Positions 1-64,000 of a DNA stretch of 64,000 nucleotides are shown here, one piece after another. The number at the start of each line of letters is the position of its first letter. Positions within the stretch are counted from its first letter, which is position 1. The notes under the pieces are model-generated. The model was given only the letters and a program-made list of their open reading frames with translations. It did no database searches and was not told the DNA's origin. Made by a program: the position numbers and the translations under genes. Location of the stretch: contig CAWCKJ010000004.1 in the NCBI GenBank assembly GCA_963796105.1, forward strand, positions 448,001-512,000, given 5' to 3'. This DNA is from a candidate division FCPU426 bacterium. GTDB taxonomy: Bacteria > Oederibacteriota > Muellerivitia > Muellerivitales > Muellerivitaceae.

Positions 1-8
1 GAGGATAC

Positions 9-1568
9 ATGAAGACGAAAAAATTCTTTTTGATCATGCCATTGATTCTTCTGATGGCGGCTTGGGTGATCGGGCAAGGGTGCGGTTCCAAATCCAACCC
101 TACTACTCCCCCGCCCGCCAATACCAATACACCAACACTCACATCAACAAAAACGCTGACACCTGTTCCCACTAATACTTCAACATCGACGCACACGTTG
201 ACGATGACGTCGACGGTAACGAACACGTCAACGGATACTCCTACGATTACGGTTGTGGTGAATACGGATACGCCGACAATGACCCCGACCAATACGGTTC
301 CGGTCAATACGGCCACGCCGACAAATACCCCGACTTCCACCAATACAGCCTGCTCGGGTGTGACTTACGTAGCAACTTATACCTTTGACACTGATATACA
401 ATGTTGGGCGATTGGGACGGGCCCTGCTGGGGCGGCCCTTTCGACATCCACGACAACCACCCATAATTCATCGGCAGGTTCCTTGCAAGTCAGTTTACCC
501 GCTCTATCGAGCAAATTGGATGTGGGCGCGAATTATAACTGGCCCTGGGTCGTTGTCCCAAGCTTAAGCGGCAGCATCGCGGTGACCTACAGCGCGTATG
601 TCTGGGTTGATCCGAGCCTCGTATCAGGTACTGGCTCGAACAACCAGATTTGGATGCAGTCGGTAGGCTGGGGAACCTGGAGTTCCATTAGCTATACGAC
701 CAGTGTCATCACTGGCCAGTGGGTTTCCTTTGGCGGAGCGGTCACGATTGGCTCTGGTGTGCCGGGCACTCCGGTCACTATTAACAATGTCGGGTATGAA
801 TTGGTTCCGGGAAGCACGGCCACGGCAGGGAATGTTTATATTGACGATGTTTCCCTAACATTTGCTGATATGCCGGTTCCAACTGCCACGAACACCCCAA
901 CGGAAACTCTTACTCCCATTCCAAGTGCTCCTACGAATACGCCGACCGAAACACCAACTTCTACTGCGACTTGCTCTTGGGTTTCCACCAACCCCAATCT
1001 GATCGACGACATGGAGGCTAACGATTCAGCGGAAATGCCCCATGCGGTGCTTCCGCTTAACCAGTGCCGGAACGGGAACTGGTGGGACAGCAATGATGGG
1101 ACAGGTGGTGGAACCATGAATTTCCAGATTGCATCCGGCGGAGTTGGGGAAAATTGCACCGGAACCAGCAATTACGCGATGGAGTGCACCGTAAATGCCG
1201 GGTTCACCAATTGGGGTGATAATTTCGGTTTAACCCTGACGAATCCCCAGGCCCCCTACGATGCCAGCCTGTTTACCGGTGTTCAGTTCTGCATAAAAGA
1301 TACAACTGGCAACTTGAGTTCTAGTAATTTTAACTTTGCCATAGCGGATTTGAATTCGGTAAATAATGGCCAAGGTGAACACGCGGTAGCAGCTAATGTA
1401 TCGTCTTCGTGGCAACAAGACCAAGTGACACTTGCCGCCATTGCCGCGTCGAGCAATACCTGGGGCAACGCCACTGTCTTTCAGTCGAGCGCAATTGAGA
1501 TGTTGAAGTGGGAGCCTCCGAAGTCCACTGCTTATGATATTTGGGTCGATAACGTAGAATTCTATTGA
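9..1568 (+). CDS. Secreted lipoprotein with Pro/Thr-rich linkers and two carbohydrate-binding-module-like beta-sandwich domains (C-terminal one CBM11-like)
   Basis: Signal peptide ending IGQG-C; long TPTNTPT linkers; domains end in YIDDV and IWVDNVEFY; LIDDME...WWDSND resembles the CBM11-like N-terminus; GAGG RBS. Confidence 0.7.
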   Translation: MKTKKFFLIMPLILLMAAWVIGQGCGSKSNPTTPPPANTNTPTLTSTKTLTPVPTNTSTSTHTLTMTSTVTNTSTDTPTITVVVNTDTPTMTPTNTVPVNTATPTNTPTSTNTACSGVTYVATYTFDTDIQCWAIGTGPAGAALSTSTTTTHNSSAGSLQVSLPALSSKLDVGANYNWPWVVVPSLSGSIAVTYSAYVWVDPSLVSGTGSNNQIWMQSVGWGTWSSISYTTSVITGQWVSFGGAVTIGSGVPGTPVTINNVGYELVPGSTATAGNVYIDDVSLTFADMPVPTATNTPTETLTPIPSAPTNTPTETPTSTATCSWVSTNPNLIDDMEANDSAEMPHAVLPLNQCRNGNWWDSNDGTGGGTMNFQIASGGVGENCTGTSNYAMECTVNAGFTNWGDNFGLTLTNPQAPYDASLFTGVQFCIKDTTGNLSSSNFNFAIADLNSVNNGQGEHAVAANVSSSWQQDQVTLAAIAASSNTWGNATVFQSSAIEMLKWEPPKSTAYDIWVDNVEFY

Positions 1569-1591
1569 AATTGTAACCACGTTTTGGTTTG

Positions 1592-1628
1592 AAAGCGGCC
1601 CGCCCCAAAGGCGGGCCGCTTTTTTTTT
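1592..1628 (+). terminator. Intrinsic terminator
   Basis: AAAGCGGCCCGCC-CCAAA-GGCGGGCCGC followed by a T9 run, just after the stop codon. Confidence 0.9.
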
Positions 1629-1672
1629 GCCCGAATAAACTTTTATTTTCTTCGCACCCGACACTTTTTCGA

Positions 1673-1828
1673 TTAAAAGCAGTTGAAATCGAGCCAAGGT
1701 TTATCGAAGCATTTAAAAATTTGGGTGAGATTTATAAGAATATCGGCCAAACAGAAAAATCAACCGATGCTTTCCAAAAAGCAAGTTCACTAGAACCTTG
1801 GTTAAAGAAGATTTTAGGAATTTTCTAA
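1673..1828 (+). pseudogene. C-terminal TPR fragment
   Basis: KAVEIEPRFIEAFKNLGEIYKNIGQTEKSTDAFQKASSLEP is a TPR unit; the upstream ORF start lies inside the terminator. Confidence 0.5.
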
Positions 1829-2261
1829 TGTTCAACCACCGAATCGTGAGAGATCTAAATTGCGCCGTGGATAACCCATCCTAATCGGCGGTTGAAATTC
1901 ACGGCCACTTTCACGTATCCCATGCTTAACATCTGTAAGAGTTTTCCATTATCCATTGGGCCGCAACATTTTGTTGAATTTGGTCATTTAGAAGTTTGGG
2001 ATTTTAGGCCTGGGGATGAAATTAGTTTAAAAAACCAAGATTTTAAACCGTTGATTACAAAAGTGCCTTGATCGCTGCTTTCCACCTAAAAAAGTTTTCT
2101 AAAAGCCAGATTCTTTTTTGAATTGCGTAAAAAATGGGGCCAGGTTTTGAATACGGCATTTAGAATAAAAGTGTAAATCCGTTACCGTATTCCAGGGGGA
2201 AGACTTTCTCCCCAAAGAAATTCTTTTTGCGGCTTGTCTAAAATTCGATTATCATTTGTTT

Positions 2262-2319
2262 GGGACTGGGAATACCTGGTCAGCGGACGGCGTTGGAAAC
2301 GGCGCTGTCCGTTTATTTT
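2262..2319 (+). ncRNA. Candidate ~58-nt small RNA
   Basis: TTGCGG-N17-TATCAT promoter (2227-2255), +1 near G2262, small hairpin, then AGCGGACGGCGTTG-GAAA-CGGCGCTGTCCGTT and a T-rich tail. Confidence 0.45.
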
Positions 2320-2348
2320 ATCTACCTAAATTTTTCCCTAGTTTAAAT

Positions 2349-2379
2349 AAAAAAGACCCCCGGAATTACCGAGAGCCCC
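2349..2379 (-). terminator. Intrinsic terminator of the hicBA-like pair
   Basis: Minus strand GGGGCTCTCGG-TAATT-CCGGGGGTC-TTTTTT. Confidence 0.7.
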
Positions 2380-2411
2380 TTTGTCATAACTTTTTAGGTT
2401 TGGGTGGCGCT

Positions 2412-2672
2412 TCAGGGTTTTTTTATCAAACCCTGGAAAAAACTATTCACGCAATCAACGCTTAATTGAAAAAGTTCCGCCATGTGTTTAACGGGATTGC
2501 GTTGAATCTGCGGGTCATGCTCTTTTTTCGAGCCCCTTGGCAAGGCGTATGTTTTCCCGTCGTAGAAAACCAAATTACTATGGGTGCTTTCCCTATAAGT
2601 GGCTTTTCCACCGGCGCACTTCTTCAGCATCTCGAATACTTCGCTTAGCCTAACCTGGCCTTTTGGACCCAA
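2412..2672 (-). CDS. HicA-like toxin (dsRBD-fold mRNase), probable TTG start
   Basis: About 86 aa, basic; RESTH matches the GSH motif and ALP...H...I matches the HicA VP.H motif; starts 2 nt after the upstream gene's stop. Confidence 0.55.
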   Translation of the reverse strand: MGPKGQVRLSEVFEMLKKCAGGKATYRESTHSNLVFYDGKTYALPRGSKKEHDPQIQRNPVKHMAELFQLSVDCVNSFFQGLIKKP

Positions 2673-2674
2673 TA

Positions 2675-3175
2675 TCAGGCCGCCGAGGCGTATATGTATT
2701 CGGGATTGTCCTGCGGGGAAGGCGACCAATTCTTTTGGGCATCCAACTGGACGCAAGCGACGACCCTTGCGGGCGCATCATCGGTGATTTTATCCAGGCT
2801 TGAAAATGCGCCGTCCGGTTTCAAAGCGCCGGACCGAATGGCGTTCCGGGTTTCCTTCCAAATTGCCGCTTGGGCCTTGTTTTCTTCCGTAACGAAATTG
2901 TTCACTGACTTTTGAAAGTCGGCGAAGTTACCGGCATTTACGGCCAAATCCTCCAAGACGCCCCGGAAGAACTCCCGGAAATTCAGGTACGCTTCCTGGG
3001 GGGTGGCGCCCTCTTGGGCGATTCCACCGGGACTCACGCCGTATAACCACCATTCGCTATTCTCGTCCTCTTTTTCTTCAGCCATGAGGACGCGGCCTTC
3101 GATTTGAACACCGGCCAAAAAACCGGGACCGGCAATCAAGTCTTTGAATTTGAAAATCAATGGATAAGCGTCCAT
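2675..3175 (-). CDS. HicB-like antitoxin
   Basis: PGGIAQEGATPQEAYLNFREFFRGVLE matches the HicB PG..s.G.T.eEA..n motif; GGAG RBS. Confidence 0.6.
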   Translation of the reverse strand: MDAYPLIFKFKDLIAGPGFLAGVQIEGRVLMAEEKEDENSEWWLYGVSPGGIAQEGATPQEAYLNFREFFRGVLEDLAVNAGNFADFQKSVNNFVTEENKAQAAIWKETRNAIRSGALKPDGAFSSLDKITDDAPARVVACVQLDAQKNWSPSPQDNPEYIYASAA

Positions 3176-3389
3176 AAGGGCTCCTGCTCTTTACGTTCCT
3201 AACGTCAAAATTAGCAACTTCTTCACTGGATGTCCACAGGTAAGGGAAATAAGGGGGTAACGATAGTCAAGTGCTTGTGCCAAGTCAATGCTTTTATCCA
3301 AGCCCTTGTTTCAATGGGTTTCAACCCCCAATGGAAAGGGAACTGTGCGATTTAGCGTCTGGATATTAACCCTTAGATTTTTAGGACTC

Positions 3390-3522
3390 GAATGACACGG
3401 TTATGACAATTAGGGGTATTTACTTTTTCCCTGAAAATTCAGCAGATTTTTTGAGCACTGGATAAAAAGTCCGGTGCGTAACGCCAAAAGAGGAATTTTC
3501 CCGTGTCATAACCGTGTCATTC
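3390..3522. repeat. Perfect 19-bp inverted repeat with internal direct repeats (arm-site- or iteron-like)
   Basis: GAATGACACGGTTATGACA (3390-3408) and TGTCATAACCGTGTCATTC (3504-3522), 95 bp apart. Confidence 0.8.
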
Positions 3523-3577
3523 ATGACCATGATTTACGATTATTGACCGTCGCCAACTATCACCAACCGTCACCAAC

Positions 3578-3629
3578 AAAAAAGGCCTCTGCCTGCCCTG
3601 GTTCCTAAAACCATTGCAGACAAAGGCCC
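3578..3629 (-). terminator. Long-stem intrinsic terminator downstream of the tRNA fragment
   Basis: Minus strand GGGCCTTTGTCTGC..TGGTT-TTAGG-AACCA..GCAGGCAGAGGCC-TTTTTT. Confidence 0.65.
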
Positions 3630-3698
3630 GTTAAACGCTGATGGGGACGATGAATTTTAAAAGTTTTTTAGCCGGAAAGTCTGGAAACCATCGAGGTC

Positions 3699-3739
3699 GA
3701 TTTCGAGTCAGCCGCATTCGACCACTCTGCCATCTCTCC
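3699..3739 (-). tRNA. 5' half only of tRNA-Ser(CGA); no canonical variable arm, T-arm or CCA
   Basis: GGAGAGA TG GCA GAGTGGTCGAA TGC G GCTGA CT-CGA-AA TC; similarity to a normal tRNA stops just after the anticodon loop. Confidence 0.8.
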
Positions 3740-3789
3740 GAAACGTCCACTCTGCCATCTCGCCGGAACTCAACCAAGGAAGAAGCGGT

Positions 3790-3819
3790 ATTGTAGAAGA
3801 TAAAGCGAGATTTGGACAA
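3790..3819 (-). promoter_or_regulatory. Sigma70-type promoter for the tRNA fragment
   Basis: TTGTCC-N18-TACAAT followed by a GC-rich discriminator (ACCGC). Confidence 0.6.
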
Positions 3820-3946
3820 GATTCGGCCTGAATTTGCTCAAATAATCACATCATTGCCGTCCAAATGAAACAAAAACCAAGGAACAAAGATAAATTAAAT
3901 CAGTAGTTTTTAATTCTAAAAAGCGTTAAGCAAAACCAAGTCATTT

Positions 3947-4118
3947 GCCACGGATTCAGGGGATGCACTCGGATAGAACACAGAAAAGAGGCTTTAAACT
4001 TATGTTTTTAAAATCCCATGTATCCCATGCATGCCAGCCCTCCCATAAGGCTATTCAAGGGGGCTGGTATCGTAGCAATCTCCATATAAGTTTTATGGCA
4101 GATTGGCACATCTGTGGC
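3947..4118 (+). repeat. Repeat shell A, copy 1 (27-bp imperfect terminal inverted repeats), containing element C
   Basis: GCCACGGATTCAGGGGATGCA...ATCCCATGTATCCCATGCA[C]TCTGTGGC; also shares about 70 bp of upstream flank with copies 3 and 4. Confidence 0.85.
4032..4108 (+). mobile_element. Double-hairpin mini-element C, copy 1
   Basis: CA|TGCCAGCC...GGCTGGTA TCG TAGCAATCT...AGATTGGCA|CA. Confidence 0.8.
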
Positions 4119-4267
4119 CAAAGTCTATTTTTGGAAAGTTGTGCTTCAAAACCCGTGTTTATTTGCGCCCATCAACATCAAAAGCGTTCTTTCGGTTCAT
4201 CTTCCATTTGCTATCATATAGCGGCCCCGGATTTATACGGGGAACCCCAATATTTGAGGTGAAAGCT

Positions 4268-4912
4268 ATGAAAAGAGTGCACATTTCCCAGATTAGGCGG
4301 AAATATTCCACCACCGGTTTGGTGGAAAAAGACGCTCCCCGGAATCCCCTGGTCCTTTTTGACCGGTGGTTCAAGGAAGCCTTGCAAGCCAATATCCTGG
4401 ACGTGAACGCCATGACCCTCGCCACCGTCTCCCCCCAGGGTAAGCCCAAAGTCCGGGCCATTCTCTTGAAGGGATTTGATAGTCGGGGTTTCGTTTTTTA
4501 CACCAATTACGAAAGCGACAAGGCACGGGACCTGGTCAAACATTCCCAGGTGAGCATGCTCTTCTTCTGGCCCCTCTTGAAACGGCAGGTCCGCGTTGAC
4601 GGCAGGGCCCAAAAAGTCCCGGCCAAGGAATCCGACCAATACTTTAAAATTCGGCCCCGCGACAGCCAGATAGGGGTCTGGGCTTCCCGCCAGAGCCGGG
4701 TGATCCCCGGCAGGGAGATTCTGGAAAAAAGCATGAGGCTCCTGGAAAGGAAATTCAGGAACAAACCCGTGCCCCGTCCCCCCCATTGGGGCGGCTACCG
4801 CGTGATTCCGGAAACATTCGAATTCTGGAAGGGCCGGCCCCACCGCCTGCACGACCGGATCCGCTACAACCTCCTGAAGGGAAAATGGAAAATAGACAGG
4901 CTCTCCCCCTGA
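4268..4912 (+). CDS. pdxH: Pyridoxamine 5'-phosphate oxidase (copy 1)
   Basis: NAMTLAT, R.ILLKG, FYTNYES.K, RQVRVDG, YF..RPR.SQIG.WAS.QS, RP.HWGGY, RLHDR, W.IDRLSP; start placed at ATG 4268. Confidence 0.95.
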   Translation: MKRVHISQIRRKYSTTGLVEKDAPRNPLVLFDRWFKEALQANILDVNAMTLATVSPQGKPKVRAILLKGFDSRGFVFYTNYESDKARDLVKHSQVSMLFFWPLLKRQVRVDGRAQKVPAKESDQYFKIRPRDSQIGVWASRQSRVIPGREILEKSMRLLERKFRNKPVPRPPHWGGYRVIPETFEFWKGRPHRLHDRIRYNLLKGKWKIDRLSP

Positions 4913-4913
4913 A

Positions 4914-5717
4914 ATGAAGGCGATCCCCAGGCAACCCAAGGGGCATCAGGCCCCTTCCCCCCCCGATCCCCAGGCCGTCTCCCAAATGAGGCGGGAATAC
5001 AACCCGTCGGCCCAAAACAGCTGGGGAAACCCCATGAAGGCCGTCCGGTTTTACAAATACTGGTTCCAGCAGGTCCTTCGGGTCATTTCGGTCATGAAGC
5101 ACGAGTACAACACCAGGGGCCTCACCGAGAAATCCGCTTCCGCCGATCCCTTCGAACTGTTCCGGATTTGGTTCGAGGAGGCTGTGCGTTCCAAGGTGCT
5201 GGACCCCAACGCCATGACGCTGGGCACCCTCGGGAAAAATTCCAGCCCGGCCCTTCGGACGGTGCTCCTGAAGGGTTTCGATCCCTCGGGTTTCGTTTTC
5301 TACACGAACTACGAGAGCCAAAAGGGGAGGGAAATCGACCGTAAGGGCTCGGCCTGCCTCCTTTTTTATTGGCCCACCCTGGTGAGGCAGGTTCGCATCG
5401 ACGGCAGGGTCCAAAAGGTCTCGGCGGCGGAATCGGACGAGTATTTCCAGAGCAGGCCCAGGGGAAGCCAACTTTCCGCTTGGGCCTCCAGGCAAAGCAG
5501 GAGCGTCCCTGGAAGGGAAACCCTGGAGAAGCAAATGGCGGCCTTTGAGAGGAAATTCAAGGGAAAACCCGTGCCAAGGCCTCCCCATTGGGGGGGGTAC
5601 CGCCTTGTCCCTCATCGCTTTGAGTTTTGGAACGGCCGTCCCAACCGCCTCCACGACCGTTTGTGTTACACGAAAAGTTCTTCCGGCAAGTGGTTTCGGG
5701 AACGGCTTTCGCCGTAA
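4914..5717 (+). CDS. pdxH: Pyridoxamine 5'-phosphate oxidase (copy 2) with N-terminal extension
   Basis: Same complete motif set; begins 1 nt after the copy 1 stop. Confidence 0.93.
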   Translation: MKAIPRQPKGHQAPSPPDPQAVSQMRREYNPSAQNSWGNPMKAVRFYKYWFQQVLRVISVMKHEYNTRGLTEKSASADPFELFRIWFEEAVRSKVLDPNAMTLGTLGKNSSPALRTVLLKGFDPSGFVFYTNYESQKGREIDRKGSACLLFYWPTLVRQVRIDGRVQKVSAAESDEYFQSRPRGSQLSAWASRQSRSVPGRETLEKQMAAFERKFKGKPVPRPPHWGGYRLVPHRFEFWNGRPNRLHDRLCYTKSSSGKWFRERLSP

Positions 5718-5864
5718 AATCTGATCAGTAACTTTTAAAGAACGCAAACAAAATTGTTTCTTTAAACTGTGGGGAATCGCACCGAAGTAAGTTGTTGTTA
5801 GGTTTACGCCATTAAAGAATTGATGTTTCACCCGATTGTTCCCTTGTGGTTCTGAAAGAACCTG

Positions 5865-5938
5865 TGCCGATCTTATATGAAAAACATAATGAGATCGGTA
5901 CGATACCAGCCTCATTGAAGTTCTATTGAAGGCTGGCA
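5865..5938 (-). mobile_element. Double-hairpin mini-element C, copy 2
   Basis: TG|TGCCGATC...GGCTGGCA|TG; empty allele of the host repeat at 14617-14652. Confidence 0.8.
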
Positions 5939-5968
5939 TGTGGTGAAACTTGATTTTAGTTAGAAATT

Positions 5969-7380
5969 CACTGCTGTCCTAGATAAACCTATTTGTCTTT
6001 GAACCTCCCAGGAAAACAAGCGATTTAGGACAGGCTCGTGAATTTTCTGGGATAAGCCCCCCTCTTTCGTCCTGATGCTGTCCAAATTAAGAATGTATTA
6101 ATTCCATCTGCTTTTCCAAGGGTTCCAGTCTCGCCACTAGGAACGGTGCATCCAACCAGGCCCACAAATCACGATAGGTCAACAGGTTCATCCGTAGCAT
6201 GGCAGCCAAGTGGGATAAACTCCAGGCGATCCGGCTCTTCAATTGAAGGAACTTCAACAGTAGCATGGCAATCAATGCTGTCCAAATCTGCGTCTGAACG
6301 GCATTCTCAGTGGTACCCACAAAAGTTTTTACCCGGAGGTTCTGCTTGAGAGCCTTGAAAAACAACTCGATCTGCCAACGTTCCTTGTAAATGGCACCCA
6401 CCGTCGAGGCGGCAAAACCCATGTGGTTGGTCAGGAACACCAACTCCCGCTTCTGGTCTTCGTCCCATACCACCACCCGTCGCATCTCTTTAGGGTAGGC
6501 TTCATGTGACCGAAACGTCGTCAACCGTATCACCTGGTCCTTCAGGACGTTGCCCGTTTTCGGAACCGTCAGGCTTTTCACCACCTCGTAGGCCATGTTG
6601 ATCTTGGCCCGGGTCACCCACCACACGCCTTGGAATGTCCATCGGGCCAGAAGAAAGAAATCCACATACCCCCGATCCATCACCACGATTGAATCCACTG
6701 GAAAATCGAGCTTTTGGGCCACCTTCACGTCATGCGTGCCTCCCTCCGTTACGAGTCCCCAGCAGGGCAAGTACCCCTGATGGTCCAGCAGAAGATGGAG
6801 TTTGATGGCCCCTTTGGTTCTACGGAATTTCGCCCAGTCGAACACTGACAAACAAAGGTCGATGGTGCTGGAATCCAGGCTATAAAGAGGATTTTTAAAC
6901 CTGAATTTTCTTTTTGAGGTGGCCGCCAACAACTGGCACTTCGATAATAAATGGTAAAAAAGCTTTTGTTGAACCCGCCAAGAACGCTTGGTGTTGGCAT
7001 AGGCCAAGGTGGATTTAGTGGGAGCTTTGCAAAGACCCAAGTGGGTCAATTTCCCAAGGGCCGTACTGAGGCCGCCACAGATTTCCCTCAAGGAATGGGC
7101 TGCTCCCATCTGGCAGAAAAGCATGGAAACAAACTGATCCCAGCAACTGAATCCCTTGGAGTGCTTTTCGGCTTCAATCTCTCGCACGATTCGCTCAAAA
7201 GCGGTTCGGTCTACGAGTTTCAACACTTGGGCAAATAGACTGGTTGGTGGTACCATAAAAAAGCGCCTCCGTATGTTTGAAGTAGCGACGGCTGGTAACC
7301 GTTGCTTTGGGCTGTCATCAAACCCAATTCTACTTCAATCGGAGGCGTCTTTTTTTAGGCCTTTATTTAGGACAAGAGTG
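5969..7380 (-). mobile_element. Complete IS4-family insertion sequence, 1412 bp
   Basis: Terminal inverted repeats CACTGCTGTCCTAGATAAA / CACTCTTGTCCTAAATAAA; 9-bp target duplication TTAGAAATT at 5960-5968 and 7381-7389. Confidence 0.93.
6087..7256 (-). CDS. IS4-family DDE transposase (DUF4372-like N-terminus)
   Basis: LDSSTI, KLH, MDRGY and the YKERWQIELFFKALKQ (YREK) signature. Confidence 0.95.
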   Translation of the reverse strand: MVPPTSLFAQVLKLVDRTAFERIVREIEAEKHSKGFSCWDQFVSMLFCQMGAAHSLREICGGLSTALGKLTHLGLCKAPTKSTLAYANTKRSWRVQQKLFYHLLSKCQLLAATSKRKFRFKNPLYSLDSSTIDLCLSVFDWAKFRRTKGAIKLHLLLDHQGYLPCWGLVTEGGTHDVKVAQKLDFPVDSIVVMDRGYVDFFLLARWTFQGVWWVTRAKINMAYEVVKSLTVPKTGNVLKDQVIRLTTFRSHEAYPKEMRRVVVWDEDQKRELVFLTNHMGFAASTVGAIYKERWQIELFFKALKQNLRVKTFVGTTENAVQTQIWTALIAMLLLKFLQLKSRIAWSLSHLAAMLRMNLLTYRDLWAWLDAPFLVARLEPLEKQMELIHS

Positions 7381-7423
7381 TTAGAAATTCTAATGTTAGT
7401 CATGAGTCTGAATTAGGAAGCCA

Positions 7424-9994
7424 ATGGAACAGTCTCAAACCAGAACCAAGGTCATGCAAACCCTGGGGATCCTCCTTCCCCTGCTCCTCTTTTACGCCGC
7501 CCTCTGGGTCCTGCGCCGGGAAATCCGGGCCAGCCACTACCAGGAAGTCCTTCAATACCTCAAGCAGATTCCCGACCGGAGTTTCCTCCTGGCGTTCCTG
7601 GCCTCCTTGGGAAGCTACCTGGCCCTGACCTTTTATGACGCGTTGGGTCTCAAGCACATTGGAAAAAAACTCTCCTATGCCCGCACCGCCGTGACTTCCT
7701 TCATCGCTTATTCCTTCAGCCACAACATCGGCGCTTCCCTCCTGACGGGGGGCAGCGTGCGCTACAGGCTTTATTCCGCCTGGGGCCTGAACGCGGAGGA
7801 AACCGCCAATGTCCTCCTGGTTTGCGGCATGACTTTCTGGGCGGGATTCATGACCATGGGGGCCGTCTTCTTTTTCCTCCAGCCCCCCGACCTGCCCCCG
7901 AATATCCATTTGCCGTTCAACTCAGTCTTCTCCGCCGGCGTCTTCTGCCTGGCCGTGATCTCCTTCTACCTGCTCATGTGCGCCCTTTTCAAGAAAACCA
8001 TCAGGATTTGGAAATGGTCCTTCCCCACCCCTTCCCTGGGAATCGCCCTGGGCCAGATGGCGGCGGGATGCATGGATTGGACCTGCTCCGGCCTGGCCCT
8101 GTTCCTCCTCCTGCCTGCCTCCTCCGTGTCTTTTCCCTCCTTCATGGCGATTTATTTGCTGGCCCAATTCGTCGGCTTCGCCAGCCAAGTGCCGGGCGGC
8201 CTGGGAATCCTGGAAACCATCATTGTGATACTTCTTTCCCCCGTTCTTCACGCGCCTGACATCTTGGGAGCCATGCTGGCCTTCCGGCTGGTTTATTACC
8301 TCATTCCATTCGTCCTGGGCTTGACGCTCTTCTCCGGAAACGAGATCATCCGCAATAAGCAGGGTTTCAAGCGCGCCCTGCAGATCCTCAACCGCTGGGC
8401 CCCCGATTTCGCGCCCCACGTCTTTTCCGTCCTCTTGTTCCTTTGCGGGGCCCTGGTCCTTTACTCGAACGCCTCCCCGGAGTCCCCCCGTCAGATGGCC
8501 TGGCTCTCGGAATACCTCCCTCTTCCCTTCCTGGAATCCTCCCACTTCCTGGTGGGCCTCGTGGGGGCCCTCTTGATGGTGGCGGCCCGCGGCCTCCAGC
8601 AGAAACTGGAAGGGGCCTACACTCTTTCCCTGATTCTCCTGGGCGCCGGCCTCCTTGGATGCCTCTTCAAGGGCTTCGATTACCAGGAGGCCCTCGTCCT
8701 GCTCATCCTCTTCGGGCTCCTGCTTCCGACCCGGGCCTATTTCCCGAGAAAATCATCCCTCATCCAGCAGCGTTATCCCCCCCTCTGGGTGGCTGCGGTC
8801 CTATTCGTCTGGCTGGGCTGTATCTGGGTGGGAGTCTTTAATTACCGCTACATCGAGGACTACTCCAGCGACCTTTGGACCACCTTCGCCTTGGACGAGG
8901 ACGCCGCGAGGTTCCTGAGATCCAACCTGGGCACGGTGATGACCCTTCTTATATTTTCCCTGGTGGCCCTGTTCTCCCCCTCCCAGCCGGAAACGGAATT
9001 CCCGAACCCTTCCGATCTTTCCAAAACCCTGGGTCCCATCGGGAAATCCCGGCGTTCCTATCCGCACCTGGCCCTCCTCGGGGACAAGGCCCTTCTCTTC
9101 AATAAAAAAGGGGATTCTTTCCTGATGTACGCCATCGAGGGAAAATGCTGGACCGCCTTGGGCGACCCGGTGGGCGGCGCGAAAGAGGGGGAGGAACTGA
9201 CCCAAAAGTTCCGCGAGCTTTGCCGGAGGAAAAAAGCCTGGGCCCTCTTTTACCTGGTGGATAAGGACCATTTCCAGTTCTACCTGGACATGGGCATGAC
9301 GGTCCTGAAAATCGGCGAGGAAGCCAGGGTATCCTTGGATAAATACGACCCCGACACCTCCCTTCCCCCCGACTTGAGGGAAACCCGGCAAAGACTGGCG
9401 GGGAACGAGGACTATTCCTTCGAGGTCCTGGAACAGGGATCGGATAAAGTTCCCTGGGAGGAACTGAAAGCCGTGTCCGAGAGCTGGCTGAGCCGCAACA
9501 AGACCCGCGAGAAGGGTTTTTCCATGGGATTCTTCCAGAAGGAATACCTGGAGAAATTTCCACTGGCCCTCCTCCGGGAAGAGGGCCGGGTGACGGCCTT
9601 CGCCAACCTCCTGCCTGCCAATGGAAAGGTTGAGATAGCGGTGGATTTGCTGAGGTCTTCCTCGGATGCCGGCCCGGTCTTGGAGGATTACCTACTCACG
9701 GAAACCATGGTTTGGGCCAAGGAGAAGGGATACCGCTGGTTCAACCTGGGGACGGCCTCCTTGATCGACCTGGAGGAAAGCCCCCTGGCCCCCTTCAAAG
9801 CCCAGATGACCGGCATGTTCTCCCCTCACGTGGAAGGGCCGGCCATGGGCGACATCCGCAAGGGAATGGGGCGGTTCAGCCCTGAATGGGTCCCCAAGTA
9901 CCTGGCGACCTCCAGCAACCTGCCCCTGTCCGTGGCCTTCGCCAATATCCATTCCTTGATCGCCCGCGGCAACCGGATCCGTTTAAAAAAATAA
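7424..9994 (+). CDS. mprF: MprF-like aminoacyl-phosphatidylglycerol flippase/synthase
   Basis: About 14 TM segments with GGSVRYRLY and VPGGLGILE; C-terminal domain with GDK, LGDPVG, KIGEEA, EKGFSMG, DLLR. Confidence 0.88.
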   Translation: MEQSQTRTKVMQTLGILLPLLLFYAALWVLRREIRASHYQEVLQYLKQIPDRSFLLAFLASLGSYLALTFYDALGLKHIGKKLSYARTAVTSFIAYSFSHNIGASLLTGGSVRYRLYSAWGLNAEETANVLLVCGMTFWAGFMTMGAVFFFLQPPDLPPNIHLPFNSVFSAGVFCLAVISFYLLMCALFKKTIRIWKWSFPTPSLGIALGQMAAGCMDWTCSGLALFLLLPASSVSFPSFMAIYLLAQFVGFASQVPGGLGILETIIVILLSPVLHAPDILGAMLAFRLVYYLIPFVLGLTLFSGNEIIRNKQGFKRALQILNRWAPDFAPHVFSVLLFLCGALVLYSNASPESPRQMAWLSEYLPLPFLESSHFLVGLVGALLMVAARGLQQKLEGAYTLSLILLGAGLLGCLFKGFDYQEALVLLILFGLLLPTRAYFPRKSSLIQQRYPPLWVAAVLFVWLGCIWVGVFNYRYIEDYSSDLWTTFALDEDAARFLRSNLGTVMTLLIFSLVALFSPSQPETEFPNPSDLSKTLGPIGKSRRSYPHLALLGDKALLFNKKGDSFLMYAIEGKCWTALGDPVGGAKEGEELTQKFRELCRRKKAWALFYLVDKDHFQFYLDMGMTVLKIGEEARVSLDKYDPDTSLPPDLRETRQRLAGNEDYSFEVLEQGSDKVPWEELKAVSESWLSRNKTREKGFSMGFFQKEYLEKFPLALLREEGRVTAFANLLPANGKVEIAVDLLRSSSDAGPVLEDYLLTETMVWAKEKGYRWFNLGTASLIDLEESPLAPFKAQMTGMFSPHVEGPAMGDIRKGMGRFSPEWVPKYLATSSNLPLSVAFANIHSLIARGNRIRLKK

Positions 9995-10028
9995 AAGCCG
10001 TCCTAATTAAACAAAAGTCCAGTCATTT

Positions 10029-10326
10029 GCCATGGATTCAGGGGATGCAGGGGATAAAAAATGAAAAATGTAAATTTTTCAATTCAAAAAGGTTTCAGAT
10101 CATGACAAGAGCAATGCTCTTGCGCCCAATTGGGCGTTGTGGTCATGCCAGCCTTCCGTAAAGCTTTTAATGTGGCTGGCATGGTACCGATCTCTTTATA
10201 TTTTTATGGATGATCGGTACAAGTCTGAGGACCGTGGAAAAATTCATTTTTCCATCGGCCGTTAGCTGGACCATAGAACATGATCGAAATGCGCTTTAAA
10301 TCCCATGAATCCCATGTATCCGTGGC
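10029..10326 (+). repeat. Repeat shell A, copy 2, containing module B (10098-10285, inverted relative to copies 3 and 4), which contains element C
   Basis: Terminal GCCATGGATTCAGGGGATGCAGGGGAT and ATCCCATGAATCCCATGTATCCGTGGC. Confidence 0.85.
10146..10219 (+). mobile_element. Double-hairpin mini-element C, copy 3
   Basis: CA|TGCCAGCC...GGCTGGCA TGG TACCGATC...GATCGGTA|CA; absent from module B in copies 3 and 4. Confidence 0.8.
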
Positions 10327-10378
10327 TAGAGAGTGTTTTAGATAGGTGTATAAACAAATATCACAAATCGGAATTCCC

Positions 10379-11041
10379 ATGAAAACCCCTCAGAATCAAA
10401 ATCGAACCAACCAAAATATTTTTAATTGGATTTCCCTACAGCGTCACCCTCAAACGGTCCTTGTTTTATTTCTTTTCATTCTCCTGGCGGGGTTCTTTTC
10501 CGGCTGTGCCCCAAGCCGGTATGAGTTGGGCGAGACGGAAGAGGCGGCATCGCCCGATGAGGCCATCCACAACGCGGAGGAGTTCCTCAGGACCCGCCCC
10601 AACTGGAAGGTGGATTGTTCCCACTTCGTGCTGGCTTGCTACCATTCCAGGAGCATGAACGCCTTCCTGAACCGGCGCAAATACCACCATAATTTGGTGT
10701 ACGACTTGAATTATTTCCTGACCCAGCGAAAGACCCGGCGCAAGAGGGCCGCGGATATCCAGCCTGGCGACATCCTCATATTCAACAAGACCTATGACAT
10801 CAACCATGACGGGCGGATCGATGACAGGGACACTTTCACCCACACGGGGATCGTGGAGAATTTTCAGGACCGGGTGGTGACCTATATCGACGCATCGGAA
10901 TCCCGGAAACCCCCTCGCCTTCACCGGAGGCGTTTCAGCTTTTGGGGCGACAAATACAATGAAACCGTGGCCAGGGACCCCGCCACCGGCAGGAAAATCC
11001 ACGCCAGGGAAACTTTTTTCGCGGCTTATGGCCCGCCTTGA
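10379..11041 (+). CDS. NlpC/P60 (CHAP-like) cysteine peptidase lipoprotein
   Basis: Lipobox FSGC; VDCSHFV, PGDILIF, HTGIV. Confidence 0.75.
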   Translation: MKTPQNQNRTNQNIFNWISLQRHPQTVLVLFLFILLAGFFSGCAPSRYELGETEEAASPDEAIHNAEEFLRTRPNWKVDCSHFVLACYHSRSMNAFLNRRKYHHNLVYDLNYFLTQRKTRRKRAADIQPGDILIFNKTYDINHDGRIDDRDTFTHTGIVENFQDRVVTYIDASESRKPPRLHRRRFSFWGDKYNETVARDPATGRKIHARETFFAAYGPP

Positions 11042-11049
11042 GGAATGAA

Positions 11050-11511
11050 ATGCTCCACGTCGTGCTGATCGAGCCGGAAATCCCATGGAATACCGGAAAC
11101 ATTGGCCGCACCTGCCTGGGGGCGGGCGCCCAACTGCATTTGGTGGGCCGGTTGGGATTTCACCTGGACAACAAGGAAGTCGAGCGGGCGGGGTTGGATT
11201 ATTGGGACAAGGTCCCCCTCCACCGGCACACGACCTGGGAGGATTTCCTCAAGTCCATGCCTCCCCAGGCTCCCCTCTTTTTCTTTTCCACAAAAGGAAC
11301 GAAGACTTTCTGGGAGGCGGATTTTTCGAAAGGTGGATACCTGATTTTCGGGAAGGAAACCGCGGGATTCCCGAAGAGATTCTATGAGGACTACAAGAAA
11401 AAGCTGTACCGCATCCCCCAGAAAGACGAGTCCATCCGAAGCTTGAACCTATCCACCTCGGTGGGAATCGTCCTTTATGAGGCCCTCCGTCAAACCCACT
11501 CCCCGCGGTAA
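11050..11511 (+). CDS. trmL: tRNA (cytidine/uridine-34-2'-O)-methyltransferase
   Basis: PEIPWNTGNIGRTC, RAGLDYW, FGKETAG, RSLNLS. Confidence 0.93.
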   Translation: MLHVVLIEPEIPWNTGNIGRTCLGAGAQLHLVGRLGFHLDNKEVERAGLDYWDKVPLHRHTTWEDFLKSMPPQAPLFFFSTKGTKTFWEADFSKGGYLIFGKETAGFPKRFYEDYKKKLYRIPQKDESIRSLNLSTSVGIVLYEALRQTHSPR

Positions 11512-11540
11512 AGAAAAGCTTTTTTCCGCCGATTTCAACG

Positions 11541-12068
11541 CTATTGGTTCGCGGCGCTGGGAATGGCTTTCCAGGCAACCTGGGCTTTGGGTGACAAGGA
11601 GTCCATATGCTTGAGGAAGAGCGTCAGCTTCCAGACCTGGTCATCCGTCAAGGTCTTGCTGAATCCCGGCATGCCGGTCAAACGAATGCCGTGCTTGACC
11701 TTCCAGAATGTAACTCCCTCCGGGTCGTCTTCAACCCCGTCACTCGCCAGCTGGGGCGCCTTTTGGTATAGGCCCAAGGCGATATTGGATGGCTTTCCAT
11801 CGGAAGAACCGTGGCAGACGGCGCAGTTGACGGCGTAGAGCTTGATCCCCTCGATCAGGTTCGGCTCGTTATATTCGACCGGATAAGGCCCCTTGGGCGC
11901 CTCCCGTTGGATGGCGGCGTGGAGGGATTTCCGGGCCATCCATTTTTCCAGAGCCGGCGGCTTCCCGTCGGCGTTGGCCGGCATGGAACCAGAAGCTATA
12001 AAGAAGTATGCCCCCAGGACCCCGCAAAGCAGGGTGATGAGTATTCCAACGATTATTCCTTTTCCCAT
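11541..12068 (-). CDS. Membrane-anchored monoheme cytochrome c
   Basis: N-terminal TM helix, CAVCH heme motif, GIRLTGMP distal Met. Confidence 0.85.
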   Translation of the reverse strand: MGKGIIVGILITLLCGVLGAYFFIASGSMPANADGKPPALEKWMARKSLHAAIQREAPKGPYPVEYNEPNLIEGIKLYAVNCAVCHGSSDGKPSNIALGLYQKAPQLASDGVEDDPEGVTFWKVKHGIRLTGMPGFSKTLTDDQVWKLTLFLKHMDSLSPKAQVAWKAIPSAANQ

Positions 12069-12116
12069 GTATGCCTCCCCTTCGCGGACAACTTGCGTAA
12101 CGATTTTTCAAAAGAA

Positions 12117-12419
12117 TTAAACAGCCTGATAAACTCGGACTTCTTTCTTCAAGCGGGATGCCAGGTGATCGGATTCCTGGTCCAGCTCATAATCCATTTG
12201 CAGACCAAGCCAAAATTGGGGGGACATATTGAAATATTTGCCCAAGCGCAGTGCCGTATCGGCGGTGATCCCCCTTTTACCTTGGACAATCTCATTGATC
12301 CGGCGGGGGGGAACCCCTAAATCCTGGCCTAACTTATTTTGGCTGATTCCCATTGTTTTGAGAAACTCTTCCTGGAGAACCTCGCCCGGATGAAGCGGCG
12401 GTATTTTCGATTCTTTCAT
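12117..12419 (-). CDS. higA: HigA antitoxin (HTH-XRE)
   Basis: HPGEVLQEEFL, RINEIV.GKRGITADTALRL, FWLGLQ. Confidence 0.93.
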   Translation of the reverse strand: MKESKIPPLHPGEVLQEEFLKTMGISQNKLGQDLGVPPRRINEIVQGKRGITADTALRLGKYFNMSPQFWLGLQMDYELDQESDHLASRLKKEVRVYQAV

Positions 12420-12428
12420 TTTTGCCTC

Positions 12429-12710
12429 CTAGTGATAATCCACAATCTCAACGTTATGGGCGTGCATATTCCGCCGCTCAAAGCAAACCCGCCATTGGTC
12501 ATTAATCCGAATACTATGTTGCCCTCGCCGGCTGCCATGCAAAGCCTCTAACCTGTTCGCGGGGGGAACCCTCAAATCGTTTAAGGTGACAGCCCTGTTT
12601 AACATGCGGAGCTTCCGGAAAGCAACCTTTTGAATGTCATGAGGCAGCCGATGTGAAAAAGTCCGGTTAAATATCAGTTCGGCCTCTTTACCCTTGAAAT
12701 TCCGGATCAT
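12429..12710 (-). CDS. higB: HigB toxin (RelE superfamily)
   Basis: DLRVPPANRLEAL.G.R.GQHSIRINDQWR, VEIVDYH. Confidence 0.93.
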   Translation of the reverse strand: MIRNFKGKEAELIFNRTFSHRLPHDIQKVAFRKLRMLNRAVTLNDLRVPPANRLEALHGSRRGQHSIRINDQWRVCFERRNMHAHNVEIVDYH

Positions 12711-12716
12711 GTCATG

Positions 12717-12745
12717 AGGGTATAACGGGATGCGTTATACGTCAA
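12717..12745 (-). promoter_or_regulatory. higBA promoter with palindromic operator; probably a leaderless transcript
   Basis: TTGACG-N17-TACCCT then 6 nt to ATG; palindrome GTATAACG-N5-CGTTATAC (12720-12740) in the spacer. Confidence 0.7.
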
Positions 12746-12874
12746 GGGGGGGGTGTATATGGTTTTCGGCCTGCGATTGGCATGGGATTTCGGGGAAACC
12801 TAAGGTTAAATTTTATATCCCGTCAGATCCCTCTCTAAATATTGAGCTCAGCCTATAACCATGTTTTCCTGGAA

Positions 12875-14458
12875 TTAGTGTGCTTCTAAAGGGCCCGGGG
12901 GTTTTGCCGGTCGGTGCAGGAAAAAGGTCGGGATCAGGGTCAGGCTGAAGGCAATCGCCATCACCCACATCATGAAGTCAAAGCTCACCACGAAGGTTTG
13001 TTTCTGCACCCGGAAGTAGGCCTCCTTCGCCAGGAGGCTGTTGGCGCTGAACATCCCCAGCTCATTGGATAGCTTGTAACCCATGGCCTTGGCGCTGGAA
13101 ACCCACTGGGTGTAATTCATGTTCAGGGGGCTGATGAATGGCACCAGGTGCGAGTAAACCCTGTCCTGGGACTGCTTGAACATGGTGGAAAAAGCCGCGA
13201 TGCCCACGCTTCCGCCGATCTGGCGGGCGAGGTTCATGATGCCGGCCGCCTGGCCCAGGTTGGGCCCGGTGAAGCCCCCCAGCACGACCGCGTTGATGGG
13301 AACGAAGAGGCTCGACATGCCCGCCCCCCGGATCATCAGGGGCCAGAAAAGGTTCCAATAGGTGGATTGGGAGGAGAAGTGGGCGATCATGTATAGCGCG
13401 ATCTCCGAGCAGGAAAGCCCGTAGAAAATGAACAGCCTGGGGTCGCGTTTCTGGATCCGCATTCCGATGACGGGCATCATCAACCCCGACAGGATGGCGC
13501 TGGGCATGAAAAGGTTCCCTGTCTGGGTGGCGTTCATGCTCAGCATGAACTGGGCGAAAATGGGGACGAAGAAGATCAGCGCGTAAAGCATCCCACCGAC
13601 TGAGGCCATGAGGAAAGTGCCGCTGACCAGAGTGATGCTCTTGAAAAGCCTCAGGTCCACGATGGGGTGCTCCACCTGCAGTTCCCACCAGAGGAATGCC
13701 GGCAGGGTGATCGCGGCGATCCCGCCCGTCAAAAGGATGGTACCGGAGGAAAACCAGTCATCCGCCTCTCCCCGTTCCAGCATGAATTGGAGGCATCCGA
13801 CCCCCGCCACCAGCAGGGCCAGGCCGATGAAATCCACCGGGGCGTTTCTCAGGCGGTTATGGTGTTCCTCGTGGTGCTGTTCCACCTTGTAATCCGGCAC
13901 GTAGAGCGCGGCCAGGAACGCCGCCAAGAGGCCCAAGGGCAGATTGATGTTGAAGATGGCCCGCCATCCGAAATGGTCCGTCAGGAATCCCCCCAAGGGG
14001 GGCCCCAGGGTCGGCCCGATGATGACCACCATCCCGTAGAGCGCGCTTCCCAGCCCCGATCGGCCGGGAAAAGCTTCCTGGATGAGCGCCTGGGATGTGG
14101 GAAGCAATGCCCCTCCCGCCAAACCCTGGATGACCCTGAACGCGATCAAAGTGTGGAGGTTGGGGGCCAACCCGCAGGCCACCGAGGCGGCCACGAAGGA
14201 TAGGATGCAGGTGATGTAATACAAGCGGCGGCCGAACCGGACTCCCAGCCAGCCCGAGATGGGAAGGACGATGGCGTTGGAGATGATGTAGCCCGTCACC
14301 ACCCATCCGATCTCATCAAGTGTGGCTCCCAGGTTCCCCATCATGGTGGGAATAGCCACGTTGACGATGGAGGTATCGATGATCTCCAGCATGGAGGCCA
14401 GGCCGGCCGTCACCACCATGAGAACCGCGGCTTTGGATATTCCTTTTTCTGGTGTCAT
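12875..14458 (-). CDS. emrB: DHA2-family MFS efflux transporter (EmrB-like)
   Basis: DTSIVNVAIP, WVVTGY, FRVIQG, GPTLGPPLGG, WRAIFNINLP; 14 TM pattern. Confidence 0.88.
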   Translation of the reverse strand: MTPEKGISKAAVLMVVTAGLASMLEIIDTSIVNVAIPTMMGNLGATLDEIGWVVTGYIISNAIVLPISGWLGVRFGRRLYYITCILSFVAASVACGLAPNLHTLIAFRVIQGLAGGALLPTSQALIQEAFPGRSGLGSALYGMVVIIGPTLGPPLGGFLTDHFGWRAIFNINLPLGLLAAFLAALYVPDYKVEQHHEEHHNRLRNAPVDFIGLALLVAGVGCLQFMLERGEADDWFSSGTILLTGGIAAITLPAFLWWELQVEHPIVDLRLFKSITLVSGTFLMASVGGMLYALIFFVPIFAQFMLSMNATQTGNLFMPSAILSGLMMPVIGMRIQKRDPRLFIFYGLSCSEIALYMIAHFSSQSTYWNLFWPLMIRGAGMSSLFVPINAVVLGGFTGPNLGQAAGIMNLARQIGGSVGIAAFSTMFKQSQDRVYSHLVPFISPLNMNYTQWVSSAKAMGYKLSNELGMFSANSLLAKEAYFRVQKQTFVVSFDFMMWVMAIAFSLTLIPTFFLHRPAKPPGPLEAH

Positions 14459-14674
14459 GGAAATTGATCCTTATAGTCCGCCGGGGGAATTAACCGTGAT
14501 TTCGGCCCGGGTTTAAGAAATGTAACTTCTTGCAAAACTAAAGCCCAACCCAATTGGTCCTTCTCACGGCATAGGAACCCAGTTTAAATCCTCTGAAAAT
14601 TGAGGTTTTTTTCCTACTGTGCCCCTGTGGTTCCAAAAGAACCTGTGGTGGGTTTGGATTTTTATTTGTTACTT

Positions 14675-15529
14675 TTAATTGACCCGGACATCCACGATCG
14701 CGGACAAGCCTGCCGCCATGCGGTCGATATCCTCGGCGCTCAAATTCTCGAGCTTGATCTTGACCGGAATCCTCTGGACCACCTTGGTGAAGTTGCCGGT
14801 GGAGTTATCCGGCGGAAGCAGGGTGAAGGTGGAGCCCGTGGCGGACCCGATGGAATCAATCACTCCCTGGTATTTTTTCCCGCTGATGGCGTCCACATCG
14901 ACTTCCACTTTCTGCCCGATCTTGACGCGGGAAAGCTGGGTTTCCTTGAAGTTGGCGGTCACCCATCTTTCCTGGGCGCTCACAAACCCGAACAGGGCCT
15001 GTCCGGGAGGGATTACCATGCCCGGCTCCACGGCTTTCTTGGCGATGGCCCCGTCCTCAGGCGCGGTGATCTGGGTGTAGCCCAGGTTCAGCTTGGCCTG
15101 GTCGGCCTTGAATTGGTCGGCCTTCAAGCGTGACTGCAGGTTCCGATAACGGGCGAAAGCCGCGTCATACTGCTGTTTGGAAACAGCCGCTTCCTGATAG
15201 AGTTTTGTGACCCTGTCGTAGTCGAGCGTGGCCTGCTCCAGGTCAGCCTGGATGGAGGCTTCGTCCGCCACCGCCTGGTTGTAGGCCGTGGTGTAGTCCC
15301 GGTCGTCGATCTGGGCCAAAAGCTGGCCCGCCTTGACCTTGTCGTTCTCATCCACCAGGACCTTGCTGATAGTCCCCCCGATGCGGGCTGAAAGCATCAG
15401 TGAATGCGCCTGGACATAGGCGTCATCCGTGGATTCCCACAAATAAGCCCTGACGATAAAAACCGCCGCCAATACCGCCGCGAGAATAACCGCTCCCCTA
15501 ATGAAGAAACTTTTTCTTCCGTTACTCAT
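14675..15529 (-). CDS. emrA: EmrA/HlyD membrane fusion protein
   Basis: ESTDDAYV, ANFKETQL, LLPPDNSTGNFTKVVQRIPVKI. Confidence 0.9.
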   Translation of the reverse strand: MSNGRKSFFIRGAVILAAVLAAVFIVRAYLWESTDDAYVQAHSLMLSARIGGTISKVLVDENDKVKAGQLLAQIDDRDYTTAYNQAVADEASIQADLEQATLDYDRVTKLYQEAAVSKQQYDAAFARYRNLQSRLKADQFKADQAKLNLGYTQITAPEDGAIAKKAVEPGMVIPPGQALFGFVSAQERWVTANFKETQLSRVKIGQKVEVDVDAISGKKYQGVIDSIGSATGSTFTLLPPDNSTGNFTKVVQRIPVKIKLENLSAEDIDRMAAGLSAIVDVRVN

Positions 15530-16883
15530 GACCTATTCTCCTCCCCACCGCCATTTCCAAATTAATCAACGCTTCCATGGCGGAGACTTGGGCTTGTACG
15601 ACGCCCGAGGAAGCGCGGAATTGGTCCAGCTCTGCGTCCAGCACGTCCGTGGTCGTGCGGGTACCCGCCTTGAAGCCCAGCGTCGCGAGACGAACGCTTT
15701 CCTTGGCCTTGTCCACGTCGGTCAATTTGGACTGGTATATGGATACGTTAGAAACCAACCGGCGCTTCCAGAGGTCGAAACTATAGGGGGCATCCAGTTG
15801 GGAGGCTTCCAATTCATCCTTCGCTTCCTTCGCCTTCTCGCTGGCTTCATTGGCCTTCGCCACCGACAATCCCCCGTCCAAGATGTCCCAATTGGCGGTC
15901 GCCCCTACGAAATAACTATTGTTAAAGTTTCCGGTGTTGGAAATAGCGGGCGGGTTCAAGGATGTATAATCCTGGGCGTCGTACCATTGGCACTCGCCAA
16001 TGAGGGAAACGCGGGGAAACCAAAAGGAATTCGCGGCCGCGCTCTGGTCCAAGGCCGCTTTCGCTTGCAGTTCCTTGGCCTTGAGGTCCGGGCGGTTCTT
16101 GTAATCCACTGTTTCAGCGTCCTTAAGGAGCATGTCCGCGTCCAGGACCGGAAGGTCCCCCACCAGGGGCCGGTCATCCTTCTTATAGCCCATGGCGCGG
16201 GCCAGGTTCTCCCTCGTCAGGACGACGTTGTCATGGGCGGAAATCTGGTCGGATTTGGCTTCCGAAAGTTGGACCTCCACCCTGAGGACGTCGTATTTGG
16301 TGGCCTGTCCGTTCTCCAATTGGTCGTTGACGATGCGAAGGTGGTCTTCCAAGGTTTTAACGTTCTGGTCCGCCATGTCGGAAATTTTCTTGGCGGCCAG
16401 GGCCTGCGCGAAACCCAGGCGTAAATGCTCCCTCAATTGGAACTCGGACCAATCGGAAAGGATCTTCGCCGCCTCATGCCGGTTGTTGGCGGCGTTGAGG
16501 CTATGGATATTCCTCAATCCGTCGAAAAGATCGTATTGGGCGTCCAAGGTCAGGGTGGCGACCGGGAAATTCTCAACGAAAGGGATCAAGTTGGGGCCTG
16601 AAAAGGCGATCATTTCTTCCCCATATTTTTCGCTCATGAAATATTTTCCGTCGATGGAAACATGCGGCAGGAATCCCTGAGAGAGAGCCTCGAACTGGCC
16701 CCAGGAGGCTTCCCGCTCCGCTGCTTGGGATTCGTGGTAAAGGGGGGAACGTTCCACCGCTTCTTTTTGGGCCTCCTCCAAGGTCAAGGTTTGTCCCGGG
16801 GGCGCCGTTTCTTCCTGCGAGAAAGCCTGTCCCGCCAAAGCCGTCATCAAGGCTGAAATCAATAAAAGATTCAGGTATCTCAT
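15522..16883 (-). CDS. TolC-family outer membrane efflux protein
   Basis: Real start MRYLNLLL overlaps the MarR stop (ATGA); signal peptide; GQATKYDVL and GTRTTTDVLDAE repeats. Confidence 0.88.
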   Translation of the reverse strand: MRYLNLLLISALMTALAGQAFSQEETAPPGQTLTLEEAQKEAVERSPLYHESQAAEREASWGQFEALSQGFLPHVSIDGKYFMSEKYGEEMIAFSGPNLIPFVENFPVATLTLDAQYDLFDGLRNIHSLNAANNRHEAAKILSDWSEFQLREHLRLGFAQALAAKKISDMADQNVKTLEDHLRIVNDQLENGQATKYDVLRVEVQLSEAKSDQISAHDNVVLTRENLARAMGYKKDDRPLVGDLPVLDADMLLKDAETVDYKNRPDLKAKELQAKAALDQSAAANSFWFPRVSLIGECQWYDAQDYTSLNPPAISNTGNFNNSYFVGATANWDILDGGLSVAKANEASEKAKEAKDELEASQLDAPYSFDLWKRRLVSNVSIYQSKLTDVDKAKESVRLATLGFKAGTRTTTDVLDAELDQFRASSGVVQAQVSAMEALINLEMAVGRRIGHE

Positions 16884-17395
16884 GAAATTTTTTCCTTCCC
16901 CGCTACCGCGTGGGTGTAATGGGTCATCACTAATTTTTTCATCAGCTGGAGAAGTTTTTTTTGCTCCTCGGCGGACAAAACCGAAAGGAACTTCTCCTGG
17001 ACTCCCTGGGCCAGGTGCCTGGCTTTCTGGAGTGTTTTCCTCCCCTTTTCCGTCAAGGCCACCGAGTGGGACCTGCGGTCCGTCGGGTGCTCCCGGCGCT
17101 CCACCAATCCCAATTTCTCCAGGTGGTCGATCATGTCCACCATCGTGGTCCTGTCGATATGGACGAGCTTTCCGATCTCCTGCTGGCAGATCAGGCCCTT
17201 GTCCTGGAGGCTCTGGAGGATCCCCAGGTGCTTCCCCAGCAACCCCATGGGTCCCAGATCCCTCGCCTGTAATTCCTGGAGCTTTTGGGAAGCCCTCCCC
17301 ATCAAGAAACCCATCTGGTCCAAGAGGGTCTCGGAAAAGCCGCACCCCCCAGGCTGGGTCTCAAGCTTGTTTTCTTTCGCGGTTTTAACAGTCAT
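16880..17395 (-). CDS. MarR-family transcriptional regulator
   Basis: IDRTTMV..ID.LEK.GLVER...P.DRRS..V.LTEKG. Confidence 0.92.
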   Translation of the reverse strand: MTVKTAKENKLETQPGGCGFSETLLDQMGFLMGRASQKLQELQARDLGPMGLLGKHLGILQSLQDKGLICQQEIGKLVHIDRTTMVDMIDHLEKLGLVERREHPTDRRSHSVALTEKGRKTLQKARHLAQGVQEKFLSVLSAEEQKKLLQLMKKLVMTHYTHAVAGKEKIS

Positions 17396-17423
17396 TTAAT
17401 TGATAACTCTTTTCATCAGTATT

Positions 17424-17462
17424 CGGATAGTCAGTAATACTGATTATCCGGATGCGAGTCAA
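17424..17462 (-). promoter_or_regulatory. Putative MarR operator overlapping the promoter
   Basis: Palindrome CGGATAGTCAGTA-A-TACTGATTATCCG; TTGACT -35 at 17462-17457. Confidence 0.7.
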
Positions 17463-17540
17463 GACCCCCTTTGTATTTTTCGGGACAAAAAACACCCTGG
17501 CAGGTAATACAGTTGAATTAATCATGGAAAAATTAGACCT

Positions 17541-17683
17541 GTCATTGTGCCGATCAACCTAAAAAAAATTTTTAGAGATCGGTACGATACCGACCTCTTT
17601 AACAGTTTTATGGAAGGTCGGCATGCGAGGAATGCCCCGCGAATAGCGGGGCGACAATGACGAAGCAACCCCAGTTTAAATAA
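17541..17683 (+). repeat. Repeat E (GTCATTGCGAG...GAAGCAACCCC) carrying element C
   Basis: Matches 57518-57582 once element C and one TG are removed. Confidence 0.85.
17548..17623 (-). mobile_element. Double-hairpin mini-element C, copy 4
   Basis: TG|TGCCGATC...GATCGGTA CGA TACCGACC...GGTCGGCA|TG. Confidence 0.8.
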
Positions 17684-17763
17684 AGCATTTCTCCCCTATT
17701 TGCCTTTTGAATTGACGGGATAAAATTCTTGACCGGATTCCCCTGGCCGTTTAGTCTCTTTCC

Positions 17764-19437
17764 ATGCCGAACGCTCCCGAAAATGCCGCGGCTTTCCCGC
17801 CCTCCCGTTCGAGGGTGAAACCGAACGCGCCCTCCCTCCCTTGGTTTACCCGGGGGGACTTGGACGGCTTCTTCGGCCTTTTCATCGACAATCTCCTCCA
17901 GCTCATGCTGGTCATGGGCCTCTGCAAGGCCTTTTGCGGGCTTCCCGCTGATTTCATCGCGGGCCATATCCTTCCCGGCGCCGCCATTTCCATCCTATTG
18001 GGAAACCTTTTTTACGCCTGGCAGGCCCGCCGTTTGGCCATCGCCACCGGCCGTCCCGACGTGACCGCGCTACCCTTCGGCATCAACACCCCCAGCCTGA
18101 TCGCCTTCATCTTCCTGATCATGGCGCCCATCTACCAGGAAACGCACGACTCCCACCTGGCCTGGCAGGCCGGCCTCTTCGCTTGTTTCCTGAACGGGGT
18201 CATGGAATTCGCAGGCGCCTTCGTGGGGGACTGGCTCAGGCGAAACACGCCGCGCGCCGCCCTGCTTTGCGCCCTGGCCGGCATCGCCATCACCTTCATC
18301 GCAATGGGTTTCGTCTTCCAGATCTTCGCCTCCCCCCTCGTGGGACTCCTACCCATGATGCTGATCCTTCTTTCCTATTCCTCGAGGATCAAATGGCCCT
18401 TTTCCATCCCCGGGGGTTTCCTGGCGGTCCTGTTGGGAACCCTCCTGGCCTGGGCCTTCCACGCCATCATCGGGATTCCCCTGAATATTTCCTCCGACCC
18501 GATCCAATGGTCCTTCTACCCGCCCCAGCCAGTCCCCAACGACCTCTTCGCGCTTCTTGCGAGCCCCCTGGGCTGGAAATACCTGGCGGTCATTTTCCCG
18601 ATGGGTCTCTTTAACGTCATCGGGTCCCTGCAGAACCTGGAGAGCGCCGAGGCCGCGGGCGACCGGTACCAGACCAAGTCCTCCCTCATGACCAACGGCG
18701 TGGCCACCCTGGCGGCGGCCCTCCTGGGAAGCGCCTTTCCCACCACAATTTATATCGGCCATCCCGGGTGGAAGGCCATGGGCGCCAGGCACGGTTATTC
18801 CATCCTGAACGGGGTCATCATCACCCTGCTTTGCCTTTTCGGGGGCATCAGCCTGTTCCTCAAGGTGATCCCCCAGGAATGCATCCTGGGAATCCTTCTT
18901 TGGGTGGCCATCATCATCACCGCCCAGGCCTTCCAGGAAATCCCCAAGGACCACGCCCTGGCGGTGGCTTTCGGCCTGATTCCCGCCTTCGCGGCGTTCG
19001 TCCTTCAGATCGTGATCGAGCCCACCCTGGCCATCTCGGGGTCCTCGCTTTTCGCGGCCGCGGACAAGTTCGGGAGCATGCTTTACATCCGGGGAGTCAT
19101 CTTCCTCAGCCAGGGGTTCCTGCTGACCTCCATGATTTTCGCGGCCATCATGGTTTACATGATCGAGAGGAAATTCCTGAAGGCCAGCGAATGGACCTTC
19201 GCGGCTTCCATATTGTCTTTCATAGGACTAATCCACGCCTACCGCCTGACCGAAACGGGCCTCCAGAACAAATTCGGTTTCACCGCCGCCCCGGAGTTCG
19301 GCATCCTGTACCTGCTGGTGGCGGGAATCCTGTTGATCCTCCACTACAAGCAAAAATCGGACACGAAACCCTCCCGCCGGCAGAAAGCCAAAAAAGCCGA
19401 GCCAGAGTCCCCCAAAAGATCCGTCAGTTACCTTTAA
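17764..19437 (+). CDS. NCS2/AzgA-like nucleobase permease
   Basis: GDLDGFFGLF.DNL, VTALPFG, PTTIYIGHPGWKAMGAR.GYS; many TM helices. Confidence 0.75.
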   Translation: MPNAPENAAAFPPSRSRVKPNAPSLPWFTRGDLDGFFGLFIDNLLQLMLVMGLCKAFCGLPADFIAGHILPGAAISILLGNLFYAWQARRLAIATGRPDVTALPFGINTPSLIAFIFLIMAPIYQETHDSHLAWQAGLFACFLNGVMEFAGAFVGDWLRRNTPRAALLCALAGIAITFIAMGFVFQIFASPLVGLLPMMLILLSYSSRIKWPFSIPGGFLAVLLGTLLAWAFHAIIGIPLNISSDPIQWSFYPPQPVPNDLFALLASPLGWKYLAVIFPMGLFNVIGSLQNLESAEAAGDRYQTKSSLMTNGVATLAAALLGSAFPTTIYIGHPGWKAMGARHGYSILNGVIITLLCLFGGISLFLKVIPQECILGILLWVAIIITAQAFQEIPKDHALAVAFGLIPAFAAFVLQIVIEPTLAISGSSLFAAADKFGSMLYIRGVIFLSQGFLLTSMIFAAIMVYMIERKFLKASEWTFAASILSFIGLIHAYRLTETGLQNKFGFTAAPEFGILYLLVAGILLILHYKQKSDTKPSRRQKAKKAEPESPKRSVSYL

Positions 19438-19474
19438 TGCTTTTAGACCCGGGATTTATCCACGAGGCGAGCGA

Positions 19475-21577
19475 GTGTTAACCCCTCATCCCCTTTCCGC
19501 CGGATACGGCCATAACCGCTTCCTTTACTTACTTTATTTTTTAGTTTTCAATCTCACCCTTTCCTGCCTCAGCCTAAGCTCGTCCTCCCAATTGATCCTG
19601 GCTTTGATTGGATTGGGCTTTCCATTTTGGGTGGCCTTGAAAACTCCGGCCTTGCCCAGTGCTGAACCTCTTTTCGCCGGGGAATCACAAACGAAAATAC
19701 CCAAATGGGCGATCCTGGCGGTCTTGGCCGCGGCTGTGGTCCTGCGTTTCATCGGGCTCCAATCCATTCCAGGATGGCCCAACCTCGACGAGGGATGGAT
19801 CGGGACATTGGCCCTGGAATTAAGCCGTCATTGGCAATGGAAATTCTTTTTCACTTTCGGCCAAAGCCCCCCCTTGACGGTTTGGCTGGTGGCTATCCTG
19901 TTTCGTCTCGGAATGAATCCGTTTCTTTCCCTTTGGCTTCCCGCGGCTTTGGTTTCGGCATTGACGCTTCTAGCGGGATATTGGGCCGCCAAGCGCTTCC
20001 TCCCGGGGATCCCCGCCTTCATCTTCACCTGCCTGATGGGCTTTTCCTATTGGCCCCTCCTGATGGGGAGGGTCTGTCACCAGGGAATTTCCATCCCTCT
20101 CTTTGAATTCCTTTGCCTTTTGGCCCTCAGGCCCTTCCTAGGTTCAGAGTATCCGTCCAACGGCGGCTCGAAGGCTTTTCTCCTGGGTTTATTAGCCGGT
20201 CTGGGTTCCATAAGCTTCACACCCTGGCTGGTCGTAAGTCTTCTTATCATCTCGGTCTTTTGGTTCCTTCCCGGAAAGGGGAGGACAAACCAACCCGGAA
20301 ATTTCTTCCGGTTCTTGACTGGATTGCTTTTAGGTTTTATCCCATTTCTCCTGGGCGTCTATTCACAGGGCTTTGGGAGTCATATTTCCTCCGTCGCGGC
20401 CTGGAGCGGCTGGTTTCCCTGGAAACACCAGGGCGCCACCCTTTGGCGTTATTTCACCTGCCTTTTCTGGGTAACCGACCCCGAGGACGCCTATACCCCG
20501 GTTCGCTGGGGCTTTCTGAATCCCATTCTGGGAGCATTTTTTTGGGTGGGATTGTTGGAGCTTGTTTCCAACCGTTCCAGGACCTGGGTGAAATGGTTTT
20601 TGGTTTCCATCCCCATCCTGATACTTCCAGGTATTCTCTCCATGAATGTGGAGGCTTTTCGGATCGTTCAGGTTCTTCCGCCACTTCTTTTCATCACGGC
20701 TCTTGGCATACATTCCTCGCTCGCGCCCCTTCTTCCTGGAAAGAAAGGCGCTGTCTTGGCCGGGGTCCTTCTTCTTTCAACCTCAATCGATCTCTATAAC
20801 TTGGTCCAGCCCCTCGCGGATTACAGGCAACATCCCGGGGATTTCGGCCGTCCCGTGAAATCAGCGGAAAGATTCGAGACTTACCAGCTCTTCGCGTCCG
20901 CGAGCCAAGATAAAGGCCCGGGCCTGGTCTTCACTGATTTCGACCCAAATTCGTACAATGATCCCACCCTTTCAGTGGCAGTCTACCCCTTCAACGCGGC
21001 TCGGAATTCAAGCTTGAACCCCCTTCAAGCGCGTTGGGCCGGCGTTTTTGTGAACGTCCATTTTCTCCCTTTCCTGAAAATACGGTTTCCCGAAGGCCGA
21101 TGGGAATGGGTCGGAAAGGGCATCCCGTCCCCCGACGGAGGCTACCTGGCGGGAGTGATCCCGGTCACGGATGAAAATCGGGCGCTCTTCCTTCGTTGGC
21201 TGTCCGCTCACGATGCCTTTCAAAAAGCCGACCTGGAAAGGTATTTTCAGGAAAGGGAAAATTTCGACTCCCTCCTGGGCGCACTCCGGGAGGCCGCCCC
21301 AGCCGTCTCGGGGGATCGTTTCCTGGAATCGGTCTATTGGAGAAAGACCGCGGCTTTTGACTATGGAAAGCTGGACCTGAATTCCCATCTGCGGGCCTAC
21401 CAGCAGGCGGCCCTCAAGGGCTACCCTACAGCCGATCTCTTCTATAACTGGGGCCAGTTATTTTTGACCCTAGGGAACCTGCCCGAGGCCAAGAAAGCCT
21501 TCGAATGGGCTGTCCGGGCGCCCCTGGATCTGACCCCGGCCAAGGAAGCGCTGAAGGCTTTAAATAGCCGGCCTTAG
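19475..21577 (+). CDS. GT-C (PMT/ArnT-like) membrane glycosyltransferase with C-terminal TPR
   Basis: LRF...WPNLDE catalytic loop, many TM helices, terminal YNWGQLFLTLGNLPEAKKAFEWA TPR. Confidence 0.7.
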   Translation: MLTPHPLSAGYGHNRFLYLLYFLVFNLTLSCLSLSSSSQLILALIGLGFPFWVALKTPALPSAEPLFAGESQTKIPKWAILAVLAAAVVLRFIGLQSIPGWPNLDEGWIGTLALELSRHWQWKFFFTFGQSPPLTVWLVAILFRLGMNPFLSLWLPAALVSALTLLAGYWAAKRFLPGIPAFIFTCLMGFSYWPLLMGRVCHQGISIPLFEFLCLLALRPFLGSEYPSNGGSKAFLLGLLAGLGSISFTPWLVVSLLIISVFWFLPGKGRTNQPGNFFRFLTGLLLGFIPFLLGVYSQGFGSHISSVAAWSGWFPWKHQGATLWRYFTCLFWVTDPEDAYTPVRWGFLNPILGAFFWVGLLELVSNRSRTWVKWFLVSIPILILPGILSMNVEAFRIVQVLPPLLFITALGIHSSLAPLLPGKKGAVLAGVLLLSTSIDLYNLVQPLADYRQHPGDFGRPVKSAERFETYQLFASASQDKGPGLVFTDFDPNSYNDPTLSVAVYPFNAARNSSLNPLQARWAGVFVNVHFLPFLKIRFPEGRWEWVGKGIPSPDGGYLAGVIPVTDENRALFLRWLSAHDAFQKADLERYFQERENFDSLLGALREAAPAVSGDRFLESVYWRKTAAFDYGKLDLNSHLRAYQQAALKGYPTADLFYNWGQLFLTLGNLPEAKKAFEWAVRAPLDLTPAKEALKALNSRP

Positions 21578-21692
21578 CCACATCCCCCCATCTCTGGCCT
21601 CTGATGGGCAAGGTTCAAGCCCTCAAACGGTTGGTGAAATCAGAAAGAAATCCGGTTATCATGCCCCCTCAATTTCCCCAAGCGAGGATCAA

Positions 21693-22496
21693 GTGAGTTT
21701 TTTTAAATTTCTCCTGTTGGTCTTGTTCTTGTTTCCCATTTCAACCTTCGGGGACGAGGCTGAAAACGCTGCGGCCTCCGCCGCCGGACCCACGGATGTC
21801 GGCGCCATCCCGGAGTCGGCCTTCCATTGGAAGAAATCCTGCACCACTGAGGGGATCAACCTTTACTGGAGCAGGGTGGAAAACAGCCCCATCATCGCCT
21901 TCAAGGGCGACGGGATCGTGGATTCGCCCATCGAGAAGGTGGCCTCGGTCATGATTGACACCCACCGCGGGACGGAGTGGGTGGACAGTCTCCTCGAATC
22001 CCGCGTGATTCGGTCCATATCACCCACTGAGTTCATCGAGTATGACCACGTGGGCACCCCCTTCATCATGTCCAACCGGGATTTCGTCTCCCATGTTTTT
22101 GTCGAGGCGGATCCCAGGACGCGCCGGATGGTGGTGAAATTCCTCCCGGCGGAGGACCCCCTTGTGCCTCCCCTCAAAAAATACGTGAGGGGCGTGATGA
22201 CCTGCGTTTACAAGCTGGTTCCCATGACCTATTCGGACGAGACCTACGTGGAAGCCGAGATTCACTGCGATCCCAAGGGAGGGGTGCCGAAGTGGCTGGT
22301 CAATTGGTTCCAGGAAGGCTGGCCCGAGACCACATTCATGAACTTGCGCAAACAAATGCTGAAGCCCAACCAGATCGTCCTGCCCGTCGTGGAGGAATTA
22401 TTGAAAGCCCCTCCGGTAACCCTGGTCCAATCCGCCAAAACCCGGCCGCTCCGGCCCTTGACGCGCCGCGCCGCCAGCGCCACCGTTAACAACTGA
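21693..22496 (+). CDS. Secreted START-domain lipid-binding protein
   Basis: Signal peptide; PFIMSNRDFV, DPKGGVPKWLVN. Confidence 0.8.
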   Translation: MSFFKFLLLVLFLFPISTFGDEAENAAASAAGPTDVGAIPESAFHWKKSCTTEGINLYWSRVENSPIIAFKGDGIVDSPIEKVASVMIDTHRGTEWVDSLLESRVIRSISPTEFIEYDHVGTPFIMSNRDFVSHVFVEADPRTRRMVVKFLPAEDPLVPPLKKYVRGVMTCVYKLVPMTYSDETYVEAEIHCDPKGGVPKWLVNWFQEGWPETTFMNLRKQMLKPNQIVLPVVEELLKAPPVTLVQSAKTRPLRPLTRRAASATVNN

Positions 22497-22537
22497 ACGG
22501 TGTGTTGGTTTAAACAATTACGAAGCGGCGCCTTTTG

Positions 22538-24439
22538 TCACTGGGAAACGCCCACTTCCTTGATCGGCAGTTTCAAAGTGAACATCGCCCCCCGTGGCGA
22601 AACCCCCTCCGCCTGGATCTCTCCCCCGTAGCTCCGGGCCACTTTCTGGCAAACGGATAGGCCCAGGCCCGACCCGCCTTGCTTGGTGGTAAAAAAGGGC
22701 TCGAAGATCCGGCCCTTCACGTCCTCCGGAATGCCGGGGCCGTCATCCATCACCCTGAAGTTGAACCAACCCTCCGCTTTCCCGCATCCAAGCGTCAGCG
22801 ACCCTTCCTCCCCCATCGCCTGGAAGGCGTTCAAGATCAGGTTCACCAAAACCTGCTGGATACGGTGCTGGTTGACGTTCAAGGAAAGCATCCCCTTCTC
22901 GAATTCCCAATTGATCATAAACTTGGCGTTTTTGGGTCCGAATTGAACCTGGGCCAATCTCAGCGAGGCGTTGAAAAGATCCATGGCGTCCAGGACGCTT
23001 TTTTCCTCCATGGATTTGTCCCTGGTGTAGTCCAGGGTGTCGTTCACCAATTCCTTCAGCCTCTGGGTTTGTTCCAGGATGTTCCTCAGCTGCTCCTCCG
23101 CTTCCGGCATACCCTGGAGCTTTTGCATCAGGTATTGGGTGGAAAGGGATATTCCCGAAAGGGGGTTACGGATCTCATGGGCCATTCCCGCCGCCATTTC
23201 CCCGATGGTTCCGAGCCGCTCGTACTTGAGGAGCGCCTGTTCGGCTTTTTTCCGGTCGGTCAAGTCCCGTAACAACGCCACGGCCATCGGCTGGCCCTCG
23301 AACTGGATGGAAAAACTCAGGACCTCCACCGGGACCTGCTCCCTGTTCTTGCGGATGATCCTTCTCTCCGCGGGAGGGGCGTACCGGTCCCCCCTCGCCA
23401 GTTTCTGGACACGATCAATCACGGGTTCCCGGAATTCGGGGGGAATCAATATAAAGGGGGATCGTCCCAGCAGTTCCTCCTCTTTCTCAAACCCTGTCAG
23501 GCACAGGAAAGCCGGGTTGACGTAGTATATCTTGTCGAGGGAATGCACCATGATGGCGTCCGGGGAGAACTCGATCAAGTTGCGGAAATTTTCCTCCGAC
23601 CGTTTCAGGGCCTTTTCCGACGCCCTCTTTTCAGTGACGTCCCTTCCGTTCACGACAATGCCGGCCACCGAGGGATCATGAAGCAGATTGGTGACCGACA
23701 TCTCAAACAATCCGAAGGTCCCGTCCTTTTTTCGCACGTGTAATTCAGTGTTGATAGGCACCCCCGGTTGTGCCATGGTCCTGGACATCACCTCATGGGC
23801 CAGGGGCACTTCCGATTCGGGATGGTTGTTATAGGTGGTTCCACCACGCTCGCCCGGTTTGAAACCCAATATCCTTTCCAGGGAAGGGCTTTCGTATATT
23901 CTTTTTCCATCCTTATCCAGAATGGAGAATTGCTCATAGGCGTTTTCAACCAGCGCCCGGAATTTACGCTCCGATCTTTCCAAGGCCTCCTCGGCCGACC
24001 GCCTTTCGGTCATGTCCCGGAAATTCAGGATGATTCCCTTCATGATGGGATTCTTCAAGTGGTTGGTGGCCAAGGCCTCAATGGTGCGCCACTCGCCGTT
24101 GTTGTGCTTGATCCGCATTTGGGCGGAGACGGTGGCTCCCGGTTTATTGATCAAATCCTCGAATGACTTTCGGACGCGGGGTAAATCCTCCGGGTGGATG
24201 ATCTCAAAAAAGGACCGGCCCAACCGGTCCTGGATCCGGCGCCCCAGGATTTTCTCGTAGGAGGGGCTGATATAAGTGGACTTTCCGGATTGGTCAATCA
24301 AAGCGATGGCGTCTTGGGAATTCTCAATGAGGCTTCGGAATTTATCCTCGGAGAGCCTCAGACTTTTCTTTGGCTTTGGGTCCGATACGGTTTTTCGGGA
24401 ATGGATCTTTGATTTTTTTGATTTTTTCCTAATTTTCAT
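22538..24439 (-). CDS. Cytoplasmic 3xPAS sensor histidine kinase
   Basis: Three PAS-PAC repeats; AHEIRNPL H-box; NLILNA, DDGPGI, FEPFFTTK, GLGL boxes. Confidence 0.92.
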   Translation of the reverse strand: MKIRKKSKKSKIHSRKTVSDPKPKKSLRLSEDKFRSLIENSQDAIALIDQSGKSTYISPSYEKILGRRIQDRLGRSFFEIIHPEDLPRVRKSFEDLINKPGATVSAQMRIKHNNGEWRTIEALATNHLKNPIMKGIILNFRDMTERRSAEEALERSERKFRALVENAYEQFSILDKDGKRIYESPSLERILGFKPGERGGTTYNNHPESEVPLAHEVMSRTMAQPGVPINTELHVRKKDGTFGLFEMSVTNLLHDPSVAGIVVNGRDVTEKRASEKALKRSEENFRNLIEFSPDAIMVHSLDKIYYVNPAFLCLTGFEKEEELLGRSPFILIPPEFREPVIDRVQKLARGDRYAPPAERRIIRKNREQVPVEVLSFSIQFEGQPMAVALLRDLTDRKKAEQALLKYERLGTIGEMAAGMAHEIRNPLSGISLSTQYLMQKLQGMPEAEEQLRNILEQTQRLKELVNDTLDYTRDKSMEEKSVLDAMDLFNASLRLAQVQFGPKNAKFMINWEFEKGMLSLNVNQHRIQQVLVNLILNAFQAMGEEGSLTLGCGKAEGWFNFRVMDDGPGIPEDVKGRIFEPFFTTKQGGSGLGLSVCQKVARSYGGEIQAEGVSPRGAMFTLKLPIKEVGVSQ

Positions 24440-24618
24440 GGTCCATCCTTACCGTAGCGGAGCCAAGGAATGATGGGAAAAAGTGGGTTTTTAAACAAAA
24501 AAATAATTTTGCCATGTTTGTGATACCCAGAAGGAAAATATACTCAGCAAATATTGATAGTATATCTCTTATATCTCAGGGTCAATGAAGGACTTGGGAT
24601 TTCAGGAATCTAAGTGGT

Positions 24619-25095
24619 TTAATTGTCCTTGGGAATGACGCTGATCTGGCCGTTTTCCTCCAGCACCGCGAAGCGAACTTTTTCTACTTCCCCCACTCCG
24701 CTTCGCCGCAAAGCCCCTTGGAGGTCCTCCAGGGTGATTCTTTCCTTTTCCAGCCGTTGATGCAGGATCTTTCCGTTATGAACCAGCAGGGTAGGCCCCC
24801 CCTCCAGCAGGCGCCTCGCGGGTTTGAAACGGTAGGAGACTTCCACCACGATGTAATTCAAGAAGAGGATGGCCACGGCCCCGATCAGGCCCCCGCCGAG
24901 CGAGTTGTCGTTTCCGATGACCGCGTTCTGGACGACGTTGGAGATGATGAGAAGCACCACCAGGTCGAAAGGCGTCAACTGCCCCACCTGCCTTTTTCCG
25001 CTGAACCGGAAGGCTATCAGAAGGAACAGATAAACGACGAAGGACCGCAGTATTTTTTCCCAGATGGGAATGTCCGGAATCCATAAATGTCCCAT
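24619..25095 (-). CDS. DUF421 (YetF-like) membrane protein
   Basis: GKRQVGQLTPFDLV, LEENGQISVI. Confidence 0.85.
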   Translation of the reverse strand: MGHLWIPDIPIWEKILRSFVVYLFLLIAFRFSGKRQVGQLTPFDLVVLLIISNVVQNAVIGNDNSLGGGLIGAVAILFLNYIVVEVSYRFKPARRLLEGGPTLLVHNGKILHQRLEKERITLEDLQGALRRSGVGEVEKVRFAVLEENGQISVIPKDN

Positions 25096-25144
25096 GAACC
25101 CTCCAAGAATCCTTCAGCACCTGTTAGTGCTTGAAACCCAATCC

Positions 25145-25531
25145 TCATCCCAGGGTGGCATCGGCCTCGATTTCCACCAGCATCTCGGCGTCGATCAGCC
25201 TCCCCACTTCCACGATGGTCGTGGCGGGGCGGATGTCCTTGAAAAACTCCCCATGGGCCTTGCCGTATTTTTCCCATTCATTGATTCGGGTCACGAACAT
25301 GCGGGTTCGCACCACGTGCTTCAGCGTCGCCCCGGCCTTTTGCAGGGCCGTCTCGATATTTTTCAGCGCCTGGGTCGTCTGGACATAGGGATCGCCGGGA
25401 CCCACGACCTTCCCGTCTGGGCCTGTGGCGGTCGTGCCTGAGACATGGATCTCGTTGCCCACCTTCACAGCGCGGGAATAACCCAGGATCGGCTCCCATT
25501 TGGAGCCTGTGCTGATATTTTCACGCGTCAT
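25145..25531 (-). CDS. RidA/YjgF-family protein
   Basis: [36 protein letters not shown]. Confidence 0.9.
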
Positions 25532-25753
25532 GACACTCTCCTAGATTGAATTTAAAGTCTCTATTAAAACCGCAGACCATGCACAGTGGCGATTTCCACC
25601 ACACAGTTAGACGTTTTAAATCCTTTGATTATGGAGCTTTCCCATTCTGTGTCTCTGTGCGCCTCCGAAGGAGGCCTGTGGTGAAAGCCTTTTTGTTAGA
25701 AGTGCTTATTTAACACAACGCTGAAAAACAAAAAGGCGGGCACGGCTTATGAT

Positions 25754-26257
25754 TTATTTTTTCCGATCTAATATTTCCTTCACTTTTTCCTCGTCCATGA
25801 CCATGTACATCTCATAGCGGTGCAGGTTGGGGCCGTAATAATTCTGGGTAATGCGGTAGGTGACGAATCCCATTCTAACGAAAAACTCCACGCTGTTTTG
25901 GCTGGCGTCCAGGCGCACCACCTTCACCTTCGGGTCCCCCGCCAGGATGGAGAGGCGGTACTTGAGGAGAATCTCGTCCAGGTTCTGCCCGTGGAATTCC
26001 CGGTGGACCATTCCCCAGCAAAGGGTGGCGGACCCTCCGTCATCCCCCAAGCCGTAGCCCCCGCAGGCCGTGATTTTCCCGGCCCCATCCTCCACCACGT
26101 AAAAATTCTTAGGCTTCCCGTCCAAATACCCGATGAATTTTTCCCTCTCATCGGGAACGAAAAACTTCGGGGCGTTTCCATCGAAAATTTCGAGGCAGGG
26201 TTCTTTATCGGAAACCTGGTAGGGCCTGGGGCTGCCCTTATCCTCGAATGAAATCAT
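25754..26257 (-). CDS. GNAT-family N-acetyltransferase
   Basis: ACGG, WGMVHREFHGQNL, FFVRMGF; the acetyl-CoA motif is slightly degenerate. Confidence 0.75.
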   Translation of the reverse strand: MISFEDKGSPRPYQVSDKEPCLEIFDGNAPKFFVPDEREKFIGYLDGKPKNFYVVEDGAGKITACGGYGLGDDGGSATLCWGMVHREFHGQNLDEILLKYRLSILAGDPKVKVVRLDASQNSVEFFVRMGFVTYRITQNYYGPNLHRYEMYMVMDEEKVKEILDRKK

Positions 26258-26342
26258 GGTGGCTCCGTGAATCGCTTCCCGTCAAGAGCGCACTCGCGCT
26301 CGGACTGAAAAGAAAAATTGGATTATTCCGGCTCAAAGAATC

Positions 26343-26660
26343 TTAGGCTGCCCCGGTCTTGCGCGGGGCGTTCACCTGCTTCTGGAAATTAGCAGGAGCC
26401 TGGGGCCTGAGCGGCCCCCCTTTTTCATGCTTGTGGTGGTCGTGGGGATGGTCATGGCCCGCGTGGTCATGGCCCTCTTCTTTTTCCTCCGCCTTCGCCT
26501 TGGCGGCCGCGTCGGCGTTGGTCTTGGACAAGGCCCCGCTTTGCTCCTTCTCGTCCGCCTCGAGGTGGCATTTCTTGTATTTCTTGCCGGACCCGCAAGG
26601 GCAGGGCTCGTTCCGGCCCGTTTTTAATCTTTGTAGGTAATCCCCTTCCGCCATAACCAT
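26343..26660 (-). CDS. SEC-C zinc-motif protein with His-rich tract
   Basis: [33 protein letters not shown]. Confidence 0.8.
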
Positions 26661-26861
26661 TCTCCTTGAGTGATTCTTGAATTACGCGCCTCATTATACC
26701 GGAATAACCGGCAAGAAGTTAGAAACACCGGGCGAAGTTCGGCCATCCCCTTGATCCTCAAATTCCTCCCTTGGGCCTTTCCTTCGGGAAGCCTTCCGCC
26801 TAATATGTACGCCTAAAAACCAGCCCCTGACTGGGGCCCAATATTTCCCGGGGAGAACCAG

Positions 26862-28871
26862 ATGCCCAGGCCTTTCGACCCAGCCGACCAACTTGCCATT
26901 AACGCCATCAGGATGCTGGCCGTGGACGCCACGCGCAAGGCCAATTCGGGCCATCCCGGCATGCCCATGGGCATGGCCCCAGCCGCCCATGTCCTTTGGA
27001 GCCGCCATTTAAGCCATAATCCCTCGAACCCCCATTGGGAAAACCGGGACCGTTTCGTGCTTTCAGCCGGCCATGGCTCCATGCTCCTCTATTCTCTCCT
27101 GCACCTGCACGGCTATAACCTTTCCCTGGAGGACCTGAAAAATTTCAGGCAATGGGGCAGTAAGACCCCCGGCCATCCCGAGGTGGGCCACACCGAGGGT
27201 GTGGAAACCACCACCGGACCCCTGGGTCAGGGCATCGCCACGGCTGTCGGTATGGCCATAGCCGAGAGGGCGTTGGCCGCGCGGTTCGGAAACGACCTGG
27301 TGGACCACAGGACCTGGGTCATCGCCTCCGACGGCGACTTGATGGAGGGGGTTTCCCATGAGTCCTGTTCCCTGGTAGGCCACCTGAAGCTTTCCCGCCT
27401 GAAAGTCATTTACGACGACAACCACATTTCCATCGAAGGCGATACCAACCTGGCCTACAGCGAGGACGCCCTGAAGCGTTTCGAGTCCTATGGATGGCAC
27501 ACCCTGAGGGTGACGGATGGCAACGACCTGGAGGCGCTGGATAGGGCCATGGCCGAGGCCGAGGCGGAAACCAAGCGCCCCACCTTGATCGCGGTGCGCA
27601 CCCATATCGGTTACGGAAGCCCCCTGCAGGACAACCCCAAGGTCCATGGTTCCGCCATGCCTCCCGAGGACATCAAGAAAACGAAGGAATTTTTCAAGTG
27701 GCCCCAAGAGCCGACTTTTTATATTCCCGAAGAGGCGAAGAAGCGCTGCATGGAATCTGTGGAAAAAGGAAAGAAAGCCGAGGCGGAATGGAACGCCCGC
27801 AGGGACTCTTTCGCCAAGGCCCAACCAGCCCCCTTTCAACTTTACCAGGCGGCTCTTCACAAGGATTTGCCTGCGGATTTGACGAAAAAACTTCCGACCT
27901 TCCCTCCCGACACGAAGGGTATCGCCACCAGAACCGCCTCCGGCAAGGTCATCAATTTCCTCGCCAAGGAAATCCCCTTCCTGTTGGGTGGATCGGCCGA
28001 CTTGGCAGGTTCCAATGACACGCTCATTGACGGGGGCGGGGATTTCGAGGCCGACCAGTACCAGGGCCGTATATTCCATTTCGGGGTGCGCGAGCACGCC
28101 ATGGCCGCGGCCATGAACGGGATGGCCCTGCACGGGGGGGTCATACCCTTCGGCGGAACCTTTATGATGTTCAACGACTATATGAAACCCGCCTTCCGGC
28201 TGGCTCACTTGATGGGAGTCCAATCCATTTTCATTTTCACCCACGATTCCATCGGGCAGGGCGAGGACGGTCCGACCCATCAGCCGGTGGAGACTTTAGC
28301 CTCCATGAGGTCCACCCCCAATTCCTGCGTCATCCGGCCGGCCGATGCCAGCGAAGTACCGTTTGCCTGGCTCGTGGCTCTCGAGAGGAAGAACGCCCCC
28401 ACGACCCTGGTCTTTACCCGCCAGGCTGTTCCCACTTTTGACCGGGCCAGCCTTGGCCCAGCCTCAGGCCTATTGAAAGGGGTTTATATCCTGTCGGAAG
28501 CGAAGGGTGGAAAACCCCAGGTCGTTTTGATTGGAACCGGGTCCGAGGTTCAGCTATGCCTGAAGGCCCAGGAAATGCTGGCAACGGAAGGAATCCAAGC
28601 CCGTGTGGTCAGCGCCCCCTCCCTGGAATTGTTCGCCTCCCAGCCAGCTTCCTACCAGGACGAGGTTCTTCCCCCAACTCTTAAAGCCCGTGTCGTTGTG
28701 GAAGCGGCCGTATCCTTTGGCTGGCACCGTTGGGCCGGACCTCATGGTAAGTTCGTAACCCTGGACCGCTTCGGGGCCAGCGCCCCAGGCCCCATTGCCA
28801 TGAAAAACCTGGGTTTCACCCCAGAAAAAGTCGTCGCCTTCGCCAAGGAAAGCCTTAATTCCTTGAAATAA
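26862..28871 (+). CDS. tkt: Transketolase
   Basis: [38 protein letters not shown]. Confidence 0.97.
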
Positions 28872-28880
28872 ACTCAAAGT

Positions 28881-28981
28881 TGTCATTGCGAACCGCGAAT
28901 TTTGCGGGGTGCTTGAAGCGCGTTGGCCCTTTGGGCCAAGCGTGGTTGGCCGTAGGCCAACTACAACCCCAGTTTGAATAA
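28881..28981 (+). repeat. Variant of repeat E carrying a different double-hairpin insert
   Basis: TGTCATTGCGA...[TTGGCCC-TTT-GGGCCAA; GTTGGCC-GTA-GGCCAAC]...CAACCCCAGTTTGAAT. Confidence 0.6.
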
Positions 28982-29596
28982 TCCCGTTCATTGGTGTCAT
29001 CTACCAACAGGGGTGCTAACCCATTAAACGGAACTGGGATAACCCGTTAAACGGAAGATAACCCGCCCACATTCTTGGGAACATCCGTCGGTAAAGGTGA
29101 TGAGGCCGCCCAAAAGTACGAGGAGGTCCTACTCCTGAATCCAGATGAATTTTTATACTCGGAATACGCGAGGGAACGCATCAAAAGAATTGGTTTTATC
29201 ACTCCCAAAAAAAAGGTTGGCGCAACTCCTATACCTACTATTGGCATCGATAAATGGCGTAAGTTTTTGGAATTTTCCTCACGATGGTGAATCACTAAAA
29301 GCCATGAGGCTTAGGACACCTTTGAACAAGACCGGCTTTACTCGATGATTTAATCGGGGTATTTTAAGCAAATAAAATTTGCATATTTATCGTGTAATTC
29401 GGGCTGAGTCTGCTATTCTTGTTGGGTCTAATCGCTTGTGCTTCATCGATTTAGCCATAAATCGAGTTTTGTTTTATTTGCCTCTGAAATTACTTTCATT
29501 GGAAGTTTTCACACCGGACTAATCAAATATCAATAAACCATGAGCAGCCAAATCCCAAAAAGCTGAACAACATTAAAGGAAAGGATTGTATTTTTT

Positions 29597-30850
29597 ATGG
29601 ATATTACGGAACTGAAGCAGAAAAATATCGTCGAGTTGACGGAAGTTGCCAGGGGGTTGAAGATCGAGGCCGCCGGCGCCATGAAAAAACAGGATTTGAT
29701 ATTCAAAATCCTGGAAACCCAAGGAAACGGGGTCATCAACGCCGAGGGGGTCCTGGAAATCCTTCCTGACGGTTTCGGCTTCTTAAGGTCGGTCAACTAC
29801 AGTTACCTGCCGGGTCCTGATGACATATACGTCGCCTCATCCCAGATCCGAAGGTTCAATTTAAGAACCGGCGACACAGTCGCCGGCCAAATCCGCCCGC
29901 CCAGGGAAGGCGAAAGATATTTCGCGATCTTGAAAGTTGAGAGCGTCAATTTCGAACCCCCTGAGGCCATTCAGAAAAAAGTCCTGTTCGACAACCTCAC
30001 CCCCATTTACCCCGACAAACGGATTTGGCTGGAAACAACCCAGGAAGACCTTTCCATGAGGATCATGGATCTCCTGATTCCCCTGGGAAAGGGCCAGAGG
30101 GGATTGATCGTGTCACCCCCTCGCGCCGGAAAAACCATCTTGCTTCAGAAAATAGCTAACAGCATTACCAAGAACCATCCCGAGGTCGTTTTGATCGTTC
30201 TTTTAATCGATGAGCGTCCTGAGGAAGTCACGGATATGCAGCGCTCCGTCAAGGGAGAGGTTGTCTCGTCCACTTTCGATGAACCGCCGGAGCGCCATGT
30301 CGCGGTCGCGGAAATCATCATTGAGAAAGCCAAAAGGCTGGTGGAGCATAAAAAGGACGTGGTAATTCTCCTGGACTCCATCACCCGCCTGGGCCGGGCC
30401 TATAACACGATCGTCCCCCCCTCCGGGAAAATTTTATCAGGTGGCGTGGATTCCAACGCCCTCCAACGGCCAAAGCGTTTCTTCGGGGCCGCCCGGGGCA
30501 TGGAAGAAGGCGGCAGTTTGACCATTATCGCCACCGCCCTCATCGACACGGGAAGCCGGATGGATGAGGTGATTTTTGAGGAATTCAAGGGCACGGGCAA
30601 CATGGAAATCATCCTGGACCGGAAACTCGCGGACCGGCGTGTTTTCCCGGCTTTTGACATAACCCGGTCCGGAACTCGACGGGAGGAACTCCTTTTAACC
30701 GAGGAGGAACTAAACAAAATTTGGATTTTGCGGAAAATTCTAAGCCCAAATAACCCTGTCGAGGCGATGGAATTCCTCTTGGATAAAATGAGGCGGACGA
30801 AAACCAACAAGGCCTTTTTGGAATCAATGAAGGGGAACGTGGAGCTTTAA
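29597..30850 (+). CDS. rho: Transcription termination factor Rho
   Basis: [48 protein letters not shown]. Confidence 0.98.
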
Positions 30851-30968
30851 ACCGCGGGTCAGTTCCGGCATTGAATATATTTTTCTAGCGCGGCCCTCTT
30901 TTCCAATGGATTAAAATGGTTTATTAATATTGCTTTGAAATTGTGTCTTTGTTAAGAAATAACCCTCC

Positions 30969-31544
30969 ATGATCACAACCACCCACATCCTGTTGAACAC
31001 GGCTATCCTGGGCCGCAAGAAGAACCCCGAGCGGAATTGGGCCTTGATCCTGGGCTCCTTCATTCCCGATTCGCCCATGATTTTTTATTTCATCGTTCTT
31101 TTCTTCAACCAATGGCGCTTCGCCGGCACGGGAAAAAACGCCCTCTCCGAGTTCCACTACCGTTTGCTTTGGGTGGATTGGGCCCATTCCCTCCCCCTGG
31201 CCGCAGGGGGAATGCTTCTTTGCTTGTTGCTGAAATACCGGAAAGCCGTCTATGTTTTCGCGGCCATGGCCCTGCATGACCTGGAAGACCTACCAGTTCA
31301 CGCGGATTTCGTCCACCGCCATTTCCTTCCCTTGAGCAACTGGCGTTTTTTCAGCCCCATTTCCTTTTGGGACCCGAACCATTACGGCAATTACTTCGCC
31401 CCCTTCGAGTGGTTCCTCGTTCTTCTTTCAACCATCCTGCTTTGGCGAAGAGGTCTCAAGCCTCCGGCGCAGGTGGCCTTGATCCTCATCTGCGTATTTC
31501 ACGGGCTCTGGCTGCTTTACTCCTACGCAGGATTGCGCTGGTAA
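30969..31544 (+). CDS. Membrane metal-dependent hydrolase-like protein
   Basis: N-terminal TH, GSFIPD, HS, LH..ED...H motifs with TM helices. Confidence 0.6.
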   Translation: MITTTHILLNTAILGRKKNPERNWALILGSFIPDSPMIFYFIVLFFNQWRFAGTGKNALSEFHYRLLWVDWAHSLPLAAGGMLLCLLLKYRKAVYVFAAMALHDLEDLPVHADFVHRHFLPLSNWRFFSPISFWDPNHYGNYFAPFEWFLVLLSTILLWRRGLKPPAQVALILICVFHGLWLLYSYAGLRW

Positions 31545-31574
31545 AACTTCCAACCAAAACCTAATTCCACCACA

Positions 31575-31648
31575 TGCCAGCCTTCAATAAAACTTTTAAT
31601 GGGGCTGGTATTGTACCGATCTCAATATCACTTAATGGGAGATCGGCA
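31575..31648 (+). mobile_element. Double-hairpin mini-element C, copy 5
   Basis: CA|TGCCAGCC...GGCTGGTA TTG TACCGATCT...AGATCGGCA|CA inside CACCACAGGGACAC repeat. Confidence 0.82.
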
Positions 31649-31869
31649 CAGGGACACAAAGACACCGCTAAAAATTTTTAAGAGATTGTCCCTATCGGCC
31701 AAAAAACGCCTTTGGGCCGCCACTTGGCCGGGGCCTAAAACCAGCCGGTCACTGGCTCTTCATTTGAAGGACGGAGCTCTGTGACCCTGTGGAAAAAAAT
31801 TTGTTAAATGCTAAAAATAATAAGCTGGGTCCCTGGGTCTCTGAGGTGAGATTGGGTTTGTGGGAGCTT

Positions 31870-32745
31870 CTAGTCTTTTTTGCGGAGTAAAGAGGACGAC
31901 TCGTTATCCAAGGCGAACAGCAGTTTACCGTCCGTGGGGCGAAGGTACTGAACAGGGTATTTCGGCGGGTCCGAGGGTCCTTCCAACGCGTTCTTTAATA
32001 TTTCAGCCTTCTTTTTGCCTGTCGCGAGGACCCATACCAGCCTGGAGGCGTTCAACACCGGGAAAGTCAAGGTGACTCTTTCCTTCCTCTTGGCGTCCAC
32101 GAAATATCCGTCCACCCAATGCTTCTGCTCGTTGAGCTGTGGGACCCCGGGGAAAAGGCTCGCGGTATGCCCGTCCTCCCCCACGCCCAATAGGCACAAA
32201 TCGAAACGGGGTAACTCGGTCTGTCCGAAAAACTTCTTAAGTTTTCTCTCGTAATGGTAGGCCGCCTGGTCCACCGGCATCGTTGGGAAGCCGGCTGGAA
32301 ATAGGTTGGTCTTGGGAATAAGCGCCTTGTTGAGAAGGTAATCCTGGGCCAGCTTATAGTTGCTTTCCGGGCTGTCCAAAGGCACGTGGCGCTCGTCAGC
32401 CCAAAAGATAAAGGTCTTGGCCCAGGGCATCAGGTTGACATAGGGCTCCTCGGCGAGTTGTTGGTAAAGCGGCTTGGGGGTCTCTCCGCCTGAAAGCGCC
32501 AGGATAAACCGGCCCCTGGCATCCACCGCCTCCCGGGCCGCCATCATGACCAAGGGGGCCATTTCCTCGTAAAGATTTCCCGTACTGGGAAAAATTTTTA
32601 TTTCAGGATAAAATTTATTTTTTTTAGATTTTGAAACGGGTGCCTTGGCGGTTTTCGGAGGGGAAGACGCGGTTTTTTTCTCTTTCGGCTTCTTCTCGGC
32701 TTTTTTCTTGGGAAGGGTCTCAATATTCTTCTTTGTTGGACTCAT
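31870..32745 (-). CDS. pgl: 6-phosphogluconolactonase with Lys-rich N-terminal tail
   Basis: ALSGGETP, DERHVP, ESNY, LLGVGEDGHTASLFP, RVTLT. Confidence 0.93.
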   Translation of the reverse strand: MSPTKKNIETLPKKKAEKKPKEKKTASSPPKTAKAPVSKSKKNKFYPEIKIFPSTGNLYEEMAPLVMMAAREAVDARGRFILALSGGETPKPLYQQLAEEPYVNLMPWAKTFIFWADERHVPLDSPESNYKLAQDYLLNKALIPKTNLFPAGFPTMPVDQAAYHYERKLKKFFGQTELPRFDLCLLGVGEDGHTASLFPGVPQLNEQKHWVDGYFVDAKRKERVTLTFPVLNASRLVWVLATGKKKAEILKNALEGPSDPPKYPVQYLRPTDGKLLFALDNESSSLLRKKD

Positions 32746-32979
32746 AGGCTATGCCTTTCAACCGCTTGATACGGGAGGACTAAAAAATCCCCGACACCCG
32801 TGTCATCGGTTGTGAAAGGAAAAGCGGCTTCAACCGCTAATCCATTTACATTGTACCAGCCAAACTTCCCCTTTCCAACCAAAGCAAACCCTAAACATGG
32901 GCGAGGTTGCCATCAAAAATCATTTTTATGTTTTTTATCCCTCGAAAGCTAAAAAAAACACGTTAAACGAAACGGGGAC

Positions 32980-34071
32980 TCAGGAGGATTTTTCCAGGAC
33001 CGTTCCCGCCATTTGAAGGGTCTTGTTCCAGACCAGGTCCGGTTCCAGGTGCCTGAAACCCTCGTTGAGAAGTTCGTTGCTGTGGAGATGCTGGAAGGTG
33101 ACCGCCCGCGAGGATCCTTCCAAGGGTCCGACCTTGGATTGGACCGACACGCAATGGGGGTCCTTGTCCCTCATGACCGTGAATAAGCCGGGGTTCTCCC
33201 CGCCTGTGGCGATCCGGACGGAAAAAATCCTGTCCCTTTTGACGTCATGGACAGGAACCGGCTTCAAAAAAACCTCCACCGGTCCGTGGGGACCCTCAAA
33301 GCGGAGTTCGTCCTTAAACTCGAATATTCGAGGCCCCTTGTATTTCCAACCTAATTGGGAAGCCAGCCAGCAGGCCAGGTAAAAGCTCCTCGTGGGCTGG
33401 GTTCCCTCCCCGTATTCCACCGTGAACCTTTGGATCTCGGGGATGAACCGGGCCCACTCCCCGTCGAACAACTCCGCGATGAGAGCCCTCCACCTGTGGA
33501 TTCGAAGCCAGTTCAAGTCACCCAGGATAGTATCCGGGTGAAGGGATTCCCATTTAGCCGATAAGAAAGCGAGGGTGGGAATCACCCGGCTGAACCGGGA
33601 GGAATCCACCCAGGCGCGGATGGCCTCGTCGGCCATGTGGTGAAAAAAAGAATGGTCCGTGGGCAGGTCCCCGGTCCACCAGAACTCCACCGGAAGGTCA
33701 GGCACCAATAGGGAAAAAGTGAACCCATAGAGGTTCTCGATGGCCTCCTCTCCCGCCTCCAATTTGATCAGGTCGCAGCAGATGCTCTTCGCGCGTCCGT
33801 TGGAAAGAACGCAATGCCCGGAGACCGAGTGCTTCAAGGGGAGGCCAGCCTCCGCGGCGGGCTTGATGAGGATATAACGCCCCGGATGGGACTCCACCAG
33901 ATCGTTTAAAATCCGCTCCACCCGCTCGCCGTCATCGGCGCTGGGAACGTAAGCCACGAGGTTGGTGGTATAGATCCTCTGCAAACCCAGGTCCTTCGTC
34001 TTGTCCTGGGGACCCGGTTTCCAGAGGTCGGATAACTCCTTTTCCACTTCCTGGGCCGAGAGAGGGCTCAT
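32980..34071 (-). CDS. opcA: OpcA glucose-6-phosphate dehydrogenase assembly protein
   Basis: ATGA overlap with the zwf stop; HPGR, LLVPDLPV..WW, VDS, DLNW.R...WR, WLAS.LGW. Confidence 0.88.
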   Translation of the reverse strand: MSPLSAQEVEKELSDLWKPGPQDKTKDLGLQRIYTTNLVAYVPSADDGERVERILNDLVESHPGRYILIKPAAEAGLPLKHSVSGHCVLSNGRAKSICCDLIKLEAGEEAIENLYGFTFSLLVPDLPVEFWWTGDLPTDHSFFHHMADEAIRAWVDSSRFSRVIPTLAFLSAKWESLHPDTILGDLNWLRIHRWRALIAELFDGEWARFIPEIQRFTVEYGEGTQPTRSFYLACWLASQLGWKYKGPRIFEFKDELRFEGPHGPVEVFLKPVPVHDVKRDRIFSVRIATGGENPGLFTVMRDKDPHCVSVQSKVGPLEGSSRAVTFQHLHSNELLNEGFRHLEPDLVWNKTLQMAGTVLEKSS

Positions 34072-35609
34072 AAACGCCGCCATTTCCGCCAGGGTTCCCC
34101 CGGCAGGCTGTCCGCGGAAACCGGGCCCCAGGTGCCGGCCTCGTAATTGGGAAAAGCCTCCTCCGGCGGTTTGGATTCCCACTCGTCGAAGATCGGCATC
34201 AAGGCTCCCCAAGCCGCCTCGGTCTCGTCTCCCCGGATGAAAAGCGTGGCGTCGCCCAGCATGCAGTCCAACAGAAGGCGCTCGTAAGCCTCGGAGGTTC
34301 CCTCCACGAAGGTGGTGTTGTAGCGGAAGTCCATGTTGACGGTGCGCGCCTCCAGGGTGATGCCTGGAACCTTCGTCTCGAACTTGAGGGTGATACCCTC
34401 ATCCGGCTGGATGCGCACCACCAGGATATTGGGCGCCATCTCGCTGAGGTTTCCCTTGAACAGCAAGTTGGGCGGCTGTTTGAATTGGATGGCCACCTCA
34501 GTGGCCCGCTTGGGCATGCGTTTCCCGGATCGAAGCAGGAAGGGCACCCCGTGCCAGCGCCAGGTATCGAGATGAAGTTTCACCGCCGCGAAAGTGGGGG
34601 TGTTGGATTTTGGGTCCACTCCCGGCTCCTCGCGGTAGCCCGGAACTTTTTCTCCGGCCAGGAAACCAGGGCCGTATTGCCCCCTGGCCGCAAACTGATG
34701 GATGGTGTCCCCCTTGAAGGGATGGATGGATTGAAGGACCTTCAACTTCTCGTCACGGATGGGGTCGGCAGCGAAATCCACCGGAGGCTCCATGGCGACC
34801 AGGGAAAGCACCTGCAATAGGTGGTTCTGGAACATGTCCCGAAGGACGCCGGAAGACTCGTAGTACCCAGCCCGGCTCCCCACTCCCAGGTCCTCGGCGG
34901 CGGTGATTTGGACGTGGTCCACGTAACGCCGGTCCCAAATAGGCTCGAAGATGGAATTACCGAAGCGCATGATGAGGAGGTTCTGGACCGTTTCCTTGCC
35001 TAGGTAATGGTCGATGCGGTAAACCTGGTTCTCCTTGAAGGATTCCCTTACTTTCCCGTTTAATTCCTTGGCGGACTTGAGGTCCCGGCCGAAAGGTTTC
35101 TCGATGACGACGCGGGCGTAGCCCTTTTCCTCCCGAGCCAAACCCGTGGCTCCCAGGTGGACCAGGATTGTCTCGAAAACGTTGGGCGGGGTGGAGAGGT
35201 AATAAATCCGGTTCCCCAGGGTTCCGTTCTTCTTGTCCAATTCCCCAAGGATTTTGGAAAGCTCTTGGTAGGTCTGGGGATCGTCGTAACCGCCGGATAG
35301 GTAATGGAAATTCCGGGAGAAACTCTCCCAAAGGGAATGGGACAAACCAGGCTCGCTCTCCCTCAGGCTTTCCTTGAGTTTTTCCTTGAACTCCTCATCG
35401 CTGACGCGGGACCTGGAGAGCCCCACGAGGTTGAAAGAGGAAGGAAGAAGATGCTTTTTGAACAAGTCGAAAAGGGCGGGAATGAGCTTTCGATGGGTCA
35501 AGTCCCCGGAAGCCCCGAAGATCACCAAACTGCAGGGGGCCGGCATGCGGTCGTTGAACAAACCTTCGCGAAGGGGATTTTCCAATGGAGTCCGGTCGGA
35601 CATAGCCAC
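34068..35609 (-). CDS. zwf: Glucose-6-phosphate 1-dehydrogenase
   Basis: GASGDL..RKL, EKPFG, RIDHYLGKE, RSGKR, AYERL. Confidence 0.97.
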   Translation of the reverse strand: MAMSDRTPLENPLREGLFNDRMPAPCSLVIFGASGDLTHRKLIPALFDLFKKHLLPSSFNLVGLSRSRVSDEEFKEKLKESLRESEPGLSHSLWESFSRNFHYLSGGYDDPQTYQELSKILGELDKKNGTLGNRIYYLSTPPNVFETILVHLGATGLAREEKGYARVVIEKPFGRDLKSAKELNGKVRESFKENQVYRIDHYLGKETVQNLLIMRFGNSIFEPIWDRRYVDHVQITAAEDLGVGSRAGYYESSGVLRDMFQNHLLQVLSLVAMEPPVDFAADPIRDEKLKVLQSIHPFKGDTIHQFAARGQYGPGFLAGEKVPGYREEPGVDPKSNTPTFAAVKLHLDTWRWHGVPFLLRSGKRMPKRATEVAIQFKQPPNLLFKGNLSEMAPNILVVRIQPDEGITLKFETKVPGITLEARTVNMDFRYNTTFVEGTSEAYERLLLDCMLGDATLFIRGDETEAAWGALMPIFDEWESKPPEEAFPNYEAGTWGPVSADSLPGEPWRKWRRL

Positions 35610-35694
35610 CTCAGGTTCAAATCATACAGCAAAAGCCAGATATCCACTTTAAAGTTGATAAACCATCAAAAGCAAGGATAGAAACCTTCTTCCA

Positions 35695-36732
35695 TTACCG
35701 GATCGTTTGGATCTTTTCCCTCACTTGGGCTAAAAACGAGTCCGGCAGGGGGACATAGGAACATTCACTCACGAGTTTCTGTCCATCGGCTCCCGAAACC
35801 CATTGAAGAAAATCAGCAAACGCCTTGCTGCGGGCTGGGTTATGGACAACCTTGGAATTTTCCTGGTAGGTCATGAGCCACATAAAGGTGCAGAGAGGAT
35901 AGGCTGCGGGACTGCGGGAGCGGGTCAAGAACACCTTGAGGTCATCCGGCAGGTTGACCAAGTCCGAGGTGGAAGCCTGTATGGACTCAACCGAGGGCGC
36001 CACGAATTTTCCCGCGTCATTCTTGACCTCGGCCGTCGGCAACCTTTTTTGGGCGGCATAGGAGTACTCCAGGACAGCCAGGGTCCCAGGATAGAGGCGC
36101 AATCTTGCCAGGACTTTGTCGTTCCCCTTCACGTGTTTCCCCACGGGCCAGTGCAGGTTCTTGTCCTTCTCGCGCCGAAGGGTCCACTTGAAATCCAGCT
36201 TGGAAAGGAAGAAAGGGAGGAAATCACGCAGGGTGTTTTGGCGCTCCTCCCGCGCGACCTGGATGTCCATGTCGGGCAGGGCGACGCCCGGATTCAAGGC
36301 CGTCAGGGTCGGATCGTTCCACTTGTTGACGGTTCCGTCGAGGATAGAGGATAAAACCAACGGGGAAATCTTGAGACCTGGCTGGATTCCCGGCAGGTTA
36401 TAGGTGACAACCAAGGCTTCCAGGGCCAGGGGCAGGTTGATCGGTCCCCGGCTCCGGACCTTGTTTTCCTCCTGGGTGGTCAAAGGTGTTTCCAAGACGG
36501 CGAAATCTGCCCCCTTCCCGAGCCATTGATTGACCGCGTCGGAAGCGCCCTTGGCATCGAACTTGACCTTGAGTCCCGAATGGCTTTGCGCGTATTCACC
36601 CAACCAGCGGGCGCATAGGGGAGCCGCAATATAAGAGACGGAGCCTTTCAATTCCAAACCCGCCGAGGCTTTACCAACTAAGATAAAGGAAACAACGAAT
36701 CCAAAAAACGCTGATTTTAATGTGGATTTCAC
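35695..36732 (-). CDS. Divergent PstS-like periplasmic binding protein (orphan)
   Basis: YNLPG, G.V.KWNDP....LNPG..LP, KGND.V, AYPL..F.W match the PstS scaffold; phosphate-binding motifs are altered. Confidence 0.75.
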   Translation of the reverse strand: MKSTLKSAFFGFVVSFILVGKASAGLELKGSVSYIAAPLCARWLGEYAQSHSGLKVKFDAKGASDAVNQWLGKGADFAVLETPLTTQEENKVRSRGPINLPLALEALVVTYNLPGIQPGLKISPLVLSSILDGTVNKWNDPTLTALNPGVALPDMDIQVAREERQNTLRDFLPFFLSKLDFKWTLRREKDKNLHWPVGKHVKGNDKVLARLRLYPGTLAVLEYSYAAQKRLPTAEVKNDAGKFVAPSVESIQASTSDLVNLPDDLKVFLTRSRSPAAYPLCTFMWLMTYQENSKVVHNPARSKAFADFLQWVSGADGQKLVSECSYVPLPDSFLAQVREKIQTIR

Positions 36733-36954
36733 TTATGAATTCCCCTTTTTAAAGTTGAAAGCCTGTCTCTCCGGTTTATGAATGCCGGGAAAACAGGCCC
36801 AAAGATTGCCACGAAGGCGGGAGCCAGTCAACGCAAACTTTTAAGATTGTTGAAACATGTTTGGTTTAAAATCGTCATATAAACAAGCGCCCACCAGCTT
36901 TCAGGTCGGCAAACGGCTTCCACCTTTGATCCAAGTCTAAAGGAGCGATTCTCA

Positions 36955-37950
36955 ATGAGTCACCCATACAGTTTATCCCTGACGCCGCTCGTTCTAGCGA
37001 TACTCTTGGGCATGGCGCCCTATGACAGCGCCGCGTCCGTGACAACTCCATCCGAAAGTAAAAATTCCCAAACCGCCCCTAATTCCGCAACCACCCAGGC
37101 GGATGATGAAGCGTCCGAGGATGTGAAACTACTGGATCAACTGGAAGGGGAGGTAAATCCCTTTACCCCCCATTGGACCGGAAAGATAGGCCTCAGCTAT
37201 TCAAACCAGCCCAGCCAGGCTGGCCAGGGCCAGATCACGAAGGAAACGAGTTTTACCGGCACTTACAGTTTCACCGAGGGGGGCCATTACACTTCCTTGG
37301 GCCTGGTCGGCGGCCAGCAGAAAACGGAAGGAACGGACACGGATTACGGGGAGCTGTCTTTGGAGGGCGGATTGGGGCTGGATTTCTTTCTTCCTTCCTT
37401 GAATTTGATGATGCAAAGGGGCTCTTCCGCCCTTCAATCCGACACAGCCACCTTGACCTTGGGTTTCATGCTTTGGGAACCATTAGAGGCAGGAATGACC
37501 TTGTCGGGAGGTTTGGACAGCCACCAGGGAACCGTGTCCCAGGTCTTGGGCACAACCACTAAACTGGCCCAAAAGTTCGCCGACAAAATCGTGGAAATCG
37601 ACGGTGGAAATTTAACCCCTGGTATCTTCTTGAATTATACTCCGGCGGATTTCCTGACCTTGACCTTATCGAGCCAGCAGGCTTACGACGATACTTACCA
37701 GGTCCAGAATGTCACCCATACGGTGGTAATAAGTTTGAATCAAGAGGACAGGGTCCGGTCTATCACCTTGGGTGCAAACATTACATTTCTAAAGAACTTC
37801 GAGTTGGACTTATCAGGTCAATCGGGCCAGGAAGATTATCCCGCCGGCACTGTTTACAGCCTCATACTGGGCAAAACCGTGACCTACAACACTCCCACCA
37901 GCCAGCCTTTCAAGGGATTCTCTTTTGCCCTGAATTACAATATCGATTAG
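36955..37950 (+). CDS. Secreted, probable outer-membrane beta-barrel protein
   Basis: Signal peptide; alternating hydrophobic beta-strand pattern; aromatic C-terminal strand FSFALNY. Confidence 0.55.
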   Translation: MSHPYSLSLTPLVLAILLGMAPYDSAASVTTPSESKNSQTAPNSATTQADDEASEDVKLLDQLEGEVNPFTPHWTGKIGLSYSNQPSQAGQGQITKETSFTGTYSFTEGGHYTSLGLVGGQQKTEGTDTDYGELSLEGGLGLDFFLPSLNLMMQRGSSALQSDTATLTLGFMLWEPLEAGMTLSGGLDSHQGTVSQVLGTTTKLAQKFADKIVEIDGGNLTPGIFLNYTPADFLTLTLSSQQAYDDTYQVQNVTHTVVISLNQEDRVRSITLGANITFLKNFELDLSGQSGQEDYPAGTVYSLILGKTVTYNTPTSQPFKGFSFALNYNID

Positions 37951-38167
37951 AGAAACAGCTAAGCTGAATCCGGTTTAAAAAAGGGCTCCCCAACCGGCTT
38001 GTTATTCTTTTTCGAAACCTGACCCGATGCTTGATTTTAAGTTCCCGAAAAATAATGAATTTGCCTTAAGAAACGTTAAATTTACCGGCTTATCCCATGC
38101 AACTTTTCCACCCCTCTGGGACGTCTAATAGGTTGGATTCGGAAATTAAATCATCACGGAGGAAGTC

Positions 38168-38551
38168 ATGAGAATATTGAGTGTTTTAGCTTTGGCCTTG
38201 CTGTTCCTGGCACCAGCCGGTTTTGTCTTAGCCGACGGAACCCAATCCCCGGCTATCCGCCCGATGGCGGGTCGCCCCCATCCCCGCATCCACGAGATAC
38301 ATTGGCGCATGAGAAACCAAATGCTCCGCATCCGGGAAGGGGTTAAATCCGGCAAGCTTACAAAGGCTCAGGCCCAGGCCCTTCACCAGCAGTTGAAACA
38401 AATCCAGGAGGAGATGCAGGCCGATTTCAAGGCGAACGGCAAAAGGGAATTGACCGAGGACCAGCTCAAGCAGCTCAACCAGCAGTTGAATGAGATATCC
38501 AAGAGCATTTACGACGAGAAAAACCCCGAGCCGGCCCCGCCTACTCAATAA
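38168..38551 (+). CDS. Secreted helical hypothetical protein
   Basis: Signal peptide; RI.EGVKSGKLT..QA repeat-like helices; GGAGG RBS. Confidence 0.65.
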   Translation: MRILSVLALALLFLAPAGFVLADGTQSPAIRPMAGRPHPRIHEIHWRMRNQMLRIREGVKSGKLTKAQAQALHQQLKQIQEEMQADFKANGKRELTEDQLKQLNQQLNEISKSIYDEKNPEPAPPTQ

Positions 38552-38576
38552 TCGCCGTTAATAAATAACGTCGTTG

Positions 38577-38612
38577 AAAGCCGGGTGATTTAATAGATCG
38601 CCCGGCTTTTTT
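38577..38612. terminator. Bidirectional intrinsic terminator
   Basis: AAAGCCGGGTGAT...ATCGCCCGGCTTTTTT between convergent genes. Confidence 0.8.
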
Positions 38613-38634
38613 ATTTATGTGCCCACCAAAATTT

Positions 38635-39777
38635 TTAAAACCCGTTAAATTTCTGGTCGTATCCCGTCAGTTCCATGTAACCCTCGCCCTGGAGGGGTTT
38701 GCTCCCCTTTTTTCCCCTCACGCTAATTGATCCTTCCCAATAAACCAACCTGGTGCTTTGAGTAGTGTCGAGTTCCTGGTCGGGAAAATCCGCCGAGGTC
38801 TCAAAGTCCAGGTGAAGCGACGGAACCCCGATTTTCCATTGGATGGGATAGACGGCTCCCGTACGGGAACTCTTCCAGGTTTTAAGGACTTCCGTTTGGA
38901 TTTCCTTGCTGTCCAAATGGATGAATTTGCCTTTGGCGTCCACATAGGTCCCGCTGGAAGCGGGATGAATCGCGCCGTCTTTCATGCGGACGCGGTAAAG
39001 CATCAATTCCGTGGAATCCGAAAATTGAAGGCCAAACCAGTCCCACCCAGTCTCATCTGGGTCCATTTTCCCCGAGAAGAACTCATGGTCCATCCAGGCC
39101 TTCCCTGACACCTGATGCTCCTGGGCGCCCACCCGAAGGGTTCCTTGGGCCAATAACAGGGGGAGGGAAAAATATTGGGAGACGTTTCCGGGGGAGGAGC
39201 CTTTCCGGCTGTATCCTTTGATCCCGTGGAAAATGACGGGAATGGTCGATTGGACCTTTAAATCCAACCCGAAGGAGTCTCCTTGCGCAGTCAAGTGGTG
39301 GGAGGAACCTTCCCGAAGAACCCTCCAGTCCTCGTTCTGGGTGTCCAAAGCGCTGACCTTGGCCCCCGCCAAACCCGGCCCGGGCCTGTTCATTTTTTCC
39401 TCGTACCAAAATTTCCGGTTTTTCAGGTCAGAGACGGCGAAATGGGCGAAATAAAGATCCTTGGCCGCGAAGGAGGATGTGTTTCGCGCGGCCGGATCCA
39501 GCCCCACCCGGAAAAAGGTCAACTCAAAGCCATAACGGTTCCCCTCCTCGGTTTGAAGATGCCCTGTGTAATACCACCATTCGGTCTGGTAATCCGGGTG
39601 GCTCCCGAAATCGCGGGGAAACAACCAGGCATAGCCAGGCTTTGCAGGAAGATAACTTTTTCCAAAAGGTGTTCCACCCAAACTTTTTCTCGCCGGAGCC
39701 ATAGCTAGGGTTAAAAACAGGATGAACCAGATTCGAGGAATAAAAGAAAAGCATAAAGATTTTTTCGCCGATGTCAT
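38635..39777 (-). CDS. AttH/CrtC-like lipocalin-fold secreted hydrolase
   Basis: FPRDFGSHPDYQTEWWYYTG, WMDHEF, GWDWF, YWEG, GYMELTGY; ATGA overlap with the permease. Confidence 0.85.
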   Translation of the reverse strand: MTSAKKSLCFSFIPRIWFILFLTLAMAPARKSLGGTPFGKSYLPAKPGYAWLFPRDFGSHPDYQTEWWYYTGHLQTEEGNRYGFELTFFRVGLDPAARNTSSFAAKDLYFAHFAVSDLKNRKFWYEEKMNRPGPGLAGAKVSALDTQNEDWRVLREGSSHHLTAQGDSFGLDLKVQSTIPVIFHGIKGYSRKGSSPGNVSQYFSLPLLLAQGTLRVGAQEHQVSGKAWMDHEFFSGKMDPDETGWDWFGLQFSDSTELMLYRVRMKDGAIHPASSGTYVDAKGKFIHLDSKEIQTEVLKTWKSSRTGAVYPIQWKIGVPSLHLDFETSADFPDQELDTTQSTRLVYWEGSISVRGKKGSKPLQGEGYMELTGYDQKFNGF

Positions 39778-42365
39778 TCGGGGTTGACCTCCCGGATGGA
39801 ACGGACCCGAAGTGCCAATCGCGCCGGATAGATTCCCGCTAAAAGAGTGGCGGCCGCCACCCAGCTGAGGTCCCTCGCCAGCAAACCCCAGGGCACATGC
39901 CACTGGATGGTCCAGCCGAAGGATTGGACATTGATGACATAAATCAAAAGTAGCGCCAACAGGAATCCCAACCCCAACCCGAGCGCGATTCCGAGGATTC
40001 CCATCCACCCGGCTTCCCATAGGATACTCGTCTGGACCTGTCCTTGGGTGGCACCCAGGCAGCGGAGCATCGTGATCTCGCCTTTTCGCCCCAGGATCAA
40101 GGCCGCGAGGGTGGTCAGGATGCCGAGCACCGCCACCAGAACCGCGATAATTTCCATGGCGTAGGTAATGGTGAAGGTCCTGTCGAAAATCGCCATAACC
40201 TCCTTTTTCAGGGCCATGTTGGAGCGCGCGAAGACCTGAGTTCCGGGGGGGAGTCCAGCCAAAATTTTCTGTCGGGCCGACTCGACGTCCAGGCCGGGCT
40301 TCAGGTAAACCGCCACACCGTTGACGCCCTCGTCCTGGAAGAGTTTCGCGTAAACCGCCCGGTCCATCAAAAGGGTCCCCTGGTCGTTGGAATAATCAAA
40401 GTAAACGGCGCGGATAAAAAGGGATACGGGGCCGGAGGGCGTTTCCATGGGGAAATAGTCGCCCGCCTTGAAACGCTCCTTGAGTTCCAATGGTTCTGAT
40501 ATCACCACCGCCTTTTTCCCGCGGATTCCATCCAACAGGGAAGCCGATGTTCCCCCGGTCTTGAAAACCAGGTTGCCGTATTTCTCCAGCACATTCATGT
40601 CGAAGGCCGCCAGGTACAGATCCCCTCCCTTCCAGGGATATTGGATGCCCCTGAGCCTTTCCACCACCTGGACCCCCTCGGTGCGCGCGATGGCGGAAAC
40701 CGTCCCAGGAGAGATCAGGCTTTCCAACTCGCCGGCTGTATCCGACGCCGGTTTCAGATACAGGTCCGCCCTCAAGGTTTGGCCCAGCCAAAGGGTCACG
40801 GTTTCCCGGAAACTTCCCACCATGACCGTCACGCTGACTAGAAGGGCCACGCCCATGGCCAGGGCGCTGACTGCCACGCTGGTTCTCCCCAATCCCGAGA
40901 CCAGGTTCTTGTAGGCCAGCCTGAGGCTGAGGGGCAGACGGCTTCCCGCCAGTTTTTCCGCCGCCCCGAAAAGGAGTCGAATGAAAAAAGGCGTCAGGAA
41001 CGAAGTCCCCAGAAGAAGAAAAAACGCCGCGGCATACCCGCCGAGCGGGAGGCCGTTCACGGGAGGCAAATGATAAAGGCCTTCGCCGGAGGCGAGGCAA
41101 AGGAATCCTGCGGCGGCGAGAATCCATGCCCTGTCGGCCATCCGCGCCTGGACATGCCCGGGGCGAAGAGCCAACGACGGCTCGATGAGGGAGGCTGAAT
41201 AGGCCGGGGGAATGGACGAGGCGGCCACGAGAAGCGCTCCCAGGAAAGCCCAGAGAACCGCGGAGCCGGCGCCGGGAATATGGCTCCCGACCGACGCGAA
41301 AAGATAAAGGTCCCTGGCTGTGCCACCCACCAGTCTCAGGACTCCCGAAGCCATGGCTTTCCCCAGGAACAATCCCAGGAAGGCCCCTCCCGCCCCGTAC
41401 GCCGAGGCTTCGAACAGGACGAGGCACAGGATCTTGGCCCTGGTCAATCCCAGGGCCCGCAACAGGCCCAAGTCCCTGGTATGGCGGAGGACGGCGATGG
41501 ACATGGAATTGTAAACCAGGAAGAAGCCCACCCCGAGGGAAACCAGCGCGAGCGCCAGCAGGTTGGCGTGGAAGGCCTTCAGCATTTTTTCCACCTGCAG
41601 GTTCCGGCGGGAAGGCCTCTCTACGAGAAAAGAGGAGGGTAGTTTTTCCCGGAGGTCCTTTTCCAATTGGGCGCGGTCCGCTTCTTTCCCGACGGCCCAT
41701 TGGATCTCGTCCAAGACGCCTCTTTTACCGAAAGTTTCCTGGGCCGCCGCGATATCCATGACCGCGAAAGAGCCGTCCAAGGCCCGGCCGGCCCCCTGGC
41801 CGGACAACAATCCCTCGACCCGGAGGTTCTTTGTCTGGTCTCCCGAGAGAAAAGAGGCTTTGTCCCCGACCATGAGATGGTGGAGAAGGGCGAATTTTTT
41901 CGAGAGGATAATGGCGTCGGGTTCCGGAAGGATTTTCAGGAAATCTTTCCTCCCTAGCGGCTTGTCATCCTTGCCCAATACCTCGTAGTCCCGGATCTGG
42001 TCATCCTTGAGGAGGTCGGTTCCCAAGACCGACAACAGGTCCTTCGGGTTTTCTGCGGCGGCCAGTTTTCCCCAAACCACCGGCATCTGGACCGCCCCGT
42101 GTTTGGGGACGGAAACCAACCGGGCCATCCAGTCCTCGGGGAAAGGCACGCCCTTCTGGCGCACCGTGAGGTTGGCCTTGCCCGCCATGAGATCCACCGA
42201 TTCCTCGAAGGAGGACAGAACCGCGCCGCTTGAGAGTCGGATAGCCGTCACGAGCGCGATCCCCAGGGAGACGCCCAATAGCGTCAGGAGGCATCGGATG
42301 GGGTCCTGCCGGAAGTGCCGGTAAACCATGAGGGAGAACAACCGGAAGAGCCCGGGGTTAGCCAT
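39774..42365 (-). CDS. FtsX/MacB-type ABC permease (AttF/G-like, double domain)
   Basis: Two MacB-periplasmic plus FtsX halves; LLRALG, MLRCLGAT, VINVQSFGWT. Confidence 0.88.
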   Translation of the reverse strand: MANPGLFRLFSLMVYRHFRQDPIRCLLTLLGVSLGIALVTAIRLSSGAVLSSFEESVDLMAGKANLTVRQKGVPFPEDWMARLVSVPKHGAVQMPVVWGKLAAAENPKDLLSVLGTDLLKDDQIRDYEVLGKDDKPLGRKDFLKILPEPDAIILSKKFALLHHLMVGDKASFLSGDQTKNLRVEGLLSGQGAGRALDGSFAVMDIAAAQETFGKRGVLDEIQWAVGKEADRAQLEKDLREKLPSSFLVERPSRRNLQVEKMLKAFHANLLALALVSLGVGFFLVYNSMSIAVLRHTRDLGLLRALGLTRAKILCLVLFEASAYGAGGAFLGLFLGKAMASGVLRLVGGTARDLYLFASVGSHIPGAGSAVLWAFLGALLVAASSIPPAYSASLIEPSLALRPGHVQARMADRAWILAAAGFLCLASGEGLYHLPPVNGLPLGGYAAAFFLLLGTSFLTPFFIRLLFGAAEKLAGSRLPLSLRLAYKNLVSGLGRTSVAVSALAMGVALLVSVTVMVGSFRETVTLWLGQTLRADLYLKPASDTAGELESLISPGTVSAIARTEGVQVVERLRGIQYPWKGGDLYLAAFDMNVLEKYGNLVFKTGGTSASLLDGIRGKKAVVISEPLELKERFKAGDYFPMETPSGPVSLFIRAVYFDYSNDQGTLLMDRAVYAKLFQDEGVNGVAVYLKPGLDVESARQKILAGLPPGTQVFARSNMALKKEVMAIFDRTFTITYAMEIIAVLVAVLGILTTLAALILGRKGEITMLRCLGATQGQVQTSILWEAGWMGILGIALGLGLGFLLALLLIYVINVQSFGWTIQWHVPWGLLARDLSWVAAATLLAGIYPARLALRVRSIREVNPE

Positions 42366-43062
42366 GGGCGCTTTTCTTCTGGGGATAAAGGCCGGTGACC
42401 TGCCCGTCCCTGAGGAAAAGGTGGGTGTCCCCGATGCCGCCTGTTTCCCGGCTGTGGGTGGCCATCAGCACCGCGGTTCCCTCGGCCCGGGCGGCCTGGG
42501 ATAGAAGCTTGAGGACTTCCTGGCCGTTGGCGGTATCCAGGTTCCCGGTGGGCTCATCCGCCAGCAGAAGCTTGGGCTTGTGGATCAAGGCCCGGGCGAT
42601 CGCGACCCTTTGCTGTTCCCCGCCGGAAAGCTGGTGGGGGCGCCGGCCCCGCTTGTCGAGAATGCCCACCTGGTCCAGGATCTTCTCGGCCTTTTTGCGG
42701 GTTTCCTTGCGCGAGCGGCCCGCCAGCAGGAGGGGCAGCTCGACGTTTTCCAGGGCGGTGAAGGTTTCCAAAAGGTTGAAAAATTGGAAGACGAAACCGA
42801 CGCAAGTGCGGCGGAACAGGCTGAGTTCCTTGTCCCCGAAGGCTTCCAAGGGGCGTCCATCGAAACTAATTTCCCCGCGCGTCGGGACTTCCATGCCCCC
42901 CAAAAGATGCAGGAGGGTGCTCTTGCCGCAGCCGGAAGGGCCCGTGACGGCGATAAATTCCCCGGACTTGACCTTGAAACTCACGTCCTTCAAGGCCATG
43001 ACATCCCCACCCTCGGTGGGATAGGTTTTGGAGATGTTCTTGACTTCCACCAATGAAGGCAT
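42358..43062 (-). CDS. ABC transporter ATP-binding protein (LolD/AttE-like)
   Basis: GPSGCGKST, LSGGEQQR, ADEPTGNLD. Confidence 0.93.
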   Translation of the reverse strand: MPSLVEVKNISKTYPTEGGDVMALKDVSFKVKSGEFIAVTGPSGCGKSTLLHLLGGMEVPTRGEISFDGRPLEAFGDKELSLFRRTCVGFVFQFFNLLETFTALENVELPLLLAGRSRKETRKKAEKILDQVGILDKRGRRPHQLSGGEQQRVAIARALIHKPKLLLADEPTGNLDTANGQEVLKLLSQAARAEGTAVLMATHSRETGGIGDTHLFLRDGQVTGLYPQKKSAHG

Positions 43063-43225
43063 TGTTATCCTTTATCGTCCGGTTTCGCGAAGTAAAACCA
43101 CGGATTGGGTTTTCCAAAACGGGGGAAAAACGTATTATAACAACTCCCGACGGGGTTCAAACCCAATGCATTGCCATTCGTTTTGAGCCCTCTTACAATG
43201 TCAATAAAGAGAGAGGGATGGCTCC

Positions 43226-43729
43226 ATGAAAATTTTGCATTCGTTTGTTTTCACTTTCTGGTATGGGACCATGCTTTACTTGACCTTCATCCAGGCCCCC
43301 CTCCTTTTCAAGACACTTCCCCGTCAGCTTTTCGGCGAGGTCCAAAGCCATCTTTTCCCGGCCTATTACTGGATCAGCTACCTCTGCGGGGCGCTTCTGG
43401 TGATCACATTCCATTTGCTTCATCCCCTGAAGAATTACCTGCCGGAGGACTGCGTTAAGATCACCCTGCTGTGCCTGATGCTGGCTTTTTCACTCGTCCA
43501 GGGCCTATGGATCGGGCCTAAAACCGGCAGGCTGCGGTTGGAAATCCAGGCCCTCCGACAGGAAACAAGCCAAACCCCCGGCCCATCACCGGAACCCGGC
43601 AAGCTGGAGGAACTCACCGGCGCCTTTGGCAAGGCCCACATGGTCTCCAGCCTTGTCAACTTGTTCGTGATCATCGGAGGAACCTGGTATTTCATTCTTT
43701 TGATCAAGGAAGCGGGACCCAAGGTTTGA
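43226..43729 (+). CDS. DUF4149/TMEM205-like membrane protein
   Basis: AP.LF..LPR..FG.VQ..LFP.YY and F...H..SS..N motifs. Confidence 0.75.
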   Translation: MKILHSFVFTFWYGTMLYLTFIQAPLLFKTLPRQLFGEVQSHLFPAYYWISYLCGALLVITFHLLHPLKNYLPEDCVKITLLCLMLAFSLVQGLWIGPKTGRLRLEIQALRQETSQTPGPSPEPGKLEELTGAFGKAHMVSSLVNLFVIIGGTWYFILLIKEAGPKV

Positions 43730-44682
43730 TGCCTCAAGATTCCATGACCAAAAATCCAAACTTTTTCCGGAACCGGAAAGGGATCGGAATAAAGGCTTTT
43801 TCCCGGATGACCCTGGTTCTTTTGGCGGGAGCGCTCAATCTGGTAACCGTAGAATCAAGCCTGGCTTTTTTTGAGCCGAGGCCCAAGGAACCCCTTCCGG
43901 TGTTAGAGCCGATCCTGGGAGCCTGGGGCGACTCCGGGGGTCAAAACGTCGATGGGCTGATCGAGTGCGGCGACTACCTATTCAACAACGCCGAAAGAAG
44001 CCGAAGCTTCTCATCGGGAAAAACCCGCGGAAGGCAAAAAGTCGTCATCCGCTATTCCAAAAATTCCTCCCCCTCCGGGAAGAAAAATTATGATTACCCT
44101 ACCCTCTTGCAGGCGGCCGAATATTGGAGGGAAGCCCTCCGGGTTTCCCCGGGCCGCTTGGACGTTTATTATAAATTAGCCAATCTTTACCAGATCATGG
44201 GGGATTTCGAGTCCCAATACGCTGTCCTCGTCCAGTCCTTCCAATACGGCTCAAGGCATCCCGGCAAATTGCGGTGGCTTCAAAACCAAAATCTTCCGGA
44301 CCTGCCCAAAAGGTTCATCCCCGATTCGGTGCAGGAATACGCATCCTATTACTTGGACCAGGGCGAGGCGCGAAACCTCGAAAAGGCCCGCCGCCTTTCC
44401 AGGCTGACCATGACCTTCTTCCCGAACCATCCCGCCCCCTACAACTGGCTGGCGGCCTATTTCGCCCAGGTAAAAGATTGGCCCCACTCCTTGAAATACC
44501 TCCTTATCGCCAGCCAGAAAGATCCCCAGAACAGCCTGGTGCTTTGCAACATCGGCAATATCCTGGCGGAATTGGGCAAGAAAAGGGAGGCCAGGATCTT
44601 TTACGCGAAAGTGGTGGCCTTGAACAACGATCCCTGGAGTTCGAGGAATGCCCGCAGGGCCCTAACGACTTCGAAAGACTAA
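43726..44682 (+). CDS. Secreted TPR protein
   Basis: Signal-like hydrophobic segment; several TPR units. Confidence 0.7.
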   Translation: MMPQDSMTKNPNFFRNRKGIGIKAFSRMTLVLLAGALNLVTVESSLAFFEPRPKEPLPVLEPILGAWGDSGGQNVDGLIECGDYLFNNAERSRSFSSGKTRGRQKVVIRYSKNSSPSGKKNYDYPTLLQAAEYWREALRVSPGRLDVYYKLANLYQIMGDFESQYAVLVQSFQYGSRHPGKLRWLQNQNLPDLPKRFIPDSVQEYASYYLDQGEARNLEKARRLSRLTMTFFPNHPAPYNWLAAYFAQVKDWPHSLKYLLIASQKDPQNSLVLCNIGNILAELGKKREARIFYAKVVALNNDPWSSRNARRALTTSKD

Positions 44683-44757
44683 CCCACTCCTTTCAAACAC
44701 TCCATTAATTGGCTCCCACCCCTTGATTCCCGGGGCAGGTTTCTGTAATTTTGTTAG

Positions 44758-45432
44758 ATGAAAACTATTATCAAGGAACAAAGAAAAAGAAACTCATTGG
44801 CGCCCGCCTTGAATTCCTCCCAAAAAATCCGTGAGCTCATTTGCGAGTTATGCCGCCATTTTTACCAGAAGGGATGGGCTTCCGGCACCGGCGGGGGAAT
44901 TTCCATCAAGAGCGGGGATCGGATTTACATGGCCCCCAGCGCCGTTCCGAAAGAGCGGCTCCAGCCCGAGGACATCTTTGTTCTCGATGACGAAGGAATC
45001 CCCTTGGAAGAGCCGGGGCGGGGCCTGACCCTTTCCCAATGCGCCCCTCTTTTCATGCACGCCTATCAAATCCGCGGGGCCGGAGCGGTTCTCCACAGCC
45101 ACTCCGTGAACGCCGTCCTGGCGACCCTTTTGTTCGACAAGGAATTCAAAATCAAGAACATGGAAATGCAGAAAGGCATCGAGGGTTACGGGGCCTTCGA
45201 CACGGTGTCTGTTCCCATCATCGAGAACACCGCCTTCGAGCGGGACCTGGCGGATTCCCTGGGGGAGGCCATCCGGAAGAACCCGAAGACGCGCGCGATC
45301 CTGGTCCGGGGGCATGGGGTTTATGTCTGGGGCCGCGATTGGAAACAAGCCAAGACCCACGCCGAATGTTATGACTATCTTTTCGAGACAGCCGAAAGGA
45401 TGAAACAATTGGGGATAACTTCAAATACGTAA
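44758..45432 (+). CDS. mtnB: Methylthioribulose-1-phosphate dehydratase (eukaryotic APIP/Mde1-like)
   Basis: GTGGGISIK, SQCAPLF, GAGAVLHSHS, VPIIENT, HGVYVWG, ECYDYLF. Confidence 0.93.
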   Translation: MKTIIKEQRKRNSLAPALNSSQKIRELICELCRHFYQKGWASGTGGGISIKSGDRIYMAPSAVPKERLQPEDIFVLDDEGIPLEEPGRGLTLSQCAPLFMHAYQIRGAGAVLHSHSVNAVLATLLFDKEFKIKNMEMQKGIEGYGAFDTVSVPIIENTAFERDLADSLGEAIRKNPKTRAILVRGHGVYVWGRDWKQAKTHAECYDYLFETAERMKQLGITSNT

Positions 45433-45536
45433 TTTTAGATTTTAAATTCTAAGTTTTAAATGAATGAACATTTTCTTCCTGATTTATGTAAGAAAATGAA
45501 CAACAATTCAAAATTTAAAATTCACAATTTAAAATT
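45431..45536. repeat. Inverted arrays of AT-rich heptamers (similar array at 50876-50907)
   Basis: TTTTAGA TTTTAAA TTCTAAG TTTTAAA ... ATTCAAA ATTTAAA ATTCACA ATTTAAA. Confidence 0.6.
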
Positions 45537-45559
45537 TTCATTTCGAGGGGGAGGCTGTT

Positions 45560-46024
45560 ATGAAAGCTAATTGGCTGGAGACTGAAAAAAACATTACGGT
45601 GGAGGAACTCCGTTCCCACGGTGTCACTTACGAGCGGTTCGAGACTGATGAGGCTGTTTACAAGGCTCCTCTCGAACAAATCATGCGGGAGCGGGGCTAT
45701 GTGACCATGGACCAGGTGAAGATGTGGCCAGAAATGCCCAACTTCGACGCCTTGAACCAGAAATTCCTCGGGGAGCACCTGCACACCGACGACGAGGTCC
45801 GCTTCGTGCTGGCCGGGGCCGGGGTGTTCGAAATCCGGAGCCTGGAGGACAAATGGATGAAAATCACGGTGGAACCATGCGATTTCATCCTGGTCCCTGC
45901 CAACCGCTTCCACCGCTTTTACCTCACTTCCGCGAAAAACATCCATTGCGTGCGGTTGTTCAAGGACTCCTCGGGCTGGACTCCCCTTTACCGCAGGGAT
46001 CTCGAGGCAACTGCGGCGAAATAA
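45560..46024 (+). CDS. mtnD: Acireductone dioxygenase (ARD cupin)
   Basis: EHLHTDDEVR, G.G.F, VPA..FHRF; adjacent to mtnB. Confidence 0.92.
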   Translation: MKANWLETEKNITVEELRSHGVTYERFETDEAVYKAPLEQIMRERGYVTMDQVKMWPEMPNFDALNQKFLGEHLHTDDEVRFVLAGAGVFEIRSLEDKWMKITVEPCDFILVPANRFHRFYLTSAKNIHCVRLFKDSSGWTPLYRRDLEATAAK

Positions 46025-46124
46025 AACCGATCTCAGCGTTTATCCAACCCCCTCTTAGGTTTATAATCGACCCGAAAAGTGTTCTGGGATTTTCCCGCCT
46101 TTCAATCATTCCGTGGAGATTTCC

Positions 46125-46661
46125 ATGGCCGATTACATCCTGAAGCCGGGAAACAAGCGCTTGCCCTCCGCGACTTTTCTCCTGGAGGAAATACACAAAC
46201 GCGGAATTCCCGTTGAAATCAACGTCACAGGCACGGTTGACCAATGGGAAGCCATCCGGTTTTTCGAGCCAGGCCCCCCGGAAATCGAGTGTTTCGCGAC
46301 TTTTGACCAGGAAAACCCACGATTCATATTGACTGTCCCAAAGGACTCCCCTGAGTTATCCTCCGACCTTCGTCTGCTTTTAGCCCATATCTTTTTATCG
46401 GAAGTCGGCGGCACCGTGACCGATTCTTCAACTGGAGAAAATTATGACGCCCCCAAAATCGCCGCCAGGGTCAGGCAGTTCCAGCCTTCCAAAAGCGGAA
46501 TCAGCGAATCCCTTTGGCTGATTTTTTCCTGGGCGGTACTGCCCTTGGCCGCCCTGGCTTACTTCGCGGTTCCCCACCAACTCAGGATCCTGGTGATCGG
46601 GGTCGCGGTCCTGGCTTTTTTCAGCGCAGTCGGACAAACCTATTCCAAACTCAAGTCCTGA
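46125..46661 (+). CDS. Hypothetical protein with two C-terminal TM helices
   Basis: GGAG RBS; stop overlaps the queG start. Confidence 0.6.
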   Translation: MADYILKPGNKRLPSATFLLEEIHKRGIPVEINVTGTVDQWEAIRFFEPGPPEIECFATFDQENPRFILTVPKDSPELSSDLRLLLAHIFLSEVGGTVTDSSTGENYDAPKIAARVRQFQPSKSGISESLWLIFSWAVLPLAALAYFAVPHQLRILVIGVAVLAFFSAVGQTYSKLKS

Positions 46662-47575
46662 TGGACGTTCTCGGGGTCACCCAAAAACTCAAGGAAAAAT
46701 CCTATTCGCTCGGTTTTGAGCTTGCTGGGGCCGCTCGCGCGGTTCCCTCTCCCGATTACTCTTACTTCCTCGAATGGCTGGGCCGCGGTTACGCCGGGGA
46801 AATGGGTTATTTGGAAAGGCGCAAGGCTGAGCGGGGAAACCCGCAGTCGCTCCTCCCGGGCGCGAAATCCATTTTCTGCCTGGCCCTCAGTTATAACCCG
46901 AAGCCCGAGCATTATCCCCTTCTCGAAAAGCATCCCATCTCCTGCTACGCCTGGGGGAAGGACTACCACCTAGTCCTGGGTGAGAAGTTGGAAACCCTCA
47001 GCCAATATCTTTCCCGGGAACTGGTTCCCGGGGCCAAGGCCAAATGGTACGTGGACACAAGCCCTCTCTTGGAACGAAGCTACGCGGCCCAGGCTGGTTT
47101 AGGTTGGATCGGCAAAAACACCTTGCTCCTGAACAAGGACTTCGGGTCCTTCCTGTTCCTGGGGGAAATCCTGACGGACGCGGAGCTCTCTTACGATGAG
47201 CCTCCCGCCAACCTTTGCAAAACCTGCACATTCTGCATGGACGCCTGCCCCGTGGGAGCGCTGGAGGAGCCCGGGGTTTTGAACGCGACCAAGTGCATCA
47301 GCTACCTCACCCTGGAGCACCGGTCCGAGTTGCTCAAGAGCAGGGACCTTCACGGATACCTGGCGGGCTGCGACCTGTGCCAGACGGTTTGTCCTTATAA
47401 CGCCAACGCACCCGCCGGACGGGAGGAATCCTTCAAACCGAGGGGGGAAATTCTTGAACTGACCAGCGAAAAGGCAAGTCAAATGGGTGAAAAAGAATTC
47501 AAAAATTTTACGAAAGAATCCGCTTTGGAAAGAATTAAATTCCCAATGTGGATGAGAAACGCCCAAACACAATAA
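46661..47575 (+). CDS. queG: Epoxyqueuosine reductase
   Basis: YAWGKDYH, VDT.P.LER, AGLGWIGKN, CxxCxxCxxxCP, CISY.T.E, GCD.CQ.VCP.N. Confidence 0.93.
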   Translation: MDVLGVTQKLKEKSYSLGFELAGAARAVPSPDYSYFLEWLGRGYAGEMGYLERRKAERGNPQSLLPGAKSIFCLALSYNPKPEHYPLLEKHPISCYAWGKDYHLVLGEKLETLSQYLSRELVPGAKAKWYVDTSPLLERSYAAQAGLGWIGKNTLLLNKDFGSFLFLGEILTDAELSYDEPPANLCKTCTFCMDACPVGALEEPGVLNATKCISYLTLEHRSELLKSRDLHGYLAGCDLCQTVCPYNANAPAGREESFKPRGEILELTSEKASQMGEKEFKNFTKESALERIKFPMWMRNAQTQ

Positions 47576-48355
47576 TCAAACCGGTAATGGAATCTTCGGC
47601 ACCAGGCTCAAGTCCACTTGGCCCATGCCGGGCGCTCCGGCTTCACGGACTTTTTCGAAGAAGTTATCCGCTTTTTCCCTCAGTTCTTTCAAATCAACAC
47701 CCATGTAATGGGCGGGCAGGCGGTTCCATTTATCGCAAGCTTTCTCATAAAGACCCATGGCGCCGGCGAAATTGCCTTTCTGGTAGTGGTTCAAGGCGAT
47801 GGCCAGTTGGATGATCCCCTGGTAATGCAGGTGATCCATTCCCTCGGACCTCATCCAGATATCCTCGACCATCTCATGGCACTCGAAATATTCACCCTTG
47901 TTGAAAAGCCTGATTCCTTCCAGGTATTCGTGGGCATAAGGGTTTTTGTTTTCCTCTTCCCAGTTTTTCTCGGACAATTCCCGTATCAGGGTTTGGTCGG
48001 CGTCAGGAAAGTTGAATTTGAAAAGTTCATTTGGAAGCGCCCAGGCGAAATCGGCGACCTCGATTTTCTTGGGCTCGCCCCCGACGTGCCGACAAAGAAA
48101 AATGTTGAGCCTCACGGTCCGCGCGGGATAACGGTAATTGACGATCTTGTAGAACTTCAGGACCTCCACCTCGATATCCAGTTCTTCCTTGATCTCGCGG
48201 ACGATGCATTCCCGAAGGGATTCCGTCGGCTCTTTTTTACCGCCCGGGAGCTCCCAGAAACCCCCGAAGGAATCCTCCGGCTTTCGCTGGGTGATGAGGT
48301 ACCGGCCGTCCTTATAAATCAGGGCCGCGCCTACTTCCAAGGGTGTTTGGTTCAC
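47576..48355 (-). CDS. MutT-like Nudix hydrolase fused to a DUF309 domain
   Basis: WELPGGK.EPTE......REIKEEL Nudix box; C-terminal FN.GEYFECHE..E..W...QGIIQ.A. Confidence 0.85.
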   Translation of the reverse strand: MNQTPLEVGAALIYKDGRYLITQRKPEDSFGGFWELPGGKKEPTESLRECIVREIKEELDIEVEVLKFYKIVNYRYPARTVRLNIFLCRHVGGEPKKIEVADFAWALPNELFKFNFPDADQTLIRELSEKNWEEENKNPYAHEYLEGIRLFNKGEYFECHEMVEDIWMRSEGMDHLHYQGIIQLAIALNHYQKGNFAGAMGLYEKACDKWNRLPAHYMGVDLKELREKADNFFEKVREAGAPGMGQVDLSLVPKIPLPV

Positions 48356-48726
48356 TGGTTCCTCTTCCGCTTGTTTTCCTGGCGGCGTTTCCCGCGCCTC
48401 TTCTTACGCGCAAAAGACATTTTCGCCTTTTCGGAAGGCTGTGGCAAACCTTCCCCGGCGATAAAGGTGGTCTTGCGTTCCTTGGGCAGGCTCTTGACTT
48501 GGTATTCCCTCCTCAGGGCCGAAGAATAATCAGCCTGTGGCTCCTGAAAAACCAGCCTGACCGGGGAATGAGTGGCTGTATATTTGCTGCCTTTTCCGGA
48601 GTTATGGGCCTCGATGCGTTTCTCCACGTCCTTGGCGATGCCCGTGTAATAGGACCCGTCGGCGCACTCGGCGATGTAAAGGCTCCAAGATCCCTCGGGT
48701 TTCCGCTTCAAGAATTCCTCCATCAA
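48352..48726 (-). CDS. GIY-YIG nuclease (UPF0213/YhbQ-like) with basic C-terminal tail
   Basis: LYIAECADGSYYTGI, R...HN.GKGSKYT, ALRRE..VK. Confidence 0.88.
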   Translation of the reverse strand: MMEEFLKRKPEGSWSLYIAECADGSYYTGIAKDVEKRIEAHNSGKGSKYTATHSPVRLVFQEPQADYSSALRREYQVKSLPKERKTTFIAGEGLPQPSEKAKMSFARKKRRGKRRQENKRKRNQ

Positions 48727-48744
48727 AATTAAAAATAATCTCTC

Positions 48745-48956
48745 GCCACAGATTCATGGGATTCATGGGATTCAACAAGTCTAGATCGTGACAAAGGCTT
48801 TGCCTTTGCGCCCGCTGGGCGATATGGCCCTGCCTGCGGACCGTGGAAAAATTAATTTTTCCATTGGCCGTCGGCTGAGCCATAGAACACGATCGATAAA
48901 CTTTTCATGCAAAATCTAATTTCTTTTCCATCCCCTGCATCCCCTGAATCCGTGGC
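48745..48956 (-). repeat. Repeat shell A, copy 3, with module B (48784-48894)
   Basis: Near-identical reverse complement of 55190-55401; shared flank extends to about 49025. Confidence 0.92.
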
Positions 48957-49046
48957 AAAGGACTTAGTTTTGCTTAACGCCTTTTAGAACTAAAAAGCCT
49001 GATTTTATTTATCTTTGTTCCCTAGATTTTGTTTGGTTTGAAACAT

Positions 49047-49880
49047 TTAATCTACGAATACGATATCACCGATAGGCGGCACTAGCTGTTTCTCGGCGCC
49101 CTCGCCCAGGAACAGCCGGATGGCCTTTTTTCCTTCCTCTCCCATATCCACCGTTCTCTCGTTGACCCACATACCGACGAAACGGTCGGCCACGTCCTTG
49201 GAAAGCCCCCGACCGAAGGCCAGGGCGTAATCCAGCGCCTCATTCCGGTGCGCCAAGGAATACTCGATGGATTTTTTCAGGTGTTTCGAGACCTTCTTTT
49301 TCAAATCATCCCCCAGGTCCTTTCGGATGGCGTTCAAACCCATCGGCAAAGGCAGGGCGGTCTTTTGGTACCACCATTCCCCCAGTTCCAGCACCATTTG
49401 AAGTCCCTTTTCCTTGTATGTCAGCTGGCCCTCATGAATGAGCAAACCAGCGTCCACCTTTCCCTCAGAAACCAGGTCCATGATGCGCTCAAAATCCACT
49501 ACGACTTCCTTGAACTCGGGCAAGCGGAGCCTTAAGGCCAGGTAGGCGCTGGTCAGCTTTCCTGGCACCGCGATGGTTTTACCCCTCAAATGCTCAATGG
49601 TCAGAGCCGTTTTAGCCACCACCATAGGACCGTAGTTCTTGCCGATGCTTCCCCCGTGAGTGAGGATGTCGTACTTGTCCTTTACGTAGGCGTAGGCGTG
49701 CGCCGAAAGGGCCGTGACTTCCATTCGGCCTTCCCTGGCCCAATCGTTGAGAGTCTGGATATCCTTGAGCACATGTTCGTATTCAACATCCTCGGTGTCG
49801 ATTTTTCCCTTGGCCAGCCCGTAAAACATGAAGGCGTCATCCGAGTCCGGGCTGTGCGCCAGTTTAATTTTAATATTCAT
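49047..49880 (-). CDS. mqnD: MqnD-like 1,4-dihydroxy-6-naphthoate synthase (futalosine menaquinone pathway)
   Basis: HSPDSDDAFMFY, DIQTLN, YGP, IAVPG.LTSA, LLIHEGQLTY, LPLPMG. Confidence 0.85.
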   Translation of the reverse strand: MNIKIKLAHSPDSDDAFMFYGLAKGKIDTEDVEYEHVLKDIQTLNDWAREGRMEVTALSAHAYAYVKDKYDILTHGGSIGKNYGPMVVAKTALTIEHLRGKTIAVPGKLTSAYLALRLRLPEFKEVVVDFERIMDLVSEGKVDAGLLIHEGQLTYKEKGLQMVLELGEWWYQKTALPLPMGLNAIRKDLGDDLKKKVSKHLKKSIEYSLAHRNEALDYALAFGRGLSKDVADRFVGMWVNERTVDMGEEGKKAIRLFLGEGAEKQLVPPIGDIVFVD

Positions 49881-50066
49881 TGTATAACCCCATTTGTAAT
49901 CTAATTTCCCGTTAATGATTAAAAATCAACAAAACCAAAGGTCCGCCGCAAAACCATCGCGCCGCGCCGATGTATTGTTAACGAGTGAATCTTGAGATTT
50001 TTTCCTTCCTGTGGCTCTGTGGTCCTCGAAGAGGACTTGTGGTTAACCTTGGTTTTAGTTGATGAT

Positions 50067-50789
50067 TTAAATATGATTCAAAATCGCGTCCAGCACCTTT
50101 TCCTTCTCCAGAAAATTCGAAAAAACAAAATCGGGTTTCTCGGCCTTCAATTGCTCCGCCGTGAAGGGCCCTGTGGCAACCGCCAAAGTACGGACCCCAA
50201 GGTGGCGCCCGCAATGAATGTCGTTGGGCGTGTCCCCGATGATGACGATTTCTTTCTCCGAAAACTTATGGCCGTACTTTTTCTCAGCCGCGTCCAAAGC
50301 CCGCTGGGGCAGTTCCGAGCGCTGGAGGGCGTTATCCCCGAAGGCCCCGAAGGAAAAATAGCCGTTCAAGCCCTGGGCCTCCAGCTTGATGCGCGCTCCT
50401 TCCTCAAAATTGCCCGTGAGAAGCCCCAATATTACCTCGCTTCTCTTGTGGAGTTCCGTCAAAAGTTCCCTCACCCCCGGCTTGAGGGTCACCATGCCAG
50501 GATCGCCTTCCACGATTCCCCTCAGGAAACCCAGGTACTTGTCCCTAATCGCGGGTGTCAAGGCTTCAATGCGTTGGGGTTCGACGGAATTCTGGCTCAG
50601 GATCTCAAAGATGATCTGGGTGTCGGTTTTTCCGCCGGGACGGTATTTGGAGGTATCAATGACGCGGGGATCACCGGCTTCCGCGAATGCCCGCTCCATC
50701 GCGTCCTTGAAGGGGTCTTCCCAGGCCTTGCGCGAGGTGGTAAGAAGGGTACCGTCGATGTCGAACAGGACAAGCCTGGTGGGTTTCAT
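50067..50789 (-). CDS. HAD-superfamily hydrolase
   Basis: FDIDGTLL, LLTGN, IGDTPND. Confidence 0.88.
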   Translation of the reverse strand: MKPTRLVLFDIDGTLLTTSRKAWEDPFKDAMERAFAEAGDPRVIDTSKYRPGGKTDTQIIFEILSQNSVEPQRIEALTPAIRDKYLGFLRGIVEGDPGMVTLKPGVRELLTELHKRSEVILGLLTGNFEEGARIKLEAQGLNGYFSFGAFGDNALQRSELPQRALDAAEKKYGHKFSEKEIVIIGDTPNDIHCGRHLGVRTLAVATGPFTAEQLKAEKPDFVFSNFLEKEKVLDAILNHI

Positions 50790-50905
50790 GAAGGCGTAAA
50801 TCCGAGATGGCCGATTTGTTTACTGCGGCTCGTGTTTTGAAAAACAATCATTTTCATATTGTGAAAATCACGATCATTCAAAATTAAAAATTTAAAATTC
50901 ATAAT

Positions 50906-51457
50906 TTATTTTTCGATGGTCCCGTCTGAGAAGACGATCATGGTGGGATACCAAATCTGGCGCATTTCCTCCAATTTGAGTTTCTCGAAAGTCGCGAGGC
51001 CTTTCTTGGTGAAGCGTTCGATGCCGGCTTTCCAGTCCACCCCGGCTGTCTGACCCGGCGGAACCGCGGTAGTGGATTCCAATGTCCAATCGCAGATGTA
51101 CTCCCCGAACAAAGTGGTGAACCGCAAGACGCCGCGCACGCCGTGGATTTCCTTTCCTGTCATATTCTTGAGGGCGCATTTCAGGACGATTTTCTTCCGG
51201 TTCTGGTCGAATATTCCGCCGACCGACCCGATCAGGTCATCTCCCTTGTCATAAGCCCAAATCTTCAACAGCTTCGCCAGCTTGGCCGACGGTTGGGGAG
51301 AGGAGGACGCGCCGAAAGAGGGGCTATTCATATTCATGGCGGTAATAAAGGAGGACAGAATGAGGACAAGAGAAAGAGTTTTTTTCCAACCCAATTCACA
51401 CAGTTTCATATTGGATAACCTCCCTTTTAAAGAATAAAAACTATTTACAAAATTCAT
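50906..51457 (-). CDS. Secreted hypothetical protein (start uncertain; ATG at about 51409 likely)
   Basis: Signal-like segment, beta-rich domain ending IVFSDGT. Confidence 0.55.
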   Translation of the reverse strand: MNFVNSFYSLKGRLSNMKLCELGWKKTLSLVLILSSFITAMNMNSPSFGASSSPQPSAKLAKLLKIWAYDKGDDLIGSVGGIFDQNRKKIVLKCALKNMTGKEIHGVRGVLRFTTLFGEYICDWTLESTTAVPPGQTAGVDWKAGIERFTKKGLATFEKLKLEEMRQIWYPTMIVFSDGTIEK

Positions 51458-51468
51458 GGTTCACCACA

Positions 51469-51542
51469 TTCCAGCCCTCAAAAAAGCTTTTATTGAGGCT
51501 GGTATAGTAACGATCTCAATATTTCTTTATGGAAGATCGGCA
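51469..51542 (+). mobile_element. Double-hairpin mini-element C, copy 6 (degenerate ends)
   Basis: CA|TTCCAGCC...GGCTGGTA TAG TAACGATCT...AGATCGGCA|CG inside CACCACGGAGAC repeat. Confidence 0.75.
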
Positions 51543-51630
51543 CGGAGACTCAGCTAAGAAAAACCATTAAAATTCTTTCTTTTTAGCTGAGCCTCTGTGT
51601 CCCTGTGGTGAAATTGGTTTTTTTGTATCT

Positions 51631-53238
51631 TTAAATCACCCTTTGGTATTCCTTCAAATCCTTCTTCCAAACCGGCACCCCGCAGAAGCGGTCCCCTTCC
51701 GGGCAGGTGGGTTTGGTCCCGGCCCTGCTCCTGAGCCCGCAGGGGGGAAGAAGCCACTTACCGATACGGGGGTGCACTTCCCTCACCTGAAGGGCTTCAT
51801 CCACGGAAGCCTTCCAGATTTCCTCCTGAGCGTTGTAGCAAAGCCTCATGGCGTGCTTGTGGTGCAGGTTCAGCAGGTCGGAGGACTCGGAAAATCTCAA
51901 TGCCACTGCGTTGGGCAGGAGATAGGATGCGAACTCCTCGGAAACCCCAAGACGGCGCAGTTTCCCGATGGAATCCCATATTCTTTCCATGATTTGCCCG
52001 TATTCCTTGCCCAGAGAGGGTTCCTCCCTTAATAAAACCGGGAGGATATAGTCGGGTTCCTCCAGGGAAAGGGCGTGAAGAATCGGCCTGGAAGCGGGCG
52101 TCATGCGGTGTCTCTGGTCCTGGGAATCGGCTGTGTGGGATATCTTCTTGCGGAAAGTGTAATGGGGATGGAACAACGCCCGCGAGAGTTTGCTGTGGGT
52201 GGTGACATTCAGGGTTTCCCCCAGGTATTTGTTCTTGGCGGGGTCCAGGGCCAGGAGGATGGCCTCGTCATCGGAAAGCTCCGAAGCCGCCAAGCCGAAA
52301 AGTTCCCGTACGGAAGAGGCCAGGATTTTTTCCCCTTCCTTGGAGTAATCCGCCAGTTTAGAGGTGTAACTACCTAGGGATTTGTCGAATTCCGCACGGA
52401 AAGCCTTGTGGCTTCCTTCCGCCCTTTGGAATTCCCCGTACATCTGGGCCTCGGGAGTGGTCTCGAAATCCAGGGGTTCCTCCAGGATGGTCTTGTACTC
52501 GGGCGCGTGGTTCAGGACCGCCTCCACCATCTTCCCGACCACGATCCTTTGTTCCAGCGCCGCGTCGAATGTCTGGCAAAGCCTCCAGTAGCGCATAAGA
52601 GTGAGGGCGGAAACGGTGTGGTAAAGGTAGGCGAAAGTAGCCACCGGCAGGACGTACCGCGCCACTTCCTGGGATTTCTTCTGCATGTCAACCAGGGCCT
52701 GCTTGCCCCTCAGTTCCGCGTGCTTGAACCGGGCCTGGTATTCCCGCTCGACCAGCGGCTTGAGTTTTTCAGTCAAGGACTGATAGCCCTGAGTTTGGAA
52801 GGAAACCGTCTCACGGTAGAGGGAGGCGGCCTCGCCGGTCAGGGGAGGCATGGCGATCTGGGAAGGGTCCACCGTCACGTAGCGTTGGGAGACCTGTTCG
52901 GAATTATAGAAAGGATGGCTGTGCAGGAAACTCCAGATGAACTGCCTGGACACGTTTTCCAGCGCGAACTGGAAATGGGCGTGCTGAAGGGTCGTGTGGT
53001 GCCCTGCCTTGTAAATAGATTGGGCCAGGTCATCGCGATTATGGCGGCGCTCCTCGAGTTTTTCCCCCTCCAAGCCTTCCCCTGCCACCTGTTCGGCCGA
53101 GATGATACCTTTGCTGGAATAACAGGTCCTCGCCGTCGCCACGGCGTTGTCGAAGGGTTTGGCGAAAGCGTTGACCAGGGTCACCTTGGGTTCCAGGGAC
53201 AAAAAAGAGGGAGAAAGAGGTTCTGTTATTTCAGGCAC
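51631..53238 (-). CDS. thyX: Two-domain FAD-dependent thymidylate synthase (ThyX/Thy1)
   Basis: ARTCYS, GH.T..QH, VSR, SQRY, ARYVLP in domain 1; QRHR, YLLPNA, RLC..AQEEI in domain 2. Confidence 0.82.
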   Translation of the reverse strand: MPEITEPLSPSFLSLEPKVTLVNAFAKPFDNAVATARTCYSSKGIISAEQVAGEGLEGEKLEERRHNRDDLAQSIYKAGHHTTLQHAHFQFALENVSRQFIWSFLHSHPFYNSEQVSQRYVTVDPSQIAMPPLTGEAASLYRETVSFQTQGYQSLTEKLKPLVEREYQARFKHAELRGKQALVDMQKKSQEVARYVLPVATFAYLYHTVSALTLMRYWRLCQTFDAALEQRIVVGKMVEAVLNHAPEYKTILEEPLDFETTPEAQMYGEFQRAEGSHKAFRAEFDKSLGSYTSKLADYSKEGEKILASSVRELFGLAASELSDDEAILLALDPAKNKYLGETLNVTTHSKLSRALFHPHYTFRKKISHTADSQDQRHRMTPASRPILHALSLEEPDYILPVLLREEPSLGKEYGQIMERIWDSIGKLRRLGVSEEFASYLLPNAVALRFSESSDLLNLHHKHAMRLCYNAQEEIWKASVDEALQVREVHPRIGKWLLPPCGLRSRAGTKPTCPEGDRFCGVPVWKKDLKEYQRVI

Positions 53239-53469
53239 TGGATATTCCTTACTGGTGTCCGTGTTGAACGATTGGGATGTGTTGATTTTAACTTAAAGTA
53301 CATCGATGAGCGCTTCTTTTTCAAGTTTACAACCAAAGAAGAATCATTTGATACCAGCGTTTCCGAGGCAGGCAGCCGTTTATTTCTCCGGTAACCCATT
53401 TCCTTAATCGCCCCACCCCCTTGCTTCCCCTCAAGTTCGAATCGTAATATTAAATATGTCGGCTATACT

Positions 53470-53641
53470 TTCACGACACGTAAAGAAATTTTTTACCGCA
53501 GATAACAACCGACATGCTCCGCACGTGCCGATAACGGCTTATAGTTCAAGACTTTCACAAACTTATCGGCGTCCATCGGGTTTGATCGGCGGTTCCATGT
53601 CTTTTTCTTTTATTTGTTGTAAAGGGATACTTACCTTAAAT
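53470..53641 (+). repeat. Repeat D, copy 1 (about 172 bp)
   Basis: Highly similar to 59100-59271. Confidence 0.9.
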
Positions 53642-53669
53642 ATTCACGACGAATCATAAAGGAACCCCC

Positions 53670-55103
53670 ATGCCGAATAAACCATCCACCTTGGGCGAAC
53701 TCAAGGAATCCCAATATCCTGATTTCTCGGTCAAGGAAGAGCTGGAAAGAAACCTCATTAAAAAACTGAGGACGGGGGAACCTCTCTTCCCCATGATCCA
53801 CGGCTTTGACGATACGGTCATCCCCCAGATGGTAAACGCCCTGCTTTCCCACCATGACATCGTGTTCCTAGGAGAAAAGGGCCAGGCCAAAAGCCGACTT
53901 ATGCGCACCCTGGTGCAGTTCCTGGACGAGGAAATCCCCATCGTGAAGGGATGCGAGATCCACGACCATCCTTACCATCCCATCTGCAGTGCCTGCCGAA
54001 AGAAACTGGCGGAGCATGGGAAAAACCTCGAAATTGAATGGATCGGCCGGGATGCCCGTTACAGCGAGCGCCTCTCCCCTGGAACCAAGATCGCCGACTT
54101 GATCGGGGACCTGGACCCGGCCAAGGTGGCCGCGGGCAATCCCCTGGCCAGCGAGGAAGCCATCCACTTCGGCCTCATCCCCCGCATGAACCGCGGACTT
54201 TTCGCCGTGAACGAGCTTCCCGACCTGGAATACTTGGTCCAGGTGGCCCTCTTCAATATATTGGAGGAGCGCGACATCCAGGTTCGCGGTTATCCCCTTC
54301 GGTTCAACCTGGATATCATTCTCATGTTCACCGCCAACCCTGAGGAATACACCCGCGCCGGAAAGATCATCACCCAGCTCAAGGACCGCATCGGGGCCGA
54401 AATCAGGACCCACTATCCCATGACGAGGGAAATGGGATTGAAGATCGTCCGGCAGGAAGCCCGGGTTCCCACCGATGACGATGTCAAGCTGACCATCCCT
54501 GACTTCATGGCCGAGATCATCGAGCAGATCACCCTGGAAGCCCGTCGAAGCCCCTATGTCAACCAGAAATCCGGCGTCTCGGCCAGGCTCTCCATCGCCA
54601 ATTACGAGACCATGATCGCCAACGCCAGGCGCAGGGCCTATGTCCTGGGGGAGAAGGAAGCTGTCCCCCGCATGTCCGACCTGAATTACCTCTATACCTC
54701 CTCTTCCGGCAAGATCGAGCTGGACCCCTTCCGGGAGGAAACCGTCACGGAATTCCAGGTTTTCGGCAAGATCATGGACAAGGCCGTGGCCCAGGTTTTC
54801 AAGGAGCATATGGACCGGGGCCATTTGGAAATCGGCGCCCCCGACATGTCCGGGGATAAGCACATCCGAATCTCGGAATTGACCCCATCGAAGGAGTACA
54901 AGAACATCATTTCGCAATTGCCCCAGGTCTGGGAGCCGGTGCATCACTTGAACGGGAAGAATTCAGAGGTTTACCAGGCTTCCTGCGTGGAATTCGTGCT
55001 GGAGGGCTTTCACCTTACTGGAAAGCTTTCCCGGACCAAGGTGGGTGATTTCTTTGACTACCAGCCGCCGGCTCCGCCCAAGCGGAAAAAAGCGGAAGAG
55101 TAA
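53670..55103 (+). CDS. Mg-chelatase-like AAA+ ATPase
   Basis: GEKGQAKSR Walker A variant, NELPDL Walker B, TANPEEYT..GKIIT.LKDR. Confidence 0.85.
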   Translation: MPNKPSTLGELKESQYPDFSVKEELERNLIKKLRTGEPLFPMIHGFDDTVIPQMVNALLSHHDIVFLGEKGQAKSRLMRTLVQFLDEEIPIVKGCEIHDHPYHPICSACRKKLAEHGKNLEIEWIGRDARYSERLSPGTKIADLIGDLDPAKVAAGNPLASEEAIHFGLIPRMNRGLFAVNELPDLEYLVQVALFNILEERDIQVRGYPLRFNLDIILMFTANPEEYTRAGKIITQLKDRIGAEIRTHYPMTREMGLKIVRQEARVPTDDDVKLTIPDFMAEIIEQITLEARRSPYVNQKSGVSARLSIANYETMIANARRRAYVLGEKEAVPRMSDLNYLYTSSSGKIELDPFREETVTEFQVFGKIMDKAVAQVFKEHMDRGHLEIGAPDMSGDKHIRISELTPSKEYKNIISQLPQVWEPVHHLNGKNSEVYQASCVEFVLEGFHLTGKLSRTKVGDFFDYQPPAPPKRKKAEE

Positions 55104-55189
55104 GGATTACTAATAAAATTCGAGGAACCTAGATAAATAAAGTCAGAGTCTTTTTAGTCAAAAATACGTTAATCAAAACCAAGTCCTTT

Positions 55190-55401
55190 GCCACGGATTC
55201 AGGGGATGCAGGGGATGGGCAAGAAATTGGATTTTGCATGAAAAGTTTATCGATCGTGTTCTATGGCTCAGCCGACGGCCAATGGAAAAATTAATTTTTC
55301 CACGATCCGCAGGCAGGGCCATAACGCCCAGTGGGCGCAAAGGCAAAGCCTTTGTCACGATCTAGACTTGTTGAATCCCATGAATCCCATGCATCTGTGG
55401 C
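55190..55401 (+). repeat. Repeat shell A, copy 4, with module B (55252-55362)
   Basis: GCCACGGATTCAGGGGATGCAGGGGAT...GATCGTG...CACGATC...ATCCCATGAATCCCATGCATCTGTGGC. Confidence 0.92.
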
Positions 55402-55439
55402 TAGAGATTTTTTAAACAGGTGCGTTGAGAAGGTGTTCC

Positions 55440-57188
55440 ATGATTACCCATGATTATTCCGAATGGCATGAGCCGGAGAAGCCCCCCTTCACGATCGAGG
55501 ATCTCGTCAACGCCGTGAAGGAAATCATGATGCAGTACCACGTCACTTTCGACGAGGCCCTGCGCCACCTGCAGGAAAGGGGCATTCCCTACAACCAGTT
55601 CCTCAAACTCAGCGGCCTGGAGGACCTGATCCAGGGCCACTTGGACGAGTTGGAGCGGCAAAAAAAGGAAATCCTGGAGAACCACCGCTTGGACGACCTC
55701 TTGACCCGCCTGGAGGAGTCCCTCCGCAGAAGGAAAAACGACTTGGAACGCCAGCTCTCAAAGCTCCAGGACCCGAAGCTGTCCGAAAAAATGCGGGAAG
55801 CCTTGGAAAAGCGCAATCCTTCCACACTGTACAGCATGGACTGGCTCCTGTCCCGTTTAGGGGACGCGAACTCGGAAGAGGCGAGAAAAGCCCTCCAGGA
55901 GTTGATCCTTCAGGTCCAGCAGATGCAATCCTTGACCGAGCTATACGAGAACTACACATTCACGGGCCAAAAAAGCCTTTCGATAAAAGAAGCGGAACGT
56001 CTCAAGGAACGCCTCGCCATGCTGGAGGAGTTGGAGGGCCAGTTGAGGGACGCCCTGGAGAACGGGGACCTGTTCAATATGGAAGTGGAATCCCTGAGGG
56101 AAATCCTTGGCGAGGAGGCGGCTCAGGCATTCGAGGCGAAGAGAGAAGAAATCAAGAAACAATTCAATGAGGCCATGAAGGCGACGGGGGATGTTGATTA
56201 CGACGAGGAATCCGACATCTACAAAATCACCCCCGGGGCCGCGAGAAAGATCGGGGAGAAAGCCCTCAAGGAAGTCTTTTCCCGTCTCTTTACAGACGGC
56301 ATTGGCCGGCACCATGCCGCCTTCACCGGCGACGGCAACGTGGAAATGACGGTCACCAAGCCCTACGAGTTCGGCGATTCCCTCACCAACCTGGACCTGC
56401 CGGGAAGCCTATTAAACTCCGCCATCCGCCAGGCGGGAAACCCGGAGGGGCTGGAGGGCGGCCGTATCCGTATCGACACGCGGGATTTCATGGTGCACCA
56501 AACCAAGGGCGCGGCTTCCTCGGCCATCGTCATGCTCATCGACCAGAGCGGTTCCATGTCCCGCTTCGGGCGTTTCTACAACTCCAAGAAGCTGGCCCTC
56601 GCCTTGGACGCCTTGATCCGCACCGAGTATCCCGAGGACAAGCTGTACTTCGTAGGCTTTTCCACCTTCGCCAAGCAGATTTCGGTGGGTTCCATCCCAG
56701 AGTTGGCACCCAAACCCGTCACCATGATGGGCGGAGCCCTCAACCTGCGGTTCGATTTCTCGCGCGAAGGCATGGACCGCACGCGCGAGTTCATCCCAGA
56801 GCATTTCACCAACCTGCAGAAGGGGCTCGATCTGGCCCGGGTGCTGTTAGCCAACCTGGACACCAAGAACAAGAGCGTTCTCTTGATCACTGACGGGGCT
56901 CCGACCGCCTTTTACGAGGGTCCCTACCTTTACCTGACCTATCCCCCGAACGAGCGAACCTATGAAAGGACCCTCCGGGAGGTGAAAATGGTCACCGACG
57001 AGGGCATCACCATCAACACCTTCATGATGGGCAACGAGATCGACGGCGGTTATTTCGGCGAGGGGGACTTTTTGGATGACATGCATAAGATCAACCAGGG
57101 CCGTCTGATCTTCCCCGCCCCCGACAAGCTCACGCAGTACGTCCTGAAGGACTACCTGGACCACAAGAAAAAGATTATTCAGATTTAA
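55440..57188 (+). CDS. VWA-domain partner of the AAA ATPase
   Basis: MIDAS DQSGS, TN, ITDGAPTA; coiled-coil N-terminus. Confidence 0.85.
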   Translation: MITHDYSEWHEPEKPPFTIEDLVNAVKEIMMQYHVTFDEALRHLQERGIPYNQFLKLSGLEDLIQGHLDELERQKKEILENHRLDDLLTRLEESLRRRKNDLERQLSKLQDPKLSEKMREALEKRNPSTLYSMDWLLSRLGDANSEEARKALQELILQVQQMQSLTELYENYTFTGQKSLSIKEAERLKERLAMLEELEGQLRDALENGDLFNMEVESLREILGEEAAQAFEAKREEIKKQFNEAMKATGDVDYDEESDIYKITPGAARKIGEKALKEVFSRLFTDGIGRHHAAFTGDGNVEMTVTKPYEFGDSLTNLDLPGSLLNSAIRQAGNPEGLEGGRIRIDTRDFMVHQTKGAASSAIVMLIDQSGSMSRFGRFYNSKKLALALDALIRTEYPEDKLYFVGFSTFAKQISVGSIPELAPKPVTMMGGALNLRFDFSREGMDRTREFIPEHFTNLQKGLDLARVLLANLDTKNKSVLLITDGAPTAFYEGPYLYLTYPPNERTYERTLREVKMVTDEGITINTFMMGNEIDGGYFGEGDFLDDMHKINQGRLIFPAPDKLTQYVLKDYLDHKKKIIQI

Positions 57189-57231
57189 CAAAGGGTTTTG
57201 GTTTAAAATAGCGGCAAGTTGAGGAGATATT

Positions 57232-57420
57232 ATGGCAACCGACAAAGAAGAAGTTCTTCAATTAATCAAAAATCTTCCTTCCGACGCCACTTTCGAGGAT
57301 AACCAATACCACATTTACATTCGTGAGAAAGTGGAAAAAGGGTTAGAGGACATAAGGGCAGGCAGAATTCTGTCCCATATTGAAGTCCAAGAAAAAATGG
57401 CAAAATGGCTCAAGCCATAA
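57232..57420 (+). CDS. Small ParD-like antitoxin
   Basis: KE.VL..I..LP.DAT.ED..Y.IY..EK.E.GL.DI..GR; GAGGAG RBS. Confidence 0.7.
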   Translation: MATDKEEVLQLIKNLPSDATFEDNQYHIYIREKVEKGLEDIRAGRILSHIEVQEKMAKWLKP

Positions 57421-57452
57421 TTTGGTCCGCTATCGATTTACAAAATTTAGAT
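57405..57452 (+). pseudogene. N-terminal remnant of a ParE/RelE toxin
   Basis: MAQAIIWSAIDLQNLD overlaps the antitoxin end; similarity is lost afterwards. Confidence 0.5.
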
Positions 57453-57517
57453 TTCGTCAAACTTCAGAAAACCTTTAAATTAGGCAAAATTCAGAATCCG
57501 TGGAAATCGGCCAATTC

Positions 57518-57582
57518 GTCATTGCGAGAATTGCCCCGCGAATAGCGGGGCGGTTATGACGAAGCAACCCCAGTTTAAATAA
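57518..57582 (+). repeat. Repeat E, empty allele (no element C)
   Basis: GTCATTGCGAGAATTGCCCCGCGAATAGCGGGGC...GACGAAGCAACCCCAGTTTAAAT. Confidence 0.85.
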
Positions 57583-57756
57583 CAAATTTTGCCCGCAGCA
57601 AAATCCGCCACCTTAAACCACCATCCTAATTTAAGTTAAAACCAGAAATGTTCTATTTGATATTCCCTTCCCAAACCGTTTAAATGAGTGAGTGCCGCGC
57701 TCAAAATTGATCTTCTGCACGTCCAAAGATGACCACAAACAAGTAAACGGGAACCC

Positions 57757-59034
57757 TTGATACCGGATAAAAACCAAACTCTAACCGCTGACGTCGGCGA
57801 GAATTTGCCCCCGCCCACGGGATGGCGCAAAACATTCGCGGCCCTGCGCAACCCGAACTACCGTTATTTTTTCATGGGGCAAGGGGTATCCCTCATGGGC
57901 ACCTGGGCCCGGTCCTCAGCCTTGGGATGGATGGCCTTCGCGATCACGAAATCGGAATTCAAGCTGGGCATGGTTAATTTTTTGAATTCCCTTCCCTTTT
58001 TCCTTTTCGCCGTCTATTCAGGTTCCCTCGCGGATCGTTTCCCAAAATTGAGGATTTTCACCCTCACCAGTTGTTTCGCCATGACTTGCTCGCTGGTCTT
58101 GGCATTGATGTTATTCCACGGTCCGGTGGGGATTGGTGTTCTATTCTTATTCGCGCCCCTTTGGGGCCTCGCGGTCGCCTTTGAGATGCCAGCCAGGCAA
58201 ACGCTCATGGTGGAACTCGTCGGGAAAAAGGACCTGGTTAACGCCATCGCCTTGAACAGCGCAATGGTTAATTCCTCCCGAATCATCGGCCCGGCTATCG
58301 GCGGTAATCTTTACGGCCTTTTTGGGCCAGCCTGGTGTTTTCTCATGGACGCCGTGAGTTTCTTGGCCGTTCTATTTGGTATTTCCAAGATCAAACTTCC
58401 CAAATCCACTGGATCCCAAACCCACAAGGGTGGTCTCAAGTATATTTCGGAAGGATTCAAGCATTTAAAAACAAACCCTAATATGGCCGAAACCATTTTG
58501 CTTCTTTTCACTATGGGGATTGGAGGATGGGCCTATCAATCCCAAATGCCCGCGTTTGTCTCAAAACAATTGGGAATGGGCGTCAAATACAACGGCTGGC
58601 TTTTGGCCATGAACGGCTTGGGTGCCTGCGCCGCGGCCCTGACCGTGGCCCACTTCGGGCACAAGCTGGTCAAGTTAAGGACTTTGTATATCGGGATCGG
58701 AATTTACAGTACCTTTATCATCCTATTCGGGTTCGTTCACACCCCCATCGCCGCGCCTTTCGTTATTTTCTTCGCCGGCTACGGTATTATTTTGTTTTTT
58801 TCCATCGGCAACAGTTTCATCCAAACCCACTCCCCCGATCACCTGAGGGGCCGGGTGATGGGTATCTGGGCCTTGGTTTTCGGGGGCGGTATGCCTATCG
58901 GCAGCTTTTGGATGGGGTTGGTGGCATCCCATACCGGTTCAGGACGCGCGCTTCAAATCGGTGGTGTTTTCTGCATCTTGGGGGCTTTTTTCGTTCACCA
59001 GAAGTTTCGCAAAACCGTCCCTGCCAAGCCTTGA
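57757..59034 (+). CDS. MFS transporter (MFS_3/DHA3-like)
   Basis: GQ.VS..GTW, G.LADR, PARQ, NAIALNS, P.HLRGRV. Confidence 0.88.
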   Translation: MIPDKNQTLTADVGENLPPPTGWRKTFAALRNPNYRYFFMGQGVSLMGTWARSSALGWMAFAITKSEFKLGMVNFLNSLPFFLFAVYSGSLADRFPKLRIFTLTSCFAMTCSLVLALMLFHGPVGIGVLFLFAPLWGLAVAFEMPARQTLMVELVGKKDLVNAIALNSAMVNSSRIIGPAIGGNLYGLFGPAWCFLMDAVSFLAVLFGISKIKLPKSTGSQTHKGGLKYISEGFKHLKTNPNMAETILLLFTMGIGGWAYQSQMPAFVSKQLGMGVKYNGWLLAMNGLGACAAALTVAHFGHKLVKLRTLYIGIGIYSTFIILFGFVHTPIAAPFVIFFAGYGIILFFSIGNSFIQTHSPDHLRGRVMGIWALVFGGGMPIGSFWMGLVASHTGSGRALQIGGVFCILGAFFVHQKFRKTVPAKP

Positions 59035-59099
59035 ATATCCACAAAGATTGAACCCCTCCCGCACTTGGATGAATTGGTATAAAATCTTGTGATTATAAC

Positions 59100-59271
59100 T
59101 TCACGACACGTAAAGAAATTTTTTTACCGCGGAAAACGGCCGACGTGCTCCGCACGTGCCGATAACGGCTTATAGCTTAAGGCTTTCTCAAACTTATCGG
59201 CGTCCATCGGATTTGATCGGCGGTTCCATGTCTTTTTACTTTTACTTGTTGTAAAGGGTACTTACTTAAAT
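59100..59271 (+). repeat. Repeat D, copy 2
   Basis: Highly similar to 53470-53641. Confidence 0.9.
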
Positions 59272-59302
59272 CTAATCCTTCCTATTAGAGAGGGGTCCAA
59301 CA

Positions 59303-61153
59303 ATGAACGTTCTTCCGCTTATTTTGACCGCCTTGCTGGTGATGGTGGTCGCCTACCGTTACTACAGCGCCTTCCTGGCGGCGAAAGTCGTGGCTCTCGA
59401 CGATTCCCGCGTGACCCCGGCGCACGCCTTGAACGACGGATACAACTACAAACCCATCCCCAAGTCAGTCCTTTTCGGCCAGCACTTCGCCAACATCGCA
59501 GGCTCGGGCCCCCTCATCGGCCCGGTTTTGGCCGCCCAGTTCGGTTTCGCCCCCGGCCTTCTCTGGCTATTGATCGGCGTCTGCCTGGCTGGCGCGGTGC
59601 ATGACTTCATGATTCTTTCCGCTTCCATCCGGAGAAAGGGCAAGTCCCTGGCTGAGATCGCCCGCCATGAGATCAGCCCCCTATCCGGTGCGGTGGCCTC
59701 GGTGGCCATTCTCATCATCGTCATTGTGGCCCTGGCGGGCCTGGGCATGGCGGTGGTGAACGCCCTCAAGGGAAGCCCCTGGGGGGTCTTTTCCATCGGC
59801 GCGACCATCGCCACCGCCATGGTGGTAGGTTTCTATATGTTCCGCTTGCACGTGGGAAAAATCGCCGGAATCAGCATCTTCGGCGTCTTGGTAGTGGCCT
59901 CAGCCGTCGTTTTCGGCAACACCGTCGCCCATTCGGCTTTAGCCCCCTTCTTTACCCTGACTCCCAACGGCGTCGTCTTGGCCCTGGCCCTTTACGGATT
60001 CCTGGCCTCAGTCTTGCCGGTCTGGATGCTTATGACTCCTATGGGATACCTTAGCTCTTATATGAAGGTGGGCACCATCGCGGCCCTGGTGGTGGGCATC
60101 ATTCTGGTGCATCCGGATTTGAAAATGCCGGCCTTCACCCAGTATGTGGGAGGAGGAGGCCCCATTATCCCCGGCAAGCTTTTCCCCTTCGTCTTCATCA
60201 CCATCGCCTGCGGGGCCATCTCGGGCTTCCACGCACTGGTATCTTCGGGCACGACCCCCAAGATGCTGGATAAGGAATCGGACGCCCGCATGATCGGCTA
60301 TGGGGCCATGCTGGTAGAGGGCCTAGTGGGGGTGGTGGCGCTTTTGGCCACCTGTTCCCTCTTCCCCGCCGATTATTTCGCTATCAACCTTCCTCCCGAG
60401 AAATTCGCGGCCTTGGGTCTGACCCCCGTGAGACTTCAGGAACTCTGCCAGGCTGTGGGCGAGAACGTGACAGGCCGTCCCGGCGGGGCTGTTTCCCTGG
60501 CAGTGGGTTTCGCCCAGGTCTTCTCCGGCCTGCCGGGTTTGGAAAGCCTCATGAACTACTTCTACCACTTCATGATCATGTTCGAGGCCCTGTTCATCCT
60601 GACTACCATCGATGCCGGAACCCGCATCGGCCGCTTCCTATTGCAGGAATTCGGAGGGCGCATCTATAAACCCCTGGAGAACCCCCAATGGATTCCGGGG
60701 ACCATTCTTTGCACCGGCCTGGTGGTTGGGTTCTGGGCTTATTTGATCCTAGCTGGAAGCGTCTCCACCATCTGGCCCATGTTCGGAACCGCCAACCAGC
60801 TTTTAGCCAGCGTGGCCCTGGCGGTTGCCACCAGCGCCATCATCAATTCCGGCAGGGCCAGGTACGCCTGGACCACTTTCATCCCCATGCTCTTCGTGGC
60901 CACAACCACCCTTACGGCGGCTTGGCAGAACATCTTCAACAATTTCCTACCCCTGGCTGAAGCCCATCCCGAAAAAGCCTTTTCCGCCTACCTGAACGTG
61001 ACCTTGACCGCCGTCATGATGGTCTGTGCGGTCGTAGTGTTGTGGGAATCCTTCCGCCGGTGGTATCTCATCCTGGTCAAAAAGAAGCATCCCCAGGAAA
61101 TCCTGGATTCCACCCACCAGGGCCATGACCTGCCGGACTATGGGTGTTGTTAA
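59303..61153 (+). CDS. cstA: Carbon starvation protein A family transporter
   Basis: [43 protein letters not shown]. Confidence 0.93.
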
Positions 61154-61259
61154 GGTTTGATGTTTAAAATATTCAGAAAACTAGAAAGGGCCATTTTCTG
61201 GGAAAGCTGAAAAAGTAATAAAATTTAAAAGCTTCTAAACAATAATTTATCCAAATTAC

Positions 61260-61637
61260 TTAAAACCCAAATTTTTCTTTCGCTAATACCAAAAACTCTT
61301 TCGCCCGATTAATTTGAAGTTCAACATCTTCCTTAGACAACCCGTTCCCCGAATCATAATCGCCAACATTGCGGCTATCAGCCGCCTCGATCAAATAGCG
61401 GTGGAATTGCATTGGAACCCGGCCTGGTTTGGCGAACAATTGGCCGAAAGCCGCGATGACGGAGGAATGCTTGGAAAAGGCGGAACCTTCCCCCAAGAGG
61501 AAGGCTTCAGCAACGTAAAACATGCTGTAATAGGCTCTTGATACGGCGAAATCGAAATAATCGTTTTTCGCCAATAGTTCCGCCGCTCCTAAACTTTCTT
61601 GGGCCTTTTCAAGCAAAGCCTTTTGTTCCGGGATCAA
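61260..61637 (-). CDS. HEPN-domain toxin (UPF0332-like)
   Basis: SRAYYSMF, SKH, R...DY; coupled to the upstream MNT. Confidence 0.85.
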   Translation of the reverse strand: MIPEQKALLEKAQESLGAAELLAKNDYFDFAVSRAYYSMFYVAEAFLLGEGSAFSKHSSVIAAFGQLFAKPGRVPMQFHRYLIEAADSRNVGDYDSGNGLSKEDVELQINRAKEFLVLAKEKFGF

Positions 61638-61954
61638 ACCGCCACACCTTCCCGCCGGATGTTTAAAAGCAATGGACTTTGTTCCTTCAGGTAGCGTTCG
61701 GCGGAAATGAAAACGCAGGAAATAGCCACATTATGCTTGAGGGAAAGATTAGAGGTTATTTCTCCCGCCCTTGAGATTTCCTTTCCCGCGTTAACCGGAC
61801 CTTCCAAGACAATCATCAAGTCAATATCCGAAGTTGGGCTTGCGTCCCCCCGTGCCTGTGAACCGTATAGGACTATTTTGGATAACCGTTCCCCATAAAC
61901 AGCCCCTAGTAACTTATGGGCTTCTTGGAGTAGGTCATTTATCTTGTCAGTCAT
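61634..61954 (-). CDS. Minimal nucleotidyltransferase (MNT) antitoxin
   Basis: LYGSQARGD...SDID. Confidence 0.9.
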   Translation of the reverse strand: MTDKINDLLQEAHKLLGAVYGERLSKIVLYGSQARGDASPTSDIDLMIVLEGPVNAGKEISRAGEITSNLSLKHNVAISCVFISAERYLKEQSPLLLNIRREGVAV

Positions 61955-62029
61955 GGTTTCCTCTTATGAAAAACATTATAACAAAAGGGTTTTTTAAATA
62001 TGGCCCTTACTTATCCTTAAAAATCAGCC

Positions 62030-62104
62030 ATGTTCATTGGCGCCTGACACAATGACCATAGGGGACCCGAAAATGTTCATAGGCGCACCCCTCATGACCA
62101 TAGG
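62030..62104. repeat. Four phased ATG-NN-CAT-WGG repeats
   Basis: Cores at 62030, 62052, 62073, 62094 (22/21/21 bp spacing). Confidence 0.7.
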
Positions 62105-62243
62105 AGCATAACTTTTGCGGGCAGGACCCCACCTTTCTTGCCAATTAGATTTCAATTCTGCCCCGAGTCGAGGCAATGAAAATAAAGTCTTTGGCAATTT
62201 TGCCCAGCGGCTGGGCAGGTAACACCCATGAGGATTGAATCGC

Positions 62244-62415
62244 GCCGACGAAAATACCGGTAACTGTCACCAGGTTATCCTAGGTTGCCGACGGAAATAC
62301 CGGTAGCTGACACCAGGTTATCCTAGGTTCCCGCCCGAAATACTGGTAGCTGTCACCAGGTTATCCTAGGTTATCGCCGAAAATGCCGGTAGGTGTCACC
62401 AGGTTATCCTGGGTT
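62244..62415. repeat. 4 x 43-bp tandem repeat
   Basis: Units start at 62244, 62287, 62330, 62373; conserved CACCAGGTTATCCT(A/G)GGTT. Confidence 0.92.
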
Positions 62416-62429
62416 ACCGGCGGGAATAT

Positions 62430-62570
62430 GGTTGGCACAATTGGCACAATCGGTTGGCACAATCAAAAACGGTTATTAAAAACACCAATAAAACCACAGT
62501 TTTCTTGACACCGGCTTATCTTGGCCGATTGTGGCATTTTTGGGGATTGTGCCACTTCGAAGCGATTGTG
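62430..62570. repeat. Inverted iteron-like arrays flanking an AT-rich core
   Basis: TTGGCACAAT x3 (62432-62463), A-rich spacer, then GATTGTGGCA, GATTGTGCCA and GATTGTG| cut by the IS21 end. Confidence 0.8.
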
Positions 62571-62704
62571 TGTCACTGGCCAGTCACTTTGACCCCCCTG
62601 GCCGCCTACTTTGCCCCCCCTCTTTTGGGCACTTCGAGGGGTGCCTGTTTCGGGGACTTCGACCCCTGCCTTGCGGGGCCTTTTTTTTAGATTAATATAG
62701 ATAC

Positions 62705-62797
62705 CCACGGGCAAGCCCGTGGTACTAAAATCAAAATTCAAGCTTCGCTTGCCGTGCTTTCAGCACGGTGGCCTTTCACCCACGGGCAAGCCCGTGG
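62705..62797. repeat. Pair of identical CCACGGGC-AA-GCCCGTGG hairpins (REP/IS200-end-like) inside the IS21 end
   Basis: 62705-62722 and 62780-62797, with CCGTGCT-TTC-AGCACGG between them. Confidence 0.75.
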
Positions 62798-62946
62798 AAC
62801 TCAAAGCGGCCGGATTAGACCCATCAAACTCCTTTCACAAGATGCGTTTTGCTTCCCCAACATTGGATGATACGAAGTCCCGCGCAAATCCCGTAACCAA
62901 TAGGCGCAAGATTGCACGAATAAGACAGCATCGAACGATGGGTTTC

Positions 62947-63726
62947 TCATAGTTTTGCCTCTTTTTCCCTGCTGTGTTCTTTTTTCATTTCTTCGCGCAT
63001 GGAACGGGTCCGAAAGGAAGGGCCCTGAATGACGACGGCAGTGGCATGGTGGACCAGGCGGTCCATGGCAGCCGAGGCTAGGAGGGCGTCGCCGAAAAGC
63101 TCCGGCCACTCCCGCAGACTGCGGTTGGTGGTAAAAATCAAGGAGCCCTTTTCATAACGCTCACAGATGATGTCGTAAAAATCCTCGGCGACCTTGGTGT
63201 CGAAGGGCTTGAGACCCCAGTCGTCCAGGATCAAGAGGTCGGGTTTCAGGAAGGATGCGAATCGGTTTTCCCGGGTACCGTCCCCGCGCGAGGCCGCTAA
63301 TCGTTGGGCCGCATGCGAGGTCTTGATAAAGAGTACCTCATAACCCTTGCGGCAGACTTCATGGGCCAAAGCGCAGGCCAAATGGGTTTTGCCCACACCT
63401 GAGGGACCGATGAAAAATAGGTTCTCTTTTCGCTCCACGAAAGAACAAGTACCCAAATCCAGGATTTGTTGCCGGTTGATGGCCGGGTTGAAGGCGAAAT
63501 CGAACCCCGTTAGAGTCATATGGGTTGAGAAGCCCGCCTTTTTCAGCCTTCTTTGGAGTTGGCCCACTTGGCGGCGCTCCAGCTCATCCAACAGCAACTG
63601 GCCCAGGAAATCCATATAACCGATCTGGGATTCAATGGCCTGCTGGTTTCGGATTTCCAGCGTCTCCAACATTCCTGCGAGTTTTAACCTTCTCAGGTGC
63701 GGCTCCAACTGATGTTTATTTTCCAT
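62947..63726 (-). CDS. istB: IS21 helper ATPase IstB
   Basis: FDFAFNP, GPSGVGKTHLA, LLILDDWG, TTN....W, A.MDRLVH, GPSFR; GAGGAGG RBS. Confidence 0.95.
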   Translation of the reverse strand: MENKHQLEPHLRRLKLAGMLETLEIRNQQAIESQIGYMDFLGQLLLDELERRQVGQLQRRLKKAGFSTHMTLTGFDFAFNPAINRQQILDLGTCSFVERKENLFFIGPSGVGKTHLACALAHEVCRKGYEVLFIKTSHAAQRLAASRGDGTRENRFASFLKPDLLILDDWGLKPFDTKVAEDFYDIICERYEKGSLIFTTNRSLREWPELFGDALLASAAMDRLVHHATAVVIQGPSFRTRSMREEMKKEHSREKEAKL

Positions 63727-63739
63727 ATATGCTTCCTCC

Positions 63740-64000
63740 TCAATTTTTATCCAGAGCCAAGGCACGGAGGAAATCCTCCGCGGGCCGGGCGAAATCGAAA
63801 GACGACTGGGGTTTGAGTGAAGGATCCGACGGCGGGTCCAACGGGTTTTGATCGAGGTTCTTTTGAAGGATGTTTTTGATGGATTGGTACGTGTAGTTTC
63901 CGAAATGGAGGGCCCTTAGACAGGCTGCCTCCAGACGGGAAGGCAGGTACTTTTCCCTCAAGCGCAGAATGCCCTGGGCTTTGCGCAGGTGGTCCAGGGG
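63740..64000 (-). CDS. istA: IS21 transposase IstA, C-terminal part (5' end outside window)
   Basis: RLEAAC.RAL....Y.Y.SIK.IL...LD C-terminal IstA pattern, directly upstream of istB. Confidence 0.8.
   Translation of the reverse strand, partial: PLDHLRKAQGILRLREKYLPSRLEAACLRALHFGNYTYQSIKNILQKNLDQNPLDPPSDPSLKPQSSFDFARPAEDFLRALALDKN

What the first reader, a model, noticed from the sequence alone, without database searches (positions are those of the whole stretch)
4032..51542. A 74-77 bp double-hairpin element that always inserts into other repeats, with a CA duplication
Seen: six copies (4032-4108, 5865-5938, 10146-10219, 17548-17623, 31575-31648, 51469-51542) with structure TGCC-hairpin1-3 nt-hairpin2-GGCA. 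Five are flanked by CA on both sides (TG on the minus strand) and one by CA/CG. Each lies inside another repeat, from four families (shell A, module B, repeat E, the CACCAC/CTGTG repeat). Empty alleles occur in the window: 57518 for copy 4, 14617 for copy 2, the right arm at about 55390 for copy 1, and module B at 55252 for copy 3. Stems covary while loops drift, e.g. TGCCAGCC/GGCTGGTA versus TGCCGACC/GGTCGGTA, and CGATC/GATCG versus CAATC/GATTG. Established: IS110-family elements such as IS621 target REP palindromes and are flanked by a 2-nt core; HUH RAYT/IS200 enzymes mobilise hairpin elements. Inference: a non-autonomous parasite of repeats, moved by an enzyme not encoded in this window and recognised by structure rather than target sequence.
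Basis: partly seen in the sequence, partly recalled or inferred. Interest (0 to 1): 0.8.

Follow-up and report, generated by a model that had tools for sequence, protein, structure and literature searches.

The report
Self-guided twin-hairpin jumping repeat
A 75-base DNA unit made of two hairpins sits in about 190 places in this bacterium, mostly inside other repeats, and three internal bases match the two-base site it lands in and change whenever that site changes, so it likely carries its own DNA guide and is likely moved as a single-stranded circle by a transposase that is not yet identified.

Summary
Real. The genome holds 192 hits, with none in the reversed control. A covariance model finds the element in 28 of 30 same-family genomes and 1 of 68 others. 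The scan noted this family earlier on another piece of this genome (e1-7659140).

"Always in repeats" is nearly true: 109 of 121 reconstructed sites match elsewhere, against 199 of 600 controls.

The "CA duplication" is probably not a target duplication. The core is CA, CG or TA, and the 3-nt junction between the hairpins tracks it: T-N-G, C-N-G, T-N-A. Junction base 1 is C in 12 of 13 CG events and 0 of 114 others, in several lineages and three genera. Mixed-core copies point to a cut inside the core (C|A). This is the register in which a REP transposase reads C|A through T2/G4 of its GTAG guide. The excised unit folds as a closed dumbbell.

Best reading (0.55): a non-autonomous, REP-like element with its own central DNA guide, moved single-stranded by an HUH-type enzyme. 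No enzyme was found; Y1 and IS110 distributions do not match. Hot-spot choice is unexplained. New variant of a known kind.

The parts
4031..4109 (+).
5864..5939 (-). Copy 2; junction TCG at 5903-5901; cores CA/CA; sits in a CACCAC-type repeat
10145..10220 (+). Copy 3; junction TGG at 10182-10184; cores CA/CA; sits in module B inside a shell A pair
17547..17624 (-). Copy 4; junction TCG at 17587-17585; cores CA/CA; sits in repeat E
   Evidence: (family D11)
31574..31649 (+). Copy 5; junction TTG at 31611-31613; cores CA/CA; sits in a CACCAC-type repeat
51468..51543 (+). Copy 6; junction TAG at 51505-51507; cores CA/CG, read as a CA-type unit in a C|G site through a T.G wobble (inferred)
55374..55412 (+). 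Empty shell A right arm matching the site of copy 1
48731..48772 (-). Second unfilled shell A arm homologous to the site of copy 1 (reads AA at the core position)
10295..10339 (+). Unfilled shell A right arm with the TA form of the core
14617..14650 (-). Empty CACCAC-type repeat matching the site of copy 2
55257..55363 (-). Module B, homologous host of copy 3; reads CC at the site
48783..48889 (+). Second module B; reads CC at the site
57518..57594 (+). Empty repeat E matching the site of copy 4
51580..51621 (-). Empty CACCAC-type arm matching the site of copy 5

Best explanation
It is a non-coding, family-wide twin-hairpin mobile repeat whose 3-nt central junction matches the two-base insertion core and likely acts as its own DNA guide for an unidentified, likely HUH/Y1-type enzyme that would cut single-stranded DNA inside the core (C|A) and would move the unit as a closed dumbbell circle. 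Steps: (1) Shown: two ~36-nt hairpins with covarying stems and a conserved non-Watson-Crick pair at stem position 2. (2) Shown: junction base 3 complements core base 1 and junction base 1 complements core base 2, for CA, CG and TA cores. (3) Inferred from mixed-core copies: the outer core bases come from the target and the inner ones from the element, so the unit runs A...C and nothing is duplicated. (4) Predicted: folding brings both cores to the one guide, and the excised circle is a dumbbell with one bulged base opposite the cut. (5) Inferred: insertion at single-stranded C|A, repeatedly at a few sites in other repeats and at its own end (tandem arrays). (6) Inferred: guide mutation through G.T wobble intermediates retargets a lineage to C|G or T|A. 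The enzyme is not identified; the genome's TIRYT-type Y1 proteins are the only local candidates.
For: Guide-core match in G000: of 127 events, CA with T-N-G 109, CG with C-N-G 12, TA with T-N-A 3, exceptions 3. Junction base 1 is C in 12 of 13 CG events and 0 of 114 others. It recurs in G001: CG/CG copies with C-N-G 4 of 5 plus one more, and TA/TA with T-C-A 4 of 4. It recurs in genus g11 (2 of 2, left core CG, junction CAG) and genus g4 (4 copies, junction CTG, right core CG). On a tree built without the junction, CG copies fall in at least five separate groups (quick tree, 72 columns, most forks weak). Sister units sit in the CG and CA forms of one host end, with CAG and TAG respectively (L031). 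Cut position: 13 of 23 G004 copies have left CG or CT but right CA with T-N-G, in differing hosts. Three more have T-T-A with left T and right A, and for L143 the homologous host beside L136/L137 reads T-A there. The A...C circles of all six window copies fold as dumbbells, z -3.7 to -7.3. Stem position 2 is G.T or A.C in 121 of 134 unique copies for hairpin 1 and 98 of 134 for hairpin 2. Known chemistry: TnpA_Mb cleaves CT and CA, CA being chosen by T2 and G4 of the GTAG guide, and guide changes retarget it (PMC8266576, passages). The REP cut has C on the 5' side, read by G4 (PMC3479197, passages). Independent insertion: within the three largest site families, element likeness does not track flank likeness (rho 0.13, 0.11, 0.32; p 0.06, 0.20, 0.15). 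Four G029 copies are identical in hosts whose right flanks are 87-97% alike.
Against: No cognate enzyme. PF01797 was not found in 8 element-positive family genomes (one 99% complete in 5 contigs) and is present in both element-free ones. None of 30 Y1 loci has an element within about 1.5 kb. No autonomous long-loop version exists in G000, and no Y1 or recombinase was seen by eye beside 7 metagenome tandem loci. No strand bias was seen with local GC skew or gene direction, whereas IS200/IS605 prefer the lagging-strand template. The tetranucleotide is A/G-T-N-G, not GTAG. In canonical lineages the four single-mismatch classes are about equal (3, 4, 4, 4 copies), so the cut position rests mainly on G004. 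Some copies fit no rule (L145, L170, L171, L124). Both variant cores are transitions, the commonest mutations. Near-identical elements share their host class (30 of 30 pairs; nearest neighbour 77 of 121 against 24 expected), which a 2-nt guide does not explain. No circle or excision was observed.
Confidence: 0.55

Rival explanations
1. Passenger of its hosts. The unit entered each host repeat rarely and spread with the host, or by gene conversion between host copies. The junction-core match only reflects each hairpin extending by one pair into the flank, with compensation by repair.
For: Near-identical elements share host class in 30 of 30 pairs. Host class needs 44 changes on the tree against about 72 when shuffled. 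The loops show no guide-like match to the flanks. The inner core bases do pair with the junction. G001 lacks both element and host at the 5 orthologous spacers compared, so no orthologous filled/empty pair was seen.
Against: There are 40 distinct site families among 121 events, element likeness within one site is only 0.71-0.86 (median), and it does not track flank likeness. In G004 the inner bases drift while the outer, target-side bases keep matching the junction. Tandem arrays share single cores.
Confidence: 0.2
2. IS110/IS1111-type MITE (like MITEPpu9): a circular intermediate joined through a 2-nt core and aimed by a bridge RNA supplied in trans.
For: It has a 2-nt oriented core, repeat targets and tandem copies, all reported for ISPpu9/MITEPpu9 (PMC12288879, passages). 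ISPpu10 also reads a target stem-loop (bioRxiv 10.64898/2026.03.19.712850, abstract).
Against: PF01548 is found in 7 of 31 family genomes against the element in 29 of 31. The one G000 copy has an AG core and unrelated subterminal repeats. Forty target families and a core that follows a cis junction do not fit one trans guide. The loops do not match targets (best z 2.3 of 8 tests).
Confidence: 0.08
3. DDE-type MITE with TG...CA ends and a 2-bp target duplication.
For: The ends read TG...CA with a 4-bp inverted repeat. The genome has many multi-copy transposase families, named by eye as IS1595, IS1380, IS21, IS3 and IS4.
Against: Covariation is within each hairpin, not between the ends. A duplication would not follow an internal junction, and 17 of 23 G004 copies have unequal cores. 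No ORF-bearing element with the same arms and core was found within 8 kb.
Confidence: 0.07
4. It exploits the host's single Xer-like tyrosine recombinase or an integron-type integrase as a folded single-strand site.
For: One conserved Xer-like protein is present in 30 of 31 family genomes, which matches a family-wide element. Target context resembles the element's own junction, Y-R-C-A-K.
Against: Host-derived sequence runs up to the 2-nt core on both sides, leaving no room for the 6-8-bp overlap of tyrosine recombinases (established knowledge, recalled). Targets share no binding arms. No integron integrase reaches cut-off. The Xer-like gene is also in the element-free genomes.
Confidence: 0.05

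Closest known systems
REP/BIME/REPIN repeats with TnpA_REP (RAYT), especially Marinomonas TnpA_Mb
   Same: Intergenic imperfect hairpins in dimers and tandem arrays. A short sequence at the 5' foot of a hairpin complements a 2-nt site in the T2/G4-to-C|A register (PMC8266576, PMC3479197). Tail-to-tail dimers with partners 1-2 bp apart and REP dimers inside other palindromes are described (PMC3733652).
   Different: No GTAG/GGAG tag. One shared central guide varies in nature with the core. The cut sites abut both hairpin feet, giving a fixed ~76-nt unit. Loops are 16-20 nt and AT-rich. No flanking RAYT gene was found, and the element is confined to one uncultured family.
IS200/IS605 ends and their non-autonomous derivatives
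   Same: Two hairpins, DNA-DNA guide pairing, and a single-stranded circle with no true target duplication (PMC3333891, PMC6006769).
   Different: Those have a separate guide at each end, 4-5-nt sites at a distance from the hairpins, and lagging-strand bias. The IS200 in this genome has unrelated hairpins.
IS110-family elements and MITEPpu9
   Same: 2-nt core, repeat targets, minicircles and tandem copies (PMC12288879).
   Different: Their guide is a trans-acting RNA. Here the matching bases lie in the element's DNA, and IS110 distribution and ends do not fit.
TIRtrons / TIRYT (TnpA_Y1 subclass 2.1)
   Same: The only RAYT-like enzymes in this genome (Y1_Tnp plus a DnaA-type HTH). 5 of 16 loci lie within 1.5 kb of an element.
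   Different: They have their own GGGGTCAG inverted repeats, and no REP-like substrate is described for them (PMC6006769). Proximity is only modestly above IS1595 (10 of 50) and all genes (442 of 4026).

Membership tests
REP/BIME (GTAG-type) | Intergenic imperfect palindromes in many copies, in dimers and arrays | tested here: met
   192 hits, 8 overlapping a called gene; 8 arrays
REP/BIME (GTAG-type) | Conserved GT[AG]G tetranucleotide at the 5' foot of the hairpin | tested here: not met
   Foot reads A-T-N-G, A-C-N-G or A-T-N-A
REP/BIME (GTAG-type) | Foot sequence complementary to a 2-nt cleavage site | tested here: met
   Junction complements the core in 124 of 127 events; cleavage itself not tested
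REP/BIME (GTAG-type) | Cognate tnpA_REP gene flanked by the repeats (REPtron) | tested here: not met
   0 of 30 sampled Y1 loci carry an element nearby; G000 Y1 genes are IS200 or TIRYT. Genomes are incomplete.
REP/BIME (GTAG-type) | Cleavage and strand transfer by a Y1 enzyme on single-stranded DNA | not testable with these tools
   Needs a bench assay
IS200/IS605 derivative | Ends shared with an autonomous tnpA element, with separate left and right guides | tested here: not met
   G000 IS200 ends unrelated; single central junction
IS200/IS605 derivative | Lagging-strand orientation bias | tested here: inconclusive
   No bias seen (36/31 and 19/17), but GC skew is weak on these contigs
IS110 MITE | 2-nt core on both sides | tested here: met
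   Equal cores in 154 of 168 parsed copies
IS110 MITE | Ends and core shared with a resident IS110 | tested here: not met
   AG core and unrelated ends; family in 7 of 31 genomes
IS110 MITE | Guide loops matching target flanks | tested here: not met
   Loops against flanks, best z 2.3 of 8 tests
Classical MITE (DDE) | Terminal inverted repeats of 10 bp or more and a true target duplication | tested here: not met
   4-bp terminal repeat; core follows an internal junction; unequal cores in G004
Integron attC / Xer-exploiting element | Integron integrase present, or a 6-8-bp overlap between binding arms in the target | tested here: not met
   No TIGR02249 hit over cut-off; host sequence reaches the 2-nt core
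Rfam RNA families | Match at gathering score | tested here: not met
   0 matches in the window; none at gathering score on the element in three relative loci

The most novel reading that the evidence does not exclude
A new class of minimal mobile DNA: a ~76-nt closed dumbbell that carries one central DNA guide for both its excision and its target, retargets itself in nature by single-base guide changes, and is moved by an enzyme that current Y1, Y2, IS110 and recombinase profiles do not recognise.
Probability: 0.3. Interest if true: 0.85.

Novelty: new variant of a known kind. Interest (0 to 1): 0.66.

Why it matters
How REP-type repeats spread is still called poorly understood (PMC8266576, abstract). 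In the passages I read, guide-directed site choice by their enzymes was shown only in vitro. This family has exact ends, natural guide variants that match different cores in several lineages, and apparent wobble intermediates. It is therefore a genomic record of guide-directed insertion and gives a ready substrate panel. If the enzyme is found, a 76-nt self-guided single-strand integration unit would be among the smallest programmable DNA insertion systems.

Tried and rejected
Enzyme hunts that failed:
- Y1, IS110, serine recombinases (two large ones), tyrosine recombinases, Y2 (none at E<=0.1) and integron integrase (none over cut-off).
- HUH-motif regex over my own gene calls: only TIRYT looked plausible.
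- Neighbour genes of G000 copies (listed and read by eye, not all scanned with Pfam) and of 95 element loci: no recurring mobile enzyme.
- Long-loop or autonomous version: 0 with both loops long. The 6 rows with one long loop (3 loci on both strands) I read as degenerate copies pairing with neighbouring copies.
- Metagenome tandem pattern: 7 loci, no Y1 or recombinase recognised by eye; one has a transposase-like ORF that I did not scan.

Collections: no match in viral contigs, plasmids or phages.

Bridge-like loops were rejected. Target folding shows the core about as unpaired as other CA sites, with more paired flanks; this is weak.

Reads: no RNA holder listed. Contigs of four runs gave no joint across a copy (58, 104); this is uninformative.

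The flank-blind parser on relative loci mixed in mis-parses (7 hits in the reversed control), so its totals were not used. My recall that the CA-cutting enzyme was from Stenotrophomonas was wrong; the paper says Marinomonas. A guessed lineage name was searched, is unverified and is not used.

Rows dropped: 24 of 192 hits did not parse. 14 unequal-core copies and one mis-parse were left out of the 153 (31). 6 duplicate events were removed to give 121 (48). 2 of 23 G004 copies are degenerate, and 4 needed re-orientation or end correction by hand.
Full report
Observation. Each is two hairpins of 35-38 nt around a 3-nt junction, with CA on both sides in five and CA/CG in one. The window is G000:C4:448001-512000. 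An iterated profile gives 192 non-overlapping hits at E<=0.01 and none in the reversed genome; 8 of 192 overlap a gene of my own gene calls. Of 168 copies that parsed structurally, 137 have CA/CA, 13 CG/CG, 4 TA/TA (one a mis-parse) and 14 unequal cores. The 153 equal-core copies collapse to 127 events, including 8 tandem arrays of 2-8 units that share single cores. Rfam has no match. The scan noted the family earlier on another piece of this genome as a REP/BIME variant with unknown enzyme (e1-7659140). The junction-core rule below is not in the lines of that note shown to me.

Structure. On 59 copies from this genome and relatives, 91.3% of cells pair and 116 show changes on both sides, against a shuffled mean of 46; slid registers pair 24-38% (kinship inflates the shuffle test). 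Covariation is within each hairpin, not between the two ends. Stem position 2 is G.T or A.C in 121 of 134 unique copies for hairpin 1 and 98 of 134 for hairpin 2. This suggests, by inference, that the folded strand and not the duplex is what is recognised.

Hosts. Reconstructed empty sites have at least one spanning match elsewhere in 109 of 121 cases and five or more in 98. Random intergenic CA sites give 199 and 93 of 600, and motif-matched sites 211 and 111 of 600. A stricter 22-nt test gives 90 of 127 against 29 of 150. There are 40 site families, and three hold 59 of 121 events. The shell A right-arm site is filled 24 times and empty 34 times. One shell A pair, with a copy in each arm, encloses a PDDEXK_3 gene. 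In G001, the five orthologous spacers that could be compared lack both element and host, and the syntenic 80 kb has its own copies elsewhere. No orthologous filled/empty pair was therefore obtained.

Distribution. A strict pattern hits 16 of 30 same-family genomes and 0 of 30 others. The covariance model hits 28 of 30 and 1 of 68 (weak); G017 (97% complete) and G008 (85%) have none. No match was found in viral contigs, plasmids or phages.

The junction follows the core. Among the 127 events, CA goes with T-N-G 109 times, CG with C-N-G 12 times and TA with T-N-A 3 times, with 3 exceptions. Junction base 1 is C in 12 of 13 CG events and 0 of 114 others (the Fisher p of 6e-16 ignores kinship). 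In G001, 4 of 5 CG/CG matches have C-N-G and the fifth has T-C-G, a wobble; 4 of 4 TA/TA matches have T-C-A. Two g11 copies have left CG and junction CAG, and four g4 copies have junction CTG and right CG. With the junction left out, CG copies fall in at least five groups of the tree (few columns, most forks weak), and the core needs 10 changes against about 26 shuffled. Two sister units in G001 sit in the CG and CA forms of the same host end with CAG and TAG. Sisters of that lineage also occur as CA/T-C-G/CG.

Where the cut lies. In G004, 11 copies read CG/T-N-G/CA and 2 read CT/T-N-G/CA, in differing host flanks, so the second base of the left core travels with the element. Three copies have T-T-A with left T and right A. 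For L143, the homologous host beside L136 and L137 reads T-A at that place, which fits only a cut between the two core bases (23 copies examined, 2 degenerate, 4 corrected by hand). Against this, single-mismatch classes in canonical lineages are about equal at 3, 4, 4 and 4, and L145, L170, L171 and L124 fit no rule. I take C|A as likely, not shown. On that definition the excised circle of each window copy folds as a dumbbell with the middle junction base bulged, z -3.7 to -7.3 against mononucleotide shuffles.

Mechanism. TnpA_Mb cleaves at CT and CA; CA is chosen by T2 and G4 of the GTAG at the hairpin foot, and changing those bases moves the site (PMC8266576, passages). In the E. coli enzyme G4 dictates the C 5' of the break. 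The authors note that coordinated cuts at both ends of a BIME lack a mechanism unless DNA mediates them (PMC3479197, passages). The element has the same register: G at the foot of hairpin 2 for C, and T two bases before it for A. Its fold brings both cores to that one guide. I therefore infer an HUH-type single-strand cycle: excision at both C|A sites, a dumbbell circle, insertion at a target C|A, and retargeting through G.T wobble states.

The enzyme is missing. G000's Y1 genes are two IS200 copies and TIRYT proteins with their own inverted repeats (class from PMC6006769, sections 12 and 15 part 1; PMC3733652, passages; the latter paper was pointed to by e1-7659158). PF01797 is found in 23 of 31 family genomes. 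It is missing from 8 element-positive genomes and present in both element-free ones, and 0 of 30 sampled Y1 loci has an element nearby. TIRYT loci lie within 1.5 kb of an element in 5 of 16 cases, against 10 of 50 for IS1595 and 442 of 4026 for all genes. IS110 is in 7 of 31 genomes, and the G000 copy has an AG core. Y2, integron integrase and a long-loop autonomous form were not found. A single Xer-like gene is in 30 of 31 genomes, including the element-free ones. RAYT loss with repeats left behind is described in E. coli (PMC3333891, passages), so absence does not exclude the class.

Unexplained. Near-identical elements share their host class in 30 of 30 pairs, and the nearest neighbour does in 77 of 121. 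Yet element and flank likeness do not correlate significantly within site families, and loops do not match flanks. Spread with the host or by conversion may add to true insertion. No strand bias was seen. Reads gave nothing usable.

Literature. Tail-to-tail REP dimers 1-2 bp apart and REP dimers inside other palindromes are known (PMC3733652, passages). REPIN excision and tandem clusters are known (PMC3116915, passages). IS110 MITEs in REPs are known (PMC12288879, passages; ISPpu10 preprint, abstract and outline; PMC3184786, passages). The bridge-RNA papers were seen as search listings only. Searches returned no paper on this element or on a natural guide-core covariation. The library lacks most subscription journals, and I did not open figures or supplements, including the repeat tables of PMC3733652. 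The IS family names, the GxxExxY label for PDDEXK_3, and the overlap lengths of recombinases are recalled or assigned by eye.

Verdict. A real, family-wide mobile repeat that works like a REP-type substrate but fails the GTAG and REPtron tests. New variant of a known kind; interest 0.66.

Noticed in passing
G010 L119, G018 L124, G020 L080: Diverged copies sit at the 3' ends of tRNA-Arg and tRNA-Pro genes, and their left arm supplies the tRNA's terminal CCA; in L119 the core is CG with junction CAG.
   Followed up: partly
G000 C2:103419, 120546, 154220, 161022, 161360, 164618; C4:769568: A second small element with CAG...CTG ends has inserted at the junction of this element with a TA repeat, and two 8-unit arrays of this element sit inside copies of that second element.
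   Followed up: partly
G000 C4:588400-590000 (L177): A PDDEXK_3 gene that looks frameshifted near its start lies between shell A arms that both carry an element copy; tblastn found no second copy of it.
   Followed up: partly
G000 C3:368879-369814 (L179): A single-copy Xer-like tyrosine recombinase is conserved in 30 of 31 family genomes; its target site was not sought.
   Followed up: partly
L003 (G027), L071 (G028), L073 (G018): A copy lies downstream of an mltG-like gene (named by eye) in three genera: an old shared insertion or a repeated hot spot.
   Followed up: no
L164 and L167: The same locus in two metagenome contigs has two units in one and one unit in the other; real copy-number change or assembly collapse.
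   Followed up: no
G001 L034: Two IS110-family copies sit inside the inverted repeats of TIRYT elements at an AG core.
   Followed up: no
G000 C2:112811-113343: A 7-unit array interleaves two element variants (B B A B B A A), beside an IS3-like transposase gene.
   Followed up: no
window 6087-7256 (-): DUF4372 plus DDE_Tnp_1 transposase, about 150 bp from copy 2, absent at the orthologous place in G001.
   Followed up: partly
window 4103-5717: Two adjacent similar genes; the first matches pyridoxamine 5'-phosphate oxidase families.
   Followed up: no
   Followed up: no
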